The notes below the pieces were generated by a model, which worked only from the letters and a program-made list of their open reading frames with translations, ran no database searches and was not told the DNA's origin. A program made the translations under genes and the position numbers. Source: an uncultured Candidatus Rokubacteria bacterium (GTDB lineage Bacteria; Methylomirabilota; Methylomirabilia; Rokubacteriales; CSP1-6). Taken from it: a DNA stretch of 64,000 nt. Shown here in pieces: positions 1-64,000 of the stretch. Every line of letters begins with the position of its first letter. Positions within the stretch are counted from its first letter, which is position 1. The DNA is taken from assembly GCA_963743355.1 (NCBI GenBank), contig CAVUPM010000002.1, positions 2,631,766 through 2,695,765 of the forward strand, given 5' to 3'.

Positions 1-1788
1 GCCTTCTTCCTCATCGTCATCGGCGTGGTCGGCGCCGCCGTGGCCGTGTACGGATTCGGCTACTCGGCGTCGTACGACGGCCGCTATTCCCTCCGGATGC
101 TCGGCGCCATGCTGAACGTCCTGCTGCTGTCCCTGAGTGTGCAGGTGATGGCCGACAACGCCCTGACCTTCCTCATCGCCTGGGAGGCCATGTCGCTGTC
201 GGCCTACTTCATGGTCCTCACCGAGCACGATCAGCCGGGGACGGTCCGCGCCGCGCGCTGGTACATCGGCATCACGCATGCCGGCTTCGCCGCCCTGGTG
301 GCGATGTTCCTCCTCATGTCCACGGGCGATCTGACGACCTCCTACGCGTCCATGCGCTCGGCCGCGCTCTCGCCCGGCGCGCGCGACGCCGCGTTCGTGC
401 TGGGCCTCTTCGGCTTCAGCGCCAAGGCCGGCGTCGTCCCGCTGCACGTATGGCTGCCGATGGCGCACCCGGTCGCGCCGAGCTACGTGTCGGCGCTGAT
501 GTCCGGCGTCGTCATCAAGATGGGCGTCTACGGCCTCCTGCGCGTCACGATCGACCTGCTCGGGGAGGGGCCGGCGTGGTGGGGCGGCCTGGTCCTCGGT
601 CTCGGCACCGTCTCGGCGCTCCTCGGGGTGCTCTATGCCCTGATGGAGCACGATCTCAAGCGACTGCTCGCATTTCACTCCGTCGAGAACATCGGCATCA
701 TCTTCATCGGGATCGGGGCCGGCCTGATCTTCCAGAATTTCGGGCTGTCGGCGCTGGCCGCCCTCGGGATCATCGCCGGGCTCTATCACACGATCAACCA
801 CGCCTGCTTCAAGGGCCTGCTGTTCCTGGGCGCGGGCTCGGTGTTGCACGCGGTCGGCACCCGCAACATGGAGGCGATGGGCGGTCTGATCAAGCGGATG
901 CCGCGCACCGCCCTCTTTTTCCTCGTCGGGGCGTGCGCGATCTCGGCCCTGCCGCCGCTCAACGGGTTCGTCTCCGAATGGCTGGTGTTTCAGGCCCTGC
1001 TCGGCGGCTCGGCGATCCCCCAGCCCGAAATCGCCGTGATCATGCCGATCGCCGTGGCCATGCTCGCGCTCACGAGCGGGCTGGCGGCGGCCTGCTTCGT
1101 CAAGGCGTTCGGGATCACGTTCCTGGCCATCCCGCGCTCGCCGGAGGCCGCGCGCGCGCACGAGGCCCCGCGGTCCATGCAGATCGGCATGGCGTCGCTG
1201 GCGCTGGCCTGCGTGGGGCTCGGGCTGGCGCCCTCGTTCGTCGTGCGGGCGCTCGGCGGGGTGCTGTCCAGCCTCGACCGCTTCGCAACGGCCGAGGTGA
1301 CGTTCACCCTGGGGTTGCCGCTCCGGGTCCCCGGCGCCGTCGGCGAGATGTCCTCGCCCCTGCTGGCGCTCGGGCTGCTGCTGCTGCTGGGTCTCGTCCC
1401 GCTGGGATTGTGGTTGGGCGGCGCCGACCGCCGGCTCCGCATCGGCGACACGTGGGGCTGCGGCCGCATCGGCCAGACCGCGCGTATGGAGTACACCGCC
1501 ACCGCCTTCGCGGAGCCGTTGCGGCGCATCTTCGCCGAGCTGTACCGGCCGACGCGGGACCTGTCCATCGACTTCCACCCGGCGTCGAAGTACTTCGTGC
1601 AGTCGATCGAGTACCGGAGCGAGATCCACCCGTGGTTCGAGCGGGTCCTCTACGATCCGCTGCTGCGCGCGCTCCGCATCGTGGCGACGTGGACCCGCCG
1701 GCTCCAGGGAGGGTCGCTGCACCTCTACCTCGCGTACATGACGTTCGCGCTGCTCGTCCTCCTCATGGTGGCGAGGTGGTGGCGGTGA
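1..1788 (+). CDS. HyfB/NuoL-family antiporter-like membrane subunit of a group-4 hydrogenase-like (Hyf/Ehr-type) complex; 5' end lies upstream of the window
   Basis: Uninterrupted frame from base 1 with no start codon. Polytopic hydrophobic protein with the NuoL/M/N-type core (WLPxAHxxAPSYVSALMSGVxIKxGVYGLLR). The stop overlaps the next gene start. Confidence 0.8.
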   Translation, partial: AFFLIVIGVVGAAVAVYGFGYSASYDGRYSLRMLGAMLNVLLLSLSVQVMADNALTFLIAWEAMSLSAYFMVLTEHDQPGTVRAARWYIGITHAGFAALVAMFLLMSTGDLTTSYASMRSAALSPGARDAAFVLGLFGFSAKAGVVPLHVWLPMAHPVAPSYVSALMSGVVIKMGVYGLLRVTIDLLGEGPAWWGGLVLGLGTVSALLGVLYALMEHDLKRLLAFHSVENIGIIFIGIGAGLIFQNFGLSALAALGIIAGLYHTINHACFKGLLFLGAGSVLHAVGTRNMEAMGGLIKRMPRTALFFLVGACAISALPPLNGFVSEWLVFQALLGGSAIPQPEIAVIMPIAVAMLALTSGLAAACFVKAFGITFLAIPRSPEAARAHEAPRSMQIGMASLALACVGLGLAPSFVVRALGGVLSSLDRFATAEVTFTLGLPLRVPGAVGEMSSPLLALGLLLLLGLVPLGLWLGGADRRLRIGDTWGCGRIGQTARMEYTATAFAEPLRRIFAELYRPTRDLSIDFHPASKYFVQSIEYRSEIHPWFERVLYDPLLRALRIVATWTRRLQGGSLHLYLAYMTFALLVLLMVARWWR

Positions 1789-2726
1789 TCGGCTACGTGC
1801 TGGAGGTGGCGCAGGCGGCCCTGGCGCTGCTGCTCGCTCCGGGCGTGGTCGGGCTCGTGCGCTGGATGAAGGCGCGGCTGCAGAACCGGCGCGGGGCGCC
1901 CGTGTGGCAGCCGTACTGGGAGCTGCTCAAGCTGTTCCAGAAGGAGGTCGTCGTTTCGAGCAACGCCTCCTGGCTGTTCCGGGCGGCGCCGTTCGTCGTC
2001 TTCACCAGCGCGGTGGCCGTGACGTTCCTCGTCCCCATCCTCGCGGTGCCGCTCCCGTTCGACGGGATCGGCGACCTGCTCGTCGTCGTCTACCTCCTCC
2101 TGCTCGGCACCTTCTTCCTCTCGCTCGCCGGTCTCGACCCGGGCTCGCCCTTCGGCGGGATGGGCGCCAGCCGCGAGATGACCGTCGCCGCCCTCGCCGA
2201 GCCCACGGTCGCCCTCGCCATCTTCGCCCTCGCCCTCGGGGCCGGGTCCACCAACCTCGGTCAGATCGTGGCGCGCACCCTGACCGATCCGGTGACGGCC
2301 CTGAGCCCCGGCCATCTGCTCGCGTTCGGCGCGCTGTTCATCGTGACGCTCGCGGAGACGGGCCGGCTGCCGATCGACAATCCGGCGACGCATCTCGAGC
2401 TGACCATGATCCACGAGGCGATGGTGCTGGAGTACTCGGGCCGGTACCTCGCGCTCATCGAGTGGGCGGCGGCGGTCAAGCTGCTGATCTTCTTCTCGCT
2501 GCTCGGGAACCTGTTCGTGCCGCTGGGGATCTCCATGGCCCTGACGCCGGCCTCGCTCGCGATCGCCGTGGTCAGCTTGCTGGTCAAGTTCGTGGTGCTG
2601 GCGGGCGCGGTGGCGATCTTGGAGATCCGGATCGCGAAGCTGCGGCTGTTCCGGGTGCCCGAGCTGCTGAGCGTCTCGTTCGTCCTGGCGCTGCTCGCCG
2701 TCACCTCGTCCTTTCTCCTGAGGTAA
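1785..2726 (+). CDS. HyfC/HycD/NuoH-like membrane subunit
   Basis: A GTG start at 1785 overlaps the upstream stop. About 313 aa polytopic membrane protein with NuoH/HycD-like motifs (LPFDGIGDLLVVVYLL, ETGRLPIDNPATHLELTMIHEAMVLEYSGRYLAL). Confidence 0.8.
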   Translation: MIGYVLEVAQAALALLLAPGVVGLVRWMKARLQNRRGAPVWQPYWELLKLFQKEVVVSSNASWLFRAAPFVVFTSAVAVTFLVPILAVPLPFDGIGDLLVVVYLLLLGTFFLSLAGLDPGSPFGGMGASREMTVAALAEPTVALAIFALALGAGSTNLGQIVARTLTDPVTALSPGHLLAFGALFIVTLAETGRLPIDNPATHLELTMIHEAMVLEYSGRYLALIEWAAAVKLLIFFSLLGNLFVPLGISMALTPASLAIAVVSLLVKFVVLAGAVAILEIRIAKLRLFRVPELLSVSFVLALLAVTSSFLLR

Positions 2727-2729
2727 CCA

Positions 2730-3386
2730 ATGGACAGCGTCTTCTCCCAGCTGTGCGTGCTCGGCTCGAGCCTGGTGCTGATCTTCGGCCTCATCCTGCT
2801 GTGGCGGCGGGGCGTGACCGCGTACGTGACCGCCTTCGCCTGGCAGTCCATCGTGCTCTCGGTGGTGACGGCGATCGTGGCGTACTTCGGCGACGACCAC
2901 GAGCTCTACTGGGTAGCGGCCAGCCTCTTCCTGCTGAAGGTGGTCGTGATTCCGCGGCTCCTGAGGCGGATGCAGCGCCGGTTCGCGGCCGAGCGCGAGC
3001 TGGAGCCCTACGTCAACACGGCGACGTCCCTGGTGATCGCCGGCCTGCTCGTGCTCTTCGGCTACGCCATCACGCGGCCGCTCGTCGCGCTGAGTCAGCT
3101 GCCGACACGGGCCGGCATGCCGCTGGCGATGGGACTCGTGCTGGTGAGCCTGTTCGTCGTGATCAGCCGCAAGAAGGCGCTGACCCAGGTCGTCGGCTTT
3201 CTGATGCTGGAGAACGGCATCGCCCTGCTGGCGGTGCTGGGGACGTACGGGATCCCGCTGATCGTCGAGCTGGGCGTGTTCCTGGACGTCCTCATGGGGT
3301 TCCTGGTCATGCAGATCTTCATCTACCAGATCCACGAGACGTTCGAGAGCATCGACGTGGAACAGCTCAACCGCCTGAGGCACTGA
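2730..3386 (+). CDS. HyfE-like small hydrophobic subunit (NuoK-related) of a hydrogenase-4-type complex
   Basis: 218 aa with about 6 TM segments, sitting between the HyfC-like and HyfF-like genes as in hyf operons. Confidence 0.7.
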   Translation: MDSVFSQLCVLGSSLVLIFGLILLWRRGVTAYVTAFAWQSIVLSVVTAIVAYFGDDHELYWVAASLFLLKVVVIPRLLRRMQRRFAAERELEPYVNTATSLVIAGLLVLFGYAITRPLVALSQLPTRAGMPLAMGLVLVSLFVVISRKKALTQVVGFLMLENGIALLAVLGTYGIPLIVELGVFLDVLMGFLVMQIFIYQIHETFESIDVEQLNRLRH

Positions 3387-3393
3387 GACCAGC

Positions 3394-4851
3394 GTGAGCA
3401 CGTTCGCGATCCTCCTCGGCGCGCCGCTGCTGGCGGCGCTGCTGGCGGTGGCGGTGAAGCCCTATCGGCACCTCGTCGGATGGGCGAACGGCTTGCTGTC
3501 GCTGCTGTCGGTCGGCGCGGCGGTGGCGCTGTGGCGCTCCATCCTGGCCGGCGACGTGCTGACGTCGGGGCCCCGCGAGTTCCTGCGGGCCGACGCGCTC
3601 TCCACCCTGCTCGCGTTCTGCGTGAGCGTGGTGGGGGCGCTGGCGGCCTGGCTCGGGCCGGGCATGGGGGGCGATGACGGCTACGACGGCGCGCAGGCCC
3701 GGCGCTTCCGCATCTTCGGCAACCTGTTCACGTTCACGATGCTGTTCGCCGTGACCACGAACAACGTGGGGTTCATGTGGATCGCCATCGAGGCGACCAC
3801 GATCACGTCGGCGATGCTCATCCCGCTCCACGTGACGAAGGCGTCGGTCGAGGCCTCGTGGAAATATATCCTGATCGGATCGATCGGCATCGCGCTGGCG
3901 TTCGCGGGGACGGTGCTGGGCTACTTCGACTTCGTCAACCTCGCCGGCCGCCGGGAGGACGCGTTGAACTGGACGGTCCTGATGGCCGCGGCGCCGCACC
4001 TGCACGCGCCCGTGATCCAGCTCGCGTTCGTCTTCATCCTCATCGGGTACGGCACGAAGGCCGGCCTGGCGCCCATGCACACGTGGCTGCCCGATGCCCA
4101 CTCGGAGGCGCCGGCGCCGCTGTCCGCCATGATGTCGGGCGTGCTGCTCGCGGTCGCGCTCTACGCCGTGATGCGATGGGAGGCCGTCGTGAACGCGGCG
4201 GTGGGGACGCGGTTCACCGACGGCCTGTTCATCGTGCTCGGGATCCTCTCCATCGTCATCGCGGCCTTCAGCCTGGTGGTCCAGCGGAACTACAAGCGCA
4301 TGCTGGCCTACTCGAGCATCGAGCACACCGGGCTGATGTGCGTGGGGCTGGCACTGGGCCCCCTGGGCACCTTCGCGGCGATGCTGCACCTGCTCAACCA
4401 CACGCTGGCGAAGTCGACGATGTTCTTCCTCGCCGGCCGCATCCTTCACCGGTACCGGACCACGGAGATCGACGGGGTGTCCGGCCTCCTCCGGACCATG
4501 CCGTGGACGGGCGGCCTGTTCGCGGCGGCGGTGCTGGCCGTCGTCGGGCTGCCGCCCTTCGGCCTCTTCATCTCCGAGTTTGCGCTCTTCCGCGCCGGGT
4601 TCGCGGCCGGCCGCCCCTGGCTGATGGGGCTCGTCCTGGCGCTGCTCACGCTGGCGTTCGTCTCGATGATCGGGCACCTGAACCGGATGCTCTACGGCGC
4701 GCCGGCGGCGGGCACGGTCGTGGGCGAGGGGAACGCCTGGCCGCTGGTCCCACTCGGCGTGTGCATGGCGGCGCTGGTGGTCCTCGGGCTCACGCTGCCG
4801 GCGCCGCTGCAGACGCTGCTGGAGCACATCGTGGAGATCGTCGGGCGATGA
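3394..4851 (+). CDS. HyfF-like NuoN/NuoM-family antiporter-like subunit
   Basis: 485 aa with the conserved core (MHTWLPDAHSEAPAPLSAMMSGVLL, LAYSSIEHTGLM). Its stop overlaps the next start in an ATGA arrangement. Confidence 0.8.
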   Translation: MSTFAILLGAPLLAALLAVAVKPYRHLVGWANGLLSLLSVGAAVALWRSILAGDVLTSGPREFLRADALSTLLAFCVSVVGALAAWLGPGMGGDDGYDGAQARRFRIFGNLFTFTMLFAVTTNNVGFMWIAIEATTITSAMLIPLHVTKASVEASWKYILIGSIGIALAFAGTVLGYFDFVNLAGRREDALNWTVLMAAAPHLHAPVIQLAFVFILIGYGTKAGLAPMHTWLPDAHSEAPAPLSAMMSGVLLAVALYAVMRWEAVVNAAVGTRFTDGLFIVLGILSIVIAAFSLVVQRNYKRMLAYSSIEHTGLMCVGLALGPLGTFAAMLHLLNHTLAKSTMFFLAGRILHRYRTTEIDGVSGLLRTMPWTGGLFAAAVLAVVGLPPFGLFISEFALFRAGFAAGRPWLMGLVLALLTLAFVSMIGHLNRMLYGAPAAGTVVGEGNAWPLVPLGVCMAALVVLGLTLPAPLQTLLEHIVEIVGR

Positions 4852-6425
4852 CGCGCATCCCGGAGCTCACGAGGGCGGTCGGCGAGCAGCTCGCGCACGG
4901 CGTGACCGACGTGCGCACGGTGCGCGACAACGAGCTCCACTGCTCGGTCGACCCGGCCGCCGTCCCGGCGCTGGCGAGCCTTCTTCGGGCGGGGTTCGGC
5001 GGGGAGCTGGTCTTCATGGCCGCCGCCGACCGCCGCGCGGACCGGGCCGCGTTCGAGGTCCACTATCTCTTCACGCATCAGCGGGAAGACTGGTTCGTCC
5101 ACGCGTCGGCCACCGCGCCGGCCGACGCGCCCGTGATCCACTCGCTGGCCACGTTTCACTACCCGGCCTCGCGCTTCGAGCGGGAGATCTACGACCTCTT
5201 TGGAATCATCGCCGATGGTCATCCCGACCCCCGGCCCCTCGTCCGCCACGGATTCTGGCCGCCCGACTACTTCCCGCTGCGCAAAGACGCCGTCCCGCGC
5301 GAGTTCACCGACGACGGGCGCGCGTTTCCCTTCACCGAGGTGGGCGGGGAGGGCGTCTACGAGATCCCCGTCGGGCCGGTGCACGCCGGGATCATCGAGC
5401 CCGGGCACTTCCGGTTCAGTGTGGTGGGCGAGACGATCATCGACATGAAGTCGCGGCTGTACTTCACCCACAAGGGGACCGAGAAGCTCTTCGAGGGGCG
5501 CGAGCCCGCCGCCGGCGTCGAGCTGGCCGAGCGGATCTCCGGGGACACCACCGTGGGCCATGCGCTCGCCTTCTGCCAGGCGCTGGAGGCGGCCGCCGGA
5601 GTCCCGGCGCCGGAGCGGGCGGCCTACCTGCGGGTCGTCCTCCTCGAGATGGAACGCCTTTACAACCACGTGGGGGACTTCGGGGCGATCGCGAACGACA
5701 CCGGCTACGCGGTGGCGCACTCGCATTGCTTGCGGATCCGCGAGCGGCTGCTGCGCCTGAACAAGCGGCTCACCGGCAACCGGCTGCTCCGCGGCGGCAT
5801 CGTCCCGGGCGGCGTCGGGGTGGACCTCCCGGCGGGGCTGGACCTGCCGGCCGAAGTGGACGCCGCCCTGCGCGACTTCGAGGAGATCGCCGGGCTGGCC
5901 CTCGAGAACACGCTCGTCCTGGACCGGCTCGAGGGAACCGGGCGACTGACCACGGCGACCGCGCGCGACCACGGCGTCCTGGGCTACGTCGCGCGCGCCT
6001 CCGGCATCGATATCGATGTCCGCCGGGACCACCCGTTCGCGGCCTACGCTCACCTGTCCTTTCGGGTCCCGGTCTTCGAGTGGGGGGACGTCAAGGCGCG
6101 GACGCTGGTGCGCGTGGACGAGATGCGTGAGTCGGTCAAGCTCATCCGGCAGGCCGTGGACCGGCTGCCGGCGGGGCCGCTGACGGTCCCGCTGCCCGCA
6201 CTCCCCGCCTTCGCCCCGGCCTTCGCGCTGGTGGAGGGGTGGCGGGGCGCCATCATCCACTGGGTGATGGGCGGGCCCGACGGCCGGCTCTACCGCGTGA
6301 AGGTGATGGACCCGTCCTTCCTGAACTGGCGGCCGCTCTCGTACGCGCTGCTCAAGAACATCGTTCCCGACTTCCCGCTCTGCAACAAGTCGTTCAACCA
6401 GTCCTACTCCGGGAATGACCTATAG
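4848..6425 (+). CDS. HyfG/HycE-like large subunit: a NuoC-like N-terminal domain fused to a NuoD/[NiFe]-large-subunit-like domain; the Ni-Fe-ligating cysteine motifs are not conserved
   Basis: The N-terminus is NuoC-like (…FEREIYDLFGI…), followed by a NuoD/HycE-like body (ERISGDTTVGHALAFCQALE, LEMERLYNHVGDFG). Where HycE carries RxCGxCxxxH there is SGDTTVGH, and the C-terminal DPCxxC position reads DFPLCNKSF, so only 1 of the 4 expected Cys is present. Confidence 0.8.
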   Translation: MTRIPELTRAVGEQLAHGVTDVRTVRDNELHCSVDPAAVPALASLLRAGFGGELVFMAAADRRADRAAFEVHYLFTHQREDWFVHASATAPADAPVIHSLATFHYPASRFEREIYDLFGIIADGHPDPRPLVRHGFWPPDYFPLRKDAVPREFTDDGRAFPFTEVGGEGVYEIPVGPVHAGIIEPGHFRFSVVGETIIDMKSRLYFTHKGTEKLFEGREPAAGVELAERISGDTTVGHALAFCQALEAAAGVPAPERAAYLRVVLLEMERLYNHVGDFGAIANDTGYAVAHSHCLRIRERLLRLNKRLTGNRLLRGGIVPGGVGVDLPAGLDLPAEVDAALRDFEEIAGLALENTLVLDRLEGTGRLTTATARDHGVLGYVARASGIDIDVRRDHPFAAYAHLSFRVPVFEWGDVKARTLVRVDEMRESVKLIRQAVDRLPAGPLTVPLPALPAFAPAFALVEGWRGAIIHWVMGGPDGRLYRVKVMDPSFLNWRPLSYALLKNIVPDFPLCNKSFNQSYSGNDL

Positions 6426-6545
6426 ATTGAGATGGGGGGCCTCGAACGGGCCCCCCAAGCCCCCCGGGGCCCCCGGGGCGGCTCGGGACGCCCCGGCGAA
6501 GCCGTGGCGCCCCTCGATACTCCGCCAGATCACCAGACTGGCCGG
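6426..6545 (+). repeat. Intergenic palindrome-containing repeat, copy A (family also at 10868, 13588, 22838, 24205, 47431)
   Basis: The sequence TAGATTGAGATGGGGGGCCTCGAACGGGCCCCCC is followed by a module …GGCGGCTCGGGACGCCCCGGCGAAGCCGTGGCGCCCCTCGATACTCCGCCAGAT… that recurs with about 80-90% identity in the other copies. The hyfG-like TAG stop is the first 3 nt of the element. Confidence 0.7.
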
Positions 6546-6636
6546 AACGGCTGTCGATTTTCGCAGGCGATCGTCGTCGTAGGGAGTGAGTGGTCGCCGG
6601 GCGGCACCGGCCGTGGTGGCCCTCAGAGGAGGCTTC

Positions 6637-6984
6637 ATGCGCTACATGCTGCTCATCTGCGGCGACGAGAAGGTCGAGGCGGCCGTGCCACCGGCCGAGA
6701 TGACGGCCATCGTGCAAGGCCACATGCGCTTCGCGGACGAGCTGCGCGCGTCCGGCAAGATGGTCGTGGGCGAGCGCCTGCGGCCGGACGCCGACGCCAG
6801 CCGTATCCGTCTGAAGGCCGGACAGCGCCAGGTCACCGACGGCCCCTTCGCCGAGACGAAGGAAGCCCTGGGTGGCTTCTACCTGATCGAGTGCGCCAGC
6901 AAGCAGGAAGCCCTCGAGTGGGCGAAGAAGATCCCGCTCCGCCCCGACAGCTTCGTCGACGTACGACCGGTCTGGCAGATGTGA
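6637..6984 (+). CDS. YciI-like (YCII-related / DGPF domain) protein
   Basis: 115 aa, beginning MRYMLLICGDE and containing …GPFAETKEALGGFYLIECASKQEALEWAKKIPL. A strong GAGGAGG RBS lies 6 nt upstream of the ATG. Confidence 0.75.
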   Translation: MRYMLLICGDEKVEAAVPPAEMTAIVQGHMRFADELRASGKMVVGERLRPDADASRIRLKAGQRQVTDGPFAETKEALGGFYLIECASKQEALEWAKKIPLRPDSFVDVRPVWQM

Positions 6985-6986
6985 GT

Positions 6987-7909
6987 CTAGGCCGTCGCCG
7001 CCGCGGCGTTCGCGTGGGCCTCGCGCTCGACGCGCCGGTTGATCTGCGCCGAGACGTCGAAGGTGCCCTCGAGTAGCCCCCAGCCGGCCATCCATTCCCA
7101 CGCCCAGCGCGCCTCGTGCTCCGGGATCGGGCCCGGCTCCTTCAGCTGGATACGACCCAGGTTGAAGTCGTCGGGTGTGAGCCCGGCCAGCGCGGGGTGA
7201 CCGGGGAAATCGCGCAGGTAGTAGGAGACGTACCGTCGCTTGTCCGCATTGATGCGCCGGACGGCGCGCGTGACCGCGCGCAGGAACGCCGCATAGGCCT
7301 CGGCGCTCACGCTCCGATCGGCGACCCACGTCCCGTGAAAGAACGTGGTCGAGACCAGACGGCATCCGATCTTCTCGGCCGCCGTGATCCATGGCTCTTG
7401 CAATACCGTGGCCTCGAACTCGCCCTCGCAGGAGCCCGTCGAGTCGCTCGCCGCCGTGGCTGCCGGCCGCGCGGGTGGTGATGGCCTCGCGCGGCATGGC
7501 GCCCTCGAGCATCAGCAGGCCGGCGTAGGCGGTGCCGTTGCCGTAGTCGAGGGCCACGGGCTTGCCGGCCAGCTCCTGCGGCGTATGGACGCTCGAGGTC
7601 GGCGCCACCACCAGCGCTCCACACACGATCATCGAGCGACGTCCGATCTGCAGCGCGCCCACGGCACTGTCCGCCACCCGGCGGTTATTGCCGCACTCTC
7701 ACCCCTGGAACATGACGGCGTCCCCACGGTCGAGGAGCCGCCCCTGATTCGTGACCGGCTCGAGGAGCGTCCCGTCGGCGGCCGAACGGAGGTCGGCTGG
7801 GCGCCGGCGTCGCGATCCGGAGATCCAGGCCCTCGGCCTCGAAGAGGCCCTCGTCCCGGGCGACGAGCACGTCGAGGCCGTTGAACGCGAGCACCCGCTC
7901 GATCGTCAT
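6987..7909 (-). pseudogene. NMT1/SsuA-like ABC substrate-binding protein gene, disrupted by at least 2 frameshifts and an in-frame stop
   Basis: Three frames have to be joined to reconstruct the protein: MTIERVLAFNGLDVLVARDEGLFEAEGLDLRIATPAP | DLRSAADGTLLEPVTNQGRLLDRGDAVMFQG* | …GALQIGRRSMIVCGALVVAPTSSVHTPQELAGKPVALDYGNGTAYAG… | …EATVLQEPWITAAEKIGCRLVSTTFFHGTWVADRSV…. Confidence 0.6.
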
Positions 7910-9725
7910 CGTCGGCCATGGTCCGGGATCGACTCCCGGGCTTTCCTCGCGGGACTCTAGGCAGTCCGGGCCAAGGGCGCGCCGTCAACACGCTCACCAG
8001 CGCACTCTGCTGCGGCACGCGGCCGAGCAGCAGGCGCGCCATGACGTAGCCTGCGACCACCAGCGCCGTCTGGAGCAAGGCCAGCACGGACGCGGCCTCC
8101 TGCCGGCCGGTCACGGTCCAGAGAAAGATGTCCACCGACAGCATGCGGCTGCCGGGGCCGGCCAGGAGGACGGCCAGATCGAGCACCCGCACGGCGACGA
8201 CGAAGAGGAGGATCCACGCCCCCAGGATGGCCGGCCGCAGGAGCGGCACCCAGATGCGCACGACCGTCCGCAGCCAGGACGCGCCGTGGATCCGCGCCGA
8301 CTCCTCGAGCTCGGCGCCGATCTGCACCATCGTGGCGGTGAAGAACCGCGAGCCCACGGGAAGCCCGCGCGCCACGAACACCAGCACCAGCAGCCAGAGG
8401 GTGCCGTAGATGGGAAGCGCCACGAACGCCCACAGGAAGCCGAGGGCCATGACCAGCCCCGGCACCGCCCACGGCGCCCACGCGATCATGTCGAGGACCT
8501 GGCGTCCCGGCCAGGTCGTCCGCGTGACGACGTAGGAAATGAGCGCGGAGGCAACCATGCCCAGCGTCGCCGCCGCCACGGCCACCGTGAGCGTGTCCTT
8601 GATCGAGGTGAGCACCGCCGTGCGCGACAGCGCGTCGGTCCAGTGCCGGGTGGTAAACATCTCCCACGCCAGAAAGCCGCTGATCTCCATGAAAGAGTTC
8701 AGGAGCAGGACCACGAGCGGCAGCGCGCCGAACACCAGGAAGAAGCCGACGATGCAGCCGAACGGCAGCCAGCGCCACGTCCCGAGGTCGAGGGGCCGGG
8801 CCCGATATCCACGACCGGAGATCGTCGTGTAGGCGCGCCCCTTCAGGAGCTTCCACTGCACCACGATCAGGCTCACGGTGAGCAGCAGCAGCAGGACCGC
8901 GAGCACCATGGCGGGACCGAAGCGGGCGACGTGCCCGCCGTAGGCGAGGTCGTAGATCCGGGTCGTGAACACGAAGATCTTCGCCGGCGTTCCCAGGAGC
9001 TGCGGGATCTCGAACGCCTCCATCGCCACCACGAAGGAGAGGATGCCCGAGGCCAGCAGGGCCGGCAGCAGCAGCGGGAGGTTGACCCGCCAGATGGTGC
9101 GCCAGGCGCTGGCGCCGGCCATGCGCGCCGCTTCCTCGAGCGTCGCGTCCATGGCCTGGAACGCTGGATAGACGAACAGGAACAGCACCGGCGCCGATCG
9201 CACGGCGCCGAGGACGATCAACCCGCCGTACGAGTAGACGTTGACGAACGTCTCCACGCCCGGGACGATCACGCGCAGCCACTGGTTCAGCAGGCCGACG
9301 TTCGGAGCGCCGAGCAGCATCCACGCCAGCACCCACGGCAGCTCCGGCAGGAAGAAGAGGAACACCAGGAGCCCTTCCAGCAACCGCTTGCCCGGCGTGG
9401 TCGTGCGGGCGATGCACCACGCAAAGGCCGTGGCGAGCAGTAGCGCCAGCACCGTTCTCGGCACCGCGATGAGGATGCTCGTGACGAGCACGCGGTACGT
9501 GCTGGCGTCGGCGAGGACGGCGCGCCAGTGCTCCAGGGTGAAGGCGCTCGGCTGCCCCGGGGCCGCGTCCCTCACGCTACCGTAGAGCACCATGGCCAGC
9601 GGGTACACGACCATGAACGCCGTCGCCGCCAGCAAGACCAGCGGGAGGAGCGTCCGCGCGGCAGCCGCCGAGTCGCCCGGCGTGCCTGGCGCCGTCCGCT
9701 CGATCGCGGTGTCGGACGTCGCCAT
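7629..9725 (-). CDS. Fused two-domain ABC transporter permease (FbpB/ThiP-like, iron(III)/thiamine type)
   Basis: Two permease halves, each with an EAA loop (LEEAARMAGASAWRTIWRVNLP and ELEESARIHGASWLRTVVRIWVP). The last roughly 110 aa are low-complexity and run into the downstream pseudogene, so the real end is probably near 7970. Confidence 0.75.
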   Translation of the reverse strand: MATSDTAIERTAPGTPGDSAAAARTLLPLVLLAATAFMVVYPLAMVLYGSVRDAAPGQPSAFTLEHWRAVLADASTYRVLVTSILIAVPRTVLALLLATAFAWCIARTTTPGKRLLEGLLVFLFFLPELPWVLAWMLLGAPNVGLLNQWLRVIVPGVETFVNVYSYGGLIVLGAVRSAPVLFLFVYPAFQAMDATLEEAARMAGASAWRTIWRVNLPLLLPALLASGILSFVVAMEAFEIPQLLGTPAKIFVFTTRIYDLAYGGHVARFGPAMVLAVLLLLLTVSLIVVQWKLLKGRAYTTISGRGYRARPLDLGTWRWLPFGCIVGFFLVFGALPLVVLLLNSFMEISGFLAWEMFTTRHWTDALSRTAVLTSIKDTLTVAVAAATLGMVASALISYVVTRTTWPGRQVLDMIAWAPWAVPGLVMALGFLWAFVALPIYGTLWLLVLVFVARGLPVGSRFFTATMVQIGAELEESARIHGASWLRTVVRIWVPLLRPAILGAWILLFVVAVRVLDLAVLLAGPGSRMLSVDIFLWTVTGRQEAASVLALLQTALVVAGYVMARLLLGRVPQQSALVSVLTARPWPGLPRVPRGKPGSRSRTMADDDDRAGARVQRPRRARRPGRGPLRGRGPGSPDRDAGAQPTSVRPPTGRSSSRSRIRGGSSTVGTPSCSRGESAAITAGWRTVPWARCRSDVAR

Positions 9726-9729
9726 CGGC

Positions 9730-10854
9730 CTATTTCAGGCCAGCCGCCTTCAGGTGGGGCTCGGCCTTGGCCGACCACTCGAAGAACAGCTTGGAGCCGA
9801 ACTCGTAGGTGTCCGGGTTGTTCGGAAACGGCTTCGCCGTCGCGAAGTGGGCCAGCTCGGGGATGGACGGCTTCACGTCTCGGCGGATGAACGGCCCACC
9901 CGGGTCGTCGGCCTGGATCTGCTGCGCTGACTTCGTCAGCAGGTAGTTCAGGAAGACCCGGCCGGCGTTGGGGTGAGGCGCCCCCTGGAGCAGGTTGATA
10001 CCGCCGGTCAGAAGCATCACCCCGTCCTCCGGCACGACCAGACGGAACGGATGCGGCTTGGGCAGTCGCCAGATGTCCGCGGCGCCGACCTGCGTGGGAT
10101 GGATGAAGATGCCGTACTCGCCGCGGGCGATCTGCTTGGGCGCGTCGATCTCCGCCCGGGTCAGGGCCTTCACGTTGGCAATGACCTTGCGCAGGTGCTC
10201 GTCACCGTAGGCGCGCCAGGCATAGGCGGCCCAGCGCGAGCCGGGGGAGGGGCCGATCGGCTCGGAGAGGACGATGAGGCCCTTGTACTTCGGATCCTCC
10301 AGGTCCTTGTAGCTGCGCGGCCCCATCTCGGGCGGGACGAGCTTGTTGTTGACGAGCAGGAAGTACCCACCGGCGGTGAAGTGCAGCGTGTGGCCGTGGC
10401 CCGCCTTCACGTCGACCAGGGGGTCGACGATCCACTGCACGCCCGGCTCCTGGAGCGCGGGGAGGGTGCCGAACGATTGATCCAGCTTGCGGGCCGCGAG
10501 GCGCCGGTTTTCCGGGCTCCCCGAGGACCGGACGTCGATGCTCGGCTTGCCCGCGGCACGCTCGGCGTTCCAGCGCGCCTCGAAGTCGCCGGTGCGGCCG
10601 GGCGACAGCTCGACCCTGATGCCGTACAGCCGCTCGAACTCCCGCGCGTGCCGTTCCGTCGCGGCGCCCGGCGCGCCAAAAAACGACCAGACCACCACGC
10701 CCTCCTTCTTGGCGGCCGCGACCACCTCGTCCCAGGCCTTCGCCGAGGCCGGCGGGCTGCCGCCCGTCTGGGCCATGGTCCGCGGCCCGGCCACGAGCAC
10801 GAACAGCACGAGCCCCACGGCGCCAACCATCAACAGGCTTGTCCTGTATGTCAC
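9730..10854 (-). CDS. ABC transporter periplasmic substrate-binding protein, Fe3+/thiamine type (FbpA/AfuA-like)
   Basis: N-terminal signal peptide (MTYRTSLLMVGAVGLVLFVLVAGPRTMAQ), about 370 aa. Sits between the ATPase and permease genes of the same operon. The start is GTG, preceded by a GGGAGGGG RBS. Confidence 0.8.
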   Translation of the reverse strand: MTYRTSLLMVGAVGLVLFVLVAGPRTMAQTGGSPPASAKAWDEVVAAAKKEGVVVWSFFGAPGAATERHAREFERLYGIRVELSPGRTGDFEARWNAERAAGKPSIDVRSSGSPENRRLAARKLDQSFGTLPALQEPGVQWIVDPLVDVKAGHGHTLHFTAGGYFLLVNNKLVPPEMGPRSYKDLEDPKYKGLIVLSEPIGPSPGSRWAAYAWRAYGDEHLRKVIANVKALTRAEIDAPKQIARGEYGIFIHPTQVGAADIWRLPKPHPFRLVVPEDGVMLLTGGINLLQGAPHPNAGRVFLNYLLTKSAQQIQADDPGGPFIRRDVKPSIPELAHFATAKPFPNNPDTYEFGSKLFFEWSAKAEPHLKAAGLK

Positions 10855-10867
10855 ATCGCCCCTCCCA

Positions 10868-10970
10868 GTGAGACTGGGGGCCCCGACATGGCCCCCAGAC
10901 CCCCAATCGCTCGGGGCGCCCCGGCGGAGCCGTGGCGCCCCTCGACATTCCGCTCAGATTCCTAGACTAG
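10868..10970 (+). repeat. Intergenic palindrome-containing repeat, copy B
   Basis: GTGAGACTGGGGGCCCCGACATGGCCCCCAGA…GGCGCCCCGGCGGAGCCGTGGCGCCCCTCGACATTCCGCTCAGATTCCTAGACTAG. It exactly fills the gap between the ATPase stop and the SBP start, and its terminal CTAG supplies the ATPase stop codon. Confidence 0.7.
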
Positions 10971-12049
10971 CGGGCGCGCCAGGCGCGGATCGCGCTCGCG
11001 GGAATCTCGAGCTGCACGACCGTTCCCTTGCTCAGCGGCTCGATCACCGGGCCCGAGGCGCGGACCCGGGCCGCGCCCACGGCGACGACGTACTCGACGC
11101 GCTCGCCCAGGTAGATCGCCGACAGGACCGTGCCCTGCCAGTGGCCGCCGGTCGAGGGCGGGCACACCCGGACGTCGGCCGACCGGAACGCGAGGACGAT
11201 CTCCTCACCGTCCTGCCAGCCCTGGTCCGGCGCCAGGGCCACCTCGCCGCCGTTGAGGCCGTCCGCGCGCGCCACGCAGACGCCGTCCGGCCGTCGCGTC
11301 ACCCGGGCCCGGACGTGATCGGCCTGGCCGAGGAAGTCCATCACGAACCGCGAGCACGGCTGCTCGTAGATCTGCCGCGGCGTGCCGGCCTGGGCGATCC
11401 GGCCGGCGCTCATCACGAACACCCGGTCGGACAGGATCATGGCCTCGGCCTGGTCGTGGGTGACGAAGACGGTGGTGACCCCGACGCGGGCCTGCAGCTC
11501 CTTCAGCTCGATGCGCATCTCCTCGCGAAGCCGCGCATCGAGATTGGAGAACGGCTCGTCGAGGAGCAGCACCTCGGGGTCCGCCACCAGCGCGCGCCCG
11601 AGCGCCACTCGCTGCTGCTGGCCGCCGGAGAGCAGCGGCGCCGGACGATCGTGGAACCCCTGCAGGCCGAGCGTCACCAGGATCGCCATGACCCGTTCCC
11701 GGATCTCGCCCGGGCGCAGCCGTTTTTCCCGGAGCGGAAAGGCGATGTTCTCGAACACCGTCATGTGCGGCCAGATGGCGTAGGTCTGGAACACCATGCC
11801 CATGCGCCGCTTCTCGGGCGCGAGGAAGACGGCCTGCGTGGTGGATGTCAGCAGCCGCCCGCCCACGGACACCTCACCCGCGTCGGGCCTCTCGAGGCCG
11901 GCGATGAGCCGGAGCGTGGTGGTCTTGCCGCAGCCGCTCGGCCCGAGCAGCGTCGCGAGTGATCCGGCGGGAACCTCGAATCCCACGCCGTTCACGGCCA
12001 GGGCCTTGCCGAACGCCTTCGTCAGACCGCTCACCCGGATGTCCGGCAC
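10967..12049 (-). CDS. ABC transporter ATP-binding protein (FbpC/PotA-like importer ATPase with C-terminal TOBE-like domain)
   Basis: Walker A GPSGCGKTT, signature LSGGQQQRVALGRAL and Walker B LLLDEP. A GTG start at 12049 follows GGAGG with a 7-nt spacer. The listed ORF extends further upstream but that stretch is low-complexity. Confidence 0.85.
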   Translation of the reverse strand: MPDIRVSGLTKAFGKALAVNGVGFEVPAGSLATLLGPSGCGKTTTLRLIAGLERPDAGEVSVGGRLLTSTTQAVFLAPEKRRMGMVFQTYAIWPHMTVFENIAFPLREKRLRPGEIRERVMAILVTLGLQGFHDRPAPLLSGGQQQRVALGRALVADPEVLLLDEPFSNLDARLREEMRIELKELQARVGVTTVFVTHDQAEAMILSDRVFVMSAGRIAQAGTPRQIYEQPCSRFVMDFLGQADHVRARVTRRPDGVCVARADGLNGGEVALAPDQGWQDGEEIVLAFRSADVRVCPPSTGGHWQGTVLSAIYLGERVEYVVAVGAARVRASGPVIEPLSKGTVVQLEIPASAIRAWRAR

Positions 12050-12156
12050 AGCCCGCCTCCTTGCAGTCCTGTCCTGATACCCGAGAACGAGGGCGAAGTC
12101 CAGAGACGGCGGTGCCCGCGGCCTCCGCCGCGCCTGGCTTCGAGTACCATCGGCGC

Positions 12157-13470
12157 GTGGGATGGATCCCGGGCGGGCCGGTCGCGGATGGAGGCGTCCC
12201 CGCGCGCGTGGCCGAGGCGTTCCGGCTGGAGTCCGCGCGCGTGGTCGCCTCCGTGCTGCGGATCGTGCGCGACATCGACGCGGCGGAAGAGATCGTGCAG
12301 GAGGCGTTCGCGCGGGCGCTCGATCGGTGGCCCACCGGCGGCACACCCGATCGCCCGGGCGCGTGGCTCCTGACGACGGCCCGGCGGCGCGCGCTCGATC
12401 ACCTGCGCCGGGCTCGCCGGGCCGGCCGGCACGCCGCCGCGCTCGCGTACGAGGCGGCGCTCGACGCGCTCGACGAGGAGCCCGGCGTGACCGAGCCCGG
12501 AGCGATCGCCGACGACCGGCTCCGCCTGATCTTCACGTGCTGCCATCCGGGCCTGCCGGCCGACAGCCGCGTCGCGCTCACGCTGAGGCTGGTCGGCGGC
12601 CTGTCGACGCCGGAGATCGCGCGGGCCTTCCTCGTGCCCGAGCCCACGATCGCCCAGCGGCTCGTGCGCGCGAAGCGGACGATCCGCGACCGCGCCCTGC
12701 CCTACGAGGTCCCCGAGGGCGCCGAGCTGGCCGCGCGGCTGCCGGCGGTACTCGCGGTGGTCTACCTGATCTTCAACGAGGGCTACGCCGCCCACGCCGG
12801 CGACACTCTCGTGCGTCACGACCTTTGCCACGAGGCCATCCGCCTCGGGCACATGCTCGCCGAGCTGATGTCCGACGAGTCGGAGGTACTGGGACTCCTG
12901 GCGTTGATGGAGCTGCAGGCCTCCCGGGGCGCGACGCGCACCGACGCCGACGGCGAGCTCGTCCTGCTCGCCGATCAGGATCGGGCGCGCTGGGATCGGG
13001 CGGCCATCGCGCGCGGCCTGGCCGGGCTCGACCGCGCGGGGCGGCTGGAGCGAGCCGGACCGTACCAGCTGCAGGCGGCCATCGCCGCCTGCCACGCGCG
13101 CGCGGGCTCCTGGGAAGCGACGGACTGGTCGACGATCGTCGGGTACTACGATGCGCTCGCGGCCGTCACGCCCTCGCCGGTGATCGAGCTGAATCGAGCG
13201 GTGGCGATCGGCCTGGCGTCCGGACCGGCGGCTGGCCTGGCGGCGCTCGACGGCATCGGCGCCGACGCGCTGCACGGCTATCACCTGCTGCCCGCCGCCC
13301 GCGCCGACTTCCTGCGCCGCCTCGGGCGCTGGACGGAGGCGGCCGCGGAGTACCGCCGGGCGCTCGAGCTCGTCGACAATGCCCGTGAGCGATCGTTCCT
13401 CGCAGCCAGGCTCGCCGCCTGCGAAGCCCGGCGTGACGCGGGCGGGGTGGGCGTGAGGTGGGGTCCGTGA
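12157..13470 (+). CDS. ECF-type sigma-70 factor with a long C-terminal TPR-like extension (ECF42-like)
   Basis: Sigma2 and sigma4 regions are present (…IVQEAFARALDRW…, …LVGGLSTPEIARAFLVPEPTIAQRLVRAKRTIR). The YLIFNEGY motif is followed by about 200 aa of helical repeats. A YciI/DGPF gene lies nearby at 6637. The start is assigned to an in-frame GTG. Confidence 0.75.
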   Translation: MGWIPGGPVADGGVPARVAEAFRLESARVVASVLRIVRDIDAAEEIVQEAFARALDRWPTGGTPDRPGAWLLTTARRRALDHLRRARRAGRHAAALAYEAALDALDEEPGVTEPGAIADDRLRLIFTCCHPGLPADSRVALTLRLVGGLSTPEIARAFLVPEPTIAQRLVRAKRTIRDRALPYEVPEGAELAARLPAVLAVVYLIFNEGYAAHAGDTLVRHDLCHEAIRLGHMLAELMSDESEVLGLLALMELQASRGATRTDADGELVLLADQDRARWDRAAIARGLAGLDRAGRLERAGPYQLQAAIAACHARAGSWEATDWSTIVGYYDALAAVTPSPVIELNRAVAIGLASGPAAGLAALDGIGADALHGYHLLPAARADFLRRLGRWTEAAAEYRRALELVDNARERSFLAARLAACEARRDAGGVGVRWGP

Positions 13471-13587
13471 GACCCGTTCCCGTCATGCCGGACCGGGCGC
13501 CCTCCAGCCGGATGGAGCCCAGCCGAGGCGGATCCGAAGCGGACTCCCGCCGCGTGGTAGCACGGACCCCACCTCATGCCCACCCCG

Positions 13588-13697
13588 CCCGCGGCGCACC
13601 GGTCGAGGAGCGTTACGGCTCCGCCGGGACGCTCCGAGCCGCCCGGGGGGCGTGGGGGGCCATGTCGGGGCCCCCCAGCGGAATGATCGCGTAGAAG
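13588..13697 (-). repeat. Intergenic palindrome-containing repeat, copy C (inverted orientation)
   Basis: Its reverse complement reads …GCTGGGGGGGCCCCGACATGGCCCCCCACGCCCCCCGGGCGGCTCGGAGCGTCCCGGCGGAGCCGTAACGCTCCTCGAC…. It overlaps the 3' end of the cupin ORF. Confidence 0.65.
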
Positions 13698-14053
13698 CGG
13701 GGCTGGTCGCCGACCACGCGGGTGACGTGGCCCTGGCCGGTGAGGTCCTCGGCGAGGACGACGTCGCCGGGCCCGACGCGGGCCACCGTGCCGTCGCCGA
13801 CCTCGATCTCCGCCAGACCCGAGAGCGAGATCGAGTACTGCCGCCGGGGCGCGCAGTGCCAGTCGAGCACGTAGCCGGGCGGCGAGACGCGAAACGTGAT
13901 GCCGGTCGCTGCCTGCGTGGGGGCCGCCTCGCCGTACGCGCCCTCCACGTCGACGAACGGCTTCATCGCCAGCGGCGTCTCCTCGACGTGCGACTTGCCA
14001 TCCGGACCGCTGTACACCCGCCAGATCTTCGGCACGTCCGTCGGCCGGCTCAC
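13613..14053 (-). CDS. Cupin-domain protein
   Basis: About 147 aa from a GTG that overlaps the upstream TGA (GTGA). Cupin-like core GDGTVARVGPGDVVLAEDLTGQGHVTRVVGDQPRFYAI. The last roughly 25 codons are encoded by repeat copy C. Confidence 0.55.
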   Translation of the reverse strand: MSRPTDVPKIWRVYSGPDGKSHVEETPLAMKPFVDVEGAYGEAAPTQAATGITFRVSPPGYVLDWHCAPRRQYSISLSGLAEIEVGDGTVARVGPGDVVLAEDLTGQGHVTRVVGDQPRFYAIIPLGGPDMAPHAPRAARSVPAEP

Positions 14054-14987
14054 ACGCCCTGGAGCTGGGCGCGACCCCAGGCCACGTCGACCGCGCCCGC
14101 GGGCGTGACGACGGCGCCGGGGACCTCCGGCACGACGGGGTCCTGGCCGGCCACCGTCGTGCGATGCATCACGCGGCGGTACGCGCTCTCGTCCCACGGG
14201 CGCCCGCGGTGCAGCACGCAGCGGTTGTCCCACATCACCAGATCGCCCGGCTGCCAGCGATGCGTGTAGACGAGCCCGGGGCGCGTCGCGCGCTGGAGCA
14301 GATCGCGGAGCAGCGCGCGCGCCTCCTCGGTCGGCATGCCGACGATCTCGCAGGCGTGCGACCCCACGTAGAACGCCTTGCGCCCATGGCGCGGGTTGGC
14401 GCGCACGAGCGCCTGGGGGACGGGCGGAACCTGGGCGGCGTGATCCGGCGGCAGCAGGCCGTCGTCGATCAGGCCGCGCGAATAGACGAAGCTGTGGATG
14501 GCGACCCTGCCCTCGAGGAACCGCTGCGTCGGCTCCGGCAGCGCCTCGTAGGCGACCCGCATGCTCGCGAACTCCGTCTCGCCTCCCCGGGTGGCACCTC
14601 GCGCGCCGACAGCAGCGAGGCGTGGGCCGGCACGCGCTTGAAGGAGCTGTCGCTGTGCCACATCTGGTTGCCGGCGTTGAAGAGGTTGCGCTTGTCGCCG
14701 GCCGGGATCAGCCGGTCCTCGGCGTCCACGTTGGCGAGGTTCGAGACCTCGGGGGCAACCCGGGCCAGCGAGGTGATCGTGCGGAGCGACGTCTCGAGCG
14801 GTCCGAACCGGCGGCTGAAGGCGATCTGCGCCTCGTCGCCGAGCTGCTGCCCGCGGAAGAGCAGCACCGAGTGCTCGTCGAAGGCCTCGACGATCTCGGC
14901 GAACCTCGCGTCGTCCACGCCCCGGACGTCGACGCCCAGGATCTCGACCCCGAAGCACGGATGCAACCGACGCGTCTCGAGCGCCAT
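14050..14987 (-). pseudogene. TauD/TfdA-family alpha-ketoglutarate-dependent dioxygenase with a single frameshift
   Basis: The N-part (MALETRRLHPCFGVEILGVDV…HSDSSFKRVPAHASLLSAREVPP) and C-part (GGETEFASMRVAYEALPE…HRWQPGDLVMWDNRCVLHRG) are in different frames. The break is in a C/G run near 14590. GGGAGG RBS. Confidence 0.75.
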
Positions 14988-15007
14988 GGCAGCGTCCTCC
15001 CTGAGGG

Positions 15008-16610
15008 TTACTCGGCCAGCCAGACGGTGTCGAGCGTCTGGTTGAGGAAGTGGCTCGGCATGATCGTCCAGCCTCGGACCTTGGCGTTGTGGGGAATGAT
15101 CCGGTGCCACTGGAAGCCCATGATGAAGTGCACTTCGTCGTCGTAGAGGCGCTTCTCGAACTGCCGCAGGAGCCGCCGCCGTTCCTCGGGATCCAGCGTC
15201 CGCGACTGCCGGGCGTAGAGGTCGTCCATCACGGTGTCCTTGTGCTTGCCGTAGTTCACCGGCGACGTCGTGAGGAACCAGTGGATGTCCATGTCGGGCT
15301 CGACGATCGAGTTGCAGGGCGCGGTGACGGCCACCTCGAAGTCGCCGCTTCCTCAGCGCCCCGAACCAGCCGGACGTCTCCAGCGACACGTGCTTGACGG
15401 TGATGCCCACCTGCCGCCACTGATCGATGAGCCAGATGCCGAACGGCTCGTAGGGCTGCGGCACCGCGCGGTTCAGCAGCGTGAACGACAGGTTCTCGAC
15501 GCCGGCCTCCTTGAGCAGGCGCCGCGCCTCGGCCCGCGCCGCGTTGATGTCGCGGCCGTAGCCGGCCAGCTTCTCCAGCTCGGCCGGCGGCGTCGCCCAC
15601 GGGGTGCCGGGCACCTGGATGCCGGCCACCTCCTTGATCAGCGCGATCCGGGAGAGCGCCTTGGAGCCCTCGTGCCGGTCGAGCGCCAGCGTGAGCGCGC
15701 GCCGCACACGCTTGTCGTCGAACGGCTTCTTCTGCTCGTTGGGCGTGACCCCGATGGAGCAGTTCCACGGGCTCTCCTGCACCGTGATCTTGCTGCCGAG
15801 CGCGTTCACCAGGCTGTCGCGGTCGGCCGGCGTGAAGCCGCGGAACTGGATCATGGCGCGCTCGCCGCGGACGGCCGCCACCTGGGCGGAGGCGCTGGGG
15901 ATGAAGATGGCGCGAAAGCCGTCGAGGTAGGGCTTGCCCTTGTCCCAGTAGTCGGGGTTCTTCTTGCCGACCCAGTGCGAGCCGCGCACGTACTCGACGA
16001 ACTTGAAGGGGCCGGTGCCCATCACGTTCTTCTCGTACCAGCGCGGGTCCTTGGCCAGGATGTCGGCCTTGTAGATCCAGTTCCAGGGCGACGCCAGCTG
16101 GGCCATGAACGAGGCTTCCGGGCGCTTCAGCCGGAAGACGACCGTGTCCGGCGTCGGCGCCTCCACCGACTCCACGGTGGCGTAGGTGGCCTGGCGGCTC
16201 GAGACGACGCCGGGCGGCGGGAAGATGATGTGGTCGTAGGAGGCCTTGACGTCCTTCGACGTCATCACGCTGCCGTCGTGGAACTTCACGCCCTGGCGGA
16301 CCTTGAACGTGTAGGTCCGGTGGTCCGGCGAGATCGTCCACGACTCGGCGAGGTCGCCCACGAACTTGGTGCCGGTGCGGTCGGTGGGATCGACCCGCAT
16401 CAGCGTGTTGTACTGCGGCGCCCTCGGGTGGAGCATCGCGAACGTTTCCTCGCGGTGCGCGTCGAAGCTCGGGGGCTCGGCGGCGACGACGAAGACCAGC
16501 TCGCCGCCGCTGCGGGGTTTCTCCTGCGCGGCCGCCGGCGCGACCGCGGCGAGGGTGATGAGCAGAGCCAGGCACGTGACGATCGACACTGATCTGACGC
16601 ACAGCCTCAT
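15008..16610 (-). pseudogene. ABC transporter substrate-binding protein, family 5 (DppA/OppA/NikA-like), one frameshift
   Basis: Signal peptide (MRLCVRSVSIVTCLALLITLAAVAPAAAQ), then the SBP_bac_5-like body to …GWFGALRKR, then a frame change near 15337 into …DFEVAVTAPCNSIVEPDMDIHWFLTTSPVNYGKHKD…TVWLAE. Confidence 0.75.
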
Positions 16611-16739
16611 GTGAGCGGCCTCCGAAGAGCGAAAGGGTGCCGGTACGATAGCACGGCCCCGGGCCGGACAAGGTTGGGGCCGGCCGGGGCGGTGTTTCGG
16701 CTACCATTCGAGGGACCGAGGCCGGAAAGGAGTCCCCCG

Positions 16740-17768
16740 ATGCCGATCGCCACTCCCGAGATCTACGCCGCCATGCTCGATCGGGCGAAGGCCGGGGCCT
16801 TCGCCTACCCGGCCATCAACGTCAGCTCCTCGCAGACCCTGAATGCCGCCCTGAAGGGCTTCGCCGACGCGGCCAGCGACGGCATCATCCAGGTCTCCAC
16901 CGGCGGTGCGTCCTACCTCTCCGGCGCCAAGGTCAACGACATGGTCGTGGGGGCCTCGGCGCTGGCCGAGTACGCGCACGTGGTGGCCGCGCAGTATCCC
17001 GTCAACATCGCGCTGCACACCGACCACTGCCCCAAGAACAACCTCGACAAGTACGTCCGGCCCCTGATCGCGATCAGCCAGGAGCGCGTCGCGCGGGGGC
17101 AAGGCCCTCTGTTCCAGTCGCACATGTGGGACGGCTCGGCGGTCCCGCTCACCGAAAATCTCGCGATCGCCCGCGAGCTGCTGGCCGCCTGCCAGAAGGC
17201 GAAGATCGTCCTGGAGGTGGAGATCGGGGTCGTCGGCGGCGAGGAGGACGGCGTGGTCGGCGCCATCAACGCGAAGCTGTACTCCACCCCCGAGGACGCG
17301 CTGCTCACCGCGGCGGCGCTGGGGACCGGCGAGCACGGCCGCTATCTCCTCGCCGCGACGTTCGGCAACGTGCACGGCGTCTACCAGTCCGGCCACGTCA
17401 AGCTGCGGCCGCCAGTCCTCAAGCAGATCCAGGACGTCGTGGGCAGGAAGACCGCCAGGGCCAAGCCGTTCGACCTCGTCTTCCACGGCGGCAGCGGCTC
17501 GCTGCTCGAGGAGATCCGGGAGACGCTGGACTACGGCGTGGTGAAGATGAACATCGACACCGACACTCAGTACGACTTCACACGGCCGATCGTCGATCAC
17601 ATGATGAAGAACTACAGCGGCGTGCTCAAGGTCGACGGCGACGTCGGCGAGAAGAAGGCGTACGACCCGCGGACGTGGGGCAAGGCCGCCGAGGCCGGCA
17701 TGGCGGCCCGCGTCGTGCGCGCCTGCGAGGATCTCCGGTCGGCCGGCACGACCCTGGCTACCTCATGA
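16740..17768 (+). CDS. fba: Class II fructose-1,6-bisphosphate aldolase
   Basis: 343 aa (MPIATPEIYAAMLDRAKAGAFAYPAINV…HTDHC…GNVHGVY…FHGGSGS). RBS GGAAAGGAG. Confidence 0.9.
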   Translation: MPIATPEIYAAMLDRAKAGAFAYPAINVSSSQTLNAALKGFADAASDGIIQVSTGGASYLSGAKVNDMVVGASALAEYAHVVAAQYPVNIALHTDHCPKNNLDKYVRPLIAISQERVARGQGPLFQSHMWDGSAVPLTENLAIARELLAACQKAKIVLEVEIGVVGGEEDGVVGAINAKLYSTPEDALLTAAALGTGEHGRYLLAATFGNVHGVYQSGHVKLRPPVLKQIQDVVGRKTARAKPFDLVFHGGSGSLLEEIRETLDYGVVKMNIDTDTQYDFTRPIVDHMMKNYSGVLKVDGDVGEKKAYDPRTWGKAAEAGMAARVVRACEDLRSAGTTLATS

Positions 17769-19256
17769 TGCCTCCGGTCGGCTGGGTGGCGGAGTGACGG
17801 GGCGGCGCTGCGGCATCGGGGTGGCGCGCAGGCTGTCGAGCGCGATCGCCGGCATGTCGAGGCTGAGCGCCCGCAGCACGCCGTTGGCGAGCTCGTCGTA
17901 GCGGCTGAAGGCGCGGCGCAGGCGCGCGCGCCAGGCGACGACGCCGCCATTGGCGTGCAGCTCGAACGCGGATTCGCGGCCGTCCAGGGCCGAGGCGACG
18001 TGGTCGGCGGCGAGCTGCAGCAGCGCCGCCCGCTGCAGCGCCGTGTACCCGCCGCCGCCGAACGACTCCTCGAGCCCGGCGCCGATCTCCGGCGACGCCA
18101 GGTCCTTGTCCGACGGCGCGACGACGAGCGACGAGCCGGGCAGGATCCGCAGGATCTCGGCCATGCGCTGCCGCGCCCTCTGCATGGCCAGGCTGCCCGC
18201 GGCGACGTGGGCGCGGCCGGGAATGCAGACACCGTCTTCACCGGGCTCGGGATCCAGCTCGGCGGCGGTCTGGCAGCTCCGGACCGTCTGCACGTCGGTG
18301 ACGAGATCCATCAGGTACTCGAGCGTCGGCTCGTGGTCCTTGAGCCCCATCGCGTCGGCGCAGGCCAGCGCCAGCCCCAGCGTGAACTCGGCCTTGGCCA
18401 GCCAGGCGTAGAGCTGGTGCCAGAAGCACCAGGAGGCGATCGGCTCCGGTGACGGCTCGGTGAGGAAAACGCGCTCCCACGGGACGAGCACGTCGTCGAG
18501 CCAGAGCTGACCATCCAGCTCGTCGAAGCGGCTGCTCAGGGGCGCCAGGAACGGATTGGGGTGGCGCGCGGAGACCTTGCGGCAGAGGACGGTGACACCG
18601 GGCGCGTTCACGGCCACGACGAAGGTCGCGCGGTGGCCGGCGTGATCGACGCCCGAGTGGCTGCCGATGTACACGTCCTCGGCGTAGACGGGACTGGTGT
18701 GCATGCCGACCTTGCCGCGCAGCACGAGGCCGGCGCTGCTCTCGCGGACGACCCGCAGCGCGGCACGCTCGCGTGGGTCCTCGCGCAGCCGGTAGCCGAT
18801 GGTCGCCGCCCCGGCCGAGAACGTCAGGAACCGGCCGGTGCGCGCGATCAGATCGCGATAGTCGGTCGCATCGGCGATCTGCTTCGGCGAGACCTTGCGC
18901 TGGCGGACGGCGTCGAGGATGCCCAGCGCGATGAGGTTGCCGTAGCCCGGCGTGTGCGTCATGTTGCCCGCCGTCTGGAAGATCGTGGCGGAATAGCTCC
19001 GCCCCATCGCGCGCAGGTCAGCCGCGCTCGCCGGCACGACGAAGGCCCACGGGGTTCGCGCGCCCCGCGCGTCGGGTGGGGTGAGGACGAGGTCCTGCCA
19101 GGCGGGATCGCGGTGGCGGTCGTACCAGGCGACGTACTCCTCCACCATCGGGCGAGTGGCGGGATGCAGCGTCACGTCCTCGATCAGGCCCTCGCCCATG
19201 ACGAAGACCCGACGGCCGTCGCGCAGGGTCTCGCGATACTCGGCGCCGGTGCGCAT
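17763..19256 (-). CDS. HpaB-family flavin-dependent monooxygenase oxygenase component (4-hydroxyphenylacetate 3-monooxygenase-like)
   Basis: About 497 aa starting MRTGAEYRETLRDGRRVFVMGEGLIEDVTLHPATRPMVEEY…. Its ATG overlaps the upstream TGA by 1 nt. Confidence 0.8.
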   Translation of the reverse strand: MRTGAEYRETLRDGRRVFVMGEGLIEDVTLHPATRPMVEEYVAWYDRHRDPAWQDLVLTPPDARGARTPWAFVVPASAADLRAMGRSYSATIFQTAGNMTHTPGYGNLIALGILDAVRQRKVSPKQIADATDYRDLIARTGRFLTFSAGAATIGYRLREDPRERAALRVVRESSAGLVLRGKVGMHTSPVYAEDVYIGSHSGVDHAGHRATFVVAVNAPGVTVLCRKVSARHPNPFLAPLSSRFDELDGQLWLDDVLVPWERVFLTEPSPEPIASWCFWHQLYAWLAKAEFTLGLALACADAMGLKDHEPTLEYLMDLVTDVQTVRSCQTAAELDPEPGEDGVCIPGRAHVAAGSLAMQRARQRMAEILRILPGSSLVVAPSDKDLASPEIGAGLEESFGGGGYTALQRAALLQLAADHVASALDGRESAFELHANGGVVAWRARLRRAFSRYDELANGVLRALSLDMPAIALDSLRATPMPQRRPVTPPPSRPEAS

Positions 19257-20306
19257 CAGGCGAGCTTGGGCATGACGTGCTCGGCGAAACGGCGCATGGC
19301 CAGCTCGGCCTCCTCCTGCGGCAGCATCGAGCCCTGATCGAACCAGCCGATGATCTGCGAGAGCCCGAACTCGTCGCGCGCGGCCTGCAGCCGATCGACG
19401 ACCTCGGCGGCGTCGCCGAAGACCGCCTGGTCGCGGACAGAACCTCTCGAACGGCAGGTTGGCCAGGGTCTCCTCGATGATCCGCAGGCGCGGCAGGTGG
19501 TCGGCGTAGGAGTCGGGAAGCTGAGAGAAGATCGTGCGGAGGTTCTCGTAGTACCTCCGCACGCCCGGCCGCATCGCATCCCGCGCGGCCGCACTGGTGG
19601 CGCCGACGTGGATGGGGAACATCAGCGCCATCTGATCGGGCTGCCACGCGTGCCCGGCGGCGGCCAGGCGCGCGCGATAGAGCGTCATGTACTCGCGGAG
19701 CTGGGGCAGCGGCGTGGTCGTCGTGCCCGAATAGATCGGCAGCCCGGTGCCGGCGATGTGGGCGAAGCTCTCCGCCGAGTGCACGGCCACGCGGATGGGC
19801 GGATGCGGCCTCTGCACCGGCCGCGGGACCACCGAGACGTCCTCGACCTGATAGAACGTCCCTCGAAAGCTGAACCGCTCCTGCGTCCACGCCAGCCGGA
19901 TGATCTGCAGTGCCTCGTCGAAGCGCTCGCGGTTCTCCGCCACCGGGATGCCGAAGCCGTGAAACTGGCTGGGGATCGACCCGCGGCCGACGCCGAACTC
20001 CAGGCGCCCGCCCGACAGGAGATCGGCGGTGGCGGCCTGCTCGGCGCAGCTCAGCGGATGATGCAGGGGCAGCAGGCTGACGGCGGTCCCGACGCGGATC
20101 CGCTTCGTGCGGTGGGCGATCACCGGCACCGCCATGAGCGGGTTCGACAGCAGCGAGAAGGCGCCGCCGAAGTGCAGCTCGGCCAGCCAGGCCACGTCGA
20201 AGCCCAGCGACTCGGCCAGCGCGATGCGGTCGAACATCTCGCCGTAGCGCTCGGTGTGCGTCTGCCCCGGGGCCTCCGGCGCCTGGAAGAAAAGGCCGAA
20301 TCGCAT
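19256..20306 (-). pseudogene. Luciferase-like (LLM-class) flavin/F420-dependent oxidoreductase with one frameshift
   Basis: MRFGLFFQAPEAPGQTHTERYGEMFDRIALAESLGFDVAWLAELHFGG… continues to …ETLANLPFERF, then a frame change near 19450 into …VRDQAVFGDAAEVVDRLQAARDEFGLSQIIGWFDQG…PKLA*. Confidence 0.7.
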
Positions 20307-20367
20307 CGCAGGCGAGCATACGGCATACTGCCCCTCGCCGTCACCCCGCGCCAAAGGAGCCGGGATC

Positions 20368-20916
20368 ATGCCGAGAGTCGCCCCCGTCACCGGGAAGTCC
20401 GACGTGCCCGCCGAGCACCATCACGTGGTCGACGCCGTCATGGAGGTGTTCGGCAACGTGCGCGGCCCCTTCAGCATGCTGCTGCACAGCCCGAAGCTGG
20501 CCGAGCGGGTGCTGGGCCTGGTCAAGTTCTTCCGCGACGAGAGCATCGTCGAAGGCCGGCTGCGGTCGCTGGCCATCCTCACCGCGGTGCGGGAGCGTGA
20601 GGCAGCCTACGTGTGGGCGGCGCAGGTGGGGGCGGCGCGCCGGGCCGGCCTGCGCGAGGAGGCGATCGACCTGATCCGCGCGAAGGGCGATCCGGGCAAG
20701 CTGCCGGCGGAGGAGGCGGAGATCGTCGCCTACACGCGTCAGCTCATGCGCACCAACCGCGTCGACCAGGCGGCGTTCGACGCGCTCGCCAAGCGCCATG
20801 GGGCGCAGTGGATTCTCGAGCTGACGGCCGCGGCAAACTACTTCGCGATGCTGTCCGGCGTGGTCAACGCCTTCGAGGTCCCCGCCCCGCCCGACGGCGA
20901 CAAGCTGCCCGCGTGA
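20368..20916 (+). CDS. Carboxymuconolactone decarboxylase-family (AhpD-like) protein
   Basis: 182 aa, RBS AAAGGAG. Transcribed divergently from the LLM gene. Confidence 0.7.
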   Translation: MPRVAPVTGKSDVPAEHHHVVDAVMEVFGNVRGPFSMLLHSPKLAERVLGLVKFFRDESIVEGRLRSLAILTAVREREAAYVWAAQVGAARRAGLREEAIDLIRAKGDPGKLPAEEAEIVAYTRQLMRTNRVDQAAFDALAKRHGAQWILELTAAANYFAMLSGVVNAFEVPAPPDGDKLPA

Positions 20917-21692
20917 TGCGCTCGAGGGACGGGTCGCGGCGATCACCGGGGGCGCGCTCGGGATCGGGCGGGCGACGGCGCTGCTCTTCGCGGCCGAGGG
21001 GGCGGCGGTGGCGGTGGGCGACGTGCAGGTCGACGCCGCCGAGGGCGTGGCCAAGGAGATCGTGCAGCGCGGCGGCCGGGCGATCGCCGTCGGCGTGGAC
21101 GTGGGCGACGCGGGCCAGGTGCAGGCGTTCGTGGACCGCGACGGTGGCCGAGTTCGGGCGGCTCGACGTGATGTTCGCCAACGCGGGGATCGCCCACTCC
21201 GCGCCGTTCCTGGAGCACGCCGAGGCGCAGTGGCACCGCGTCCTGCGCGTCAACCTCACCGGCGTGTTCCTCTGCTGCCAGATCGCCGCGCGCCAGATGG
21301 TCAAGCAGGGTGGCGGGCGCATCATCACCACCGCGTCCATCAACGGCTTCCGCGGGGTCGAGAACCTCGTCGGCTACAACATCGCCAAGGCCGGCGTGAT
21401 CGAGCTGACCAAGACCATGGCGGTGGAGCTGGCCCAGCACAACATCCGGGTGAACGCCATCGCGCCCGCTCAGATCGACACCCGGCTCACGCGCGGCTTC
21501 TCCGACGACGCGAAAGCCCGCCGCACGGAGCGGATCCCGATGGGGCGCTTCGGCGAGGTGGACGAGGTCGCCCGGGTCGCGCTGTTCCTCGCCTCCGACG
21601 ACGCCAGCTACGTCACCGGCCACACGCTCGCCGTGGACGGCGGCTACCTGGCCGGCGGCCTGTGGTCGCGGGCGCCGCACGCGGAGCGGGCG
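20916..21692 (+). pseudogene. SDR-family oxidoreductase with at least 2 frameshifts (end approximate)
   Basis: The start appears to be ATG-CGC followed by a missing base. Readable segments: LEGRVAAITGGALGIGRATALLFAAEGAAVAVGD…QAFVDR | TVAEFGRLDVMFANAGIA…NGFRGVENLVGYNIAKAGV…LAVDGGYLAGG. Confidence 0.65.
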
Positions 21693-22834
21693 ATGATCAA
21701 GCGCTTCTCGACCCTCTACGTGGGCCACATCGAGCTGGAGCAGTGCGGCCTGTCGGGCACGCCGGCCGACGATCGCCGGTATCCCAACGCAGCGGCTGAC
21801 GGAGGTGTTCGATACCGCCGCGGCGCTGGCCCGCGCCACCGACGCGCTCGGCTACGAGACCCTGTGGCTGGCCGAGCACCACTTCCAGCACGAGGGCTAC
21901 GAGTGCATCCCCAACATCCCGCATGCTGGCGGTCGACCTCGCCCATCGCACGGAGCGCGTCAAGATCGGCTGCGCCTTCAACATCGTCCCCACCTGGCAT
22001 CCGCTTCGCCTGGCCGAGGACTACGCGACGGCGGACATCCTCACCGGGGGCCGCGTCGTCTTCGGCGTGGGCCGCGGCTATCACTCCCGCGAGGTCGAGA
22101 CCTTCGGCAACCCGATGCTGGACGCCGAGGCCAACCGCGAGCTGTTCGAGGAGCAGGTCGAGATCATCCTCAAGGCGTTCCGCCAGGAGTCGTTCTCGCA
22201 CCAGGGCAAGCACTACACGCTGCCGCCCGAGGTCCCCTATCGCGGCTATCGCCTGAAGGAGCTCACGCTGGTGCCGCGGCCCGTGCACCAGCCGGTCGAG
22301 GTCTGGCAGCCCATCGTCAGCGGCAGCGCGCGCAGCCTCGACTTCATGGCCAGCCACGGCATCAAGGGCGTGATCTCGTCCACGGCCGAGAGCGTCGTCG
22401 AGCGCTGGCTGCAGGACTACCAGGCGGCGGCGCGGCCGGCACGGGCGCGCGCTGGCGCTCGGCGAGGACGTGATCCTCGGCTTCCGGATGTGCCTCGACG
22501 AGACCCCCGAGCGCGCCATCGCAGCGCGCCCGCCCCTACTTCGAGGAGCACGCCAAGTTCATGGCGCCGCTCGGCATGCTGCGCTACAGCGAGGAGCACG
22601 TGACGGCGGTGGCCGCGCGGCAGGCGCAGTCGCCGACCGGGGCCACGCTGGAGAACGGCGTGCGCAACCGCAGCTGGCTCTGCGGCCGCCCGCGCTGACA
22701 TCGTCGCCTATCTCAAAGAGGTCGAGGCCCGCTACCCCGGGCTGGAGCACGTCATGATCGCCTGGGCGCTGGGGACACCGCGCGAGCTGATGATCGAGCA
22801 GCTCACGCGCTTCGTCGCGCGAGGTCATGCCGGC
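21693..22834 (+). pseudogene. Second LLM-class flavin-dependent oxidoreductase, at least 5 frameshifts
   Basis: Pieces in three frames: …RLTEVFDTAAALARATDALGYETLWLAEHHFQHEGYECIPNIP | MLAVDLAHRTERVKIGCAFNIVPTWHP…HGIKGVISST… | …VILGFRMCLDETPERAIAA… | …LTRFVAR | EVMPAFQ*. Confidence 0.6.
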
Positions 22835-22837
22835 GTT

Positions 22838-22965
22838 TCAGTGAACGTGGGGGCCCCGACATGGCCCCCCACTCCGAGGTGCGTGGTCGAGGCGCGCCAC
22901 GCTCGATCGCGCCGCGATCGCCGCATGTCGCGCCTCCCAGAGGCCTCCGAATCCCGGGTGTAGAG
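22838..22965 (+). repeat. Intergenic palindrome-containing repeat, copy D
   Basis: GAACGTGGGGGCCCCGACATGGCCCCCCACTCCGAGGTGCGTGGTCGAGGCGCGCCACGCTCGATCGCGCCGCG…, with the second module in inverted orientation relative to copy A. It ends about 30 bp before the DUF222/HNH gene start. Confidence 0.65.
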
Positions 22966-22991
22966 TCCCGTCAGCAGAAGGAGGACTCGTC

Positions 22992-24200
22992 ATGCAGATG
23001 TCCTCGTCCGACCTCGACCGCCTGGGCGATGAGATCGCCGAGCTCTCCGCCCACCTCGACGCCGCCACCGCGCGCCTGCTCGATCTCATCCGCGAGTTCG
23101 ACGCCCGCGCCGGCTGGAACACCGGCTTCCGCTCCTGCGCCGCCTGGCTGTCCTGGCGCGTGGGGTTCTCCCCGACCGCGGCCCGCGAGCACGTGCGGGT
23201 GGCGCGCGCGCTCGGCACGCTGCCGCTGCTGGCCCAGGCCCTCGCCCGCGGTGAACTCTCCTACGCCAAGGTCCGCGCCCTGACCCGCGTCGCGACCCCC
23301 GAGACGGAGGAGCGGCTGCTGGCGGTGGGCCGGGCCGGCACCGCCGAGCACGTCGAGCGCATCGTGCGCGGCTGGCGGCAGGTGGACCGGCAGGCCGAGG
23401 CCCGAGAGGCGGCCCGGCAGCATGCCAGCCGCACCCTGCAGGTGTATCCGGACAGCGACGGCACGGTGATCGTCCGGGGGCGGCTGACCCCGGAGGTCGG
23501 TGCCCTGCTCGTGCAGGCGCTGGCGGCCGCGCGCGAGACGCTGTATCAGCAGGCGCGCGATCAGGAGCCGGAAGCCGACCCGCCGACGATGGTCCAGCAG
23601 CAGGCGGATGCCCTCGCCCTGCTCGCGGAGACGGCACTGCATCACGGGATGGATCCCGGCGCCCCGGGCGAGCGCTACCAGGTGGTCGTCCACGTCGACG
23701 CCGAGGTCCTGGCGGATGCCGATGCGCCGGGCCAGTCCGTCCTCGAGGACGGCGCGCGCGTTCCCGCGGGAACGTCCCAGCGCTGCCTGCGACGCCAGCC
23801 GGGTGATCATGCGACACGACCCCGACGGGCACGTGATGGAAGTCGGCGCCCGGACGCGCACGATTCCCCCGGCGCTACGGCGGGCGCTGCACCATCGCGA
23901 TCGCGGCTGCCGCTTCCCGGGCTGCGGCGTGCGGTTCGGCCAGGGCCATCACATCCGTCACTGGGCGCACGGCGGGCCCACCACGCTCTCGAATCTCGCG
24001 CTGCTGCGTCGCCGACACCACCGCGCGGTCCACGAGGAGGGGTACCAGCTCGATCGCCAGGCGGATGGGGAGCTGCAGTTCCGGCGGCCGGATGGTCGAC
24101 CCATACCCGAGGTCCCGCCGTCGCCCGAGGTGCGCGGCAATGCCGTGCAGGTCTTCCGAGAGCGACACGACGCGGAGGGGCTTTCCGTCGCTTCGGGTAG
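22992..24200 (+). pseudogene. DUF222 + HNH endonuclease-domain protein (REP13E12-like family), one frameshift
   Basis: N-terminal DUF222-like region (MQMSSSDLDRLGDEIAELSAHLDAATARLLDLIREFDARAGW…) and an HNH motif in the +1 frame (…RDRGCRFPGCGVRFGQGHHIRHWAHGGPTTLSNLALLRRRHHRAVHEEGYQL…). The frame change is near 23770. Confidence 0.7.
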
Positions 24201-24204
24201 TCGA

Positions 24205-24285
24205 AGCGATTTCTTCACAACCTCTACGCCGCGGCGCGCCGAGCGCCGGGGGGGCATATCGGGCCCCCCCACGTCCCTAGACGCT
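24205..24285 (-). repeat. Intergenic palindrome-containing repeat, copy E (short, inverted)
   Basis: …CGCCGCGGCGCGCCGAGCGCCGGGGGGGCATATCGGGCCCCCCCACGTCCCTAGACG. Its CTAG end supplies the RidA stop codon. Confidence 0.55.
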
Positions 24286-24675
24286 GCCGCCGAGGAAGCC
24301 GGTGGCGTTGACCTCCACGAGGAGCTGCGGCGTCGCCAGCGCCCGCACCTCCACCAGCGTCGAGGTCGGGAAGTCGCCCGAGAAGGACTCCCGCCGCGCC
24401 TTCCAGACCTCCTCGCGCTGTTTGATGTCGGTCACGTAGATGTCCACCCGGATGATGTCGTTCATCGTGCCACCCGCCGCCTCGACGAGGTGCTTGATCT
24501 TGGTGAACGTCTCCTTCGCCTGGCTGTACATCGAGCCGTCGCCGAGCACGCCGCCCTGGCCGTCACCGGCGGTCATGCCCGCGACGAAGAACTGGTTGCC
24601 GTAGAGGCGGCAGTTCGACCACGTCCCGGGCGCGGGCTCCTTCAGATGTGGACTCGTCACGCGCTGCATCTTCAT
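24277..24675 (-). CDS. RidA/YjgF/L-PSP-family enamine/imine deaminase-like protein
   Basis: 132 aa (MKMQRVTSPHLKEPAPGTWSNCRLYGNQFFVAGMTAGDGQG…VEVRALATPQLLVEVNATG). RBS GAGGAGG. Confidence 0.8.
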   Translation of the reverse strand: MKMQRVTSPHLKEPAPGTWSNCRLYGNQFFVAGMTAGDGQGGVLGDGSMYSQAKETFTKIKHLVEAAGGTMNDIIRVDIYVTDIKQREEVWKARRESFSGDFPTSTLVEVRALATPQLLVEVNATGFLGGSV

Positions 24676-24706
24676 GGTGTCCTCCTCGGGACGTGTGTGG
24701 CATCGT

Positions 24707-25603
24707 TCACGCGGTCGCGACACTCGCGGCGGGCAGCACCGTGGTGACGAACCGATAGCTGTTGTTCGCCGTATAGCGCGGATCGGAGCGGCACAGGGCC
24801 ATGAACGCCCGATGCCCGGCCCTGGCGCGCCCCACCAGACACCCGGCGCTGGCGCGTCCGATGTCCGACTTGGGCAGATCGAACCCCCAGTGCTGGTTCA
24901 CGCCGAACAGCCCCTCGAACACCTGGTCGCCGGTCCGCTCGAAGTCCTGGTTCAGGTCCCGGTGCACGCGAATCGGGGCCGTCTGCACGAGCGCCTCGTG
25001 GCCGCTGGGCCGGCCGGCCATGTGCGTCCCGACCGACCACGCCTTGTACTGCCCGAAGGCGATGCGCGCCGCCCCCCGCGGATCGAGCTTTTCGATGAGC
25101 GTGTAGTGCTTGCCCGGCTCGGTGGTCGCCTCCCAGATCTCCTCGATGACCGGGTTGCCGGACCGGTTCACGCGCAGCACCACCCGCAGGTCGTTGAACA
25201 CGTTCGGGGCATCGGTGTTCGGCGCGCCGTCCTCGTCCATCCCCTCCACGTAGACGATGTTGACGCAGTCCGGGTGGCGGCTGAGCCAGTGCCCGGCCTT
25301 CTGCATCGCGGCCACGATGCGCCCGGCCAGCGAGTCCGGCGGGCGAAGCGGAAACACCGGCGCGTCGGCCAGCAGCGCCCCGGCCACCTCCGCGTCGAGC
25401 GCCGTCTTCCCCGGCGTGCCGACCTTGCGCAGGAACTGTGCGATCCCCCACAGCGACACCGGGCCGAAGGCGCCGTCGGCCGGCGGGTCGAGCAGACCAT
25501 GCGCGGTGAGACGTTCCTGCGTCTGGGTCGCCAGCGCGCGGTCACCTCCGATGAGCGCCAGCGGTACCGCGCGCCCGCTGGCCTCGATCTCGTGCAGGGT
25601 CAT
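24707..25603 (-). CDS. Hypothetical protein with a peptidoglycan-binding-like N-terminal segment and a Cys/His-containing C-terminal domain (possibly YkuD/L,D-transpeptidase-like)
   Basis: 298 aa. The …LTAHGLLDPPADGAFGPVSLWGIAQFLRK stretch resembles PG_binding_1. …VNQHWGFDLPKSDIGRASAGCLVGRARAGH is weakly like the HxxxxSxGCxR motif. The start is coupled to the upstream stop in an ATGA arrangement. Confidence 0.35.
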   Translation of the reverse strand: MTLHEIEASGRAVPLALIGGDRALATQTQERLTAHGLLDPPADGAFGPVSLWGIAQFLRKVGTPGKTALDAEVAGALLADAPVFPLRPPDSLAGRIVAAMQKAGHWLSRHPDCVNIVYVEGMDEDGAPNTDAPNVFNDLRVVLRVNRSGNPVIEEIWEATTEPGKHYTLIEKLDPRGAARIAFGQYKAWSVGTHMAGRPSGHEALVQTAPIRVHRDLNQDFERTGDQVFEGLFGVNQHWGFDLPKSDIGRASAGCLVGRARAGHRAFMALCRSDPRYTANNSYRFVTTVLPAASVATA

Positions 25604-26601
25604 GGCGTCAGGCCCAGCAGCGCCTCCAGATTCCGCCAGAGGATCCGCTCCTTCTCCTCCGGCGTCAGGCTCGGGAGGCCCTGCACCCAGGTGACGGGCG
25701 ACGGGTGCCACGGCACGAAGGGCCAGTCGCTGCCGAGCACCACGCGGTCGGCGCCGACCTGGTCGATCAGGAAGCGCAGCGCCTCCTCGCTGCCCGTCAC
25801 CGAGTCGTAGTAGAGGCGGCGCTGGTAGGCGCTCGGCGGCTGCGGGATGCGGCGAGCCTCGGGCCGGCCCTGCCAGCCGCGGTCGAGCCGCCCCATCGCG
25901 TAGCAGGCCGGGCCGCCGCCGTGGGCGATGCACACGCGGAGATCGGGACACGCCTCCAGCACGCCGCCGCGATCAGGATCGCGACGACGATCGCGTCGTC
26001 GAGGATCACGCCGAGGCTGTTGAAGAGCCCGTCGCGCGGGGTGCGCTGCATCAGGAAGTTGTTCTGCGGCTGCGGGATGAAAGAAGAGGACGGCGCCCAT
26101 CGCCTCGGCGGCCTTGAAGAACGGCAGGAACTTCGGCTCGTCCCACTGCTCGCCGTTCACGTGCGTGTCGAGCTCCGCCCCCTTGAGGCCCAGCACGGTG
26201 ACCGCGCGCTCCAGCTCGTCGATGGCCGCCTTGACGTCCTGCACCGGCAGCGTCGCGAGGCCGGCGAAGCGCGCGGGGGTGCGCGCGCCATGCCGGCGAT
26301 CTCGTCGTTGACCTCGCGCGCGAGCGCGAGCCCCTGCGCGCCGTCGAGGTGGTAGCCGAAGAACGGCGTGTGGATCGAGACGCACCTGCACGTCCACGCC
26401 CTGCGCGTCCATGTCCTTCAGCCGCTCGTCGACGGTGAAGCGGACCTTGGGCGAGTTGAAGGCGGTGCGCTTGCCATCGCCCGTCATGGTGCCGAGGCCC
26501 TCGCCCGGCTGGTGCCGGTAGCCGTGCCACTCCCGACCGGCGTCGACCGCGCGCCACAGCGACTGCGGCACGACGTGAGCGTGGATGTCGATGGTGCGCA
26601 T
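25600..26601 (-). pseudogene. Amidohydrolase-2 family (ACMSD-like metal-dependent hydrolase/decarboxylase), at least 3 frameshifts
   Basis: MRTIDIHAHVVPQSLWRAVDAGREWHGY… continues to …DVKAAIDELERAVTVLGLKGAELDTHVNGEQWDEPKFLPFFKAAEAMGAVLFFHP, then …RVVLGSDWPFVPWHP…LGLTP*. The middle segment is in other frames. RBS GGAGGAGG. Confidence 0.7.
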
Positions 26602-26728
26602 GCGGGGTCCTCCTCCGGAGGCGGATCTCGGCGCAGTGTAGCTGAAGACGCGCGCGCCCCGATCGGCCTTGACATCGGGTGTGATAATTAACCATACGTT
26701 TAGTTGACACGTGAGGCGAACGGCCGAG
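26602..26728. promoter_or_regulatory. Divergent intergenic region between the amidohydrolase and tetR genes, with promoter-like hexamers and an imperfect palindrome
   Basis: CTTGACATCGGGTGTGATAATTAACCATACGTTTAGTTGACACGTG contains TTGACA twice, GATAAT, and AACCATACGTTTAGTT, whose two half-sites match 6 of 8. Confidence 0.3.
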
Positions 26729-27406
26729 ATGACAACCGGATCTCCCCTGCGAAGCCGACGCGGCCGGCGCCGGGACGCCGCCGGGACGCGGGATGCCCTG
26801 CTGGCCGCCGGCACCGAGCTGTTCGCGGAGCGCGGCTACGAGGGCGTGCCGGTGTGGGCGATCGCCCAGGCGGCCGGCGTCAACAAGGCGATGATCAACT
26901 ACCACTTCGGCGGCAAGCGGAAGCTCTACCTGGCGATCGTGAGCGCCACCTTCTCGGAGATCGTGGCCACCGTGGAGAGCCTGGCCGCCTCGCCACGGCC
27001 GGCGCCGGACGTGCTTCGCGAGCTGATCGCCGTCGTGGGCGAGATGGTGACCCGACGCCACCCCCACTTCTGCACGATGATGCTGCGCGAGGTGCTGGCG
27101 GGCGGCAAGCACCTGGAGCCGGAGCTGATCGACAAGCCCGTGCGGATGCTGGCCGCCGTGCAGCGGATCGTGGCGCGCGGCGTCCATGAAGGGGCGTTTC
27201 GGCCCGTCGATCCCCTGCTGACCCACCTGAGCCTCGTGGGAAGTCTCGTCTTCTTCTTCGCGACCGGCCGCTTCCGCGAGCGCGTGCTCGCGGATCGCCG
27301 CCTGGCAATCAAGCCGCCGGACGCCGCCGCCTACGTGAAGCACATCCAGGACCTGGTCACTCACGGGCTGGCGGCTCCCGGGCCGAGCCCGAGCCGCCGC
27401 CCATGA
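26729..27406 (+). CDS. TetR-family transcriptional regulator (YbiH/CecR-like position)
   Basis: TetR-family N-terminal HTH (…TRDALLAAGTELFAERGYEGVPVWAIAQAAGVNKAMINYHFGGKRKLY…). First gene of the efflux operon. Its stop overlaps the hlyD start. Confidence 0.8.
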   Translation: MTTGSPLRSRRGRRRDAAGTRDALLAAGTELFAERGYEGVPVWAIAQAAGVNKAMINYHFGGKRKLYLAIVSATFSEIVATVESLAASPRPAPDVLRELIAVVGEMVTRRHPHFCTMMLREVLAGGKHLEPELIDKPVRMLAAVQRIVARGVHEGAFRPVDPLLTHLSLVGSLVFFFATGRFRERVLADRRLAIKPPDAAAYVKHIQDLVTHGLAAPGPSPSRRP

Positions 27407-28596
27407 GCCGGCGCCGGCGCTCGCTCGCGATCGTCGCCGTCCTCCTCCTGCTGGGCCTCGGCGGGTTCGCCGCCTGGCGTTTCTTTCTCGCGGGGCCCGA
27501 CGGCCCCCCGGGCGTGCTCGCCGTGAGCGGACGGATCGAAGGGGACGACGCCGCCATCGCCGCCAAGACCACCGGGCGGATCCGCGAGCTCACCGTGCGG
27601 GAAGGCGATCGCGTCGAAGCCGGCCAGGTCATCGCCATGCTCGACGACGAGCAGGTCCGCGCCCGTGAGCAGCAGGCGGCGGCCGCCGTCCGGCAGGCCG
27701 AGGCCCGCGTGCGCCTGGCCCAGCACCAGATCACGGTGCTCGAAGAGCAGCTCCGGCAGAGCCGGCTCGGTGTCGACCAGGCGCGCGTGGATGCCCAGGG
27801 CCGGGTCAGCGAGGCCGAAGGCCGGCTGGCCGCGGCCGAGGCCCAGCTGGCCCAGGCCGAGGCGTCGCACGCGCAAGCCCGGTGGGACCGCGAGGCGTTC
27901 ACGCGCCTCTACCAGCGCGAGCTCGTGGCCGAACAGGAGGTGCGACGGACGCAGCACAACGAGGAGGCGCAGGCGGCGGTGGTCGCGGCCGCGCGGCGTC
28001 AAGTCGAGGCCACCCGTGGCTCGCTCATGGCGGCGCGGGCCAATCTCGTCAATCCGGCCATTCGCGCCTCGCAGGTTGCCGCCGTCGAGGGGCAGATCCT
28101 CCAGGCTCGGGCGGACATCGCCGCCGCGCAGGCGGACGCCGAGCGCGCACGCGCTCAGCTCGAGGAGGCGCAGGCCAACCGCCGCGATCTCCACATCGTC
28201 GCGCCGTTCGGCGGCACCGTCGCGACGCGAACGGCCGAGCCGGGCGAGGTCGTCATGGCCGGTACGCCGGTCGTCACGCTGGTGAACCTGGGCGAGGTCT
28301 ATCTCCGGGCGTTCGTCCCCGAGGGCCAGATCGGGCGCGTGCGCGTGGGCCAGCCGGCGCGGGTCTATCTCGACTCCGCCCCGGCGACGCCGATCGACGC
28401 GCTCGTCTCCCGCGTCGATCCGGAGGCGTCGTTCACTCCCGAGAACACGTACTTCCGCGAGGACCGGGTGAAGCAGGTGGTCGGCGTGAAGCTGCAGCTC
28501 CGCGGCGCCGTCGGCTTCGCAAAGCCGGGGATGCCGGCCGACGGCGAGATCCTCGTCGACGGCAGCGTGTGGCCGACCCGTCAGGCGCGCCGATGA
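27403..28596 (+). CDS. HlyD-family membrane fusion protein (YbhG-like)
   Basis: N-terminal TM segment, long coiled-coil region, then a beta-barrel/lipoyl-like C-terminus (…VVTLVNLGEVYLRAFVPEGQIGRVRVGQPARVYLDS…). Confidence 0.8.
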   Translation: MSRRRRSLAIVAVLLLLGLGGFAAWRFFLAGPDGPPGVLAVSGRIEGDDAAIAAKTTGRIRELTVREGDRVEAGQVIAMLDDEQVRAREQQAAAAVRQAEARVRLAQHQITVLEEQLRQSRLGVDQARVDAQGRVSEAEGRLAAAEAQLAQAEASHAQARWDREAFTRLYQRELVAEQEVRRTQHNEEAQAAVVAAARRQVEATRGSLMAARANLVNPAIRASQVAAVEGQILQARADIAAAQADAERARAQLEEAQANRRDLHIVAPFGGTVATRTAEPGEVVMAGTPVVTLVNLGEVYLRAFVPEGQIGRVRVGQPARVYLDSAPATPIDALVSRVDPEASFTPENTYFREDRVKQVVGVKLQLRGAVGFAKPGMPADGEILVDGSVWPTRQARR

Positions 28597-30530
28597 ACGA
28601 TCCGGCCGCCGCCATCCGGGTCCGCGCGCTCACGAAGCGATACGGCGACGTCGAGGCGGTGCGTGGCATCGACCTCGACGTGGAGCCCGGCGAGATCTTC
28701 GGTCTCATCGGACCGGACGGCGCCGGGAAGACCTCGACCTTCCAGATCCTGGGCGGCGTGATGGAGGCGACGTCCGGCGCCGCCGAGCTGCTCGGGCGGC
28801 CGGCGCGCGAGGCGCGGGCGTTCGTGGGCTACCTCACCCAGGCGTTCAGCCTCTACCCGGACCTGAGCGTGGCGGAGAATCTCCGGTACGTGGGCGAGCT
28901 GCGGCGAGTGCCGGTGCCGGCGATCGAGCAGCGCGGGCACCGCTATCTCACGATGTTCGGGATGGAGCGCTTCACCGGCCGGCTGGCCGGGCGGCTCAGC
29001 GGTGGCATGAAGCAGAAGCTGGCGCTGGCCTGCGCGCTGGTGGCCGAGCCGCGCATCCTCCTTCTCGACGAGCCGACGACGGGCGTCGATCCGGTCTCCC
29101 GTCGCGAGTTCTGGGACGCGCTCGCCCAGCTCTCGAGCGAGGGCATCACCATCGTGCTGGCGACGCCGTACCTGGACGAGGCGGAGCGCTGTCATCGCGT
29201 CGCCCTCATGCACGAGGGGCGCATCCACCGGACCGGGACGCCGGCTGCGCTGCGCCAGGCCCTCGGACTGCAGCGCCTCGAGGTGCGCGCGGCGGACCTG
29301 CGCCGGGCGGAGACGACGCTGGCGCAGCGCGACGGCATCGTCGACGTCCAGCGCTTCGGCGACCGTCTCGACGTGATGGTGCGCGACGTGCAGGCCGGCG
29401 AACGCACCGTCCGCGAGACGCTGGCCGGCGCCCACCTCACCGTGGAGAGCGTTCGGCCGGCGACGCCCACGCTCGAGAACACGTTCGTCGCCCTTCTGCG
29501 TGGTCTCGAGGGTGACCCGCGCATCCCCGAGTTCCCGGGCGGCGGCGACCACGGGCCGTCCGACGGCGCGGTGGCCATCGGCGCCCAGGCCCTGAGAAAG
29601 CGGTTCGACGCGTTCGAGGCCGTCAAGGGGATCGATCTGCACGTGCGCTACGGCGAAGTGTATGGCCTGCTCGGCGCCAACGGCGCGGGAAAGACCACCA
29701 CGATCAAGATGCTCTGCGGCCTGCTGGAGCCGAGCGAGGGCGAGGTGCGGCTGGCGGGCGAGGTCGACGAGCTGCGCTCCGCGAGGGTGCGCCAGCAGGT
29801 CGGCTACATGTCACAGAAGTTCTCCCTGTACGACGACCTCACGATCGACGAGAACCTCGACTTCTTCGCCGGCGTCTATCGCGTGCCGTCCGCGCGGCGC
29901 GCCGCGCGGAAGCGCTGGGTCCTCGAGTTCGCCGGCCTCGAAGGCCGCGGAGGTCAGCTCACCGGCAGCCTGCCGGGCGGATGGAAGCAGCGCGTGGCGT
30001 TCGGCGCGGCGATCATGCACGAGCCGCGCGTCCTCTTCCTCGACGAGCCGACGTCGGGGGTGGATCCGATCGCCCGCCGCGCGTTCTGGGCCATGATCAA
30101 CCGGCTCGCCGACCAGGGCACCGCGATCCTGGTCACCACGCACTACCTGGAAGAAGCCGAGCAGTGCAACCGTCTGGGGTTCATGGTCGCCGGCGAGCTC
30201 GTGGCGGAGGGCACGCCCAGCGGCGTGAAGGCCGCCCAGGGCGGCCGCGTGCTCGAGATCCGCACCGACGCGCCCCAGCGCGCGGTGACGTTGCTGAAGA
30301 GGGAAATGGAGCCCTGGCGCGTCTCGCTCTTCGGCGATCGGTTCCACGTCATCGTCGAGGGCGACGCCGAGGCCGCCGCGCGCCGGCTCGAGGCCCGGCT
30401 CGCGCGCGACGGCATCCGGGTCCTCGAGGCGACCGCGCAGGACTACACGCTGGAGGACGTCTTCCTGGTCATCGCCGAGAAGGGCGGAGCGCTATGCGAC
30501 GGATCCTCGCCCAGGCCCGCAAGGAGCTGA
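28593..30530 (+). CDS. ABC transporter ATP-binding protein with two tandem ATPase domains (YbhF-like)
   Basis: Two full cassettes: GPDGAGKTST/LSGGMKQKLALACAL/LLLDEPTTGVD and GANGAGKTTTIKM/LPGGWKQRVAFGAAI/LFLDEPTSGVD. Confidence 0.85.
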   Translation: MNDPAAAIRVRALTKRYGDVEAVRGIDLDVEPGEIFGLIGPDGAGKTSTFQILGGVMEATSGAAELLGRPAREARAFVGYLTQAFSLYPDLSVAENLRYVGELRRVPVPAIEQRGHRYLTMFGMERFTGRLAGRLSGGMKQKLALACALVAEPRILLLDEPTTGVDPVSRREFWDALAQLSSEGITIVLATPYLDEAERCHRVALMHEGRIHRTGTPAALRQALGLQRLEVRAADLRRAETTLAQRDGIVDVQRFGDRLDVMVRDVQAGERTVRETLAGAHLTVESVRPATPTLENTFVALLRGLEGDPRIPEFPGGGDHGPSDGAVAIGAQALRKRFDAFEAVKGIDLHVRYGEVYGLLGANGAGKTTTIKMLCGLLEPSEGEVRLAGEVDELRSARVRQQVGYMSQKFSLYDDLTIDENLDFFAGVYRVPSARRAARKRWVLEFAGLEGRGGQLTGSLPGGWKQRVAFGAAIMHEPRVLFLDEPTSGVDPIARRAFWAMINRLADQGTAILVTTHYLEEAEQCNRLGFMVAGELVAEGTPSGVKAAQGGRVLEIRTDAPQRAVTLLKREMEPWRVSLFGDRFHVIVEGDAEAAARRLEARLARDGIRVLEATAQDYTLEDVFLVIAEKGGALCDGSSPRPARS

Positions 30531-31600
30531 TCCAGCTCCTCCGCGACCGACTCGCCCTGGCCCTGGCCCTGGTGCTGCCGATCGGCCTCATCGCGCTGCT
30601 CGGCACGTCGATCTCCCTCACGGTGACCGACATCCCGATCGTCATCCAGGATCTCGATCAGACGCCGCTGTCCCGCCGGTACGCCGACGCGTTCCGGAAC
30701 TCGCTGACGTTCCGCGTGATCACGCTGCCACCCGCGACGTCGCCGGAGGCGATGCTGGCGCGCGGGCGGGCGCGGGCGGCGGTCATCATTCCCGAGCACT
30801 TCGCGCGGGAGATCCTCCGCGGCCGGCCGGCCGAAGCGCAGATGCTCGTCGACGCGACCGACAGCAACACCGCGCTGCTCACCCGGGGCAGCGCCGGACA
30901 GGTCACCCGCGCCTTCGCGCGACAGGTCGTCCCGGCCCGCCCGCCGCCCGCCATCCAGACCGCGACCCGGCTCTGGTTCAATCCCGGTCGCGAGCCGCGG
31001 AAATTCTACGGTCCCGGGTTCCTGGTGCTGGCCCTGTCGATCTTCCCGACCGTGCTCGCCGCCCTCGCCATGTCGCGCGAGGGCGAGCAGAAGACGATCC
31101 TCCAGGTGTACGTCTCCAGCATCTCGGCCCACGAGTTCCTGCTCGGCAAGATCCTGGCCGGCATGGCGATCGGGCTCACCCAGTGGCTGCTCGCGATCGG
31201 GCTCATGTTCACGCTGTTCGGCCTGCGGCTCGCCGGCGATCCCACGCCCCTGGTGGCCGGAAGCGTGCTGTTCGTGTTCTGCGTGGTGAGCTTCGGCTCC
31301 CTCGTCGGCGCGGCCATCCCCAACCAGGCCGCGGCCGTCCAGGCCGTCGGACTCGGCGGATTCCTCCTCTCATTCCTCCTCTCGGGTCTCATCTTCCCCA
31401 TCGAGAACATCCCCGACGGGCTGCGGTGGATCTCGAGCCTCGTCCAGGCCCGCTACTACGTCGTCATCGTGCGCGACGCCTTCCTGCAAGGCGCGGGCTG
31501 GCCGGCCGTGTGGTGGGCGGTGCTGGCGATCGGCGCCATCGGGCTGGTGTTCTACGGTCTCGCGTGGCGCGCGATGCACCGCATGCAGGTGAAGGCGTGA
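30494..31600 (+). CDS. ABC-2 family permease (YbhS-like)
   Basis: 368 aa, one N-terminal TM segment, a large periplasmic loop and 5 C-terminal TM segments. Overlaps the ATPase 3' end. Confidence 0.8.
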   Translation: MRRILAQARKELIQLLRDRLALALALVLPIGLIALLGTSISLTVTDIPIVIQDLDQTPLSRRYADAFRNSLTFRVITLPPATSPEAMLARGRARAAVIIPEHFAREILRGRPAEAQMLVDATDSNTALLTRGSAGQVTRAFARQVVPARPPPAIQTATRLWFNPGREPRKFYGPGFLVLALSIFPTVLAALAMSREGEQKTILQVYVSSISAHEFLLGKILAGMAIGLTQWLLAIGLMFTLFGLRLAGDPTPLVAGSVLFVFCVVSFGSLVGAAIPNQAAAVQAVGLGGFLLSFLLSGLIFPIENIPDGLRWISSLVQARYYVVIVRDAFLQGAGWPAVWWAVLAIGAIGLVFYGLAWRAMHRMQVKA

Positions 31601-32721
31601 GGCGCGCCTGGAGCCGCCTCTTCGGGGGGCGCTTCTGGGCGCTCGCGCTGAAGGAGCTCCGGCAGATCCGGCGTGACCGGCGGCTCACGATCTCGCTGAT
31701 CGTGCCGCCGACGCTGCAGATCCTCCTGTTCGGCTTCGCGCTGGATTCCGATGTCCGCAATCTGCGTCTGGGGATCGTCGACGAGAGCCGTACGACCGAG
31801 AGCCGCGAGCTGATCTCCGTGCTCACGGAGAACGACACGTTCCGGCTCGCCGGCGCCTACGCGACCCCGGCGGCGCTCGGGCAGGCACTCGCCGCGGGCC
31901 GCCTGGATGTCGGCGTGGTCGTGCCGTACGATTTCGCGCGCCTGCGCGCGCGGGGGCGCCCGGCGACGGTGCAGGTGCTGCTCAACGCCGCCAACGCCAA
32001 CACCGCGCAGATCGCCCAGGGGTACGTGGAGGGCGCGGTCGCCTGGCTCAACCGCGGTCTTCACGGGACCCGGGCGACCCCCGTCGAGCTCCGGGCGGCC
32101 TACCTCTACAACCCGGGCCTGGTGAACGCGTGGTTCATCGTGACGGGGGTGTTCGGGACACTGATCATCCTGAACGGCTCGCTCGTCTCCGCCGCCACGA
32201 TGATCCGGGAGAAGGAGCGCGGCACCGTCGAGCAGCTCCTGATGACCCCGGCCAGCGCGCTCGAGGTGGTGGCGGCGAAGCTCGTGCCGCTGTTCCTCCT
32301 GCTCATGGCGATGGTCGGGCTCGTGCTGATGATCGCCGGTCTGGTGTTCCACGTCCCGTTCCGTGGCAATCCCGTGCTCGTGCTCGCCGCCTGCGCGTGT
32401 TGCGTGCTGACCGGGATCGGCCTCGGCACCCTCATCTCCACCTTCGCCCGCTCCGCCAACCAGACCCAGCTCATCAGCTTCTTCGTGAACCCGCCGCTCG
32501 CGATGCTGTCCGGGGGGCTGACGCCGATCGAGGCGATGCCGCACTGGGTCCAGCCCCTGACGCTCCTCAACCCCATCGCGCACTTCGCGACGATCGCGCG
32601 CAGCGTGCTCGTGAAGGGCGCCGGCCTCGACGTCGTCTACCCGAACCTCCTCGCGCTGATCGCGCTGGCGAGCCTCTTCGTGGGCGTCAGCGCCTGGCGG
32701 TTCCGTCGCCAGCTGGGCTAG
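31597..32721 (+). CDS. ABC-2 family permease (YbhR-like)
   Basis: 374 aa paralogue of the previous gene. A GTGA arrangement overlaps the upstream stop. Confidence 0.8.
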   Translation: MRRAWSRLFGGRFWALALKELRQIRRDRRLTISLIVPPTLQILLFGFALDSDVRNLRLGIVDESRTTESRELISVLTENDTFRLAGAYATPAALGQALAAGRLDVGVVVPYDFARLRARGRPATVQVLLNAANANTAQIAQGYVEGAVAWLNRGLHGTRATPVELRAAYLYNPGLVNAWFIVTGVFGTLIILNGSLVSAATMIREKERGTVEQLLMTPASALEVVAAKLVPLFLLLMAMVGLVLMIAGLVFHVPFRGNPVLVLAACACCVLTGIGLGTLISTFARSANQTQLISFFVNPPLAMLSGGLTPIEAMPHWVQPLTLLNPIAHFATIARSVLVKGAGLDVVYPNLLALIALASLFVGVSAWRFRRQLG

Positions 32722-32801
32722 CCCGGCGAATCCCTCGCGTGCGCGCCCGGCATCTCAGAAGGGTCGGAATGGCACCGGGGACCGCTTCTACCGGCGCTGG
32801 T

Positions 32802-33637
32802 TCACGACGTGAAGCGGTCGACACCGGTGCCGCGGTAGAGGATCCTCGCCGAGCGGGCTACCGACTCCGCGTGGTGCGCGCGCGCCGGGGGCGCGAGGTC
32901 GGCCGTGGGCGCGCGCTCGGCGACGAAGTGGTGATGGTCGTCGACACCGCGCACGAGCATGGCCCCGTCCTCGCCGCCGGCGAGCTGCTTCACGTAGGTC
33001 GGGATGTAGCGGATCGCGAAGCCGATGCGCCGGTCGCCCGATCGGTTGGCGCGGCGAGCCGTGGACCATCCGCACGTGGTGCAGCGACATCTCGCCGGCG
33101 CGCAGCAGGATGTCGACCCCGCGCGCCTCGTCCACCTCGACGGCGATCTCCTGGCCCCGCGACAGCAGGTTGTGCGGCGCGAACGTGTCGTGGTGGGCGA
33201 GCTGCTCGCCGTGCGAGCCCGGCACCATCCGCATCGCGCCGTTCTCGACGGTGGCCTCGGTGAAGGCCACCCACGCGGTGACGACGTCCGGCTCGCTCAG
33301 CCCCCAGTACGTCGCGTCCTGGTGCCAGGACACGAAGGCGGGGTCGCGCGGCCTCCTTGGTGAAGAAGCTCGTGCTCCACACCAGGAGGTTCGGGCCGAG
33401 CACATCCTCGACGGCGGCGAGGATGGTCGGGTGACGCACGAGGTCGGCCAGCCACGTGAACAGCAGGTGCGGCTTCTGGCGCAGCTCGGCGGTGAGCCGG
33501 CCCCCGTGCGCGGCCTCGACGGCTTCGAGCCGGCGCCGGCGCTCCCGCGCCTCCTCCGGCGTGAGCACGGGGATCGGGAAGTAGAACCCGTCGCGGCGAT
33601 ATCGATCGAGCGCCGAGGCGGACAGGAGCTTCGTCAT
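32802..33637 (-). pseudogene. Phytanoyl-CoA dioxygenase (PhyH)-family Fe(II)/2OG oxygenase with 2 frameshifts
   Basis: MTKLLSASALDRYRRDGFYFPIPVLTPEEARERRRRLEAVE…STSFFTKEA | RDPAFVSWHQDATYWGLSEPDVVTAWVAFTEATVENGAMRMVPGSH…HHVRMVHGS | …KQLAGGEDGAMLVRGVDDHHHFVAERAPTA…. Confidence 0.7.
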
Positions 33638-34275
33638 GACGTGCGTGCCCACACCACGTACAGCGGATCGCCGTTGCCGTCGGGCGACCGATCCTCCTCC
33701 TTCACGTCCCGCCAGCCGCCGGCGGCCTCGAAGTAGGAGCGGACCAGCATCACGTGTTGCTGGTCGGTGGCGTCGAGCCAGACGGCGACGGCCTTGGTGG
33801 GAAAGCAGCGGTTGGAGAAGGACACCACGAACGGCGCGCCCGGCTTCAGCACCCGGTGCAGCTCCCGCACGAGCAACACCGGGTGGGTCACGTACTGGAT
33901 GGAGACCGCGCACATGGCGCCGTCGAACTCGGCGTCGTCGAACGGCAGGGCCGGGTCGCGGTTCACGTCGTGCACGACGGCGCGCGTGAGCCGGGGGTTG
34001 TCGGCCATCTCCTCGGCGTTCATCCCCAGGCCCACCACCTCGCCGGCGGCAAGCCCGTCGGGGAGATGGCTGCGCCAGCTGCTCATCAGATCCAGCAGGC
34101 GTCCACCCGAGGGCAGCACATCGGCATAGAGCCGGCCGAGCGCGGCGATGGCCCCCTCGTCGAGGTGGACGACCTTGCGCGCGAAGCTGTAGAACCCGCC
34201 ATCGGGGGACTCGTCGTCCCGCGCGTAGGCCTCCGGCGGAAACAGACCGTCGCCGCGGGGCGGCTGGGAGGTCAA
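33634..34275 (-). CDS. Class I SAM-dependent methyltransferase
   Basis: MTase fold motifs (…GRLLDLMSS…VVGLGMNAEEMADNP…FDDAEFDGAMCAVSIQYVTHPVLLVRELHRVLKPGAPFVVSF). The start is tentatively a TTG that overlaps the upstream TGA. Confidence 0.6.
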   Translation of the reverse strand: MTSQPPRGDGLFPPEAYARDDESPDGGFYSFARKVVHLDEGAIAALGRLYADVLPSGGRLLDLMSSWRSHLPDGLAAGEVVGLGMNAEEMADNPRLTRAVVHDVNRDPALPFDDAEFDGAMCAVSIQYVTHPVLLVRELHRVLKPGAPFVVSFSNRCFPTKAVAVWLDATDQQHVMLVRSYFEAAGGWRDVKEEDRSPDGNGDPLYVVWARTS

Positions 34276-34697
34276 TGCGCGGCGGCCGCCTCCGGCATCT
34301 GCGCGATCACCCGGGTCTCGTGCACCGCGGGCGAATAGATCTCGAGGATCTCGACGTCGTCCGAGCACTCGAGCTCGTTGTGGACGATGCCGGCCGGCTG
34401 CAGCACGCAGTCGCCCGCCTGGAACGTGTGCTCGCCCTGCCCCTCGTAGACGAACTTCATCCAGCCCTTGAGGACGTAGAACATCTGGAAGTCGCACTGG
34501 TGCTGGTGCAGGCCGGTGGTGTGCAGGTCGTGCGAGCCCGGCGCGTCCTTCTTGATCCGCACCACGTGGGCGCGGAACTGCCCGTGGGTCGCATTCGCGA
34601 TGCCCAGGTCCCGGTACTCCATGAAGCTGCGCAGGCCCGTCTTGTAGACCGCGTCCTCGGCCCGGCTCACGCTGAAGAGCTGCTTGTCGTCACTCAT
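34272..34697 (-). CDS. Cupin_2-domain protein
   Basis: 141 aa (…GSHDLHTTGLHQHQCDFQMFYVLKGWMKFVYEGQGEHTFQAGDCVLQPAGIVHNE…). Confidence 0.7.
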   Translation of the reverse strand: MSDDKQLFSVSRAEDAVYKTGLRSFMEYRDLGIANATHGQFRAHVVRIKKDAPGSHDLHTTGLHQHQCDFQMFYVLKGWMKFVYEGQGEHTFQAGDCVLQPAGIVHNELECSDDVEILEIYSPAVHETRVIAQMPEAAAAH

Positions 34698-34747
34698 CGC
34701 CGATCCCTCCCTGGGGGTGCGCTGCGCTGTCTCAGCTTCAGCGGCTC

Positions 34748-35204
34748 ACGACGTCGCCGGTCTCGATGTCCATCAGATCGCGCCGGGGCCCCAGCGTCTG
34801 CATGGCCTCGAACCCATGCTCGACCATGTCGCAGTAGAGCTCCACGCGGTTGCCGTCGGGGTCGGCGAAGTAGATGCTGCGCGTCACGTTGTGCGCGATG
34901 GTCGACGTCGACGGCGATGCCGAGGTCGTGCAGCTCGCGGTAGGCGGCCTGCAGCTCGCCGAAGCTGCCGAGCTGCCAGGCCATGTGGTGCAGACCCGGC
35001 TGCGTCGTCGCCGGCGTCTCGCCGGTGGCCAGCTGGAACAGGGCCAGGTCGTGGTGCTGCTCGCCGACGCTCAGGAACACCGCCCCCCATTCCTGCTGCT
35101 CGTACGCCACCTTCAGACCCCAACGCGCGGGTGTAGAACTCCTTGGACTTCTGGACGTCCCTGACCTTGAGAACGACGTGGCCGAGCTTGCGAGCCTGGA
35201 TCAT
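34748..35204 (-). pseudogene. Glyoxalase/bleomycin-resistance/dioxygenase (VOC) family protein with 2 frameshifts
   Basis: MIQARKLGHVVLKVRDVQKSKEFYTRALG | …AYEQQEWGAVFLSVGEQHHDLALFQLATGE…HHMAWQLGS…GIAVDVDH | …DPDGNRVELYCDMVEHGFEAMQTLGP…. Confidence 0.6.
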
Positions 35205-35301
35205 GCCTGTGCTCCCGCGCCATCGCGGCGCCCCGACGGTTCGAGCGATGCCGTTACCTTATCGCCCGACGCCAGTATAGACGCCCGAGGGGGGCCAGGT
35301 C

Positions 35302-36094
35302 ATGGGGATCGCGGAGAGCGGCGCGCTGAGGGGCAAGGTAGCCATCATCACGGGCGCGGCCACCGGCATCGGCCGGGCCAGCGCCCTGCTGTTCGCGCAG
35401 GCCGGCGCCCGGGTGGCGCTGGCCGACGCCCGCGCGAGCCGGAGCTGGCCCGCACGGTCGCGGATGTGCGCGCGGCCGGCGGTGAGGTCGCGTCGATCAC
35501 GGCCGATCTCGCCCGTCCCGGAGGACTGCGCCGCGGTGGTGACGAGACCGTGCGGACGTTCGGCCGGCTCGACGTGCTGCTCAACAACGCCGGGCGTCGG
35601 CACGATGGTCGTCGGCGGCACGGTCGAGACGATCACGCTCGAGCACTGGGACCTGGCCCAGGACGTCAACGTGCGCGCGATGTACCTGGTGAGCCGCGCG
35701 GCGGTGCCGCACCTGCGGACCGCCGGCGGCGGCGCCATCGTGAACGTCTCGTCGGTGTCGGCTTTCCGCGGCTCGGTCGAGCGCCCGAGCCACGCCTACG
35801 CGGCATCCAAGGGCGCGGTGCTCGCGCCTCACCCGGGCGATGGCGGCCTCGTACGGACGCGACGGCATCCGGGTGAACGCGATCTGCCCGGGTACGATCC
35901 GCACGCGCCTGACGGCCGACATCGTCGGGCGCGTGGAGCAGGCCTCGAAGGAGGGCCACGGCATTCCGCTGGGCCGGGTCGGCGAGCCGGAGGACATCGC
36001 CCGGTGCGCGCTGTTCCTGGCCTCCGACGACGCGTCGTTCATCTCGGGCGCCCACATCGTCGCCGACGGCGGGGCGCTGGCGGCGTCGGCCTGA
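35302..36094 (+). pseudogene. SDR-family oxidoreductase with at least 3 frameshifts
   Basis: MGIAESGALRGKVAIITGAATGIGRASALLFAQAGARVALADARA | …EVASITADLARP… | …MVVGGTVETITLEHWDLAQDVNVRAMYLVSRAAVPHLRTAGGGAIVNVSSVSAFRG… | …GIRVNAICPGTIRT…ASDDASFISGAHIVADGGALAASA*. Confidence 0.65.
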
Positions 36095-36100
36095 GCGTCG

Positions 36101-36620
36101 CCTCACTCGATGACCTGATTGGCCCGCAGCAGCAGCGACGGCGGAATCGTGAGTCCGAGCGCTTTGGCCGTCTTCATGTTGATCACCAGCTCAAACGTCG
36201 TGGCTGCTCGATCGGCAGGTCGCCGGCGTTCGTGCCCTTCAAGATCAGGTGAACGTACCGCGCTGCGCGCTTGCCAATCGATGGAGCGTCACCTGAAGGC
36301 CGCGCGCGGCCTGCTCGAGCGCGCCCCAGACGGCCCGGACCAATGGCTGGTCCGGCTCGCCTGGTATCAACACGGCGACCTTCGACGCTTCCGGAACGGC
36401 GAGCTTGAGGAACTCCAGGTTCTTGCCGGCGAGCTCCGGTCCGACGAAGGAGAACCCGGTCAGGTTCCCGGCGGGTCGAGCGAGGCTCGCTGCGAATCCC
36501 GAGCCGACCGGATCGCCGACGCCGATGAATACGATCGGCAGTGTCGTCGTTGCGTTTCTCACCGCCACGGTCACCGGCCGCCGAGACCGTGAGGAAGTGG
36601 CGTCGGTCCAGCGCCTGCAC
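36101..36620 (-). pseudogene. Remnant of an ABC_sub_bind-type (PF04392-like) substrate-binding protein gene, 5'-truncated and frameshifted
   Basis: Conserved pieces ATTTLPIVFIGVGDPVGSGFAASLARPAGNLTGFSFV… and …[52 protein letters not shown] are in different frames. Only about 20 codons precede the ATTTIPIVF block, where about 100 are expected. Confidence 0.5.
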
Positions 36621-36621
36621 C

Positions 36622-37599
36622 TCAGGCTGTTGCGGCGGCCCGGGCGCGCGCCCGGTACTTCTCCAGATTGCCGCCCGACTTCAGCTTGCCCGGCAGCGGG
36701 TGACCGACCACGCGCTCGGCCAGCTGGCCCGCCTCGATCATCGCGTCGAGGTCGATGCCGGTCTCGACGCCCATCTCCTGGCAGAGGAACACCACGTCCT
36801 CGGTGGTGACGTTGCCGGCCGCGCCCTTGTGGGCGGCGAACGGGCAGCCGCCCATGCCGGCCACCGCGCTGTCGAAGCAGTCGACGCCCATCTCGAGCGC
36901 GGCGACGACGTTGGCGACGGCCAGCGCGCGCGTGTCGTGCAGGTGCAGCTTGATCGGGCGTGCTCGGCCAGCGCTCGCGCACGGCGCCCGACCAGGCGCT
37001 TGATCTGCAGCGGATTGGCCCAGCCCATCGTGTCGGCGAGGCTGATGTTGCCGAGGCGCGAGCCGCACGCGTTCGCCTTCTGCTCGACCTTCTGGAGCAC
37101 GGTCACCACGTGCCGGGGGTCCACGTCGCCCTCGTAGTTGCAGCCGAACGCGGCCATCACGCCCGACGTCGAACCAGTCCATGCCGAGCTTCTGGTAGCG
37201 CTCGGCCCAGCCCGGCAGCTCCTCCAGGCGCTCGTCGACGCTGCGGTTGGTGTTCTTGCGCATGAAGGTGTCGGTGCCGGCCACGCTGAACATCGGGCGC
37301 AGCGCGAGCGAGTCGCGCAGCTTGGCGGCGCGCTCGAGCCCCGCCTCGTTGAGCCAGATCGCCTCGTAGGCGACGCCGGGCACGCGCTTGATGCCGGCCA
37401 CCATCTGCTCGGCGTCGGCCATCTGCGGCACCCACTTCGGGCTCACGAACGAGGTGAACTCGATCGTCTTCACGCCGGTGTCGGAGAGCGCGTCGACCAG
37501 CGAGATCTTGTCGGCCAGGCTGATCGCGCCCTTCTCGAACTGGAAGCCCTCGCGCGGGCCCACTTCCTTGATCTTGACGGACTTCGGCAGGTCGCTCAT
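36622..37599 (-). pseudogene. Hydroxymethylglutaryl-CoA lyase (HMGL-like, DRE-TIM family) with 2 frameshifts
   Basis: [62 protein letters not shown]… | …AAFGCNYEGDVDPRHVVTVLQKVEQKANACG…ISLADTMGWANPLQIKRLV | …IKLHLHDTRALAVANVVAALEMGVDCFDSAVAGMGGCPFA…. Confidence 0.7.
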
Positions 37600-38791
37600 C
37601 CGATGACCCTCCGTGACGCCAGCGCGTCGATGTCGTCCTTCGAGAGCCCGAACTCCGCGAGCACTTCGCGGGTGTGCTCGCCCAGCCGCGGCGCCGGGCG
37701 GCGCAGGCCGAACTCGTACGCCGTGCTGCGCACCGGCATCTTCGGCAGCTTGGCCGGCGGCCGCGGCCGGGCAGCGGCGTGTCCACGAACTGCTCCGACG
37801 CGTTCAGGTGCGGATCGTCCACGAGCTGATCGGGCCGGCGCAGCGGCGCGAACGGGATCCGCGCGCGCTCCAGCCGCTCGGCCAGCTCGGCGCTCGGGTA
37901 GCGCAGCATCTCCTCGGCGATGCGCGCCGGGCAGCCAGCCGCGCGCGGCGACGCGCTTGGCGTTGTCGCTCGAGCCGCTCGTCGGCCAGCAGATCGTCGA
38001 GCGCCGAACTCCGTGCAGAAGCGCTCCCAGTGCGCGTTGGACGTGATGCCGATGAAGACCTGCTCGCCGTCGGCGGCGGTGAAGAGCTGGTAGATGCCCC
38101 AGCCCATGCGCGTGCCCTGGCGGATCTCCGGCATCGGCACCGACGGCTCGCCGGTGGCCGCCGTAGTTGCGCCAGCCACTGGCCCACCCAGAACACCGTC
38201 GTCTCGTAGAGGCCCGAGGTGATCTTCTGCCCGCGGCCGGTGCTGCGCGCGCTGCTGGAGCGCGGCGAGCACCGCGATCACGCCGTAGGCGGCGGCGCCG
38301 ACGTCCACGATCGAGGCGCCCGCGCGCATCGGCTGGCCGCGCGGCCCGGTCATGAACGCGAGCCCGGCCGACATCTGCGCCAGCTCGTCGAGAAACGGCC
38401 GCGCCTCGTACGGGCCCGGGCAGGAAGCCCTTGAGCGCCAGGTAGATGATGCCGGGTTCACGCGCGCCAGGACGTCGTAGCCGAGGCCCAGGCCTTCCAC
38501 GGCGCCGTAGGCGAAGTTGTCGATGACCACGTCCGAGCCGCGCGACCAGGCGCAGGAACAGCTCGCGGCCCTCGGTCGAGCCCTTGAGGTCGATCGCGAT
38601 GCTGCGCTTGTTGCGGTTGAGGAAGTGGAAGTTGGCGCCGTTGCCGGCCGGCATGCCGCGCGTCTGGTCGCCCTCGCCCGGCCGCTCCACCTTGATGACG
38701 TCGGCGCCGAGGTCGGCGAGCAGGAGGCCGGCCGAGGGCCCGGCGATGATGTGGCCGAGCTCGAGGACGCGCAGGCCGTCGAGCGGCAGCA
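37596..38791 (-). pseudogene. Family III CoA-transferase (CaiB/BaiF-like) with multiple frameshifts
   Basis: …[48 protein letters not shown]… continues to …[29 protein letters not shown], then other-frame pieces …[19 protein letters not shown]… and …[21 protein letters not shown]. The stop overlaps the hmgL-like ATG in an ATGA arrangement. Confidence 0.7.
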
Positions 38792-38888
38792 CGGCCGCAT
38801 CATACCGCCTTGACAACCCCCGGGGCGCTGGCGCAGTTTTGGGCCGCCCGTTGACCGGCGCGCGAAGCCGGCAGAGAGAGAGGACGCA

Positions 38889-40163
38889 ATGAAGCGCACT
38901 CCGTCCATCCGGACGATGGCCCTGATCGTGGCCGCCGTCGCCACCGTGGCGCTCGCCCTCGCCACGCCGTTTGTCGCCCGCGCGCAAAACCCCATCAAGC
39001 TCGGCTTCGGCATGGCCATGACCGGGGGGCTCTCCGCGAACGGCAAGCCGGCGTTGCTGGCGCTTCAGATCTGGAAGGACGACGTCAACAAGAGGGGCGG
39101 GCTGCTCGGCCGGCCGGTGGAGCTGGTCTACTACGACGACCAGACGAACCCGGCCACGGTGCCCGGGATCTACACGAAGCTGCTCGACGTCGACAAGGTC
39201 GACCTCGTCATCTCCGGCTACGGCACGAACCTCATCGCGCCGCTCATGCCGATCGCGATGGAGCGCAAGCTGACCATCATCGGGATGTTCGGCCTGGCCA
39301 ACAACGAGAAGTACCAGTACCCGAACTACTTCCAGATCCAGCCGGCCGGGCCCGACCCGCAGACCAGCACGGCCATAGGCTTCTTCGAGCTGGCCGCCAA
39401 GCAGAATCCCAGGCCGCAGACCGTCGCGCTGGTGGGCGCCGACGCCGAGTACCCGCAGAACGCGCTGGTGGGCGCGCGCGACCTGATCAAGAAGTTCGGC
39501 TTCAAGACGGTCTACGACAAGACCTACCCGCCCAGCACCGTCGACTACACGCCGATCGTGCGCGCGATCAAGGCGACCAACCCCGACATCGTCTTCGTGG
39601 CCTCCTATCCGCCGGACTCGGTCGGCATGCTGCGCGCGGCCCACGAGGTCGGCCTGCAGCCCAAGATCTTCGGCGGCGGCATGGTCGGGCTGATGTTCAC
39701 GACGGTGATGACGAGCATGGGGCCACTGCTCAATGGCATCGTGAACTACGACTTCTGGGCGCCCGAGCCGCCGTTCCTCGCGATGCCAGGCGTCAAGGAG
39801 TTCCTGAAGGAGTACCAGGCGCGCGCCGAGAAGGCCGGCGTCGATCCGCTCGGGTACTACCTGCCGCCCTACTCGTACGCAGTCGGTCAGGTGCTCGGTC
39901 AGGCCGTCGCGGCCACCAAGAGCGTCGACCAGCAGAAGATCGCCGACTATATCCGCGCCACCGAGTTCAACACGATCGTCGGGAAGGTGAAGTTCGGCAA
40001 GAACGGCGAGTGGGCCAAGGGCCGGACGCTCATGGTCCAGTACCAGAAGATTCAAGGCACCGGCATCGACCAGTTCCGCGGGCCGGGCAAGAAGGTCGTC
40101 CTCTACCCCGACGATCTCAAGTCCGGGGCCATCATCTACCCGTACTCGGCGGCGAAGAACTAG
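38889..40163 (+). CDS. Branched-chain amino acid-type ABC transporter substrate-binding protein (LivJ/LivK, Peripla_BP_6 family)
   Basis: 424 aa with a signal peptide ([33 protein letters not shown]). First gene of a five-gene liv-type operon. Confidence 0.8.
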
Positions 40164-40175
40164 CGCGAGCGCTCC

Positions 40176-41048
40176 CTGTTCTCCTGGGACCTGCTCGCCA
40201 ACGCGGTCGTCTCTGGGCTGCTGATCGGCGGCTTCTACGCCGCCGTCAGCCTCGGTATCTCGTTGATCTTCGGGCTGCTCGACATCGCGAACATCGCGCA
40301 GCCGGCGTTCGTGATCCTCGGCTCGTACGCGGCGTACGTGATGAACACCGCCTACGGGCTCGACCCGATCCTCACCGGGCTCCTGTTCACGCCGGTGTTC
40401 TACGTGCTCGGGGCGGCCGTCTATCGCGTCTACTACGGTAGCTTCGAGCGTCGAGGCGAGGAGTCGCTGCGGGGGCTGGTCTTCTTCTTCGGCATCCTCT
40501 TCATCATGGAGGTGAGCCTCAGCCTGAAGTTCGGCGTCGACTACCGGCTGGTGCAGGCGTGGTACATCGGCCCGTCGATCGAGCTGGGCGGCGTCGGGAT
40601 CGCCTTCCGCTATCTGGTGCCGTGCATCGTCGGGATCGCGATGACGGTGGCGCTCTACCTGTTCCTGGGCCGGACGTTCTACGGGCGGGCCATCATGGCG
40701 GTGTCCCAGGATCGCCTGGCGCTGCGGCTGATGGGCGCCAATCCGGTCCACATCAAGACGATCGCCTTCGGCATCGGCATCGCGGCCGCCAGCCTGGCCG
40801 GCGCGCTCCTGATCAGCATCGCGCCGGTGGTGCCGTCGACCGACCGCGACTACATCGGCCGGATGTTCGCCATCACGGTCCTGGGTGGCATGGGCTCCAT
40901 CGGGGGCACGCTGGTGGCCGCCGTCATCCTCGGCGTGATCGAGAGCCTGATGGCGACCTTCGCCGGTCCGTCGTGGTCGCTGGCGGTGTCGTTCGGCATC
41001 CTCCTCATGGCGCTCGCCGTGCGGCCGGCCGGGCTGTTCGGGCGGTAG
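40176..41048 (+). CDS. livH: Branched-chain amino acid ABC transporter permease (LivH-like); start codon uncertain
   Basis: …[50 protein letters not shown]… has about 8 TM segments. No canonical ATG/GTG lies in frame near the expected start. Confidence 0.7.
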
Positions 41049-41984
41049 ATGCGGCGCACCAGTGTCGTGCTCCTGGTCGCCGTGGCCGTCGTGGCGGCCG
41101 GGATCGCGCTGGCCGGGCTGCGCGTGAACCCGTACGTCTACTTCGCCGGCTACGTCATTCTCCAGTACGTCGTCATCGCGACGGCGTGGAACATCCTCGG
41201 CGGCTACGCCGGCTACGTGAACTTCGGCACGCCGGCGTTCTTCGCCATGGGGGCGTACACCGCGGTCGCCCTCATCCAGTGGGTGCGGGCGCCGCTGCCA
41301 GTGCTGATCCTCGCCGGCGGGCTCGTGGCCGCCCTGCTCGGGCTCGGCATCGGCTATCTCACGCTGCGTCTGCGCGGCACCTTCTTCTCCATCGCGACCC
41401 TGGCCCTGTCGGTCGTCCTGCAGACGATGATGATCAACTGGGAGTACGTCGGTGGCTCGCGAGGGATCAGCGTGATCCGCCCGAGCGGGCCGCCGTTCGG
41501 CAGCTACGTGACGTTCCTGTTCACGGTGATGGTCGGGCTCGCCGTCGTCGCGGTGCTCGTCGCGCGGTTCATCGAGCGGTCCTGGATCGGCCGCGGCCTG
41601 GCGGCGCTGCGGGACAACGAGGAGGCGGCCGAGTGCATGGGGGTGCCCACCCTGCGCCTCAAGCTCTTCGCCACGACCGTCAGCGGCTTCTTCCTGGGCG
41701 TCGCCGGCGCACCGTTCCCCTACTACGTGACCTTCGTCGAGCCCAACTCGGCCTTCGCCCTCGACTACGCGGTGAACGCGCTGGCCATGCCGATGATCGG
41801 CGGCACCACGAGCTGGGTGGGCCCGGTCATCGGCGCCGTGCTGCTCGGGACCGCCCAGCAGCTCGCCACCGTGACGATCTCCTCCGAGCTGAACTTGTTG
41901 ATCGTCGGCGTCGTGCTGGTCGCCTTCGTCGTCGTCGCCCCCGAGGGCATCCTCGGCCTGGTGCGGCGCCTGCGGGGCCGCTGA
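41049..41984 (+). CDS. livM: Branched-chain amino acid ABC transporter permease (LivM-like)
   Basis: 311 aa polytopic permease immediately following livH. Confidence 0.8.
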
Positions 41985-42700
41985 TGGCCGCGGCGCTGCT
42001 CGAGGTGCAGGGCATCGTCAAGCGGTTCGGCGGGTTCACCGCGCTCAACCGGGTGACGCTGCACGTCAAGGCGGGGGAGCGGTTCGGTCTCATCGGCCCC
42101 AACGGCTCGGGCAAGACCACGCTCATCAACTGCGTGTCCGGCGCGCTCCACGCGGACGAGGGCCGGGTCCTCTTCGAGGGCCGGGACATCACGACGCTGG
42201 CGGCTCACCGGCGGACCCGGCTCGGCATCGCGCGGAGCTTTCAGATCCCCAAGCCGTTCACCAGCATGACGGTCCGCGACAACCTCGGCATCCCGCTGGA
42301 GTACGCGGGGCACGGGCGCGCCCACGACGGCGCCGAGGCGGACGAGATCCTCCGGGCCATCGGGCTCGAGGCCAAGGCGCACCTGCGGCCGGCCGGCCTG
42401 ACGCAGATCGAGATGCGCAAGCTGGAGCTGGCCCGCGCGATGGCGGCGCGGCCCAAGCTGCTGATCTCCGACGAGGCCATGGCCGGGCTCTCCAGCGCCG
42501 AGGTGGACGACATCCTGGCCATCCTGTTCCGGCTGAACGCCCAGGGCATCACGATCATCATGATCGAGCACATCATGCGGGCGGTGATGCGCTTCTCCGA
42601 GCGCATCGTGGTGCTCGATGCCGGCGAGCGGATCGCCGAGGGAACGCCGGAAGAGGTCGTGCGGAACCCGGCCGTGGAGAAGGCCTACCTTGGCGAGTAG
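41984..42700 (+). CDS. livG: Branched-chain amino acid ABC transporter ATP-binding protein (LivG-like)
   Basis: [44 protein letters not shown] 1-nt overlap with the livM stop. Confidence 0.8.
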
Positions 42701-43421
42701 GCTCGTGGTCCGCAACGTGGACGCCGGCTACGGCGCCGTGCAGGTGCTGCACGGCGTCTCCCTGGAGGTCCGCGAGGGCGAGACGGTCGCCCTCCTCGGC
42801 ACCAACGGCAACGGCAAGAGCACCCTGATCAAGTGCATCATGGGCATCGTGCCGCCGGAGGCCGGCGAGATCTTCCTGGAAACGGACGACGCCCGCATCG
42901 ATCTCACGCGCAAGTCCACGGAGGAGATCGTCGGCCTCGGCATCGCCCTGGTGCCGGAGGGGCGGCGCCTCTTTCCCAGGCTCACCGTGGAGGAGAACCT
43001 GCTCCTCGGCGCCTATCGGACGGAGGCCCGGGCCGGCATCGCCCGCAACCTGGCCTTCTCCTTCGAGGCATTCCCGGTGCTGCGCGAGCGGCGGCGTCAG
43101 CTGGCCGGCAGCATGAGCGGCGGCGAGCAGCAGATGCTGGCGGTGGCCCGTGCGCTCATGTCGTCGCCGCGCATCCTGCTCGTCGACGAGCCGTCGGTGG
43201 GGCTGGCGCCCATCCTCGTGAGCCGCGTGATCGCCAAGATCAAGGAGCTGAAGGAGCAGTACCAGCTCACCGTCCTCATGGCCGAGCAGAACTTCAACCA
43301 GGCGACCAAGATCGCCGACCGCGGCTACATCATCGTCCACGGCAAGATCGAGTTCGAGGGCCGCAACACCCGCGAGCTGCGCGAGAACGAGCTGGTCAAG
43401 AAGTACTACCTCGGCGTGTAG
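42690..43421 (+). CDS. livF: Branched-chain amino acid ABC transporter ATP-binding protein (LivF-like)
   Basis: GTNGNGKSTLIK, MSGGEQQMLAVARALMSSPRILLVDEPSVGLAP. The start is a TTG or GTG overlapping the livG end. Confidence 0.75.
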   Translation: MASRLVVRNVDAGYGAVQVLHGVSLEVREGETVALLGTNGNGKSTLIKCIMGIVPPEAGEIFLETDDARIDLTRKSTEEIVGLGIALVPEGRRLFPRLTVEENLLLGAYRTEARAGIARNLAFSFEAFPVLRERRRQLAGSMSGGEQQMLAVARALMSSPRILLVDEPSVGLAPILVSRVIAKIKELKEQYQLTVLMAEQNFNQATKIADRGYIIVHGKIEFEGRNTRELRENELVKKYYLGV

Positions 43422-43478
43422 CGCTGTCTACAATCTGAGACTCTTGAACCCCGGGCACACGTACGGTAGAGCTCGTTC

Positions 43479-44137
43479 ATGAGCCCCACCGAATATCAGC
43501 AGCTCATCGAGTTCCTCGGGCAGAAGTTCGCCGAGGTGGACCAGCGCTTTGACGGCGTGGACCAGCGCCTGGGCAGGATGGACCAGCGCTTGGACAGGAT
43601 GGACCAGCGCTCGATGGCGTGGACCAGCGCCTGGACAGGATGGACCAGCGCTTCGATGGCGTGGACCAGCGCCTGGACAGGATGGACCAGCGCTTCGATG
43701 GCGTGGACCAGCGCCTGGACAGGATGGACCAGCGCTTCGATGGCGTGGACCAGCGCCTGGACAGGATGGACCAGCGCTTCGATGGCGTGGACCAGCGCCT
43801 GGACGGGGTGGACCAGCGATTCAACGAACTGGACCGGCGCTTCCTCGAAATAGACCGGCGCTTCACAGGTCTCGATGGCCGCTTCACCGGTCTGCACGAT
43901 GAACTTGCCGAGCTGCGGCGCGAGATGCTCGGCCACTTCGACGAGATCTATCGCCGCCTGGACCGCCTCGAGCAAGAGTACCAGGCGATCACCCAGGCCC
44001 TGCGGCGGATCGAGGCGGGACTGGCCGGCGAGCACCGGCGGCGAGAGATCATCGAGCGGGACATCGCCGAGCTGAAGCGGTACGTGGCGTCCCTCCAGGC
44101 GCGGATCGACGAGATCGAGCAGCGCCTCGGCAACTAG
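43479..44137 (+). CDS. Heptad-repeat coiled-coil protein made of tandem VDQRFDG/MDQRLDR repeats; contains a 1-nt deletion
   Basis: MSPTEYQQLIEFLGQKFAE(VDQRFDGVDQRLDRMDQR…)x about 10, then …EIDRRFTGLDGRFTGLHDELAELRREMLGHFDEIYRRLDRLEQEYQAITQALRRIE…IDEIEQRLGN. The frame breaks at about 43600, where one repeat reads CAGCGCTCGATGG instead of CAGCGCTTCGATGG. Confidence 0.6.
43527..43830 (+). repeat. Perfect 42-bp (2 x 21-bp) tandem DNA repeats inside the coiled-coil gene
   Basis: GACCAGCGCTTCGATGGCGTGGACCAGCGCCTGGACAGGATG is repeated about 5 times exactly, with degenerate copies at both ends. Confidence 0.85.
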
Positions 44138-44179
44138 ACCGTCGATCCACCCAGTTGCGCGTGGCCTATACTGGCTCGC

Positions 44180-45824
44180 GTGGACCTGACCGCTCCCGGG
44201 CGCCTCCGCCTGGGCTCCACGACCGCCCCCGCCAGCGACGAGCCGCTCACCGCGACCCGGAAGTGGACGATCACCGGCGCCGTGATGCTCGTCACCGTCA
44301 TGCAGGTGCTCGACGTCACCGTGACGAACGTCGCGCTGCCGCACATCCAGGGCTCGCTGTCGGCGGCCGTCGACGAGGTCTCGTGGGTGCTCACCTCCTA
44401 TCTCGCCGCCAACGCCATCATCCTGCCCGCGACGGGGTGGCTCGCCAGCGTCCTCGGGCGCAAGCGGCTGTTCCTCACGTGCACGGTCGTGTTCACGCTG
44501 GCCTCCATGCTCTGCGGGCTCGCCCCCAACATCGACGACGCTCCTGCTCGCGCGCATGCTGCAGGGCCTCGGCGGGGGACCGCTCATGCCCCTGTCCCAG
44601 GCGATCATGTGGGAGATCTTCCCGCTCCGGCAGCGGGGCATGGCCATGGCGGCGTGGGGCGTGGGCATCATGATGGCGCCGATCTTCGGCCCCACCCTCG
44701 GCGGCTGGATCTCGGACAACTGGTCGTGGCGCTGGATCTTCTACATCAACCTGCCCATCGGCGTCGTCGGCCTTCTCGTCGCCAGCGCCGTGCTCTTCGA
44801 TCCGCCGGTATCTCAAGAGGCCGGGGCGCATCGACGCGATCGGCCTCGTGCTCATGGCCGTCGGCTTCCTCTCGCTCCAGCTCTTCCTCGACCAGGGAGA
44901 GCGCAACGAGTGGTTCGACTCGTCGTTCGTCCTCGTCCTCGCCGTCCTGGCGGCGCTGGCGCTCGTCGGCTTCGTGGTGCGCGAGCTGACCGCCGACGAG
45001 CCGATCCTCGATCTCAGCGTGTACGCGCGACCGCAACTTCGCGGCGGGCAGCGTCATCATGCTCACCGTCATGATCGGCTTCTTCTCGAGCATGGTGCTC
45101 CTCGCCCTCTTCACCCAGAAGGTGCTGGGGTACGACGCGTGGACGTCGGGACTCGTGCTGGCGCCGGGTGGTGTCGGCAACCTGCTGTCGCTCGTCGTCG
45201 CGGGCCGGCTCATCACGCGCGTGGACCAGCGCTGGCTCCTCGCCCTTGGCTGCGCGCTCAACGCGTACGCGACGTACGAGATGTCCGACGGTCACGCTGG
45301 GCGTCGACTACTGGGCGCTGGCGTGGCCGCGGCTGGTCCAGGGCGTCGGCATCGGCTTCATCTTCGTCCCCCTCAACACGGTGGCGCTGGCGACGATCTC
45401 CCGGGAGCGGATGGGCAACGCGACCGTCCTGCTGAACGTCGTCAGGAACCTCGGCGGCGCCATCGGCGTCGCGCTCATGACCACGCTGCTGGCCCGGCGC
45501 ACCCAGGCAGCACCAGACCACGCTGGTCGGCCACGTCGACATCTGGGATGCGCGAGACGGCGGAGCGGCTCCAGGGCGTGGGCGACGCACTTCACGGCCC
45601 AGGGCGCCGACAGCTTCACGGCGGAACGGCGCGCCGTGGGCATGCTCTACCAGGAGGTGACGCGGCAGGCGCAGCTCCTGGCCTTCGCCGACGACTTCTG
45701 GCTGCTCTTCCTGCTGTTCTGCGGCTCGCTCGTTCTCCTGCCGATGCTGAGCCGGGTGCGCATCGTGCCCTCGACCCGCCGGGAGGCGGACGAGGTCGCG
45801 CCGCCTGTCGTGCACGCCGAGTGA
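44180..45824 (+). pseudogene. MFS transporter (DHA2/EmrB-QacA-like, 14-TM type) with at least 6 frameshifts
   Basis: Conserved MFS blocks are present but spread over three frames: …VMLVTVMQVLDVTVTNVALPHIQGSL…, …LARMLQGLGGGPLMPLSQAIMWEIFPLRQRGMAMAAWG…, …AGSVIMLTVMIGFFSSMVLLALFTQKVLGYDAW…, …LAWPRLVQGVGIGFIFVPLNTVALATIS…. Confidence 0.7.
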
Positions 45825-45885
45825 CGCGGGGCGGGCATCCGGGCGGCAGGTTGCGCAACCGGCAGGCGCGTTCTATCCTCGGTCG

Positions 45886-47439
45886 ATGATCGTTCCGCTC
45901 ACGCTGGTGGACTTTCTCGAGCGCGCCGAGGTGCGTGTACGGCGACCGCGTGGCCGTGGTCGACGAGCCGAGCCCGCCCGGCGGCGGCCTCGGCCGCTTC
46001 ACCTACGCGCAGTTCGGCGCGATGGCGCGCAGCCTGGCCGCCGCCCTCGACGACCTCGGCGTCGGCCAGGACGAGCGCGTGGCCATCGTCTCGCCCAACG
46101 CCGCGCGCTTCCTGGTGAGCCTGTTCGGCGTCAGCGCCTACGGCCGGATCCTGGTGCCGGTGAACTTCCGCCTCAACGCCGAGGAGATCCGCTACATCCT
46201 CGAGCACTCCGGGCTCCTCGGTGCTGCTGGTCGATCCCGAGCTCGACGAGCCGCTGCGCGACATCCCGGTCAAGCACCGCATCGTGCTCGGCACCGCCAG
46301 CGACCCGCAGCTCTTCCTGCGCCAGGGCGCGCACGCCGCAGCTGCGGCGTGGCCGACGAGAACGCCACCGCGTCGATCAACTACACGTCCGGCACCACCG
46401 CGCGCCCCAAGGGCGTGCAGCTCACCCACCGCAACTGCTGGCTCAACGCGGTGACCTTCGGCTGGCACCTGGCGCTGACCGATCGCGACGTGTATCTGCA
46501 CACGCTGCCGACCTTCCACTGCAACGGCTGGGGCATGCCGTACGCGGTGACCGGCATGGGCGTGCGCCAGGTCATCATCCGCAAGATCGACGGCGAGGAG
46601 ATCCTGCGCGCGATCGAGGCCGAGGGCGTGACCCTCCTCAACTGCGCGCCCGCCGTGGTCGCCGCCGTCGCTCGACGCCGCCGCCGCGCGGCGCGGCCAA
46701 GGGCGTGGCGGTGCCGGGCCGCGGCCGCGTGCGGGTGGTGGTCGCCGGCGCGCCGCCGCCGTCCAGGACGATCGAGCGGGTCGAGACGGAGCTCGGCTGG
46801 GAGTTCATCCAGATCTACGGGCTCACCGAGACCGCGCCGCTGCTGACGATCAACCGCGCGCCGGCGGAGTGGGACGGGCTCGACGCCGCGGAGCGGGCCA
46901 GGCGCCTGTCGCGCGCGGGCGTGCCGGCGGTCGGCGTGCAGCATGCGCGTGGACGCCGAGGGCGAGGTGCTGGCGCGCTCCAACCACGTCTTCGAGGGGT
47001 ACTGGAACCAGCCGGAGGAGACGGCCAAGGCCATCGACGACGGCTGGTTCCACACGGGCGACGGCGGCTACCGCGAGGACGCCTACGTCGTCATCAGCGA
47101 CCGCAAGAAGGACGTGATCATCACCGGCGGCGAGAACGTCTCGTCGATCGAGGTGGAGGACTGCCTGTTCCAGCACCCGGCGGTGGCCGAGGTCGCGGTG
47201 ATCGGCGTGCCCGACGAGAAGTGGGGCGAGACGATCAAGGCGCTCGTCGTGCTCCGCCCCGGCGCCAGCCGCCACCGAGCGCGATCTCATCGAGCACTGC
47301 CGCGGCCGCATGGCGCACTACAAGTGCCCGACCTCGGTCGAGCTGCGCGACGCGCTGACGCGCACGGCGACCGGGCAAGCTGCAGAAGTTCAAGCTGCGC
47401 GAGCCGTACTGGGCCGGCCGTACGCGTCGGGTTAATTAG
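45886..47439 (+). pseudogene. AMP-dependent acyl-CoA synthetase/ligase (FadD-like) with multiple frameshifts
   Basis: …NYTSGTTARPKGVQLTHRNCW…, …LHTLPTFHCNGWGMPYAV…, …IYGLTETAPLL…, …[36 protein letters not shown]…[21 protein letters not shown]… are all present but in shifting frames. The TAG stop at 47437 abuts repeat copy F. Confidence 0.7.
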
Positions 47440-47575
47440 ATGGGGGGCCCCGATATGGCCCCCCATACCCCCCGGCGCTCGTCGCGCCCCGGCGAAGCCG
47501 CGGCGCTCCTCGATCCCCGGCGCTCGTCGCGCCCCGGCGGAGCCGCGGCGCTCCTCGATCGCGGGCGCGCCCAAT
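47431..47575 (+). repeat. Intergenic palindrome-containing repeat, copy F, with an internal 45-bp tandem duplication
   Basis: TTAATTAGATGGGGGGCCCCGATATGGCCCCCCATACC, then CCCGGCGCTCGTCGCGCCCCGGCG(A/G)AGCCGCGGCGCTCCTCGATC twice (47471-47515 and 47516-47560). Confidence 0.7.
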
Positions 47576-49456
47576 TCCTGCCCACCTCCCGGGCCGACCT
47601 CGACGCGCGCGGCTGGGACGCAGCTCGACATCGTCATCGTCAGCGGCGACGCCTACGTCGATCACCCGGCCTTCGGGCCGGTGCTGATCGCGCGCTTCCT
47701 CGAGGGGCGCGGCTTCAAGGTCGGCATCATCGCCCAGCCCGACTGGCGCAGCGCCGAGCCGTTCCGCGCGCTCGGGCAAGCCGCGCCTGTTCTTCGGCAT
47801 CTCCGCCGGCAACCTCGACTCGATGCTCAACCGGCTCACCGCGCAGAAGAAGAACCGCTCGGAGGACCAGTACACCCCCGGCGGCCGCACCGGCTGCCGC
47901 CCCAATCGCGCGACCATCGTCTACGCCCAGCGCTGCCGCGAGGCCTTCCCCGACGTGCCGATCGTGCTCGGCGGCATCGAGGCCTCGCTGCGGCGGATCG
48001 CCCACTACGACTACTGGACCGACACGGTGCGCCGCTCGATCCTGCTCGACGCCAAGGCCGACCTGCTCGTCTTCGGCATGGGCGAGCGGCCGGTCTGGGA
48101 GGTCGCCGACCGCCTGAACCGCGGCGAGCGCATCGCGCGAGATCCGCGACGTGCGCGGCACCGCGTTCCTGATCAACGACGCCGAGATGAAGCGCCACGA
48201 GGCCGATCCGGCGCGCATGGTCGCCGACCGCAAGACCGTGGTGCTGCCGTCGTACGAGGAGGTCGTCGCCGACAAGCGCGCCTTCGCGCTGATGTCGCGC
48301 GCGCTTCCAGCTCGAGACCAACCCGGGCAACGCGCGCCCGCTGCCCCAGCGCCACGGCGAGCGCGGCGTCTACTTCAACCCGCCGGCGCTCCCGCTCGAG
48401 GACGGCGCGGGCAGCGGCGGCGCGTCCGTCTCGATGGACGAGCTCTACGACCTGCCGTTCACGCGCGCGCCGCACCCGACGTACACGGAGCCGATCCCCG
48501 CCTTCGAGACGGTGAAGCACTCGCTCGTGCTCATGCGCGGCTGCTTCGGCGGCTGCACGTTCTGCTCGATCACCGAGCACGAGGGGCGCGTCATCCAGAA
48601 CCGCTCGGCCGAGAGCGTGCTGCGCGAGGTCCGCGCGCTCCGCCGCCAGGGCGACTTCCGCGGCACGATCACCGACCTCGGCGGCCCGACCGCCAACATG
48701 TACAAGATGCGCTGCAAGAGCCCGGAGATCGAGTCGACGTGCCGGCGCCTCTCGTGCGTGCACCCGGGCATCTGCGAGAACCTCAAGACCGATCACGGGC
48801 CGCTGATCGACCTCATGCAGCAGGTGCGCAAGGAAGACGGGCGTCAAGCACGTCTTCATCGCCTCGCGGCGTGCGCTACGACCTCGCCGAGCGCTCGCCC
48901 GAGTTCGTCGACGAGCTGGCCCGGCACCACGTCGGCGGCCAGCTCTCGGTCGCGCCCGAGCACGTGAGCCCGCGCGTGCTCGAGAAGATGAAGAAGCCCG
49001 GCATCGAGAGCTACGAGCGCTTCCAGACGATGTTCGCGTGCGCCAGCGAGGACGCCGGGCAAGGAGCAGTACCTCATCCCCTACTTCATCAGCGGCCACC
49101 CCGGCTCGACGCTGGAGGACATGGTCGAGCTGGCGCTGTAGCTCAAGAAGAACGGGCTGCGGCCGCGCCAGGTGCAGGACTTCATCCCGACGCCGATGTC
49201 GATGGCCACCTGCATGTACTACACGGGCATCGACCCGCTCACCATGCAGCCGGTCTACACCGCCACCGGGCTGCGCGAGAAGAAGCTGCAGAAGGCGCTG
49301 CTGCTCTACTGGAACCCCGAGCAGTGGCCGCTGGCGCGCGAGGCGCTGCGCGAGGCCGGCCGCGCCGATCTGATCGGCAACGGCCCCGACGCGCTGGTGC
49401 CCGCCGAGGGCCCAGCTATGGCAGCAGGTCCGCGACGGCAACCTCGACCGCGCTGA
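47455..49456 (+). pseudogene. ygiQ: YgiQ-family (UPF0313) radical SAM protein, with about 6 frameshifts and an in-frame TAG
   Basis: …[15 protein letters not shown] | [19 protein letters not shown]…[10 protein letters not shown]… | …[23 protein letters not shown]… | …MRGCFGGCTFCSITEHEGR…DLGGPTANMY…CRRLSC… | …HHVGGQLSVAPEHV… | …[31 protein letters not shown]…. TAG replaces the conserved Trp codon at about 49139. The N-terminal codons lie inside repeat F. Confidence 0.7.
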
Positions 49457-50048
49457 CAGCCATCAGTCCGACCGTGGCCGGCGGGGCCAGCGTTGCCACC
49501 GACCGGTACGCCCAGCCCCACGGAGCCGTGGGCTCCGGCGCCGGATCCCGGTGGATCTCCAGGACGCGCTCGACAAGGTTCACGATCCAGTAGTCCGGGA
49601 CACCGGCGCGGGCGTACAGACTGCCTTTGCGCAGGCGATCGAAGCGTAGACTCGACTCGGCCACCTCGACCACGAGCACGGGCCGGCTGGGATGCGCGTC
49701 ACGATAGTCGGAAGGGCGGCCCGGCACCACGAAGACATCCGGCTCCGGTTCAGACTCCTCGTCCAGTGACACGGGGAGCTGAGAACTGACAAGCCACCCC
49801 GGTGGCAGGACGGCCCTCAACGCGTGGTCGACGGTGCGGATCGCGGACGCGTGATAGGCGCTCTGTGGCTCGGCGACGATGAGCTGGCCACCGAGCAGCT
49901 CGAGGGGCTCTCGCTCGAACACACCAAGCGCGACGAGCCGATCGTACTCAGCACGCTTCCAGCGACGGACGGTGAGCGGAATCTGGGTCACGCGGCCAGG
50001 GTAGCCGTTCGGAGATTGCCGGTCAACGACGACAGGTCGATACGCCAC
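49416..50048 (-). CDS. Uma2-family (DUF820) putative endonuclease
   Basis: …PLTVRRWKRAEYDRLVALGVFEREPLELLGGQLIVAEPQSAYHASAI…PDVFVVPGRP…VLVVEVAESSLRFDRLRKGSLYARAGVPDYWIVNLVERVLEIH…. The start could be the GTG at about 50048 or the ATG at about 50129, which would overlap the upstream gene end. Confidence 0.55.
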   Translation of the reverse strand: MAYRPVVVDRQSPNGYPGRVTQIPLTVRRWKRAEYDRLVALGVFEREPLELLGGQLIVAEPQSAYHASAIRTVDHALRAVLPPGWLVSSQLPVSLDEESEPEPDVFVVPGRPSDYRDAHPSRPVLVVEVAESSLRFDRLRKGSLYARAGVPDYWIVNLVERVLEIHRDPAPEPTAPWGWAYRSVATLAPPATVGLMAVSAVEVAVADLLP

Positions 50049-50059
50049 ATCGCCGGGCG

Positions 50060-50554
50060 TCAGATCAGGAACGACAGGTTGGGCAGCGGCTCGGCCGCGT
50101 TCACGAGCACGACCTTCTTGCCGGCTCATCCGCAGCTCGCCGTCCACGCGGCGCAGGCGGTGCGTGGTGCGGCCCACCCACCAGTGCATCTCGTGCTTCG
50201 ACTGCACGGACAGCTCGGCCAGGATGAAGTTCGACTCGACGACCAGCTCGTCGCCGTCCGCCGCCGGTCACCTCGACGTTGGAGATGAGCCGGCGCATGA
50301 GCGAGGCGGGCTCCTGGCTGTGGCGATTCCCCGTCTGCAGCAGCTTGATGCGGGTGTCGATGCGGGCGCGGTTGTCGTAGATGTGCGAGAGGTGCGTGTC
50401 GGGCGTGGCGCGTCGGGTCGGTCGTCGCCGGCACCCAGTACACGCCGTCGTCCGTCCACAGCGCCAGCCACTCGGCGTAGCGCGCCTCGTCGGCCAGGCG
50501 GGCTTCGCGGTAGAGGAACGCGACTGCGGCTCGGTGGTCGGCGTCGGAGACCAT
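50060..50554 (-). pseudogene. Aromatic ring-hydroxylating dioxygenase beta subunit (SnoaL-like fold) with at least 3 frameshifts
   Basis: MVSDADHRAAVAFLYREARLADEARYAEWLALWTDDGVYWVPA | …DTHLSHIYDNRARIDTRIKLLQTGNRHSQEPASLMRRLISNVEVT | …ELSVQSKHEMHWWVGRTTHRLRRVDGELRM | …GKKVVLVNAAEPLPNLSFLI*. Confidence 0.65.
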
Positions 50555-50571
50555 GCGGGCGAGGGCGCGCG

Positions 50572-51754
50572 CTACGCGTCCGTCATCACTGTCCGGTAGT
50601 GGTGCCAGAGGGCCCGGTTCGTCGTCTCGTCGGTGACGTGGGAGACGACGCGGCCCTCGGCGTCGACGTACTCACGGTTCAGGCCGCGGCCCAGCAGCAG
50701 CCACTCCACGGTGCGGGCGTGCAGGCCGGCCTGGTTGCGGCTGGCCACGATCAGGTCCTCCGGCATCAGGAATGAGGCGGGCCCCATGCCGGCCTCGGCC
50801 ATCCGCAGCAGGCGGCCGTTGAACTGCGGGACGCCGGTGAGGAACATCGGCGTGTGCCAGTGGACGCACTCCTCCACGCTGACCGGCTCGACGATGGCGA
50901 TGTTCGTCTCGCCGAGAAAGAGATTCGGGAAGATCAACGCGTGGGCCGGACCCTCCATGATGCGCCGGCGCGTGATCTCCGGTCCGTCCCGGCGCTCCAG
51001 CGCGGCGACGTAGTCGGCGACCCCGGCGCCCGAGGCGTTGCCGAGCCACTCGAACGGGGCCTGGTAGCCGGGCGACCAGTCGATCTCGATGTGGCCGTGG
51101 CCCCAGTCGCGGATCACGGCCTTGATCGACTTCTCGTCGCCCACCACGCGCTGGTACTGGGTGCGGATCGACTTGAACAGGGCGCTGTGCACGAAGCCGA
51201 GGTGGTAGCCGTCGCTGTCGTTCTCGGGCAGCATCTTCCAGTTCGCGGTGCAGCGATGCTTCACCCAGCCCGCCGTCAGCTCGACCTCGCCGGTCGGGCG
51301 AGAGGTCGCACGAGCGGTCGATCAGCCTCGTGGCGGCGCCGAGGTGCTCGACGAGCGTCAGCCCCGTCGGACTCAGGCTCGCGAAGACGAAGCCCCGGTA
51401 GCTCGACACGCGCGCCGCCCGCGCCAGCCCGTGCGCGCTCTTGTCGAATGACGCGTAGCCGCCGGGATAGGGCACGCCGAGCAGCTCGCCGGACAGGTCG
51501 TAGGTCCAGCCGTGGTACGGACAGGCGAACGTACGGACGCTCCCGCGCTCGGCCGGGCACAGCATCGTGCCCCGGTGCATGCACCGGTTGACGAGCACGG
51601 CGATGCCGCCGTCCTTGCCGCGCACCATGATGACGGGCTCACGACCGATGGATCGGGTGACGTAGTCACCCGGGCGCGGGATCTCGCTGTCGTTCCCGCA
51701 GAATCGGTTGCCCCGCCTAGGATACCTGCTAAAAGTGTCACTTGCTTCCTCCAC
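50572..51754 (-). pseudogene. Rieske non-haem iron ring-hydroxylating dioxygenase alpha subunit; frameshifted and lacking its native N-terminus
   Basis: Rieske motif CMHRG…CPYHGW, then the catalytic domain in a second frame (…NWKMLPENDSDGYHLGFVHSALF…). Only about 55 aa precede the Rieske cysteines where about 80-100 are expected, and the first roughly 14 codons lie in AT-richer DNA immediately after a TAA. Confidence 0.7.
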
Positions 51755-51769
51755 TGCGCGCGCTTAGAC

Positions 51770-51795
51770 TAGGGGAACCTGGTGTTGCGCGCAGG
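51770..51795 (-). other. tRNA 3'-end-like segment (T-loop TTCGATCCC plus GC-rich acceptor-like arm), possible att core of the adjacent prophage
   Basis: The minus strand reads …CAGTTCGATCCCTGCGCGCAACACCA. No complete cloverleaf could be folded from the surrounding 110 nt. Confidence 0.3.
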
Positions 51796-51887
51796 GATCG
51801 AACTGGCAGAACATGAGTCCAGAGGATCCCTCCCTCGGCGCAGAAGCAATTCAACGTTCCCCTCATGCCGAGGGAAAGGTCTGCGCC

Positions 51888-52178
51888 ATGGAACAGCAGG
51901 AGAAGCGGTTGTACGAAGTGATGGCAGTCCCGAAGAGCAAGGGTCAGACGGGCAACTACGACACGCAGTGGTATCTGGTGCAAGCGGCATCGGAAGACGA
52001 CGTCCGGAAGATCATGAACGCCCAACCGGATTGCTCACCCTTTGCCGTCGTGCAGACGCAGCCCGTGGACTTCACGGAATTCATGTCGAGCATGAGCCAT
52101 GTCGTGTACCTCGGTACGGTCGACGAACTGAGCGAAGCCGATCTGGCCGAGGTTGTGAACGGTAGGGCTCGGTTGTGA
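51888..52178 (+). CDS. Hypothetical phage protein
   Basis: 96 aa, RBS GAGGGAAAGG. No recognisable motifs. Confidence 0.4.
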   Translation: MEQQEKRLYEVMAVPKSKGQTGNYDTQWYLVQAASEDDVRKIMNAQPDCSPFAVVQTQPVDFTEFMSSMSHVVYLGTVDELSEADLAEVVNGRARL

Positions 52179-52417
52179 CCTGGCTGGAGTTCCGGCAGGC
52201 GGTCGAGAAGGCTGGCGTGCAGGACGAGGACGAGATTCACTTCATCGACACGGAAGGCTTCAAGTGGCAGGTGGACGCCCTGTTAAACACTGGGGTGATC
52301 ACCACGAAGGATTTGGAAACCCTCCACCCTGACCTGGAGTACGGCTGGGCCCACGAGAAGCTGCTCGTCGAGAAGTCGTGGCAAGGCGTCACCATCGTGG
52401 CGCCAGTCCCCGAGTAG
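52175..52417 (+). CDS. Hypothetical phage protein
   Basis: 80 aa. The start overlaps the upstream stop. An imperfect stem-loop follows it. Confidence 0.4.
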   Translation: MTWLEFRQAVEKAGVQDEDEIHFIDTEGFKWQVDALLNTGVITTKDLETLHPDLEYGWAHEKLLVEKSWQGVTIVAPVPE

Positions 52418-52565
52418 AAGTAGCCTGACGTACCCCTGGGTGGTGGCCACCATGGCTGCCGCCCAGGTTCTTCACCCTTAAGAAAGCCCGGCCGATAGGG
52501 CGATCCAGCATCCTCCCCTTCGAAAAGTGACCAATAGTGGGCGTGCTTGGCCAAGGAGGCAGACC

Positions 52566-53273
52566 ATGAGGAAGTCCAGTCAGAAGCGTCCTGTCCTTCG
52601 TTCGACTGATCGTCCTGTTCTGCGTTCGACCGATCCAGACGTCACCATCCGCCAGGAGCTGGGCGGGACAGTCTACGGCCTGCGCGGCAGGACCAGCCCG
52701 CACCTGCTGGCACTTCTGGAGGGGACTCGCTTCGACGATCCTCAGGAACGTGAGCTGGCCGAGATCGCCGGGCTCGTGCCCCGGAGGCCCACTGTGGAGT
52801 CTGTAGCGGCCCTGCCGCAGCCCATGCCCACCGGCCCGGCACCCGGTGCCCCCTCGCTGCCATCGCTGCCTGGCGAGCTCGACCAGGCCCAGTGGGACCT
52901 CTGGGAGCAGCAGTTCCGGGACGAACAAGGGATCGACATCGGCAGTGCCTTCGTGAAGGCTCCCAAGCTGGGCACCAAGGAGAAGCTACGGCAGTACTAC
53001 CTCACCTTGCTGCTCCCAGCCTTGGAGGCGAGAGCACCAGTGTGGTGGAAGGTCCTCAGTCTCCTTCACGAGAAGTCTCCTGCGGATCTCTCCTGGTTCG
53101 AGCTTGGTAGTCGGGAGCTGGCGCGAGTTGCCGGGGTTGGTAAGGGTCGAGTCAGTGAAGCGATTGACCACCTTCACGAGCTGGGGCTGATAGAGATGAA
53201 GAAGGGTTTCTTCAAGGACGGCAAGCCCAAGGAGGGTGTCCGTCCGCGGTACCGACTGGTAGCTCGGGCGTAA
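52566..53273 (+). CDS. Phage protein with a C-terminal winged-helix/HTH-like segment (possible replication or regulatory DNA-binding protein)
   Basis: 235 aa, RBS AAGGAGG. The C-terminus …LSWFELGSRELARVAGVGKGRVSEAIDHLHELGLIEMKK is HTH-like. It lies directly upstream of the GGGCCC repeat array. Confidence 0.45.
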   Translation: MRKSSQKRPVLRSTDRPVLRSTDPDVTIRQELGGTVYGLRGRTSPHLLALLEGTRFDDPQERELAEIAGLVPRRPTVESVAALPQPMPTGPAPGAPSLPSLPGELDQAQWDLWEQQFRDEQGIDIGSAFVKAPKLGTKEKLRQYYLTLLLPALEARAPVWWKVLSLLHEKSPADLSWFELGSRELARVAGVGKGRVSEAIDHLHELGLIEMKKGFFKDGKPKEGVRPRYRLVARA

Positions 53274-53436
53274 CGGGCCCCACCACGGGCCCGTGGGTAC
53301 TGCCCTTCTGGGAACGGCCCCGGCTACGGGCCCGTTGCTACAACGTCCTGGGGAACGGGCCCGCCACGGGCCCAATGCTTCTTCTCTCTAGGAGAATAAC
53401 AGAAGAACAACGATTGGGCCCGCCACGGGCCCGTGC
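53274..53436 (+). repeat. Array of four roughly 23-bp units, each carrying two GGGCCC hexamers (iteron/operator-like)
   Basis: ACGGGCCCCACCACGGGCCCGTGG, ACGGCCCCGGCTACGGGCCCGTTG, ACGGGCCCGCCACGGGCCCAATG, TTGGGCCCGCCACGGGCCCGTGC. Confidence 0.75.
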
Positions 53437-53449
53437 GCGAGGAGATACG

Positions 53450-53743
53450 ATGACCCCATACGAATTGACTGATGCAGTCGCGAAGAAGCTGGGTGTCGAT
53501 CATCGCCAGGCTTCAGCCGTTCTACGTAATCTCTACGCCGTCATGCGCGATGCATTGTGTGAAGGCGATGACGTCCCTCTGGATGGAGTCGGTCGTCTTA
53601 TCCCACGTGACGCACCCACACGAGTCTGCAGAATCCCAAACGGACCGCTCTGGACGGTTCCCTTCAGCATGACAGTCAAGCTCAAGCCATCGGCACGCTT
53701 ACGAGACCGTATGACGAACTCATTGATCAAGAAGAGTACCTGA
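53450..53743 (+). CDS. HU/IHF-like (bacterial histone-like) DNA-binding protein
   Basis: 97 aa. MTPYELTDAVAKKLGVDHRQASAVLRNLYAVMRDALCEGDDVPLDGVGRLIPRDAPTRVCRIPNGPLWTVPFSMTVKLKPSARLRD has the HU architecture (helix-turn-helix dimerisation region followed by a beta-arm with RNP). Confidence 0.7.
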   Translation: MTPYELTDAVAKKLGVDHRQASAVLRNLYAVMRDALCEGDDVPLDGVGRLIPRDAPTRVCRIPNGPLWTVPFSMTVKLKPSARLRDRMTNSLIKKST

Positions 53744-54236
53744 TGCCTACGGTCGACACCGAACATGACTACGGACGTCAGGTCCCCCCAGATCTGTACC
53801 TTGACCATCGTCGCCCAGGGTTCGCACAGTATGAACGTGATGGACTGATCTTCTACGACATCCCTACGAAGGCAGTCGTAATCAACGTTGACCCTGAGGT
53901 ACTGGCAGTCGCTTAACCTGTGCGCCCTAGGGCAGGGTGATCCAATCTTCAGCCCTCCCAGACCTACCCTATGGTTCGTGTTCAAGCCAAGGTCGCTAGT
54001 CTGCCCAGGTGCCTACTCGTATCCCTTCCGTACCGTAGCTGGACACGCTTAACCGTGTGCAGGAACCAAGTCCCGAGGAGAAGGGCCATGGTAACCACGT
54101 TCATCGCGATCGTGTGGGTAGCAGTACAAGTGCGGACGCTGCACTACGGTAGGTCACGTCACGGTTTACGTTCCCGAGACGTGCACGACTTCCTACGTGC
54201 CTGTCTACGTGCCGTCGGCCCACGGAGAGCTAAACC

Positions 54237-54524
54237 ATGAACACCCTGGAGAAGCAGTACAACGACTGGCGACAGAGCTACCCGTGGGTTTACGAACGGT
54301 TCAAGCAACTCGCCGAGGAACGCATCCGGCTGAATCGCAGGTTCGGGATGAAGGCACTGGCCGAGCGTGTGCGCTGGGATATCCCGTTGAACATCCCGAA
54401 GTACGACGGCTACCGGATCAACAACAACCTCGTCGCGTACCTGGCCAGGGAACTCAAGCGTGACCTGCCTGGCCTGGACAAGCTGATCGAGACACGCAGC
54501 GTACAAGGCGAGAGAACAACGTGA
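54237..54524 (+). CDS. Hypothetical phage protein
   Basis: 95 aa. Upstream is an untranslated region rich in ACGTG motifs. Confidence 0.45.
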   Translation: MNTLEKQYNDWRQSYPWVYERFKQLAEERIRLNRRFGMKALAERVRWDIPLNIPKYDGYRINNNLVAYLARELKRDLPGLDKLIETRSVQGERTT

Positions 54525-54526
54525 AG

Positions 54527-54697
54527 ATGCCATTCGGCAAGTTCAGGGGTATGGACCTAGCCGACATCCCCCAGCAGTACCTGGAGTGGCTCGTCAAGAA
54601 GATGCAGGCGGAGTCACCGGCCAACGATCCACTCCTGGTCGCCATGAGGAACGAGGCAGCATTCCGTAGGCAATGTGCACGCGCTACCCATGTGTGA
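54527..54697 (+). CDS. Small phage protein with a DUF3820-like motif
   Basis: 56 aa. MPFGKFRGMDLADIPQQYLEWLVKK matches the KFGKYKG…YLxWL signature of DUF3820 proteins. Confidence 0.4.
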   Translation: MPFGKFRGMDLADIPQQYLEWLVKKMQAESPANDPLLVAMRNEAAFRRQCARATHV

Positions 54698-54857
54698 AGA
54701 CATCGTCCACACGTTCGCGACCGAGCAGAGCGAGGATGGAACTCCCATCGTTCCCCAGCCAGACGTACGGTGCGAGTGTGGCCTCGTCACGTGGGGAGGA
54801 GTGGACCATGCGTTGGAAGATCTCCTCGCGCTAGAGCAGCTGTGGAAGACGTGATGC

Positions 54858-55190
54858 ATGCCTACTCGTCCTCCTCGTCCGTGCCTCACTGCTGGCTGTC
54901 CTGAACTCGTAACGGATGGTCGCTGTCCTGCCCATGCCAAGGAGCAGGACCTAGGTCGTCGTCCTGCCTGGGTACGCACGCTCTACTCCTCGTACCGATG
55001 GCAGAAGCTCCGCGACTGGAAGCGTAGCGTCAACCCGTTGTGCCAGTACTGCGAGGACGAGGGGTCAGTCACTCCGGCTACGTCCGTCGACCACGTGATC
55101 CCGTTGGAGCAGGAGCCGACGCTCGCCTTCAACGCAGAGAACCTACGTAGCTGCTGTGCGCACCATCAGCGATCCAAACGCAGGATGTGA
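54858..55190 (+). CDS. HNH endonuclease (phage packaging-associated)
   Basis: 110 aa with Cys pairs (CPELVTDGRCPAH…CQYCEDEG) and HNH residues (…SVDHVIPL…NLRSCCAHHQ). Located just upstream of the terminase genes. Confidence 0.75.
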   Translation: MPTRPPRPCLTAGCPELVTDGRCPAHAKEQDLGRRPAWVRTLYSSYRWQKLRDWKRSVNPLCQYCEDEGSVTPATSVDHVIPLEQEPTLAFNAENLRSCCAHHQRSKRRM

Positions 55191-55298
55191 TCGTCGGGGA
55201 GCCGTCCCAATTTTCCATCGGGCATCTTTACCACGCCCTACTGCCCGCTCTTTTCCGTGCTTCAGAGATAAACGTGTCGTTTCCATGACAGGAGACCC

Positions 55299-55772
55299 AT
55301 GCCCACAGGTGTTCACGATGGCATCCGAGGACCAGCTCCGACTCCGAGTGCTATCGGCAAGCTGATCAACGGTCACCAGCCAGATCCCCGTGAGCCACAG
55401 GTCATTCCCGCGTCGAAGACTCGGCTGCCGCGTGGCTTGGCTGGCTGGCGTGCGAAGGAACTCTACCGGACGTTCACAGAGTGGCTCTCGCAGATCGGCA
55501 TGCTCGGCACGGTCGATGTCCATGCGCTCGTCCTGGCCTGCAACGAATGGGCGCAGGGCGAGTCGCTGTACCAGCAGTACATGTGCGAGCCGTGGAAGAA
55601 GGACCGGTTCGGCATCCTGGTACTGAACCCCGCACGACGGGCCGCGATGGACGCGTTCGGGGCCGCAGAGAAAATCTTCAAGCAGTTCGGGATCGGGTCC
55701 CCAGCTGAACGATCGCGGATGAAGACTCCCCAGGAGAAGCCCAAGAGCAGATGGTCGGGGCTGATTTCGTAG
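55299..55772 (+). CDS. Putative terminase small subunit (P27-family-like)
   Basis: 157 aa, assigned by its position between the HNH and TerL genes and its helical composition. The assignment is by synteny. Confidence 0.5.
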   Translation: MPTGVHDGIRGPAPTPSAIGKLINGHQPDPREPQVIPASKTRLPRGLAGWRAKELYRTFTEWLSQIGMLGTVDVHALVLACNEWAQGESLYQQYMCEPWKKDRFGILVLNPARRAAMDAFGAAEKIFKQFGIGSPAERSRMKTPQEKPKSRWSGLIS

Positions 55773-55776
55773 CCGG

Positions 55777-57194
55777 ATGTTCAGCGTCAGCCGTGCCGCT
55801 CGTGCGCTGAAGTTCATCAACAACCTGTCCCACGTTAAGGGGACCGACGCTGGGAAGCCATTCAACCTGCGCCGCTGGCAGAAGCAGCCTCTGGTCAAGC
55901 TGTTCGGCGCGCTCAACCCAGACGGCACTCGGCAGTACCGCACCCTCTGGTTGGAGTTCCCACGGAAGAACGGCAAGAGCGAGCTGTGTGCCGCTCTCGC
56001 TCTTCTCATGCTGTGCGGTGACGGTGAGATGGGTGCCGAGGTCTACGGCGCAGCCAGCGACCAGGACCAGGCCAACCTCGTCTTCGACGTGGCGGCCCAG
56101 ATGGTCCGGAACGATGCCGAGCTCTCCGCGAAGCTGGACGTACTCGATGCCGCCAAGCGCATCATCCACAAGGCCAACGGCTCGTTCTACCGAGCCATCC
56201 CGGCGGATGCCGGCGGATCGCACGGCTTCAATGGTCGGCGATCATTTTCGACGAGCTGCACGTCTGGCTCACTCCCAAGCCAGGAAGTTGTACGAGACGC
56301 TGACGACCTCTACCGGTGCCCGTCGTCAGCCCCTGTCATCGTCATCACGACTGCCGGGTACGACCGCACCTCGATCTGCTGGGAGATGCACCAGTACGCA
56401 TTGGTGTGCGGGACGGGATGATCGAGGACCCGTCGTGTCTCCCGGTGATTTACGCCGCTCCTGAGGATGCTGACTGGACGGACGAGAAGGTCTGGGCTGC
56501 AGCCAATCCGGCTCTCGGCGACTTCCGTGGGATCGACGAGATGCGGACCTTCGCTCGTAAGGCCAAGGCGTACCGTCGCAGCAGAACACGTTCCGTCAGC
56601 TGTACCTGAACCAGTGGGTCGAGCAGGCGACTCGATGGCTGGACATGTTCGCCTGGAGGAAGTGCAAGGGCAACGTCAGCGAAGCCGATCTCGCCGGGCT
56701 GCCCTGCTTCGGTGGTCTCGACCTCGGCCAGTCTGACGATCTCTCCGCCTTCGTACGGCTGTGGTGCCACCCAGATGGGCGCAAGTTCGTCCGGGCTAAC
56801 TTCTGGATTCCGCAAGCCGCCATCGAGCGATTCAAGACCAGGCCGTACGACGCCTGGCGACGCTCGGGCTGGCTCACGGTTACCCAAGGCGACATCACGG
56901 ACTTCGACCAGGTGGAGGCAGAGGTCGCGAAGCTCTGCCACGAGTCCGGTGTCCGGCAGCTGGCCTACGACAAGAAGTTCGCGTCCCAGCTCGCTCTGCA
57001 CCTACAGGGTCAGGGGATCAAGATGGTCGACACTCCGCAAGGTTTCCAGTTGAACGAGAGCCCTGAACAACCTGTCGGATCTGGTCGTTGAGGGAAAGCT
57101 GGTCCACGACGGGAACCCGATCCTGGACTTCCATGCGTCGAATGCTGTCGTCCGCACTGGACAGAAAGGGGAGATCCGCTTGGACAAGGAATAG
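55777..57194 (+). pseudogene. Terminase large subunit with multiple frameshifts
   Basis: ATPase and nuclease motifs are spread over three frames: …KPFNLRRWQKQPLVKLFG…WLEFPRKNGKSELCAALALLML…, …IIFDELHVW…, …PLVIVITTAGYDRTSICWEMHQYA…, …DFRGIDEMRTFARKAKA…, …WLDMFAWRKCKGNV…GGLDLGQSDDLSAF…, …LVVEGKLVHDGNPILDFHASNAVV…. Confidence 0.75.
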
Positions 57195-57306
57195 ACCCAG
57201 GAAAAGATCGACGGTATCTCCGCCCTCGCGATGGCGAATGCCCGAGCCATCACGCTGCCTCGCCACGTCTGCGTACGAGCGTGGCGTCATGATTTTGGGC
57301 TAGCCG

Positions 57307-58946
57307 ATGAGCCTGCGCTCACGTCTCCTGCAACTCCGCGACTACTTCGGTCCCTTCATCCTCGGCACTCCTGCCGGGGACAAGGCCATCCGGCAGATGC
57401 TCGGCTCAGGTCCGACAGCACGGGCATCACCGTTACCGAGGAGCCGTCCCTGAACCTGTCGGCCGTGTGGGCAGCCGTGATCTGCATCGGCGGTGACCTT
57501 GGCACTCTCCCTCTGCACCACTACGCAAAGGTGGGAGCTGGCAAGGAGAAGCTCCACTCCACACTCGACTACGTGCTGCACGACGAGCCCAACCCGGACA
57601 TGACCTCCTCGGTCTTCCGGGAGACGATGATGGAGTACGCCCTTCTCTGGGGTAACGCGGTCGCAGAAATCGTATGGGATAACGCTGGTCGCCCCGCGCA
57701 GCTCTGGCCCATCGAGCCTTGGCGAGTACGTCCTGATCGCGTGAACGGACAGCTGGTCTTCAAGGTCACCCGTGCGAATGGCCCTGAGGACACTCTGCTC
57801 GCAGAAGACGTGATCCACGTTCCGAACCTCACGCGTAACGGGGTATGGGGCTCGGTCAGTCATCCAACACGCCCGCGAGAGCCTGGGTCTCGCCATGGCA
57901 ACGGAGAAGTTCGGAGCTACGTTCTTCGGCAACGGTTCCACGTTCGGCGGTGTCCTGTCCCACCCACAGGAGTTGAGCGACAAGGGTCGCGAGAACCTGC
58001 GGGGAGCAGTCGAGAATCTGCACCGAGGAGTCGAGCGGGCTCACAAGTTCCTGATTCTGGAGGCTGGCGGCGATTACAAGCCCCTGGGCATTCCGCCCGA
58101 GGCCGCACAGTTCCTCTCCACTCGCCAGTTCCAGGTCACGGAGATCGCGCGATGGTTCGGTATCCCGCCGCACAAGATCGCTGACCTCTCGCGTTCGTCG
58201 TTCTCCAACATCGAGCAAGAGAACGCGAGCTACGTGCAGCAGGCCCTCACCAGGTGGATCGTCCGCTGGGAGCAGGAGCTACGCAGCGCAAGCTCATCGG
58301 TCGGCTGGAACGCAACACGCAGACCATCGAGTTCAACCTGACCGCGCTGCTCCGGGGCGACACCACGACCGGTTCGCCTCGTACGCCATCGGCCGTCAGT
58401 GGGGCTTCTACTCGCCCAACGACGTCCGGGAGAAGGAAGGTCTGAACCTGCTCCCCAAGGAATCGGAGACCAGTACATCCCGACCAACATGCCGGCACGG
58501 AGTGGCATCCTCCGGCCCAGCAGCAGAAGCCCGAGGAGAAGGACCCGACGGAGGAGCAGAAGTCCCTGGACCTCGGCCTAGCAGCTCGGGCAGTCACGTC
58601 GGACATCGTCCGCAGGATGCTGAAGCGAGAGGCGGACAAGATCCAGTCGGCAGTGGCCGACCCCGACACCATGGTGGAGCGGGTTAGGGACTTCTACGGC
58701 AAGTTCGCCGACACGTTCCGCTCGGCCCTGCTTCCCGCCTGCCAGATGCACTGTGCCATGACGGGTGATTCTCGCGCGCCGATGGCTCTGGCCGATGAGC
58801 TTGTGGCTGCCCACATCGCCACGTCGAGGAGGGACCTGGAGCACTGTGCTCCGGACGAGGTCGCCGCTCTGGTCGAGAAGTGGCATATCGAACGGCTGAA
58901 TGTGATTCCCGACCTTCTGCAACGAGGGACGATCAATGGAGCGTGA
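57307..58946 (+). pseudogene. Phage portal protein (HK97-family-like) with several frameshifts
   Basis: …STGITVTEEPSLNLSAVWAAVICIGGDLGTLPLHHY…, …ATEKFGATFFGNGSTFGGVLSHPQELSDKGRENLRGAV…FLILEAGGDYKPLGIPPEAAQFLSTRQFQVTEIARWFGIPPHKI…, …SYAIGRQWGFYSPNDVREKEGLN… lie in different frames. Confidence 0.75.
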
Positions 58947-59514
58947 ACTTCGGTACCACACTGGCCTGGAGCTCCGAATCACCGGGGGCAAGACCCGGCT
59001 CGTGGGCTACGCGGCTGTCTTCAACAAGGACAGCCTCCCGTTTGGGGACGGGCTCTTCGTCGAGCGCATCGCTCCGGGGGCCTTCAAGCGCAGCCTGAAG
59101 GACAGCGACGTCCGCGCCTTCGACAGCCACGACCAGAGCAAGATCATCGGCCGAGAGTCGAACGGCACCCTGGCCGTCCGTGAGGACGAGAACGGTCTGC
59201 GGGTGGAGATCACTCCGCCCGACACTCAGGTCGGCCGTGACCTGCTGGAGAACGTTCGGTCCGGTCTGCTCGACGGCATGTCCATCGGCTTCACCATGAA
59301 GCCCGAAGACTACACCTTCGACTTCAAGCCGAAGCCAGCTGTTCGTCACATTCGCAACGTTGGTCTGGTGGAGGTCTCCGTGGTCGCCATCCCGGCGTTC
59401 CCAGACACCTCCGTCGCCCTCCGGTCCTACAGCGAGGCTCTGAAGCAACAGGGCCCGACGCTGGCCGACATGCTGGCGCGGCACGCGGCAAAGATCGCCG
59501 CCTGGAAGAAGTAA
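58936..59514 (+). CDS. HK97-family prohead protease
   Basis: 192 aa (…LRITGGKTRLVGYAAVFNKDS…FDSHDQSKIIGRE…GMSIGFT…VEVSVVAIPAFPDT…). Confidence 0.8.
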   Translation: MERELRYHTGLELRITGGKTRLVGYAAVFNKDSLPFGDGLFVERIAPGAFKRSLKDSDVRAFDSHDQSKIIGRESNGTLAVREDENGLRVEITPPDTQVGRDLLENVRSGLLDGMSIGFTMKPEDYTFDFKPKPAVRHIRNVGLVEVSVVAIPAFPDTSVALRSYSEALKQQGPTLADMLARHAAKIAAWKK

Positions 59515-59567
59515 CACCCTAGTCCATCCGATTGCCGGGACAGCCCCGGCGCTCAGGGAGAACGAAC

Positions 59568-59930
59568 ATGTCCTACGTCAGCAAGCGATTCGCAGTCGCC
59601 GATGTAACCCTGGTCACTCTTTTCACAACCACCCACCTGATCGTCTCCGGTGGTGTCGTCACCGATGACGGTGCTGCGGGCGACAAGGTCAACGTGACCG
59701 CCTGCAAGTACCTCTACGGCCGCTCGGCTCGCATCGCGCCAGCCGTGGTGGGTCTGACCGTGGTGGATACCCACAAGGTCTTCATCGACCCGGCCGACAA
59801 CACGATCAAGACCGCCGCCTCCTCGGCTGGGAAGGTTCCGCTCGCGGCATGCGCGGTGTCTGGCGGTACTGTGACCCCAACCGACGAGCGCCGTCTCCTC
59901 GCCACTGTGGTCGACGGCACCCCGGAGTAA
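59568..59930 (+). CDS. Hypothetical phage head-module protein (possible decoration/scaffold-like)
   Basis: 120 aa, lying between the protease and major capsid genes. Confidence 0.4.
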   Translation: MSYVSKRFAVADVTLVTLFTTTHLIVSGGVVTDDGAAGDKVNVTACKYLYGRSARIAPAVVGLTVVDTHKVFIDPADNTIKTAASSAGKVPLAACAVSGGTVTPTDERRLLATVVDGTPE

Positions 59931-60038
59931 GCACGCAACATTTGCCTGGGTTATCCCACGGCACTTCGCAGTCCCGCCCGTTATCGGTCGGCGCTGCTCA
60001 ACGCAGTCTGCAGCACCCAACCAAGAAGGATCACGTCC

Positions 60039-61340
60039 ATGATCAAGGAACTCATCGAGAAGCGCGCTCGTCTGGCCGAAGAGGCCAACGGCATCCTGAC
60101 CCGCTCGGCCAAGGAGAACCACGAGGTTCTGACCTCGGACGAGGAAACGAAGTTCAACGCCCTGCACGCCGAGATCGACGGTCTCACCAAGAGCATCGAG
60201 CTCCGTGAGAAGCAGGAGCAGATCGAGAAGCACCTGGCGCAGCCACAGGACCGCAAGACGTCGGCGACCCGGACCATGCAGGGTCACGTGCAGCGTGCCG
60301 CGCTGGAGCGGGAGCTGATCCTCCGGGGTTGGCTGCTCGGCGGTACGGACAAGCAGACGCAGGAGCAGCGCGATGCCGCCATCCGCGCGAACCTCGACCC
60401 TCGGGGCAAGTTCCTGACCTTCAACCTCTCCAAGAACCCGCTGGAGGTTCGCGCTGCGGGTGACAACCAGTCGGTGGCTGAGAACGCCGACGGTGGGTAC
60501 ACGGTCCCGAACGAGACGCACCGCTCCCTGGAGGACGCCCTGCTGTCGTTCGGTGGCGTGCGCCAGGTGGCCACCATCGTCCGCACGGACACGGGTGCCA
60601 ACCTGCCGTTCCCGACGTCGAACGACACGGACGAGAAGGGTGAGATCGTCGCGGAGAACGCGACCTTCGGAGCCCACGACGGCATCGTGTTCGGTCAGAT
60701 GGTGATGCACGCGTTCAAGTACAGCTCCAAGCCCGTCCTCGTCAGCGTCGAGCTGATGCAGGACTCGGCCGTCAACCTCCCCGCGTTCGTCGGTGCCAAG
60801 CTGGGCGAGCGCATCGGTCGGATCCAGAACGAGCACTTCACCACGGGTGCCGGGACGACCCTGCCCTTCGGCATCGTGGTCCGTTCCACGGCTGGTGTGA
60901 ACCACGCCGGCTCGGTCGGTGCAGGAATCGTGTACGACGACATCGTCGACCTGGAGCACTCGGTCGACGCTGCCTACCGCAATGGCGCCAGCTTCATGTT
61001 CCACGACGCCATGCTCGCTCGGCTGCGCAAGCTTCGTGACGACATCGGCCGTCCGCTGTGGCAGGCCGGTCTCGCCGTGGGTGCCCCGAACACGCTCAAC
61101 GGGTACCCCTACCAGATCAACAACGACATGACCGCCGCTGCCACCAACGGCAGCAAGGCCATGCTGTTCGGTGCTCTCAACAAGTACCAGGTCCGCGACG
61201 TGCGCGAGATCACCCTCGTGCGTCTGGACGAGCTGTTCGCCCTCTACGGTCAGGTGGCGTTCGTCGCCTGGTCGCGCGCGGACGGTGACCTGCTGGACGC
61301 CGGGACCAACCCGGTGAAGCATTTCGTGTATACGACCTAG
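60039..61340 (+). CDS. Major capsid protein, HK97 fold
   Basis: 433 aa with an N-terminal coiled-coil delta-domain-like region followed by the capsid body (…VELMQDSAVNLPAFVGAKLGERIGRIQNEHFTTGAGT…). Intact. Confidence 0.85.
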   Translation: MIKELIEKRARLAEEANGILTRSAKENHEVLTSDEETKFNALHAEIDGLTKSIELREKQEQIEKHLAQPQDRKTSATRTMQGHVQRAALERELILRGWLLGGTDKQTQEQRDAAIRANLDPRGKFLTFNLSKNPLEVRAAGDNQSVAENADGGYTVPNETHRSLEDALLSFGGVRQVATIVRTDTGANLPFPTSNDTDEKGEIVAENATFGAHDGIVFGQMVMHAFKYSSKPVLVSVELMQDSAVNLPAFVGAKLGERIGRIQNEHFTTGAGTTLPFGIVVRSTAGVNHAGSVGAGIVYDDIVDLEHSVDAAYRNGASFMFHDAMLARLRKLRDDIGRPLWQAGLAVGAPNTLNGYPYQINNDMTAAATNGSKAMLFGALNKYQVRDVREITLVRLDELFALYGQVAFVAWSRADGDLLDAGTNPVKHFVYTT

Positions 61341-61451
61341 TCGTAAGCCTCACCTCGGTCCTGGAGCCCATCGCCATGGTCGGGTCTCCTACGCCGATTC
61401 GCTCGCGCTGAAGGTCCAGGATAGGCGCGGGCTTCTTCACGAAAGGACACC

Positions 61452-62060
61452 ATGGGACGACTGGTCAGTGTGGTCGAACCGTCAGCCGAGCCTCTCACTC
61501 TCGAAGAGGTCAAGGCGCATCTGCGCATCGACCACGACGACGATGATGCTCTGCTCACGGGGTTCATCGAGACCGCACGTCTGCATCTCGACGGTGTCGA
61601 TGGCTTGCTAGGTCGCGCCCTCATGCCGCAGACCTGGAACCTGGTCATGGACTTCTTCCCTCTGCACCTGTGGCGACCATTTCCCATGCACCTGTCGGCC
61701 ATTCAGGTTCCGCTGCCTCCGCTGCTTGCGGTCAATAGCATCACGTACATCGACCCGGACGGAGTGGAGCAGACCTTCGCGGTGGAGAAGTACATCGTCG
61801 ACACCGCATCCGAGCCCGGCCTCATCTACCTGGCCCCTGGTGAGGTCTGGCCTGTTACTCGCTGCATCCCGAACGCGGTCACCATCGAGTTTGAATGTGG
61901 CTATTTCCTAGACGTGGATCAAGAGACGATCTTGGTCCCCCGGCCCATTCGCACTGCCTTGCTCGGCCTGATCGCCGACTACTACGAACACCGGGAGGCC
62001 GACGGCCCGACGCCCAAGTGGGTGCAGGCTCTGCTTGCTCCGTACAAGGTGCGGATGTAA
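61452..62060 (+). CDS. Head-tail connector / DNA-packaging protein (gp6-like)
   Basis: 202 aa (…LTLEEVKAHLRIDHDDDDALLTGFIETARLHLDGVDGLLGRALMPQTW…). Confidence 0.6.
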   Translation: MGRLVSVVEPSAEPLTLEEVKAHLRIDHDDDDALLTGFIETARLHLDGVDGLLGRALMPQTWNLVMDFFPLHLWRPFPMHLSAIQVPLPPLLAVNSITYIDPDGVEQTFAVEKYIVDTASEPGLIYLAPGEVWPVTRCIPNAVTIEFECGYFLDVDQETILVPRPIRTALLGLIADYYEHREADGPTPKWVQALLAPYKVRM

Positions 62061-62190
62061 TGGCCACCATGCCGGAGCTCGTCGTCAGCGTGAAGGTTAG
62101 GCTCTCGCTCTGGGGGGCCATCAAGCTCCGCATCGCTGGCCTCACTCTCGCGGAGGCCGAGCGTCTGAAGCTCCCACGGGACATCGACCG

Positions 62191-62529
62191 ATGAACCCCG
62201 GCGACCTGAAGGAGCGCATCACCCTTCAGCGCCTCAGCGACGCTCGTACCTGGACGGACTTGGGAACCAATCCCACGGTCTGGGCTTCAGTCGAGGCGAC
62301 CGGCGGCGAGAGCTACCGCATCCGCATTCGCTATCGTTCGGATCTGCGAGGAGCGAAGGATGCAACCCCGGCTCTGCGAGTCCTCTGGAAGGACCGCATC
62401 CTGGAAGTCAACGACGTCATCGCGAAGTCGAGTACCACCGCGAGATCAACCTCATCGCGGAACACAAGCTGATCGATGTCTCAGTTCTACCTGCTGGCGT
62501 GAAGCGGCGGAAGCCGTTCCCGGCCTAAT
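62191..62529 (+). pseudogene. Head-tail adaptor (Phage_H_T_join-like) with one frameshift near its 3' end
   Basis: MNPGDLKERITLQRLSDARTWTDLGTNPTVWASVEATGGESYRIRIRYRSDL…LWKDRILEVNDVIAKS, then the frame shifts into …REINLIAEHKLIDVSVLPAGVKRRKPFPA*. Confidence 0.55.
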
Positions 62530-62546
62530 CAAGGGAGCGTACCCAA

Positions 62547-63275
62547 ATGAGCGACGCGATTGTCACGAACGACTCCACCTTCCTGCGTGGTGACAGCGGC
62601 ACCGGCCCCGGGGCAGCCACCCAGACCGGGAGTACCGGCACCGGCGACGGCGCCATGGGTGCCATCACCGTCAGCTCCGGCGCCAAGGTCGGCGCCTACA
62701 CGCTGACCATCCTCTCCGAAGTGGCGAACGCCGGGGCCTTCAAGGTCACCGACCCGGACGGCATCATCATCGGCACCGGCAACGTCGCCGTTCCCTTCTC
62801 GGCTGGTGGTCTGGCCTTCACCCTCGCCGACGGCGCGAACGACTTCGACATCGGTGACACCCGCACCATCACGGTCACGTCGACCGAGGACGAGACCTTC
62901 GAGGAAGTTCCGGAGGTGTTCTCCATCAAGCCGGGCACTCCTTCGGCTCCGTCCATCGACGTCTCGCATCTCCGCTCAGCTCGGCGCGAGAAGCGTGGCG
63001 GTCTGCCCGACACCGGCACCATGTCGGTGACCATGAACTTCATCCCCGGCAACGCCGTGCAGGAAGCCATGGACGCCGAGCAGGGCAGCAACATCCCCCG
63101 CAACTACCGGATCATGTACCCCGGCTACGTCAGCGTGTCGGAACACCAGGGCGGGAAGCAGTTCTCGCTCGTGCTGACGTCCTTCGGACTCTCCGACATC
63201 GACCTGGACGGTCGCTACTCGGCTATCGCCACCTTCGAGGTGAACGACGTGCCGACGGAGATCAACCCGGTCTAG
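62547..63275 (+). CDS. Putative major tail protein
   Basis: 242 aa rich in Thr/Gly/Ser beta-strands. Assigned by position before the G/GT chaperone pair. Confidence 0.45.
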   Translation: MSDAIVTNDSTFLRGDSGTGPGAATQTGSTGTGDGAMGAITVSSGAKVGAYTLTILSEVANAGAFKVTDPDGIIIGTGNVAVPFSAGGLAFTLADGANDFDIGDTRTITVTSTEDETFEEVPEVFSIKPGTPSAPSIDVSHLRSARREKRGGLPDTGTMSVTMNFIPGNAVQEAMDAEQGSNIPRNYRIMYPGYVSVSEHQGGKQFSLVLTSFGLSDIDLDGRYSAIATFEVNDVPTEINPV

Positions 63276-63323
63276 CCCAGTACTCGCTGCTAGCAGGCCA
63301 GTTCCAACCAAGAGGAGAAGGTC

Positions 63324-63680
63324 ATGATTCTGAGTCGCGAGCAGATCCTGGGTGCACAAGACACTCAGCAAGAGACCGTACCCGTACCCGAGTGGGGCGG
63401 AGAGGTCATCGTTCGAGGTCTCACCGGTACCCAGCGGGATGCGTTCGAGGAGTCGATGTACACCGGCCGTGGGAAGGATCGGAAGGAGAACTTCGCCAAC
63501 CTCCGTGCCCGGCTCACCGTTCTCTGCATCGTCGGGGAGGATGGGAAGCCTCTGTTCTCTGTCAAGGACGTGGAGGCCCTCGGCAACAAGTCGGCTGCCG
63601 CCCTGGACCGTGTGTTCGAAGCTTGCCAGCGCCTCAGCGGCCTGGCCAAGAAGGACGTCGACGAGATCGCGGGAAACTAG
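63324..63680 (+). CDS. Tail assembly chaperone (gpG-like)
   Basis: 118 aa (…VPVPEWGGEVIVRGLTGTQRDAFEE…LTVLCIVGEDGKPLFSVKDVEALGNKSAAALDRVFEACQRLSGL…). It ends GCG GGA AAC TAG. Confidence 0.65.
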   Translation: MILSREQILGAQDTQQETVPVPEWGGEVIVRGLTGTQRDAFEESMYTGRGKDRKENFANLRARLTVLCIVGEDGKPLFSVKDVEALGNKSAAALDRVFEACQRLSGLAKKDVDEIAGN

Positions 63681-64000
63681 CCGGGCGAGCGGAGCGCCAG
63701 TACTACTTCGCCCTGGCCGAACGGCTGGGAATGACCGTCGCGGAGCTCCTCAGCCGGATCTCGTCCCGTGAGCTCACCGAGTGGATGCTGTACGACCAGC
63801 TTCAGGCGGAGAGAAACTCGATCCCGGCCTCCCCAGGACGCCACGTCTGCAGCCCCGCCGCCCGTGCCGGCTCCGGTAGCATCGGCTCCTGTAACGCCTC
63901 CTGCGGCGGTCTCAAAGGCTCCTACAGTCTTCCCGGTCCGGCGCTGGGCTCTCCCGACCTGATGACCGCACTCGACCCCGTCGCCCAGATGAACAAGTGG
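63671..64000 (+). CDS. GT-type extension of the tail assembly chaperone, reached by -1 frameshift at GGGAAAC; partial, continues beyond the window
   Basis: The -1 frame is open from the slippery heptamer to the window end (…AGRAERQYYFALAERLGMTVAELLSRISSRELTEWMLYDQLQAE…), which matches typical gpT segments. Confidence 0.5.

Follow-up and report, generated by a model that had tools for sequence, protein, structure and literature searches.

What does a complex assembled like hydrogenase 4 do when its large subunit lacks the residues that hold a Ni-Fe centre? The question is raised by the start of the window, the whole 64,000-nucleotide stretch of Methylomirabilota/Rokubacteria DNA analysed here, where an Ehr-type operon ('energy-converting-hydrogenase-related') is represented by its five final genes, EhrA-B-C-D-L. 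We are confident that the complex is an Ehr and not a hydrogenase, because EhrL has no residues able to hold a Ni-Fe centre. The family, reported since 2005/2013, is described and widespread; it is real here, but not new. A sequence-only reading of this DNA had assigned the complex to the Ehr type, known from comparative genomics and functionally uncharacterised, a description with which the literature up to 2023 agrees. No biochemical data for any Ehr were found in the literature examined.

The five genes follow one another undisrupted, stop codons overlapping with the next start. Together with the two segments of EhrL that align with the Ni-Fe ligand motifs of E. coli HycE, they are located as follows:

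EhrA, 1..1788, forward strand: HyfB/NuoL-like antiporter-type subunit, 595 of about 674 amino acids visible
EhrB, 1785..2726, forward strand: HycD/NuoH-like membrane subunit, with a GTG start overlapping the EhrA stop
EhrC, 2730..3386, forward strand: HyfE-like small membrane subunit, 218 amino acids
EhrD, 3394..4851, forward strand: HyfF/NuoM/N-like antiporter-type membrane subunit, 485 amino acids
EhrL, 4848..6425, forward strand: NuoC-NuoD fusion, 525 amino acids plus stop, large-subunit homologue without [NiFe] ligands
L1-equivalent RISGDTTVGH, 5532..5561, forward strand: EhrL residues 229-238, from alignment to HycE
L2-equivalent NQSYSGNDL, 6396..6422, forward strand: EhrL residues 517-525, the C-terminus, from alignment to HycE

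EhrL, whose start overlaps the EhrD stop (ATGA), contains the Pfam domains Complex1_30kDa (residues 33-151), NiFeSe_Hases (210-275) and Complex1_49kDa (284-447), which bears out the NuoC-NuoD fusion of the HycE/HyfG kind proposed earlier. Among solved structures it matches E. coli HycE (7z0s_E) best, with an E-value of 4e-71 in pairwise alignment and 1.5e-124 in a full-length profile alignment of high posterior probability. A fold search likewise returned HycE as the best match (TM 0.85), re-finding only HycE and NuoD. The AlphaFold2 model of EhrL has a mean pLDDT of 84. Over residues 163-207 and 519-525, where the pocket lies, pLDDT drops below 50, and the model was left out of the site description because it is unreliable there. 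A database protein (P0001) is 100% identical to EhrL. None of the curated hydrogenase or NuoD family cut-offs in NCBIfam was reached by EhrL, and neither Pfam nor NCBIfam offers a model specific to it. Proteins of this type are publicly named 'NADH-quinone oxidoreductase subunit C' or 'Ni,Fe-hydrogenase III large subunit', and both names are misleading.

Pairwise and profile alignments of EhrL with HycE give identical ligand columns, with all four [NiFe] cysteines absent, as the sequence-only reading had stated, and with no sign of four cysteines shifted by local misalignment. HycE RVCGICGFAH corresponds to EhrL RISGDTTVGH, the two N-terminal Ni-Fe cysteines being replaced by Ser231 and Thr234, whereas HycE DPCYSCTDR corresponds to NQSYSGNDL, with Ser519 and Gly522 in place of the two C-terminal cysteines. 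The protein ends at this motif, without a C-terminal extension. Of the two replacement motifs named earlier, SGDTTVGH was correctly placed; DFPLCNKSF was not, since it lies directly upstream of the true L2 equivalent, ending one residue before its start. Nor is its cysteine the only one left: EhrL has four (Cys32, Cys243, Cys294 and Cys512), none in a ligand column and none forming a CxxC pair. The column of Cys512 is occupied by C, I, V or A in relatives.

The replacement residues are themselves conserved, in the patterns SGD..H and N.SY.G.D. Among the Cys-less representatives, L1 columns retain Ser231 in 68/95, Gly232 in 88/95 and Asp233 in 80/95 sequences, and L2 columns retain Ser519 in 81/95, Tyr520 in 80/95, Gly522 in 87/95 and Asp524 in 91/95. 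Asp233 is a conserved residue specific to the Cys-less family, the position being V, A or I in Cys-bearing relatives, a difference that emerged from per-column counts only. A strict search for columns separating the two groups returned just the two C-terminal ligand columns and no further clue to a new substrate site.

The sequence-only reading had also described HyfB-, NuoH/HycD-, HyfE- and HyfF-like genes upstream of EhrL, and Pfam and NCBIfam matches together with PDB relatives agree with it. EhrA, whose 5' end is cut by the window start, matches Proton_antipo_M (E 7e-47) and the NCBIfam model NF005086, 'hydrogenase 4 subunit B' (670 bits, above the cut-off of 667); its conserved residues, in window numbering, are E62, K142, K220, K271, E326 and K368. 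EhrB, for which an alternative GTG start exists at 1779, matches NADHdh (E 1e-40). Of the proteins with solved structures, HycD (7z0s_D, E 5e-43) matches it best, followed by MbhM (1e-25), and complex I ND1 is matched only at about 1e-7. The acidic loop residues E191, D198, E205, E211 and E216 are conserved. EhrC scores 98 bits against NF008556, 'hydrogenase 4 membrane subunit', below the cut-off of 136, shows a weak Oxidored_q2 (NuoK-like) match over residues 132-217, and is 98% identical to its counterpart in the close relative L001. EhrD matches Proton_antipo_M (E 2e-50) and, below cut-off, the NCBIfam HyfF models (420 bits); its E133, K222 and K340 are 100% conserved, and an Ala occupies the position where MBH/MBS/NdhD relatives carry a mid-membrane Lys. 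Overall, conservation is 85-100% at the charged positions that characterise antiporter-like and NuoH/HycD-like subunits.

Because the window begins inside EhrA, the upstream part of the operon has to be drawn from relatives. In L001 and L002 (92% and 85% identity), an ArsR-HTH gene and a gene for a 168-residue NuoB-like protein lie directly upstream, so the full unit here would comprise an ArsR-type regulator, EhrS, EhrA, EhrB, EhrC, EhrD and EhrL. The regulators of L001 and L002 lack cysteines, and L001 carries a duplicated EhrA. The canonical NuoB-like small subunit of these relatives does not refute the Ehr assignment, because such a subunit is part of the Ehr definition. Its four Fe-S cysteines, with the CxxC spacing of hydrogenases, are kept in 72-75 of 76 loci (~95%). 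In many lineages EhrS bears an N-terminal 2x[4Fe-4S] ferredoxin domain, and in other Ehr lineages EhrS, fused to such a domain, stands last in the operon. No such ferredoxin-like domain is present in the Rokubacteria/Actinobacteria subtype, where one cluster remains.

The six-gene module S/A/B/C/D/L is conserved across 80 loci from many phyla and is matched in at least 593 species genomes, likewise from many phyla. Cys-less motifs occur in 75/80 of the related genome loci and in about 90/112 representatives (50%-identity clusters), and since the loss is common to most of them, it is no product of chance or sequencing artefact. In a neighbour-joining tree of 112 sequences, built without bootstrap or curated HydDB references and with a short Cys-less branch, a single clade unites the 90 Cys-less sequences, the query among them, beside the Cys-bearing group-4 relatives, which are basal. 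This placement and the match of the operon to described Ehr loci agree with the earlier assignment. Neighbourhood clustering of the 80 loci returned regulators of the ArsR type, along with two-component or ABC genes of a generic kind, but no conserved partner (formate dehydrogenase, NuoE/F, ferredoxin or hyp) and no conserved electron donor or acceptor gene adjoining the operon. Within the window, no hyp, fdh or nickel-transport genes were detected among the ~40 ORFs scanned, mostly of at least 200 amino acids. At the low-GC end of the window, a suspected ribosomal operon was rejected; phage genes lie there.

Four things are observed at this locus and its relatives: what each part is, that the Ni-Fe ligands have been lost, that Fe-S ligands and membrane charges are conserved, and that selection is purifying. 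The explanation that best covers them, and a likely one, is that the Ehr operon encodes a working redox-linked ion-translocating machine. For the path and direction of the electrons, their donor and acceptor, and the coupling ion, we infer the following scheme. A soluble donor of low potential, either ferredoxin or a partner dehydrogenase encoded elsewhere, would reduce the single [4Fe-4S] cluster of EhrS, which would pass the electrons to an acceptor, probably not a quinone, in a remodelled pocket formed by EhrL (Ser231-Gly-Asp233...His238 and Ser519-Tyr-Ser-Gly522), EhrS and EhrB. A charge or conformational change could then be relayed through the HycD-like loop of EhrB to the antiporter-like EhrD and EhrA, which would move H+ or Na+; operation in reverse, with an ion gradient driving electron transfer, is possible. 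The 2x[4Fe-4S] 'electron wire' on EhrS in many lineages speaks for electron transfer by the family. The Rokubacteria/Actinobacteria subtype, which has one cluster and in which a second redox site is not apparent, offers no proof of a net redox reaction, and we give net electron transfer coupled to ion translocation slightly less than an even chance. The Ala of EhrD at the mid-membrane Lys position also counts against the scheme, as does the absence of a conserved donor or acceptor gene beside the operon in the 80 loci.

One competing explanation is a genuine group-4 [NiFe] hydrogenase of the Hyf/Hyc type, part of a formate hydrogenlyase, whose cysteines were missed through misalignment. It could draw on the public annotation of relatives as a hydrogenase III large subunit, on the NiFeSe_Hases match, and on the long-standing annotation of the M. 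tuberculosis homologues as formate hydrogenlyase. Two independent alignments nevertheless place non-cysteine residues in all four ligand columns, the four cysteines present are scattered, no curated hydrogenase or NuoD cut-off was reached, and hyp, nickel-transport and formate dehydrogenase genes were absent from the scanned window ORFs and from the conserved neighbours of the 80 loci. At the sequence level this reading is refuted, and we assign it next to no likelihood. Alternatively, the locus might be a decaying ex-hydrogenase operon, deprived of its active site and drifting towards pseudogenes, in keeping with the many frame-disrupted or fused ORFs elsewhere in the window. The conservation data contradict such decay: the five genes are intact, dN/dS of EhrL against relatives is 0.12-0.18, the replacement motifs and six-gene module persist in the species genomes counted above, and in G. 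sulfurreducens the Ehr subunits (EhrA-1/EhrC/EhrL/EhrS, GSU0739-45) have been detected as proteins at levels that vary with growth substrate. Because the replacement motifs are conserved, dN/dS is low and the membrane charges are kept, we regard the complex as functional; the relic reading was rejected as very improbable.

Two further readings accept a functional complex and differ on what it does. It may perform no net redox reaction at all, exchanging cations for protons as an Mrp-like antiporter or handling ions in some other way, with the hydrophilic EhrS/EhrL cap and its Fe-S cluster being structural or a redox-sensing gate. The membrane subunits are of Mrp/antiporter type, and the operon is paired with a regulator and not with dehydrogenase genes. 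The subtype has a single Fe-S cluster, and neither an acceptor site nor a conserved gene for a redox partner can be recognised. Yet the four cluster ligands are retained in about 95% of loci, the 2x[4Fe-4S] domain added to EhrS elsewhere makes little sense without electron flow, and outside the ligand columns EhrL is highly similar to true hydrogenase large subunits; on balance this seems improbable. To a complex-I-like quinone reductase, in which a donor such as ferredoxin would reduce the EhrS cluster and menaquinone would be reduced at the EhrL/EhrS/EhrB interface while ions are pumped, we likewise give only a small chance. Its appeal lies in the homology of the subunits to NuoB, C, D, H, L and M/N, in the many hosts that are respiring aerobes (for example Streptomyces, Mycobacterium and Nitrospira), and in a published proposal that Ehr and related Cys-less forms are evolutionary intermediates towards complex I. 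In pairwise alignment with T. thermophilus Nqo4 (2fug_4), however, the columns of Tyr87 and His38, which we take to be quinone-binding residues, hold Gly232 and Ile183. EhrB is far closer to HycD and MbhM than to ND1, and EhrS has the hydrogenase-type CxxC in place of the tandem cysteines that form the NuoB cluster motif. Moreover, Cys-less members occur in genomes of Acetobacterium, CPR and Saganbacteria, lineages reported or known to lack quinone synthesis; Acetobacterium is not known to make quinones. Relatives in Margulis/Saganbacteria are reported to lack the synthesis. On these four grounds, quinone reduction was rejected as the leading mechanism. Overall, the complex is probably a redox-linked ion-translocating module.

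A more far-reaching possibility, which we consider rather unlikely, is that the conserved replacement pocket beside the retained [4Fe-4S] cluster (Ser231-Gly232-Asp233...His238 with Asn-x-Ser519-Tyr520-x-Gly522-x-Asp524) constitutes a new catalytic or ion-binding site and not a scar. In that case Ehr would form a class of its own, minimal with six subunits and a single cluster, either a respiratory enzyme or a redox-gated ion pump, with a substrate different from those of hydrogenases, complex I and MBS. It would be at work in hundreds of lineages, both aerobic and anaerobic, M. tuberculosis among them. Few members of the complex I/hydrogenase superfamily without an assigned reaction are as widespread as Ehr: its hosts include soil aerobes, nitrifiers, CPR bacteria and archaea as well as M. 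tuberculosis, in which the locus is part of the hypoxia response. If its substrate and coupling ion were known, the account of how quinone-reducing complex I arose from proton-reducing hydrogenases would be more complete, and such knowledge could matter for mycobacterial persistence. To the question of function the window itself adds little; it shows an M. tuberculosis-type operon under purifying selection in Rokubacteria, and comparison across phyla reveals the conservation of the replacement residues, notably Asp233.

Among known systems, the closest counterpart in organisation is Rv0081-Rv0087 of M. tuberculosis, called an EHR complex in the literature. According to published work, including a table that supplies the gene order, an ArsR-family regulator (Rv0081) without a metal/Cys site is followed by NuoB-like, HyfB-like, HycD, HycP (HyfE-like), HycQ (HyfF-like) and HycE-like genes. 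The order regulator-S-A-B-C-D-L and the Cys-free ArsR-family regulator are common to both, the upstream part here being taken from relatives. This order was seen in L001, L002, L004-L006, Mycobacterium L030, L042, L045 and L049, the window holding its last five genes. The Ehr complexes of G. sulfurreducens and M. tuberculosis also have a group-4-related large subunit without CxxC motifs, a NuoB-like small subunit and HyfB/HycD/HyfE/HyfF-like membrane subunits, and differ in host phylum. The Mycobacterium loci L045 and L074 have the motifs SGD... and NLSYAGNDL at about 49-50% identity, the L2 equivalent here being NQSYSGNDL. The Cys-bearing sister group consists of group 4f-like [NiFe] hydrogenases of Firmicutes (for example L037 Thermincola, L080 Ectobacillus and L081 Desulfotomaculum), presumably true hydrogenases, and one paper places Ehr beside group 4f. 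Six-gene operon, short C-terminus and nearly all conserved residues are common to both groups (37-47% identity), whereas the sister group retains RICGxC and ELCY[SA]C and carries V, A or I at the Asp233 position.

Compared with E. coli formate hydrogenlyase and hydrogenases 3 and 4 (HycE/HyfG, HycD, HycC/HyfB, HyfE and HyfF; 7Z0S), Ehr has the same NuoC-NuoD fusion, with HycE closest to EhrL and HycD to EhrB, but lacks the Ni-Fe ligands and the C-terminal extension of the large subunit; its operon and neighbours are also without HycF-like ferredoxin, formate dehydrogenase, hyp and a HycI-type protease. Complex I has a homologous core fold, in which a hydrophilic cap with a terminal [4Fe-4S] cluster, a NuoH-like connector and antiporter-like subunits recur. 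It differs from Ehr in the quinone Tyr/His columns, the NuoB motif and the ND1 affinity discussed above, and in its NuoE/F/G/I module, which does not accompany the Ehr core: neither NuoE/F/G or another input module nor NuoI, A, J or K was a neighbour in the 80 loci. The P. furiosus MBS/Mbx complex (6U8Y) is much more distant from EhrL than HycE (E 3e-34 against 4e-71), exceeds Ehr by far in its number of Mrp-type subunits and also includes a NuoI-like one. Kinship with Ehr can be detected for its L and H subunits. The Ehr operon gives no sign of sulfur chemistry. MBS nonetheless provides a precedent: a hydrogenase-derived membrane complex that has lost its H2 chemistry and in which the proximal Fe-S cluster serves another substrate.

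The large subunit EhrL is encoded by the last of five genes on the forward strand, the four genes 5' of it being co-directional with it and overlapping or nearly abutting at their boundaries.

Genes of the Ehr operon in the window and Pfam domains of EhrL
1-1788, + strand: EhrA, HyfB/NuoL-like, with its 5' part beyond the window start
1785-2726, + strand: EhrB, HycD/NuoH-like (Pfam and NCBIfam scans)
2730-3386, + strand: EhrC, HyfE-like (Pfam and NCBIfam scans)
3394-4851, + strand: EhrD, HyfF-like (Pfam and NCBIfam scans)
4848-6425, + strand: EhrL, 525 codons plus stop
EhrL residues 33-151: Complex1_30kDa (NuoC) domain
EhrL residues 210-275: NiFeSe_Hases, N-terminal piece
EhrL residues 284-447: Complex1_49kDa (NuoD)

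The domain layout of EhrL is the NuoC-NuoD fusion typical of HycE/HyfG, and the Pfam domains bear out the sequence-only reading on this point; the HyfB-, HycD/NuoH-, HyfE- and HyfF-like genes at 1-4851 likewise supply the membrane subunits that it had named. EhrA lies barely over the NCBIfam 'hydrogenase 4 subunit B' cut-off (670 vs 667 bits), EhrL passes none of the curated cut-offs, and neither Pfam nor NCBIfam holds an EhrL-specific model. Among solved structures, EhrL comes closest to E. coli HycE (E 4e-71) and the NuoH-like EhrB to HycD (E 5e-43), the complex I counterparts of both being clearly more remote; sequence, profile and fold searches of the PDB copy returned no Ehr structure. 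An AF2 model of EhrL (mean pLDDT 84) matches HycE at TM 0.85, with residues 163-207 and 519-525, which make up the pocket, modeled unreliably, so that it offers no help on the pocket.

EhrL was aligned with HycE both pairwise and, over the full length, through a 62-sequence profile alignment (E 1.5e-124), and the two alignments are identical column for column. RISGDTTVGH of EhrL matches RVCGICGFAH of HycE at L1, the N-terminal Ni-Fe-binding motif, and the C-terminal NQSYSGNDL matches DPCYSCTDR at L2, placing the four Ni-Fe ligand positions at Ser231, Thr234, Ser519 and Gly522. EhrL contains four Cys (32, 243, 294 and 512) and no CxxC pair; Cys512 lies outside the ligand columns, at a site occupied by C, I, V or A among relatives. 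The protein ends directly after the L2 equivalent, as do its closest Cys-bearing relatives. The earlier proposal that the ligands are lost therefore stands, with a non-Cys residue at all four HycE ligand columns and SGDTTVGH rightly placed at L1; its second motif, DFPLCNKSF, is instead the segment adjoining the true L2 equivalent on the upstream side. The complex has a hydrogenase-type architecture with no possible Ni-Fe site, and the operon is correctly identified as Ehr, an already known, uncharacterized family.

With each species represented by one genome, at least 593 genomes were found to encode a relative. The hosts include Methylomirabilota, Chloroflexota, Nitrospirota, Actinomycetota (Streptomyces, Nonomuraea and Mycobacterium), Acidobacteriota, Verrucomicrobiota, Bacillota, Omnitrophota, CPR lineages, Saganbacteria and archaea, and the nearest named relatives are Methylomirabilota/Candidatus Rokubacteria MAGs; a database protein identical to EhrL comes from a 3.28-Mb contig. 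Among the 80 loci fetched, genes S, A, B, C, D and L always occur together, in the order (ArsR)-S-A-B-C-D-L in Rokubacteria, Actinomycetota, Chloroflexota and CPR, and A-B-C-D-L-S in the remaining lineages. The two related loci L001 and L002 (92% and 85% identity) have the first order: at their upstream end an ArsR/SmtB-type HTH regulator with zero Cys precedes a 168-aa NuoB-like protein (Oxidored_q6), whose [4Fe-4S] ligands follow the hydrogenase-type pattern CxxC...C...C, followed by one or two HyfB-like genes and then the gene set seen in the window. L001, the closest relative for which gene context is known, has a tandem pair of HyfB-like (EhrA) genes at 2882-6941 and L002 has one; the gene name EhrA-1 is used in Geobacter. 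In many A-B-C-D-L-S loci (L028, L029, L035, L037, L051, L058 and others), the small subunit EhrS, of 240-350 aa and encoded after EhrL, begins with a 2x[4Fe-4S] ferredoxin domain that is joined to its NuoB-like domain, in both Cys-less and Cys-bearing operons; EhrS of the Rokubacteria/Actinomycetota type has no such domain. ArsR-type regulators are the sole recurring neighbors outside the six-gene module in the 80 loci, where formate dehydrogenase, NuoE/F, separate ferredoxin and hyp genes do not recur, and a scan of approximately 40 ORFs in the window, the majority 200 aa or longer, turned up no hyp, nickel or formate dehydrogenase gene. In the Nitrospirota MAG loci L055 and L077, two Ehr operons stand in tandem, both Cys-less, with the motif variants SGTSSFAH/NLSYSGTDM vs SGDTTVAH/NQSYSGNDL, which implies a putative duplication or acquisition of two subtypes within a single genome.

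The ligand Cys are absent in 75 of the 80 loci, Mycobacterium included, and SGD..H and N.SY.G.D motifs stand in their place; the other five, all Bacillota, keep RICGxC and ELCY[SA]C in the same operon. In a neighbor-joining tree of 50%-identity cluster representatives, approximately 90 Cys-less sequences form one clade, with approximately 20 Cys-bearing representatives basal, the branch being short and without bootstrap; this placement agrees with the published position of Ehr beside group 4f. A strict comparison separates Cys-less from Cys-bearing proteins at the two C-terminal ligand columns only, and the remainder of EhrL is maintained as in true hydrogenases. Some cluster representatives in the Cys-less clade (P0198, P0207, P0219, P0220, P0225, P0240, P0246, P0263 and P0270) carry a lone Cys at the first L1 position (CESG, CSAG, CSSG or CASG), which could represent an intermediate state or another use of the residue.

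The replacement residues are themselves conserved (n=95): G232 in 88, D233 in 80, S519 in 81, Y520 in 80 and G522 in 87, with V, A or I at position 233 in Cys-bearing relatives. Cluster-ligand Cys of EhrS are retained in 72-75 of 76 loci. Antiporter-type charged residues are 85-100% conserved (among them EhrD E133, K222 and K340, and EhrA E62, K142 and K271, the latter in window numbering), as is the acidic loop of the HycD/NuoH-like EhrB (E191, D198, E205, E211 and E216), although EhrD has Ala where its MBH, MBS and NdhD relatives have a mid-membrane Lys. Together with dN/dS of 0.12-0.18 for EhrL, EhrD and EhrC against relatives, these patterns show that the operon is not a relic in decay.

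The ion-translocation hardware is intact and the terminal [4Fe-4S] cluster, judged from relatives, is retained; electron transfer at the EhrS cluster would still be coupled to ion movement via EhrB-C-D-A. Quinone seems unlikely as a general acceptor: at the columns where complex I has its quinone ligands, EhrL carries Gly232 and Ile183, EhrB is HycD-like rather than ND1-like, the EhrS cluster motif is of hydrogenase type, and Cys-less members are present in CPR, Saganbacteria and Acetobacterium, lineages reported to be without quinones or, for Acetobacterium, not known to have them. A Mrp-like antiporter in which the cluster is purely regulatory or structural is a serious rival to coupled electron transfer, since the window subtype has a single cluster and no partner gene; the joining of ferredoxin domains to EhrS in other lineages speaks for real electron flow within the family.

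The Ehr operon is free of the frame breaks seen elsewhere in the window. Many ORFs that look frame-disrupted or artificially fused lie at 14469-16610, 17763-20390, 27882-32721, 34983-36252 and 45886-48967. They include SBP_bac_5 alongside a partial TauD, HpaB together with a luciferase-like monooxygenase, an adh_short gene split between two ORFs that overlap, ABC2 permeases whose N-termini do not match, and AMP-binding_C joined to a split radical-SAM gene; these suggest indel errors of long-read MAG assembly or genuine pseudogenes. A YCII-domain protein (6586-6984) lies directly 3' of the operon and an ECF-type sigma factor ending in a DUF6596 domain (11959-13470) approximately 5.5 kb downstream, neither being conserved beside Ehr in the other loci. 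The segment 52000-64000 has a GC content of 0.61-0.64 vs about 0.70, with genes for phage structural proteins on its + strand; it is a prophage or phage remnant.

Phage genes in the window
55765-56421, + strand: terminase large subunit
58906-59514, + strand: S78 prohead protease
59931-61340, + strand: HK97-type capsid
61425-62060, + strand: head-tail connector
62529-63275, + strand: tail tube

Papers on Ehr complexes cite Coppi and Marreiros et al. for them. Subunits of the Geobacter complex are more abundant on formate, and further reports of Ehr come from Margulis-, Sagan- and Melainabacteria, CPR, comammox Nitrospira, ammonia-oxidizing archaea and the M. tuberculosis complex, all of these reports giving its function as unknown; a literature search found no published description in Rokubacteria. 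The gene order of L001 and L002 matches that of M. tuberculosis, namely rv0081 (regulator), rv0082, rv0083, hycD, hycP, hycQ and hycE, and Rv0081, described as an ArsR/SmtB protein without a metal site or Cys, resembles the Cys-free regulators of both loci.

Follow-up and report, generated by a model that had tools for sequence, protein, structure and literature searches.

REP/BIME sequences of Escherichia coli are short, GC-rich, imperfect palindromes that are extragenic, lie at gene 3' ends or between cistrons, and are rare in divergent promoter regions. Together with linker motifs they build mosaics and tandem arrays; a genome has hundreds of them, with none in recently acquired DNA. REP is thought to be mobilized in trans by a single-copy Y1 transposase and to stabilize upstream mRNA or modulate termination. 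RIMEs of Rhizobium are intergenic mosaic units of about 100 bp made of two large palindromes and a spacer, with no known transposase. Mycobacterial MIRUs (40 to 100 bp) occur between close genes in operons, often in tandem, and their terminal stop and start signals preserve expression of the neighboring genes. Rokubacteria abound in soil and groundwater and have been encountered only in metagenomes; to our knowledge, hardly anything has been learned of their mobile DNA, the ends of their transcripts, or their genome dynamics. The REP/RAYT context is set out in two papers (PMC3337134, PMC3116915), and REPIN-RAYT systems have been characterized as long-lived and passed on vertically (e.g., PMC3337134).

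Here we compare with these systems a repeat found in a window of 64,000 nt (the whole stretch of DNA analyzed) of an uncultured Candidatus Rokubacteria bacterium, in which a preliminary description had reported six copies of an apparently unannotated palindromic element. All six were present, and the claim stood in part: they belong to a true dispersed family of the REP/BIME kind, unannotated and without coding capacity. The family, apparently undescribed, belongs to this familiar type of bacterial repeat and represents no new kind of system; it leaves the overall view of bacterial repeats unchanged.

Copies in the window and anatomy of the unit

A covariance model built from 103 copies of other genomes was run on the window with filters off and returned as significant matches exactly the six copies that had been reported. 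The remaining model matches (E of at least 0.013) were mostly reverse-strand echoes of the palindromes, with a few unrelated weak ones. Four of the window copies are full and two are decayed:

6424 to 6539, forward strand: copy 1, full length (model match at 6421-6539, 66.6 bits; fold; sequence)
10867 to 10966, forward strand: copy 2, full length, best match to the family model (10862-10967, 99 bits)
13603 to 13678, reverse strand: copy 3, core only (13603-13678, 67.1 bits; sequence)
22847 to 22936, forward strand: copy 4, variant and one of the two weakest matches (22835-22962, 31.3 bits; fold; Pfam)
24222 to 24276, reverse strand: copy 5, decayed, the other of the two weakest (24179-24283, 27.9 bits; sequence; Pfam)
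47431 to 47560, forward strand: copy 6, full length, with the second hairpin in tandem duplicate (47429-47535, 87.7 bits; two second-hairpin cores; sequence; ORFs)

The unit is noncoding and about 85 to 110 bp long. It comprises a first hairpin (HP1), a C-run spacer (C5-6-N2-4-C5-6), another long hairpin (HP2), and a right arm that varies; conservation does not extend to the left arm. HP1, GGGGGGCC-CCGAYAT-GGCCCCCC, lies at the extreme left end, is 23 to 29 nt long, has an all-GC stem of 8 to 11 bp with the loop CCGAYAT, and is nearly invariant in sequence. HP2 (about 35 to 38 nt, a hairpin of about 16 bp) is conserved in structure and variable in sequence. The right arm is optional, measures 10 to 28 nt, and falls into subfamilies, several of which are common to different MAGs. 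In the window, the HP1 stem pattern (GGGGGGCC-N7-GGCCCCCC, at most two mismatches) occurs six times (6434, 10875, 13654, 22848, 24248, and 47442), against a mean of 0.25 and a maximum of 2 in shuffles; the 22-mer palindrome occurs five times (0.00 expected), as does the HP2 core CCCGGCGRAGCCGYRRCGC (0.24 expected).

Copy 1 comprises the left arm ATTGAGAT, HP1 (6434-6456, with the variant loop CTCGAAC), HP2 (6483-6517), and the right arm TACTCCGCCAGATCACCAGACT, and an additional small hairpin was folded between HP1 and HP2 (about 6458-6483). It starts 9 nt past the TAG stop codon (6423-6425) of a NuoC/D-like hydrogenase subunit gene, and a YCII gene (Pfam of neighbors) lies downstream. The closest named relatives of this hydrogenase subunit are from Methylomirabilota and Rokubacteria. 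Copy 2 (HP1, 10875-10897; C-run spacer; HP2, 10911-10945; right arm CATTCCGCTCAGATTCCTAGA) is situated inside a reverse-strand ABC-transporter operon, exactly between the stop codon of the ATPase gene (CTA, 10967-10969) and the Shine-Dalgarno sequence GGGAGG of the solute-binding protein (SBP) gene. In copy 3 (HP1, 13676-13654; HP2, 13637-13603), the upstream gene (13613-14053, reverse strand) has no stop codon of its own, stays open through HP1, and ends at a TAA (13615-13613) within HP2; a read-through ending of this sort was also found at two loci outside the window (L102 and L111; L numbers designate such loci throughout). The view that all copies are intergenic or at gene ends held for the siting at gene ends, but copy 3 is not strictly intergenic. 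Copy 4 has HP1 at 22849-22870 followed by a different long hairpin (about 22889-22936) that replaces HP2, with a DUF222 gene (22992-24200; Pfam) downstream. Copy 5, made up of the HP1 variant GGGGGGGCCCGATATGCCCCCCC (24270-24248) and a truncated HP2 (CGCTCGGCGCGCCGCGGCG), starts 7 nt past the TAG stop codon of a RidA/L-PSP gene (24277-24675, reverse strand) that is convergent with the DUF222 gene. In copy 6, HP1 (47442-47464) starts 2 nt past the TAG stop codon (47437-47439) of a frameshifted acyl-CoA synthetase gene and is followed by HP2a (47479-47513) and HP2b (47524-47558) with a period of 45 nt; a YgiQ radical-SAM gene lies downstream. The covariance model found no copy in the 12-kb prophage at 52 to 64 kb of the window.

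HP1 and HP2 folded on both strands in every full copy. The order HP1 then HP2 was constant in all full copies of the window and in 120 aligned copies elsewhere, which contradicts the preliminary description of a GC-rich module in either orientation; that appearance arose because HP2 has a dyad symmetry of its own and copy 4 differs. Its explanation of spurious small ORFs was borne out, as ATGs in or beside HP1 start them (e.g., at 22861, 47440, and 6432). The units are mosaics in which HP1 is combined with HP2, with an alternative HP2' (L047, L048, L051, and L068), or with another hairpin (window copy 4) or stands alone, and arrays made of HP2 only also occur (L076). Copies are single or in head-to-tail arrays with periods of 70 to 170 nt. 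There were no opposite-strand HP1 pairs within 300 nt, i.e., no inverted doublets of the REPIN type, versus 35 same-strand pairs.

Compensatory changes maintain both hairpins. Double-compensated cells numbered 188, versus 55.5 in shuffles, and paired cells made up 90.1% in the aligned copies, versus 81.5% in shuffles. The covariation score was 0.190, versus 0.058 after shuffling (0 of 500 shuffles reached it), and slid partners scored 0.019 to 0.043. The two to three pairs flanking the G-run of HP1 also covaried (90%, 80%, and 51% paired versus 49%, 55%, and 29% in shuffles). Before the G-run, the consensus is N-T-G (GTGG, ATGG, and CTGG, among others), and covariation links these bases to the 3' side; GTGG fits the GTRG form of the REP 5' tetranucleotide (GTAG/GTRG), but as one among several variants at the foot of HP1.

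A terminator scan of positions 6000 to 25000 flagged no HP1 or HP2 hairpin. In the window copies, HP1 is followed by CAC-CCCCCC and HP2 by CCTCGAY, with no T-run on the reverse strand; a classical attenuator, as had been considered, or an intrinsic terminator is not supported, as neither hairpin has a U-tract after it on either strand. In a wobble asymmetry test for selection on the transcribed strand, G.T versus A.C mismatches were independent of transcription direction and gene orientation, and as the mismatches do not track transcription, selection could act on DNA hairpins instead. A search of the whole window against Rfam gave no match by gathering score or by E value: the best subthreshold match over copy 2 was mir-8934 (15.3 bits versus a gathering score of 100), and the lowest E value, 0.12, belonged to BjrC68 (14.7 bits versus 39).

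Spread, position relative to genes, and filled and empty sites

The exact HP1 21-mer was sought in 185,579 species genomes (one genome per species) and was found at at least 115 loci, distributed over about 40 MAGs; the covariance model gave 143 matches in 774 kb of Rokubacteria loci, with the left boundary and the core conserved; the family thus extends far beyond the few copies first seen. Among the matches listed, nearly all loci were from Candidatus Rokubacteria, Rokuibacteriota, or Methylomirabilota MAGs, which came from soil and groundwater. Core identity was 0.77 to 0.87 within one MAG and 0.78 between MAGs, so that copies of one genome differ mutually as much as they differ from copies of other genomes. 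The most similar copies of the same genome were 0.93 to 0.96 identical; none were identical, and hence there is no sign of current activity. No copies were found in IMG/VR and PLSDB, and a literature search found no paper that mentions the HP1 word or repeats in Rokubacteria. Metagenome contigs (246 kb) carrying the transporter operon at 72 to 93% identity (51% at one locus) also had no copies and thus supplied no second filled site, and either these are close relatives without the family or short-read assemblies lose it. Four of the 115 loci listed with the exact 21-mer carried other phylum labels.

Convergent gene pairs have more copies between them than the background predicts, and divergent pairs have fewer (98 codirectional, 34 convergent, and 7 divergent versus a background of 608, 88, and 105; P = 1.8e-6), and 95% adjoin a gene 3' end. 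Both orientations occur, and copies occupy the whole gap from the stop codon to the next gene. In one orientation, the median gaps were 6 nt from the stop codon to the core and 32 nt from the core to the start codon; in the other, they were 15.5 and 16. The upstream stop codon lies 0 to 10 nt before HP1 in 37 of 67 cases. In-frame copies were found inside or at the end of coding genes at L034 (a TPP enzyme), L102, and L111 and in window copy 3.

Comparison of orthologous filled and empty sites revealed lineage-specific, clean insertions of about 100 bp exactly between a stop codon and the ribosome-binding site of the next gene, with insertion boundaries and target rules that are approximate, as the orthologs are only 80 to 90% identical. 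L077 is filled and L066 is empty, and in L066 the two genes overlap at GTGA. Window copy 1 is missing after the same stop codon in two orthologs (L184, 92% amino acid identity, and L185, 85%). Window copy 2 is missing from every orthologous ATPase-SBP junction read (51 junctions of 68 orthologous loci from a metagenome scan with the neighboring SBP), except for a 45-nt remnant in L118/L119. Upstream of rpmE, L040 is filled and L049 is empty, and the host Shine-Dalgarno sequence abuts HP1 within 2 nt. One orthologous site is filled in two species (L051/L068), where the surrounding noncoding DNA is unalignable. The pairs L037/L009 and L076/L057 are rearranged and were left out as empty sites.

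Direct repeats between the flanks of 119 copies were somewhat more frequent than in shuffles (40 versus 28.5 for at least 5 nt and 14 versus 7.0 for at least 6 nt), partly from tandem arrays, and the two best filled/empty comparisons contained no clean target duplication. Most of nine copies of the right-arm subfamily ending in CAGGCTC are flanked by CTGAG...CTGAG or CTAG...CTAG, as read by eye; across the family, the flank word varies, with TGA, TAG, TAA, and CAT contexts all present. The HP1 end and the HP2/right-arm end share no inverted similarity, i.e., terminal inverted repeats are absent. Ordinary genes, with no transposases among them, lie between inverted copies (L003, L034, L018, and L078). 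A phmmer search for a Y1 transposase, with the sequences of E. coli RayT and IS608 TnpA as queries, gave no match at E values up to 10 among 7,894 six-frame ORFs from the window and about 1 Mb of loci from Rokubacteria; with single-sequence queries and a small sample, this test was weak.

Origin and possible roles of the repeat

We favor, with a probability of roughly 0.6, the reading of the element as an old, vertically inherited mosaic repeat of the REP/BIME type, interspersed and specific to its lineage. A conserved host-encoded enzyme would copy, or would once have copied, the unit in trans and would recognize HP1 as a hairpin, and a single-strand HUH/tyrosine transposase of the RAYT kind would be the obvious candidate. 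Such recognition of HP1 would explain that HP1 is kept in exact sequence across the phylum and HP2 only in shape. The insertions that survive would be only those just outside reading frames, which spare the stop codon, the Shine-Dalgarno sequence, and the start codon. Fixed copies would set two very stable hairpins at mRNA 3' ends or between cistrons, where, by analogy, they may serve as exonuclease barriers or as U-tract-independent pause or termination structures and, by acting at transcript ends, would be kept under structural selection. Structural selection and a 3'-end role are described for E. coli REP/BIME.

Other origins were weighed against this one. The element could be a mainly cis-acting site, such as a terminator or insulator that is phylum specific, factor dependent, and bidirectional or a site for a DNA- or RNA-binding protein, that was multiplied only by local duplication and recombination. 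The exact conservation of HP1 across many species, the structural covariation and retention of old copies, the strong preference for gene 3' ends, with copies depleted from regions that have only promoters, and the L051/L068 site, filled twice amid unalignable noncoding DNA, all fit function; however, the hairpins have no U-tract, some copies lie in frame within coding genes or at their ends, clean, lineage-specific presence or absence at conserved junctions, some of them inside tightly coupled operons, is difficult to account for unless units were inserted, and reaching hundreds of unrelated loci requires a copying mechanism. We consider this account unlikely as the main one, although a cis-acting role is compatible with the REP/BIME explanation as a secondary, exapted one. 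We give an equally small chance to the more far-reaching idea of a domesticated, phylum-wide signal of genome organization rather than mere selfish DNA, in which a conserved Rokubacteria protein would recognize HP1 by its sequence and the unit would be a mobile "gene punctuation" cassette with a mobilization or targeting mechanism not yet described. Such a cassette would be targeted to the few nucleotides past stop codons or to junctions where stop and start overlap. It would provide or maintain the signals for stopping and for ribosome binding, would terminate transcription or insulate in either orientation without a U-tract, and would stabilize transcript ends.

Descent from an insertion sequence was considered in two forms. 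A PATE-like derivative of an IS200/IS605 element would have subterminal hairpins at both ends, neither inverted repeats nor a duplication, and a cognate TnpA, and it would insert 3' of a constant target word of 4 to 5 nt that its right end resembles; head-to-tail arrays, different hairpins near both ends without inverted repeats or a consistent duplication, and, in one subfamily, short stop-codon-like words at the left flank and the right terminus are in line with it. IS608-type ends have their cleavage site well outside the hairpin foot, whereas HP1 is terminal, 2 to 3 nt from the boundary, rather than subterminal; in addition, the flank word is not constant, the right arm is nearly absent in some copies, and no TnpA- or TnpB-like ORF was found in a weak test of the window and about 1 Mb of loci; we consider this derivation improbable. 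Still more doubtful is a classical MITE, which would derive from a DDE-transposase IS by internal deletion, be mobilized through terminal inverted repeats, and leave a fixed duplication, perhaps at stop-containing CTNAG/CTAG sites. A length of about 100 bp, many copies, and filled and empty sites would suit a MITE, as would the CTGAG or CTAG words on both sides in the CAGGCTC subfamily and the modest enrichment of flank repeats of at least 5 nt (40 versus 28.5), but this excess is small and comes partly from tandem arrays, and the two best filled/empty comparisons lack a clean duplication. Moreover, one end bears no relation to the other, the left arm lacks conservation, with host sequence within 2 nt of HP1 in L040, and the DNA sampled contained no related transposase gene. 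The MITE put forward in the preliminary description is hence not upheld in the strict sense, there being no terminal inverted repeats and no consistent target-site duplication. Lastly, chance GC-rich palindromes or an assembly or sequencing artifact in this 70% GC genome would be imaginable, given that G/C runs are error-prone and that many frameshifts at 45.8 to 49.5 kb of the window suggest long-read homopolymer errors. However, shuffles lead one to expect close to none, and the 21-mer and the composite unit recur in dozens of independent assemblies of differing technologies and sites, which leaves this reading a negligible probability.

Three further kinds of element were ruled out: integron attC sites (the copies are dispersed, in both orientations and outside cassette arrays), DNA uptake sequences (for which the element is too long and its copies too sparse), and CRISPR (there are no spacers and no regular arrays).

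The repeat has some practical bearing. Among the matches listed, the exact 21-mer is almost confined to the lineage and could be used as a marker for misbinned contigs. A 100-bp repeat at one copy per 10 to 20 kb probably contributes to assembly breaks, and annotators should mask it, as it creates spurious ORFs and C-terminal extensions. HP1 provides a concrete handle for seeking the recognizing enzyme or binding protein, and hundreds of independently evolving hairpins provide a data set on structural selection in REP-like elements.

Comparison with described palindromic repeats

Some copies of the Rokubacteria element are in frame in genes or translated as C-terminal extensions, like Rickettsia palindromic elements (RPE); however, such copies are exceptional and most are extragenic, and RPEs are AT-rich and unrelated in sequence. 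Like MIRUs, the units occur within operons between close genes and in tandem arrays, but MIRUs have no strong palindromic core and are oriented with the operon, whereas the Rokubacteria element occurs in both orientations. With RIME, it shares the layout of an intergenic mosaic of about 100 bp with two palindromes and a spacer; the sequence is unrelated, the host phylum is different, and the copy numbers reported for RIME are lower.

The likeness to E. coli REP/BIME lies in short imperfect palindromes, many extragenic copies (6 in 64 kb), mosaic units, tandem arrays, siting at gene 3' ends and between cistrons, scarcity between divergent genes, and absence from recently acquired DNA. The sequences are unrelated, however, and two different palindromes stand in constant direct order, versus the alternating inverted Y and Z REPs of E. 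coli; the Rokubacteria element also fits stop codons very tightly (median, 6 nt), its HP1 is conserved across a phylum-level lineage whereas REP is species specific, and no RAYT was found for it in a weak test of the window and about 1 Mb of loci. REPINs are two inverted copies of one REP that form one long hairpin, unlike the Rokubacteria element, with 0 inverted versus 35 direct HP1 pairs. With the REPINs of Pseudomonas and other bacteria, it would nevertheless share the character of a persistent, vertically inherited population of nonautonomous hairpin repeats that depends on a conserved recognition sequence, and its diversity within a genome is comparable to that of an old population.

Six structured copies in the window

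The preliminary description listed six repeat copies in the window, and this family is borne out: a covariance model built from 103 copies in other genomes and run unfiltered on the window recovered exactly those six (99, 87.7, 67.1, 66.6, 31.3, and 27.9 bits), and with filters off no other significant match was found in the whole window. In all six places read, hairpin HP1 (GGGGGGCC-CCGAYAT-GGCCCCCC) has an all-GC 8-bp stem and a 7-nt loop and is followed by a C-rich spacer (CAY-CCCCCC), with a second long hairpin, HP2 (..CTCGGrGCGCCCCGG-CGrA-GCCGyGGCGCyCCTCGA), in four copies. The HP1 stem pattern occurs 6 times in the window (versus 0.25 expected from shuffled controls), the 22-mer 5 times (versus 0.00), and the HP2 core 5 times (versus 0.24); these counts are far beyond chance, and the repeat family is real. 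Four window copies are full length; HP1 is joined in copy 4 (22.8 kb) by a second hairpin other than HP2 and in copy 5 (24.2 kb) by a truncated HP2, copy 1 carries an additional small hairpin between the HP1 and HP2 modules, and copy 6 a tandem duplication of HP2. The suggestion that the GC-rich module occurs in either orientation did not hold, as HP1 precedes HP2 in every full window copy and in the 120 copies aligned from elsewhere. The genes for acyl-CoA synthetase and the YgiQ radical-SAM protein (window 45886-49600) are each broken across several reading frames, which suggests either homopolymer indels of a long-read assembly or pseudogenes; because of these split genes, the lengths of the repeat's G/C runs in this window should be read with caution.

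The family consensus is tg-GGGGGCCCCGACATGGCCCCC-cA..CCCCCC-a.CGCTCGgaGCGCCCCGGcg.AgCCGtGGCGCtCCTCGA, and the core, which runs from the G-run through HP2, measures 67 to 75 nt in 119 of 120 copies and 84 nt in window copy 1. HP1 is terminal, since left-hand conservation ends 2 to 3 nt outside the G-run and since, at a filled site upstream of rpmE (L040), the rpmE Shine-Dalgarno, host sequence also found in the empty ortholog (L049), lies within 2 nt of HP1. The right arm beyond HP2 is variable, being nearly missing in some loci (such as L104, L079, and L070) and 15 to 28 nt long in others, and right-arm subfamilies (for example, TTCCCCGCGTGCTCAT, GATTGCCACAGNATGTCTCAT, CGATTCGTTCACGGGCTCTGAG, and ACTCCGACAGGCTCCTAG) are common to different MAGs. 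The family is modular: HP1 can stand by itself or be combined with another second hairpin (CGATCGAGCC-GGGA-GCTCGATCG; L047, L048, L051, and L068), and one locus (L076) has arrays of HP2 without HP1. Neighbouring copies always run head to tail: within 300 nt of each other, 35 pairs share a strand, mostly at periods of 70 to 100 nt, and no pair lies on opposite strands.

The structure was set by hand and its pairs were counted on an alignment of copies (A1), in which 90.1% of cells pair (versus 81.5% in shuffles), 14 of 25 pairs have changes on both sides, and 188 cells are doubly compensated (versus 55.5 in shuffles). The covariation score of 0.190 (versus 0.058 shuffled) was reached by 0 of 500 shuffles and was 0.019 to 0.043 when partners were slid by 1 to 3 columns. 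The HP1 core is invariant in A1 because the scan selected for HP1; the 2 to 3 pairs extending its stem covary (G-C, T-A, and C-G at the first position; 90% paired versus 49% shuffled). Because five of the six copies match a degenerate 21-mer in the window, which was not HP1-selected, HP1 looks constrained in sequence, loop included, and HP2 looks constrained mainly in shape. Both hairpins fold in every full copy on both strands (ViennaRNA). In a test of RNA-level selection, G.T and A.C mismatches were independent of the element's direction of transcription, and the structural constraint could equally act on single-stranded DNA.

Distribution and placement relative to genes

When the exact HP1 word GGGGGSCCCGAYATGSCCCCC was scanned in one genome per species (185,579 species), at least 115 loci were found, with about 40 MAGs among the matches listed. 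Nearly all of these listed matches are labelled Candidatus Rokubacteria, Rokuibacteriota, Methylomirabilia, or Methylomirabilota and come from Californian soil, groundwater, Rifle, Denmark, and other sites. Four listed loci with perfect copies (L029, L064, L083, and L084) bear other labels (Acidoferrum, Anaerolineaceae, "uncultured bacterium," and Binatia) and may be mis-binned Rokubacteria contigs; if so, the 21-mer might be used to check binning. The nearest named homologues of the window NuoC/D-like protein are from Methylomirabilota, NC10, and Rokubacteria, and the MAG with its 92% homologue also includes one of the scanned loci (L012); judging from its sequence, the window is part of the Rokubacteria/Methylomirabilota lineage. 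The covariance model found 143 copies in 774 kb (the window and 99 loci), about 38 of them extra to the one anchoring each locus; together with the 6 copies per 64 kb of the window, this suggests one copy per 10 to 20 kb, or a few hundred per genome, as an extrapolation rather than a count. No copy was found in IMG/VR viral contigs or PLSDB plasmids and no match in Rfam, and the searchable literature yielded neither the HP1 word nor any discussion of repeats in Rokubacteria. As far as we searched, the family is undescribed.

Genes were called with a simple codon-usage caller trained on the loci themselves (about 88% coding). With the element's orientation as reference, 47 copies have ++ neighbours, 51 have -- neighbours, 34 lie between convergent genes, and 7 lie between divergent ones; the two orientations are used equally. 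A gene 3' end adjoins 95% of copies, and, compared with background gene pairs of the same loci (608 co-directional, 88 convergent, and 105 divergent), copies are enriched in convergent and depleted in divergent gaps (P = 1.8e-6). Of 67 upstream stop codons, 37 fall 0 to 10 nt ahead of the G-run, the distances peaking at 3, 4, and 7 nt. Copies fill the intergenic gap; without an additional module in between, the median spacing is stop-6 nt-core-32 nt-start for one orientation and stop-15.5-core-16-start for the other. At three places (window copy 3, 13613-13690; L102; L111), stopless upstream genes run through HP1 in one fixed frame and end inside the HP2 3' arm (..GGPDMAPxxP...VPA(K/E)P*), extended by about 20 to 25 residues. 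One copy, together with roughly two additional partial HP2 units, sits in frame in a thiamine-pyrophosphate enzyme (L034:920-1026, minus strand), between TPP_N (residues 7-121) and TPP_M (236-351), and is translated as ..GGPEMAPHTPQRSERPGTPGALLDRLADAGTPGALLDRLADAG.., an arrangement that resembles Rickettsia palindromic elements. No T-run follows HP1 or HP2 on either strand and a terminator scan of window 6000-25000 flags neither hairpin; the intrinsic terminator was rejected, as the hairpins have no U-tract.

Copy 1 is directly followed, at window 6539-6563, by a small hairpin and T-run resembling a canonical terminator (TGGCCGGAACGGCTG TCGATTTTCG), at which the hydrogenase operon may originally have ended. 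The gap between the convergent genes for DUF222 and RidA also contains, beside the decayed copy 5, an 8-bp hairpin unrelated to the repeat (TCGCTTCG-ACTACC-CGAAGCGA; window 24170-24215). The DUF222 protein gene (window 22992-24200) adjoins copies 4 and 5, with DUF222 as the sole domain detected; the DUF222 family is characteristic of actinobacterial HNH/13E12-repeat proteins.

Filled and empty sites and the age of the family

Comparisons of filled and empty orthologous sites, among them the rpmE site of L040 and L049 described above, give evidence that the copies are insertions. In two AR soil MAGs (L077 and L066), flanking genes that by eye look like glmM and acpS are about 80% identical; they overlap at GTGA in L066, where L077 has about 101 nt instead. 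One end of this block supplies a new TGA stop two codons past the junction, and the other (..CACCAGGTGA) lies just ahead of the retained GTG start. Copy 2 lies between the ATPase and solute-binding protein genes of an ABC-transporter operon, its block (10867-10966) fitting exactly between TAG and the GGGAGG Shine-Dalgarno. It was missing at all 51 junctions read among 68 orthologous metagenome loci (72 to 93% amino acid identity, one 51%); L169, for example, reads ..cgcgaTAGgagggtcgtcGTG there, and in L151 the genes overlap at GTGA. Two of these loci (L118 and L119) have a 45-nt remnant with GTCGAGGGGCGCC at the junction. Copy 1 was likewise missing behind the same stop codon in L184 (92% amino acid identity) and L185 (85%). 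Where L069 has an array of about five copies, L046 shows a gap of 13 nt; the flanking proteins share only 46 to 50% identity and may be paralogs. No clean target duplication was visible in the filled/empty pairs; words shared by left and right flanks of 119 copies were only mildly enriched, and one subfamily has CTGAG or CTAG on both sides in most copies.

Upstream of the solute-binding-protein gene in another metagenome locus (L156:2300-2500; LNFM01001082), the junction contains another kind of repeat, about 150 nt long, with a long perfect inverted repeat (cttgcggaccgcgagcatctcgctcgctcat...atgagcgagcgagatgcttgcggtccgcaag) between direct gcgcCACGGAGTGGC words; it appears to be a MITE-like element unrelated to the present family but in a comparable position. 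Locus L127 (2050-2310) has about three tandem copies of the start region of the solute-binding-protein gene, Shine-Dalgarno and first codons included, at a period of about 77 nt.

Core identity among copies was 0.77 to 0.87 within one MAG, essentially equal to the 0.78 between MAGs, and no identical pair was found within the MAGs compared; the family is old and diversified, without a recent burst. At an orthologous site filled in both L051 and L068, HP1 is identical and the adjoining noncoding DNA is unalignable. No copy or HP1-like word was found in 246 kb of soil metagenome contigs (L116-L183; transporter operon 72 to 93% identical, one 51%), nor any copy in the 36 kb of L184 and L185, so that either density differs strongly between lineages, the family being missing from close relatives, or short-read assemblies lose repeat-bearing regions. 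Window GC is about 70% up to about 52 kb and 61 to 64% beyond, where an HK97-like prophage head and tail module (52000-64000) holds no copy of the repeat:

Window 55777-56421, prophage terminase large subunit
Window 57231-58184, prophage portal
Window 58936-59514, prophage S78 prohead protease
Window 60039-61340, prophage major capsid
Window 61452-62060, prophage head-tail connector
Window 62547-63275, prophage tail tube

Class of the element and a possible mode of spread

The element is placed functionally in the REP/BIME/RIME class (probability about 0.6), because short GC palindromes form a mosaic unit with, by extrapolation, hundreds of extragenic copies in both orientations, because these prefer gene 3' ends, form direct arrays, and are present or absent at orthologous sites, and because they are absent from foreign DNA and have no inverted repeats, duplication, or coding capacity. 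The REP/BIME-like reading of the preliminary description thus fared well at that level, and its MITE reading in the strict sense did not, for want of inverted repeats or duplication. A conserved trans-acting protein would read HP1; we favour this because HP1 is invariant in sequence across the phylum while HP2 is merely structurally conserved and because divergence is equal within and between genomes. REP-RAYT systems are described as vertically inherited and long-lived (for example, PMC3337134).

By analogy with REP-RAYT systems, the mobiliser would most likely be a single-strand HUH enzyme. A phmmer search with E. coli RayT and IS608 TnpA gave no match in about 1 Mb, which is a small fraction of any genome, and this negative is therefore not strong evidence of absence; genes between inverted copies are ordinary ones, not transposases. 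Descent from an IS200/IS605 element, as a PATE, is possible but disfavoured, HP1 being terminal and a constant target word lacking. The tight stop-codon fit is most simply explained by selection, since intergenic gaps are tiny in these genomes: survivors would be insertions between a stop and the next Shine-Dalgarno, or insertions carrying their own stop. Some target preference behind this fit is conceivable. Judged by their position and covariation, the hairpins may plausibly act at transcript 3' ends, either as a barrier to exonucleases or by causing pausing or termination that needs no U-tract.

The family characterises an uncultured phylum and should be useful for annotation, binning, and the search for a partner protein; its general interest is moderate unless a novel mechanism of targeting or a specialised regulatory role lies behind the stop-codon-proximal placement. 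Among known systems, the REPIN was rejected, as the repeat has no inverted doublets within 300 nt, and so was the strict MITE; the looser definition of a mosaic element, as in BIME and RIME, fits the repeat.

Follow-up and report, generated by a model that had tools for sequence, protein, structure and literature searches.

Insertions and deletions left in the consensus of long-read genomes and metagenomes truncate predicted proteins, an effect that IDEEL quantifies and that proovframe and similar tools correct. Genes can also be broken in the organism itself, as in Mycobacterium leprae, whose pseudogenes reportedly arose through reductive evolution. Soil assemblies made from ONT reads are reportedly the worst affected by consensus indels (PMC13087279; proovframe preprint 10.1101/2021.08.23.457338), and in such soil metagenome assemblies proteins truncated by frameshifts are more numerous than in assemblies of HiFi reads (PMC13087279). 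Nanopore-only Flye assemblies given a single round of Medaka underlie large soil MAG sets (PMC12313526). The DNA considered here, a window of 64,000 nucleotides (the whole stretch analysed) from an uncultured Candidatus Rokubacteria bacterium, shares with these assemblies 1-2-nt indels that split conserved ORFs, the absence of those indels from short-read relatives, and an origin in a multi-megabase metagenome contig, as its proteins are found on a single metagenome-derived contig of 3,283,468 bp (3.28 Mb). Whereas the classic pattern consists of evenly spread homopolymer deletions, the window contains mostly non-homopolymer insertions grouped in blocks, with 4-6 kb free of errors between them. 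With pseudogenes of the M. leprae type it shares many adjacent genes carrying several frameshifts each, located beside intact essential clusters. Unlike that system, it is without relaxed selection, deletion bias or IS elements and has almost no nonsense codons, and its lesions are not shared with relatives and extend into spacers.

Broken genes were detected with a codon-usage Viterbi frame path and a Pfam scan of every frame fragment. Between 7 and 59 kb, about 22-23 genes are distributed over more than one reading frame, with single Pfam domains divided between frames (Table 1). The original prediction of frequent, unevenly distributed frameshifts is thereby upheld, although fewer genes can be documented than the 25 or more it proposed, and its range of 1-6 frame changes per gene is too narrow, as some genes need up to 9-10. 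The protein identities it assigned are borne out by the split domains, except that the SsuA-like match is weak. The unevenness is pronounced: 52 events are distributed over 30 genes with relative coverage, 18 of which have no event against 6.6 expected, and the observed G of 103 was not attained in any of 200,000 simulations. Five clusters named as intact are indeed untouched according to both the frame path and alignment to relatives, namely the hyf-like, fbp-like ABC, TetR-YbhGFSR-like, liv and fba/HpaB sets. Short coding segments number 1.48 per kb in the window and 1.57 in the 2.4-Mb contig L164, which comes from a relative, versus 0.19-0.37 in five short-read relatives (L081, L082 and L161-L163). 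Lesions were also found where the earlier reading had pointed to them, including the listed changes at 14588, 15350, 19438, 20922 and 21139, a shift in the tandem repeat at about 43600, a +1 at 47773 and the single predicted nonsense codon, in ygiQ.

The naive ORF track is misleading, as had been claimed, and part of the damage is hidden from it. The four indels of the amidohydrolase gene form two compensating pairs, which is why its ORF appears whole; the SDR1 ORF stays open through the same kind of mutually compensating paired shift. In DUF222/HNH, reading simply continues in the wrong frame. Compensated shifts and wrong-frame read-through therefore lead length-based checks to overlook some of the errors.

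Table 1. Reading-frame state of the features in the window (positions counted from its first nucleotide; piece ranges are Pfam model positions).
Feature	Position	Strand	Frame changes or state	Domain pieces and remarks
Hyf-like / Mrp-NiFe hydrogenase-like cluster (Proton_antipo_M x2, NADHdh, Complex1_30kDa and 49kDa)	1..6422	+	clean	one frame per gene (Viterbi path); Pfam matches full-length
Putative SsuA/NMT1-like binding protein	6988..7910	-	near 7426 and 7676-7799 (frame path only)	NMT1, E = 0.018, model 6-31
fbp-like ABC operon (permease, SBP, ATPase); sigma70/DUF6596 gene	7987..13449	- (operon); + (sigma70/DUF6596)	clean	domains full-length
TauD	14052..15008	-	1-nt deletion ~14588 (CCTCCC-CGGG), vs L161, L162, L163	2-122 in frame -2, 121-267 in frame -0; 313-aa ORF without stops after repair
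SBP_bac_5 (DppA-like)	15009..16610	-	extra T at 15350	homologues 530-534 aa
fba; HpaB-like gene	16740..19256	+ (fba); - (HpaB-like)	clean	
Luciferase-like monooxygenase 1 (LLM1)	19258..20289	-	extra C at 19438	
SDR1	within 20916..22850	+	1-nt deletion 20922; +C at 21139	2-70, 60-192
LLM2	within 20916..22850	+	extra bases 21789, 21922, 22432, 22522, 22688, 22815	17-51, 60-217, plus others
DUF222/HNH	22992..24200	+	frame +2 to +0 (+1 shift) near 23790	DUF222 4-260; HNH motif seen in frame +0
Amidohydro_2	25608..26601	-	deletion 25970, +A 26077, deletion 26272, +G 26382	72-168, 152-289
TetR-HlyD-ABC(2x ATPase)-ABC2-ABC2 operon	26793..32718	+	clean	
PhyH	within 32807..36094		+1 at 33051 and 33353	
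VOC	within 32807..36094		+1 at 34905 and 35117	
SDR2	within 32807..36094		+2 at 35427, +1 35520, -1 35541, +1 35590, +1 35825	1-36, 34-92, 90-156, 158-190
Methyltransferase; cupin	within 32807..36094		both clean	
ABC_sub_bind remnant	36104..36601	-	truncated	only 72-138, 234-261, 260-293 present
HMG-CoA lyase (HMGL)	within 36632..38817	-	+1 at 36958, 36989, 37164	2-129, 189-259
CoA-transferase III (CoAT)	within 36632..38817	-	+2 at 37764; -1 at 38457; +1 at 37931, 37972, 38003, 38160, 38170, 38242, 38420, 38540	CoA_transf_3 in six pieces
livKHMGF operon	38889..43421	+	clean	
Coiled-coil repeat protein	43479..44137	+	frame +2 to +1 inside 42-nt tandem array (43536-43822)	one ORF in L081
MFS	within 44223..49456	+	7 extra bases	MFS_1 2-83, 83-187, plus others
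Acyl-CoA synthetase (acs)	within 44223..49456	+	9 extra bases	AMP-binding 8-93, 159-276, 286-352; C-terminal domain in two pieces
YgiQ	within 44223..49456	+	7 extra bases; TAG codon 49139-49141	Radical_SAM_N 15-68, 61-187, 235-301; DUF3362
Rieske / ring-hydroxylating dioxygenase beta subunit	within 50061..51693	-	indels near 50120, 50265, 50410	
Rieske / ring-hydroxylating dioxygenase alpha subunit	within 50061..51693	-	+C at 51295	
Prophage head module	55768..61340	+	TerL frame 1 to 2; portal frame 3 to 1 to 2	

The relatives used for comparison are seven short-read soil-metagenome contigs from other assemblies (L081, L082, L161, L162, L163, L166 and L167), which are syntenic with the window at ~87-91% nucleotide identity and thus about 10% divergent rather than the same strain. 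In these contigs the compared genes are full, intact ORFs, and none of the window's lesions is present in any of them; the earlier suggestion that identical lesions might prove fixed in independent assemblies finds no instance among these relatives. Within the hyf-like genes there is no uncompensated non-3n indel relative to L161 (1435-6982 compared), the sigma70/DUF6596 gene differs from L161 by compensated indels only, and fba and the HpaB-like gene show no indels against L161 or L163. The TetR-HlyD-ABC operon has only 3n or compensated indels relative to L166 and L167, and the liv genes contain no non-3n indel relative to L081, L082 and L167. The limits of the liv clean block lie ~35-180 nt from the operon ends.

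Relative to these contigs, 14 broken genes contain 54 extra and 8 missing nucleotides, a ratio of about 7 to 1. Once the extra bases are deleted and the gaps padded, 13 of the 14 read through as full-length ORFs without stops, at 81-94% amino-acid identity, and the sole lesion remaining in the other gene is one TGG>TAG codon, in ygiQ. Spacers show the same tendency (12 single-base insertions versus 3 deletions), including four +1 events within 20317-20365. The sequence context of the single-base insertions is equally specific: 36 of 47 (77%) are unlike either neighbour and the other 11 extend a run to length 2-3, so that the inserted base stands alone in 36 cases, in a run of 2 in 3 cases and in a run of 3 in 8, with no run of 4 or longer; under the null, 61% of bases stand alone. 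In 14 of the 47, the inserted base is a G flanked by Cs or a C flanked by Gs, against a null of 11%. Since the inserted bases are mostly unlike their neighbours and never lie in runs of at least 4, they represent neither homopolymer errors nor slippage mutations. The window resembles 454, Ion Torrent or early Nanopore data in its single-base length changes, a few of which do fall in short G/C runs (14588, 37931, 49057), but it differs from them in exactly this context. The original prediction, which had named homopolymer sequencing error as one explanation, was right about the kind of cause and wrong about the homopolymers.

Together, these comparisons suggest that the broken genes are consensus errors of the deposited sequence and not mutations within the organism, a reading to which we assign a probability of roughly 0.88. 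The lesion type recurs elsewhere, including in core genes, in another multi-megabase contig: L164 has ~45 +1 insertions versus ~5 deletions relative to L163, located in nadC-trpCFBA-accD, with a dense block that starts inside nadC, and its TauD and SBP_bac_5 genes are clean, though both are broken in the window. The window is best taken as an example of patchy consensus error, and the underlying assembly is probably a long-read one. Under this model, bad stretches carry ~4 spurious indel nucleotides per kb, ~7 in 8 of them additional bases that are mostly G or C and unlike either neighbour, while good stretches of 4-6 kb carry none; genes in a bad stretch are all broken and genes in a good stretch all whole. 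The contig would be a Nanopore/Flye-type assembly polished with its own reads only, and the bad stretches may be those where the effective depth of reads is low or strains are mixed. Such places would tend to be strain-variable (accessory) segments, and errors concentrated there would make 'accessory' genes look broken. The ABC_sub_bind remnant, and possibly the ygiQ TAG, may be real lesions.

The evolutionary signature of function loss is absent from the broken genes, with ygiQ as a partial exception. When the window is paired with relatives, Ka/Ks of the broken genes is 0.11-0.25, the same as in intact neighbouring genes and in pairs made up of relatives only, and it is unchanged in acs, CoAT, MFS, SDR2, VOC, PhyH and the amidohydrolase gene, which carry 2-12 indel nucleotides each. 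In acs, which has 9 frameshifts, window-specific substitutions by codon position are 9/9/38. In ygiQ, by comparison, Ka/Ks is 0.16-0.20 versus 0.07 between relatives, changes at positions 1 and 2 exceed those at position 3 (42 versus 37), and the TGG>TAG at 49140 is specific to the window. These features would fit a mixed account in which most lesions are artefacts, yet ygiQ, and perhaps one or two other genes, is a true pseudogene in this strain. That account is a minority possibility: the Ka/Ks of ygiQ is still well under 1, its insertion density equals that of acs, where relaxation is absent, and substitution errors in a poor consensus would give an identical picture.

Another alternative keeps the consensus errors and traces the blocks to patchy polishing, whether with short reads, by hybrid gap-filling or against a reference, that reached only some stretches, instead of to depth or strain mixture. 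It would account for the sharp switches by which stretches of several kb are either free of errors or rich in them, and the clean stretches are widely conserved, the liv operon occurring in at least 80 soil contigs. This version is rather doubtful, however, as acs, ygiQ and TauD are equally well represented in databases and L164 shows an identical pattern. The name of L164, contig_32758, also counts against it, as we take it, from the name only, to be in the style of Flye, a long-read assembler.

Genuine, recent reductive decay, in which real frameshifts inactivated dispensable catabolic genes while selection kept the operons, was the other explanation originally offered, and it now appears very improbable. 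The gene-by-gene contrast is very strong, and the coincidence of the liv clean block with the operon limits, which selection also predicts, counts against an artefact; the nonsense codon and raised Ka/Ks of ygiQ and the one truncated ABC_sub_bind gene point the same way. Against this stand the unchanged Ka/Ks of the seven genes above and the excess of extra nucleotides, which is the opposite of the deletion bias reported for bacteria. The insertions are mostly untemplated, neither IS elements nor large deletions were found in 13 of the 14 genes, and matching lesions are found in spacers and, on L164, in trp, accD and nadC. The proposed skew toward dispensable singletons is real as unevenness, but operon-like sets are broken as well (HMGL-CoAT, dioxygenase alpha-beta, CMD-SDR-LLM and acs-ygiQ), and the apparent preference for 'accessory' genes is more plausibly one for particular stretches of sequence. 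Genuine decay is thus at most a footnote, limited to ygiQ and the ABC_sub_bind gene, which is truly truncated, its truncation and internal deletion being beyond what 1-nt errors can explain. It is more improbable still that the extra bases are real, as a burst of untemplated single-base insertions in strain-variable segments of soil Methylomirabilota-like genomes, so recent that substitutions have not accumulated yet; such a burst, for example from error-prone end-joining or a faulty polymerase, would have had to strike the lineages of the window and of L164 separately. Programmed recoding by ribosomal frameshifting or transcriptional slippage has a negligible chance of applying, its one favourable point being that frame changes recover each gene: up to 10 shifts per gene would be needed, the shift sites have no common or slippery motif, and the idea is refuted by relatives in which an unbroken frame encodes each of these proteins.

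As the broken genes are almost certainly consensus errors and not genes in the course of being lost, the observation serves as a data-quality warning and contains no biology. On this contig, gene calls, counts of pseudogenes, reconstructed metabolism and any account of 'genome reduction' would be wrong in patches, and the same holds for comparable multi-megabase contigs from soil, L164 among them. An excess of insertions, their non-homopolymer context and unchanged Ka/Ks relative to short-read relatives together offer a cheap, read-free diagnostic for separating consensus error from true decay.

The same kind of lesion is present in the prophage head module. Its protease and capsid genes are clean, and the frame changes in TerL and portal, all of them +1 steps, were also confirmed by tblastn with proteins of phage Chymera.

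The frameshift pattern of the window is not a biological feature and probably represents patchy consensus error in a long-read metagenome assembly. Because G+C-rich DNA gives long ORFs in every frame, as is the case in the ~70% G+C DNA of the window, frame breaks were traced with a frame-path codon model, trained on ten obviously intact genes and followed by a seven-state Viterbi path over the window. The path gave 127 frame fragments, all of which were scanned against Pfam with adjacent fragments placed in separate query proteins; single domains proved to be divided between frames at consecutive model positions (see table). The hyf-like, fbp-like ABC, TetR-YbhGFSR-like and liv clusters, as well as fba, HpaB and the prophage capsid and protease genes, remain in one frame throughout. 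Under the same Viterbi path, five short-read contigs of relatives contain only 0.19-0.37 short coding segments per kb, compared with 1.48 in the window, and the frame breaks in the window are therefore real. Their uneven spread over genes is not due to chance: 52 events over 30 genes gave G = 103, a value reached in 0 of 200,000 simulations, and 18 genes carried no event against 6.6 expected. This bears out the original prediction that accessory genes are broken and multi-gene operons intact. Error-rich blocks lie at 20.9-22.9, 25.9-26.4, 32.8-38.9 and 43.5-51.4 kb, clean ones at 1-6.4, 8-13.4, 26.8-32.7 and 38.9-43.4 kb.

Syntenic soil-metagenome contigs of relatives allowed these genes to be compared base by base. 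The LivK-like protein, used to scan metagenomes, matched at least 80 soil contigs, including L081 and L082, which show 89-90% nucleotide identity and are syntenic with the window over 36.8-51.7 kb. Five others (L161, L162, L163, L166 and L167), found through SBP_bac_5 and methyltransferase protein searches followed by contig look-ups, cover 1.4-7 kb and 12-36 kb. Wherever the seven contigs cover a gene that is broken in the window, they carry it as one full-length ORF, free of the lesions. Among species representatives, the nearest fba sequences (76-77% identical, too distant for base-level comparison) belong to Actinomycetota.

Features of the window and of related contigs (window coordinates unless a contig is named)
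Feature	Position (strand)	Observation
hyf-like cluster	1-6422 (+)	One protein fusing Complex1_30kDa, 49kDa and NiFe large-subunit parts, plus two antiporter subunits of Mrp/Nuo type; cluster conserved, with synteny, in L161 and L162
TauD		Pfam model 2-122 and 121-267 in two frames
SDR1 (dehydrogenase)	20916-21700 (+)	Pfam model 2-70 and 60-192 in two frames; compensating shift pairs garble ~30-70 aa, ORF looks whole
DUF222/HNH insertion	22869-24279	Endonuclease gene inserted relative to L163, L166 and L167
DUF222/HNH gene	22992-24200 (+)	Damaged, ORF appears whole; frame change near 23790, naive ORF continues in wrong frame
Amidohydrolase	25608-26601 (-)	Domain split between frames; compensating shift pairs garble ~30-70 aa, ORF looks whole
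ABC_sub_bind	36104-36601 (-)	Only Pfam model positions 72-138, 234-261 and 260-293 present
SDR2 (dehydrogenase)		Four Pfam pieces
CoA-transferase III		Six Pfam pieces
AMP-binding		Six Pfam pieces
LLM2 (luciferase-like), PhyH, VOC, HMG-CoA lyase, MFS, YgiQ, both dioxygenase subunits		Domain split between frames
Tandem array	43536-43822 (+)	42-nt unit, 6.9 copies, 93% matches, within coiled-coil 'ATG17_like' gene; much shorter in L081; frame shift falls inside array
Tandem duplication	47480-47524	45 nt, in acs-ygiQ spacer, relative to L081
ygiQ nonsense codon	49139-49141	TGG>TAG
Uma2	49416-50207	Rejected as broken: Pfam only model 68-147, but 263-aa ORF, collinear with L081, no indels
Prophage head module	52000-64000	HK97-type: TerS, TerL, portal, S78 protease, HK97-type capsid, tail tube
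TerL, portal		Domain split between frames
Protease frame blip	59334-59363	Rejected as noise: both Pfam pieces share one frame
L164 lesions	15317-21593 of L164	nadC, trpC, trpF, trpB, trpA, accD and beyond, to folC
LptD, OMP beta-barrel, YhdP/DUF748	20312-21602 of L163; 1-4069 of L164	Carried by syntenic relatives

In base-level alignments with its relatives, the window departs from them inside broken genes almost exclusively through single extra bases. The first gene set carried 47 uncompensated single-base and 4 two-base insertions, with ~8 single-base deletions (3 robust); the second carried 9 single-base insertions, 1 two-base insertion and 3 deletions. In 14 genes, 54 nucleotides are extra and 8 missing (~7 to 1), and when the extra ones were deleted and the missing ones padded, a stop-free full-length protein, 81-94% identical to that of the relative, was restored in 13 of the 14. 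The sole lesion left after repair was the nonsense codon in ygiQ. Spacers show the same insertion excess (12 single-base insertions vs 3 deletions), and the frames of the prophage TerL and portal genes, oriented with proteins of Streptomyces phage Chymera, change in +1 steps only. Length-based quality checks would miss the damage in the amidohydrolase, SDR1 and DUF222/HNH genes, the last of which is read through in the wrong frame.

The original prediction had also raised genuine, recent reductive decay, in which dispensable genes are truly inactivated in the organism. Long drift producing up to ten indels per gene would predict substitutions spread evenly over codon positions, a pattern that is not seen: in the acyl-CoA synthetase gene acs, despite its 9 insertions, window-specific substitutions split 9/9/38 over the three codon positions, and the branch leading to the window is not the longest one. 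Ka/Ks values in pairs that include the window (acs 0.15-0.17, CoA-transferase 0.21, MFS 0.25, SDR2 0.22-0.23, VOC 0.11-0.16, PhyH 0.14-0.16, amidohydrolase 0.12-0.15) equal those of intact relative-vs-relative pairs and of clean genes. Bacterial pseudogenes are said, after Mira, Ochman and Moran in 2001, to be biased toward deletion, the opposite of the insertion excess found here. With selection signatures unchanged and ORFs restored by repair, decay is not supported as the general explanation. Three observations nevertheless speak for it locally: ygiQ, alone among the broken genes, combines its nonsense codon with a somewhat raised Ka/Ks (0.16-0.20 vs 0.07), the limits of the clean liv block are those of the liv operon, and the ABC_sub_bind gene resembles a remnant. 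This gene is truncated at its N-terminus and has lost ~95 aa internally, which makes it either a true remnant or the product of a deletion in assembly. Together, these favour no more than one or two true pseudogenes among the artefacts.

Sequencing error, the other reading offered originally, was the right kind of cause, although the homopolymer mechanism attached to it was wrong. The inserted base is unlike both neighbours in 36 of 47 cases and none of the 47 lies within a run of four or more; the cause is thus neither homopolymer error nor replication slippage. In 14 of the 47 insertions, a G is flanked on both sides by C or a C by G, compared with 11% expected. A search for a methylation-like motif at the insertion sites returned no shared motif; there is a loose preference for C flanking an inserted G, and CG follows 33% of insertions. 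The idea that both alleles of third-position strain SNPs were written side by side is not supported: third codon positions adjoin 23 of the 30 insertions examined, where chance predicts 20, and 7 of the 30 fall between positions 1 and 2.

The same type of lesion also recurs elsewhere. L164, a 2.4-Mb contig of a relative, shows ~45 single-base insertions and ~5 deletions against L163, in a dense block that begins ~960 nt inside nadC and strikes core genes. Gene calls in this block are fragments (IGPS of 56 aa, PALP of 65 and 163 aa). TauD and SBP_bac_5, broken in the window, are clean in L164, and its HpaB and LLM genes are damaged at positions in which window and L163 are alike. Lesion type therefore goes with the type of contig and with the sequence stretch rather than with gene function. 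Nanopore soil assemblies contain more frameshift-truncated proteins than HiFi assemblies (PMC13087279), and large soil MAG sets have been built from Flye assemblies of Nanopore reads alone, followed by a single Medaka round (PMC12313526). The type of lesion, its absence from relatives, the intact selection signature and the recurrence in a second long contig are directly shown; the sequencing platform and the cause of the patchiness are inferred. The error-rich stretches may be strain-variable segments with low effective depth. This idea fits the liv region, where gene order differs among relatives (L081, L082, L167) and many short-read contigs terminate just upstream of livK. Gene content over 36.1-45.8 kb varies between close relatives as well: MFS is missing from L081, the repeat-protein gene from L082, and the HMG-CoA lyase/CoA-transferase block from L167, in which SDR2 lies directly next to the repeat-protein gene and livK. 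The value of the result lies in the caution it advises for annotating this contig and similar ones.

A Rokubacteria-like soil diderm is the probable source organism, because relatives with proteins 79-90% identical to those of the window are assigned to Methylomirabilota and because LptD and outer-membrane genes occur on syntenic contigs; an actinobacterial origin was dropped on the same grounds. By exact match, six proteins of the window occur on one public contig of 3,283,468 bp. G+C content is ~70% over bases 1-52,000 and 61-64% over the last 12 kb, where the prophage lies. No relatives of its capsid protein were found in a viral contig collection, and its portal protein comes nearest to that of Streptomyces phage Chymera (51% amino acid identity). 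Being an insertion relative to L163, L166 and L167, the DUF222/HNH endonuclease gene is likely to be mobile. Its HNH motif reads LLRRRHHRAVH, with the first Arg at a position where such motifs usually have Cys.

Follow-up and report, generated by a model that had tools for sequence, protein, structure and literature searches.

SaPI Rep reads its iterons through a C-terminal winged helix, and these iterons lie directly downstream of the rep ORF (PMC9371898). The SaPI origin is organized around a central AT-rich region, flanked on either side by oppositely oriented iterons (PMC9371898). In lambda, ori holds four iterons, each a 19-bp imperfect inverted repeat, which lie beside an AT-rich tract and within the initiator gene (PMC7466680). 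For Ltr-type activators, the bound direct repeats are "immediately distal" to the coding sequence of the activator itself, and its C-terminal part sets the specificity (PMC3753634).

The locus described here combines a wHTH gene with four dyad-symmetric sites that begin at its stop codon and lie on both sides of an AT-rich spacer. It was found in a window (the whole stretch of DNA that was analyzed) of 64,000 nucleotides, which covers part of the element only. We find that these sites very probably form the cognate cis-site array of the adjacent wHTH protein, as judged from sequence comparison with related loci.

Array and genomic setting

The GC content drops from ~0.70 to 0.58–0.65 at ~51.76 kb and stays low through the end of the window, and all convincing genes of this low-GC part lie on the + strand. 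Two unannotated small genes are followed by the 235-aa wHTH protein, the array, an HU-family gene, five small genes and HNH, after which come TerS, TerL, portal, protease, major capsid, adaptors, major tail protein and tail assembly chaperone. Judged by these genes, the region is phage-derived, and the prophage setting described in the earlier note stands. HNH, TerS and TerL, with a Terminase_4 small subunit among them, are located 1.4–2.3 kb 3′ of the array. The identities given to the two flanking genes also hold, with a wHTH protein upstream (weak MarR-type matches and a winged helix in the AF2 model) and an HU-family protein downstream (PF00216, 42 bits, E 8.5e-11; phrog_379). The word-indexed search returned no close homologue of the HU protein, and the small genes beside the array have no annotation and are not conserved between loci. 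The features are listed here by their positions in the window.

52566–53273, + strand: wHTH gene, 235 aa, with the RBS AAGGAGG before the ATG at 52566
53272–53295, no strand: Unit 1 (U1), AACGGGCCCCACCACGGGCCCGTG, with arms ACGGGCCC / GGGCCCGT
53313–53336, no strand: Unit 2 (U2), AACGGCCCCGGCTACGGGCCCGTT, with the outer AACGG…CCGTT complete
53354–53376, no strand: Unit 3 (U3), AACGGGCCCGCCACGGGCCCAAT, with a degenerate outer flank on the spacer side
53377–53412, no strand: AT-rich spacer, GCTTCTTCTCTCTAGGAGAATAACAGAAGAACAACG, 36 bp between U3 and U4
53413–53435, no strand: Unit 4 (U4), ATTGGGCCCGCCACGGGCCCGTG, the mirror image of U3, with a degenerate flank on the spacer side
53450–53743, + strand: HU-family gene, 97 aa, with the RBS GAGGAG at 53439–53444

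A repeat search recovers the four units as a single direct-repeat family of 23 or 24 bp each, in agreement with the roughly 23-bp units first proposed. Their form is dyad-symmetric, AACGG-GCCC…GGGC-CCGTT, and their start-to-start distances are 41, 41 and 59 bp. Seven exact GGGCCC hexamers lie within 53275–53432 (starts at 53275, 53287, 53328, 53357, 53368, 53416 and 53427); the eighth that had been counted, at 53316, is GGCCCC and forms the degenerate left inner hexamer of U2. U1 covers the last two bases of the wHTH stop codon and is an inverted repeat with fully (100%) complementary 8-nt arms, ACGGGCCC-N6-GGGCCCGT. In U3, the degenerate flank reads AAT where CGTT is expected. Together, U3 and U4 form a mirror-image inverted repeat with arms of 40 nt (53346–53385 and 53404–53443; 78% complementary), and 14 bp separate the end of U4 from the HU start codon. 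We note that a strict full-length dyad score (≥9/11) fails to separate the array from the 70%-GC background; the signal of the array is shared sequence plus covariation, not perfect palindromy.

The density of the hexamer is confined to this place. The 64-kb window holds 35 copies of GGGCCC against a mean of 47 in dinucleotide-preserving shuffles, and from the 28 copies outside the array only ~0.07 would be expected in 158 bp (Poisson P ~1e-12 for ≥7). The paired motif occurs nowhere else in the 64 kb, even when two mismatches are allowed, and the similar density elsewhere that the earlier note had named as grounds for refutation is not seen. GGGCCC, the ApaI site, is somewhat rarer than its dinucleotide content predicts, with at least 35 copies in 98 of 100 shuffles.

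The base composition of the array is uneven. Its units reach a GC content of 0.88 in 25-bp windows, which places them in the top 0.2% of the phage part, and to this extent the array is the GC peak it was taken for; the whole 165-bp span has a GC content of only 0.667 and is exceeded at 52.75 kb. Within the array, at 53376, lies the 40-bp window with the lowest GC content of the phage part (0.375), a value that is also the joint lowest of the 64 kb. The AT-rich element that was to be sought beside the array therefore exists inside it, between units 3 and 4. This spacer is pyrimidine-rich on the left and purine-rich on the right, with an internal inverted repeat (TTCTTCT/AGAAGAA), and may be a DNA-unwinding element or else a promoter. 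We discounted a small ORF in the spacer, as it is not conserved in relatives.

Several observations bear on the state of the prophage. TerL extends over several frames, of which 55777–56421 and 56645–57091 match different parts of phrog_9, and the portal has just 148 aa in one frame (in the region 55777–58341). The phage part of the window contains no integrase, and no tRNA gene is found in the window or the related loci. With TerL and portal split over frames and neither integrase nor tRNA in view, the prophage is probably defective or truncated, or else the assembly contains indels. The switch in GC content from ~0.70 to ~0.60 is abrupt (~51700–51820) and shows no recognizable att repeat; to the left of the phage DNA, the host Rieske dioxygenase (50572–51754) occupies two frames, seemingly without its 5′ end. 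Only ~0.75 kb of early region precedes the wHTH gene, which points to a deletion of the element's left part. Between a 57-aa gene and the phrog_13625 gene, ~320 bp without a convincing ORF (53917–54236, 0.6 kb upstream of HNH) could be another regulatory or packaging site.

The wHTH family and its sites

The exact database protein, P0001, begins at the ATG at 52566. Its N-terminal half is poorly conserved, largely disordered and poorly predicted in the AF2 model. The C-terminal part adopts a winged helix, with helices at residues 182–189 and 193–205 and wing strands at 209–212 and 228–231 (AF2 model and family alignment; pLDDT 94–95 across residues 161–210). The Pfam matches to MarR and MarR_2 are weak (19.0–19.4 bits against gathering cut-offs of 24.6 and 27), so that the protein scores below the threshold of the MarR family. 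Fold and sequence searches (PDB, BFVD) return generic winged-helix proteins only, for example MarR, ArsR, Fur and Rep proteins, and TubR-type wHTH centromere binders are among the fold matches. The protein has no helicase or ATPase domain.

The family is tiny. A word-indexed search of 5.8 billion proteins found two members, and 13 were recovered at E<1e-10 when 1.84 billion representatives were scanned in full with HMMER. Annotated phage genomes, searched by protein and by DNA, gave no match. IMG/VR, GTDB genomes and a metagenome contig collection, scanned with three family alignments, yielded no confirmed relative. A loose DNA pattern, AAGGTGTNGTT…ATGAAAGAC, gave more than 120 metagenome and 38 viral matches, all of which proved to be chance by a tblastn check. 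The PHROG matches of family members are weak (E 0.003–0.03) and cover the HTH only; five of the six families matched are replication-initiator or helicase-loader families (phrog_270, 186, 428, 391 and 8102), and no late-activator family was matched by any member. Likewise, 15 family members show no Pfam, PHROG or NCBIfam match to RinA, LtrA-C or ArpU. The family is without Pfam, NCBIfam or PHROG assignment and is undescribed, though the pair of protein and sites would work like known systems.

DNA was available for eight related loci (L002, L003, L005, L007, L009, L169, L170 and L171), most of them seen in two samples. The array is present in all eight and begins within the final codons of the gene or at the stop codon. 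Its layout is conserved: one to three 23-bp units, an AT-rich spacer and one further unit with a mirror-image degenerate flank. Similarly to U3, the last unit before the spacer has a degenerate spacer-side flank in the relatives, ending in …TAAG or …CAAG. Their spacers, to which that of the window is homologous, measure 27–62 bp and have a GC content of 0.29–0.48. The outer AACGG…CCGTT and the 23-bp length are mostly retained, while the inner core is specific to the locus and common to all of its units, as listed here.

Window: GGGCCC
L002: GGCGCG / CGCGCC
L007 and L009: GGCYAAC-N-GTTAGCC
L003 and L171: GGCAAY-N-GTTGC
L005: GGCCAAGTTGGCC
L170: GCCCAATAGTTRGGC
L169: GAGGCCAAATCGGCC

Across 25 aligned units, mirrored positions are complementary in 72% of cases, against 62% in shuffles (none of 500 reaches the observed value) and 21–41% in slid registers. 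Two-sided compensating changes are concentrated at columns 6/18, 7/17 and 9/15, which bears out, across the eight related loci, the proposal that each unit is a pair of inverted half-sites. Hairpin geometry varies among loci (stems of 4–10 bp, loops of 1–9 nt) at constant total length, which is more in keeping with duplex DNA bound by a protein dimer than with folded RNA or single-stranded DNA.

Comparison of the protein sequences reveals that the most variable positions of an otherwise well-conserved wHTH domain are 193, 194, 197 and 198 (i, i+1, i+4, i+5), all on one face of the recognition helix, in its N-terminal half. The window protein (GKGRVSE) and its closest relative P0002 (STNSTPG) are 67% identical over the aligned domain, and the differences between their sites fall precisely on the four inner base pairs of either half-site. 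P0008 (SPRSVPD) and P0005 (SLRSVPD) have the GGCAAY core in common, and P0009 (SRESART) shares GGCYAAC with P0021 (AKESVRT), despite an overall identity of 64% to P0008 and 55% to P0021. The core thus tracks the recognition-helix residues, the layout is kept and the half-sites change in a compensating way, and for these reasons we take the upstream protein to be very probably the reader of the sites. The earlier suggestion that the array is the target of its neighboring DNA-binding protein is strengthened accordingly by both the conserved layout and the step kept with the recognition helix. The HU-like gene, which had been proposed as a part of the system, drops out of it: no relative has an HU gene after its array, and the relatives' arrays have no HU, HNH or terminase genes nearby. 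A local contribution of the HU protein in the window may nonetheless exist.

The gene content around the relatives differs. In L002, and in L002 only, D5_N and DUF5906 primase-helicase genes are adjacent, just upstream of the wHTH gene; at most loci, no further replication gene is seen. The wHTH gene of L171 is in an early region, and the phage early region is the usual seat of replication genes. At 1–1065, L171 also encodes a large serine recombinase (Resolvase + Recombinase + Zn_ribbon_recom) on the opposite strand, 1.5 kb from the wHTH gene on its upstream side; it is the only integrase seen beside a family member.

Four relatives carry an extra site inside the wHTH gene, 340–380 bp before the stop (L003 3026, L005 2992, L007 4060 and L170 1678); the window gene has no internal copy. 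In P0009 the internal site makes a short peptide appear twice (GLTVSPL … RLTVSPL). The internal copy of L170 is the reverse complement of the copy at the 3′ end (NGLSIGPF vs NGPIDRPF), and hence the DNA, not the peptide, is conserved. In L170 the spacer block also runs the opposite way to that of L009, L007 and L005 (alignment scores of 33–40 reversed and 8–14 forward), and the spacer of the window is a two-armed, quasi-palindromic version of the relatives' block. Despite this inversion, the flanking genes keep their direction in L170, L009, L007, L005 and the window.

The T-rich spacers show a period of three, with T in the middle of 9–10 successive triplets (GTT GTT GTG TTT CTG TTT CTT …; L007 4463–4495, L005 3385–3415, L009 969–1000), a pattern reminiscent of the trinucleotide ssDNA-binding elements at bacterial origins. 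Further along, the gene after the array opens with a DNA stretch, ATGAAAGACCGCGAGCC (peptide MKDREPFF), that is shared by very divergent loci (gene starts at L003 3505, L005 3487, L007 4544 and L009 1032). This gene is intact only in L009/L010, where it encodes 137 aa without a family match. It is shortened to 48 codons in L003 and to 26 codons in L007/L008, and in L005 the similarity to L009 is lost soon after the start, from which it appears that these cassettes sit at the edge of an element remnant. P0014 (L005/L006) and P0009 (L007/L008), which have different cores, adjoin one and the same host gene, encoded on the opposite strand and homologous to DJ-1/PfpI, which hints at a common insertion locus.

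Proposed replication origin and alternative functions

We lean towards the array being a replication origin of the phage or element, of the SaPI/lambda kind, and place the probability of this reading at roughly 0.45; a gene switch is nearly as likely, and the two are compatible with each other. At such an origin, wHTH dimers would bind each 23-bp dyad-symmetric unit, with the two recognition helices of a dimer reading the outer AACGG/CCGTT plus the locus-specific inner core (GGGCCC here). Initiator dimers would occupy units 1–3 to the left of the 36-bp spacer and unit 4 to its right and would distort the DNA, whereupon the AT-rich spacer would melt and a helicase could be loaded. This helicase would be host-encoded here, and in L002 it may be the D5/SF3-type primase-helicase encoded just upstream.

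Several copies of a site unique to the locus lie beside the gene of the presumed initiator, an arrangement conserved in the eight related loci, and an AT-rich element lies between sites here and in all relatives. In fact, the AT-richest stretch of the phage part lies between the sites, which favors an origin, as does an architecture that matches SaPI origins and whose partly intragenic dyad sites recall lambda ori. The extra site inside the gene in four relatives points the same way, and so do the primase-helicase genes upstream in L002, the position of the L171 gene in an early region near a serine integrase, and the weak PHROG matches, five of six to initiator or helicase-loader families and none to late activators. 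The origin is further favored by the spacer itself, which ranges in length from 27 to 62 bp, holds no conserved −10-like element and no promoter in a consensus scan, and is inverted in L170 with genes unchanged, something a unidirectional promoter should not tolerate; the inverted spacer of L170 could, however, belong to a decaying copy. Counting against an origin are the missing ATPase domain of the wHTH protein together with the lack of other replication genes at most loci, and the nature of the matches, which are weak and HTH only in PHROG and generic wHTH regulators by fold. The layout also fits Ltr/RinA-type activators with repeats just past the activator gene (PMC3753634), and a weak −10-like GAGAAT near U3, with TAGGAT/GATAAT in L171, fits class II activation.

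These last points belong to a transcription control region, a reading that we consider a close rival of the origin, in which the wHTH protein would act as activator or repressor at a promoter in the spacer and drive the downstream operon (HU, small genes, HNH, terminase and structural genes), as Ltr/RinA/ArpU or Alt proteins do. The wHTH gene does head a long same-strand operon that runs into packaging genes, its best Pfam and PDB similarities are MarR-type regulators, and, as in Ltr proteins, the repeats begin directly past the coding sequence and specificity lies in the C-terminal domain (PMC3753634). The center of U3 is ~40 bp upstream of the start predicted from GAGAAT (53392–53397), a class II geometry, and TAGGAT/GATAAT occupies the corresponding position in L171. 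Against this, no sigma-70-type promoter was found in 51.5–55.5 kb by the consensus scan, the −10-like element is not conserved among the spacers, and both the variable spacer length and the inversion in L170 at constant gene direction sit poorly with a promoter. One unit always lies 3′ of the spacer, some loci have an intragenic copy, and no member of the family matches a PHROG late activator. The repeats are directly distal to the wHTH gene, but this gene is 1.6 kb from HNH/terS rather than directly upstream; terS is 2 kb from the repeats, and the relatives have no terS downstream. A centromere-like or packaging site, with the wHTH protein as adaptor and the HU-like protein as bending factor, is improbable. 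Both sopC and parS lie downstream of the gene of their binding protein, and lambda cosB involves an IHF/HU-assisted bend; similarly, the repeated sites here come after the binding-protein gene, an HU-family gene is adjacent, HNH, TerS and TerL follow within 1.4–2.3 kb and TubR-like centromere binders appear among the fold matches. However, no ParA/ParM/TubZ-type NTPase is encoded in the phage part of the window or in any related locus, the relatives retain the array with neither HU nor HNH nor terminase genes around it, and a Terminase_4 small subunit is already there to recognize a packaging site.

Hairpins of RNA or single-stranded DNA that would work between the two genes, as terminators, attenuators or processing sites, are very improbable. 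Every unit is foldable and the 191-nt region reaches −101 kcal/mol (z = −5.4), but palindromes give a high fold z-score anyway. U3 (53357–53373, + strand) and U4 (53432–53416, − strand) were flagged as terminator-like, each with seven G-C pairs and then a T-rich tail, facing one another across the spacer; yet a minus-strand terminator would have no gene to serve, and the T-tracts after the stems are not conserved, the relatives' units having no comparable stem plus T-run. What is kept across loci is the 23-bp length and not the hairpin geometry, and the units of a locus share one sequence that tracks the recognition helix of the protein. Rfam 15 gave no relevant match in the window at 51–56 kb (E≤1), and six related loci likewise had none that reached the gathering score. 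That the array is a GC-rich cluster arisen by chance or a dispersed host repeat (REP/MITE type), which the ~70% GC of the host DNA might suggest, has a negligible probability and is refuted by the counts: seven GGGCCC copies fall within 158 bp of a window in which the hexamer stays below its shuffle level, the paired motif is unique to the locus, and the relatives carry their arrays at the same position.

If the array is an origin, as we prefer, an extension of this reading by analogy is that the wHTH gene and array form a self-contained, portable initiator-plus-origin cassette, whose orphan chromosomal copies are kept as decoys against phage replication; we consider this unlikely. The specificity of such a cassette would have been rewritten repeatedly, with all sites changing in concert with four recognition-helix residues. 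The orphan cassettes L003, L005, L007 and L170, in which the rest of the element is lost, might then interfere with the replication of incoming related phages, as in the lactococcal 'Per' phenotype and lambda replicative inhibition.

Significance and comparison with described systems

In sum, an unannotated protein family can be paired with its probable DNA target purely from sequence. To our knowledge, mapped origins are few in phages of high-GC bacteria, as are regulators paired with their sites. The members of the family provide a small series of natural specificity swaps on a constant scaffold, in which four helix positions change and at least five cores result; it could help in studying or engineering wHTH-DNA recognition. 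Should the array be an origin, the gene and ~180 bp would constitute a compact replicon module for vectors. We regard the find as useful rather than surprising, because known phage and satellite origins, or late-promoter control regions, already have an architecture of this kind.

The likeness to SaPI/PICI origins lies in the C-terminal winged helix that would set specificity, in sites directly past the ORF, in an AT-rich center flanked on both sides, and in a specificity that differs between related elements. SaPI Rep, however, is a self-loading SF3 helicase with iterons of 5–6 nt, whereas the window protein has no ATPase domain and its sites are four 23-bp dyads in a 3+1 arrangement rather than evenly on two sides; no sequence similarity of the window protein to SaPI Rep was detected. 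Lambda O and ori-lambda resemble the locus in their four ~20-bp imperfect inverted repeats, each presumably bound by a dimer and located by an AT-rich tract, in sites that overlap the initiator coding sequence, and in an initiator without helicase activity that must recruit one. They differ in an N-terminal DNA-binding domain, in an ori that is located entirely in the middle of the gene and in an AT-rich tract that is on one side of all iterons; a lambda O-like PHROG was matched weakly by one family member only (phrog_391, E 0.0034).

With the Ltr superfamily (RinA, LtrC, ArpU) and Alt, the locus has in common that the gene closes the early cluster, that repeats follow right after the stop codon, that the C-terminal part sets specificity and that the downstream operon leads to terS. 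The Ltr proteins, in contrast, are small and basic, and their 7-nt direct repeats lie just upstream of terS; the window protein has no sequence match to them, one of its sites lies past the spacer, intragenic copies occur and the spacer differs in polarity among loci. Finally, the MarR family shares a similar C-terminal fold and dyad-symmetric sites of ~20 bp, but the window protein does not have the MarR dimerization helix bundle and carries instead a non-homologous N-terminal half of 130 aa.
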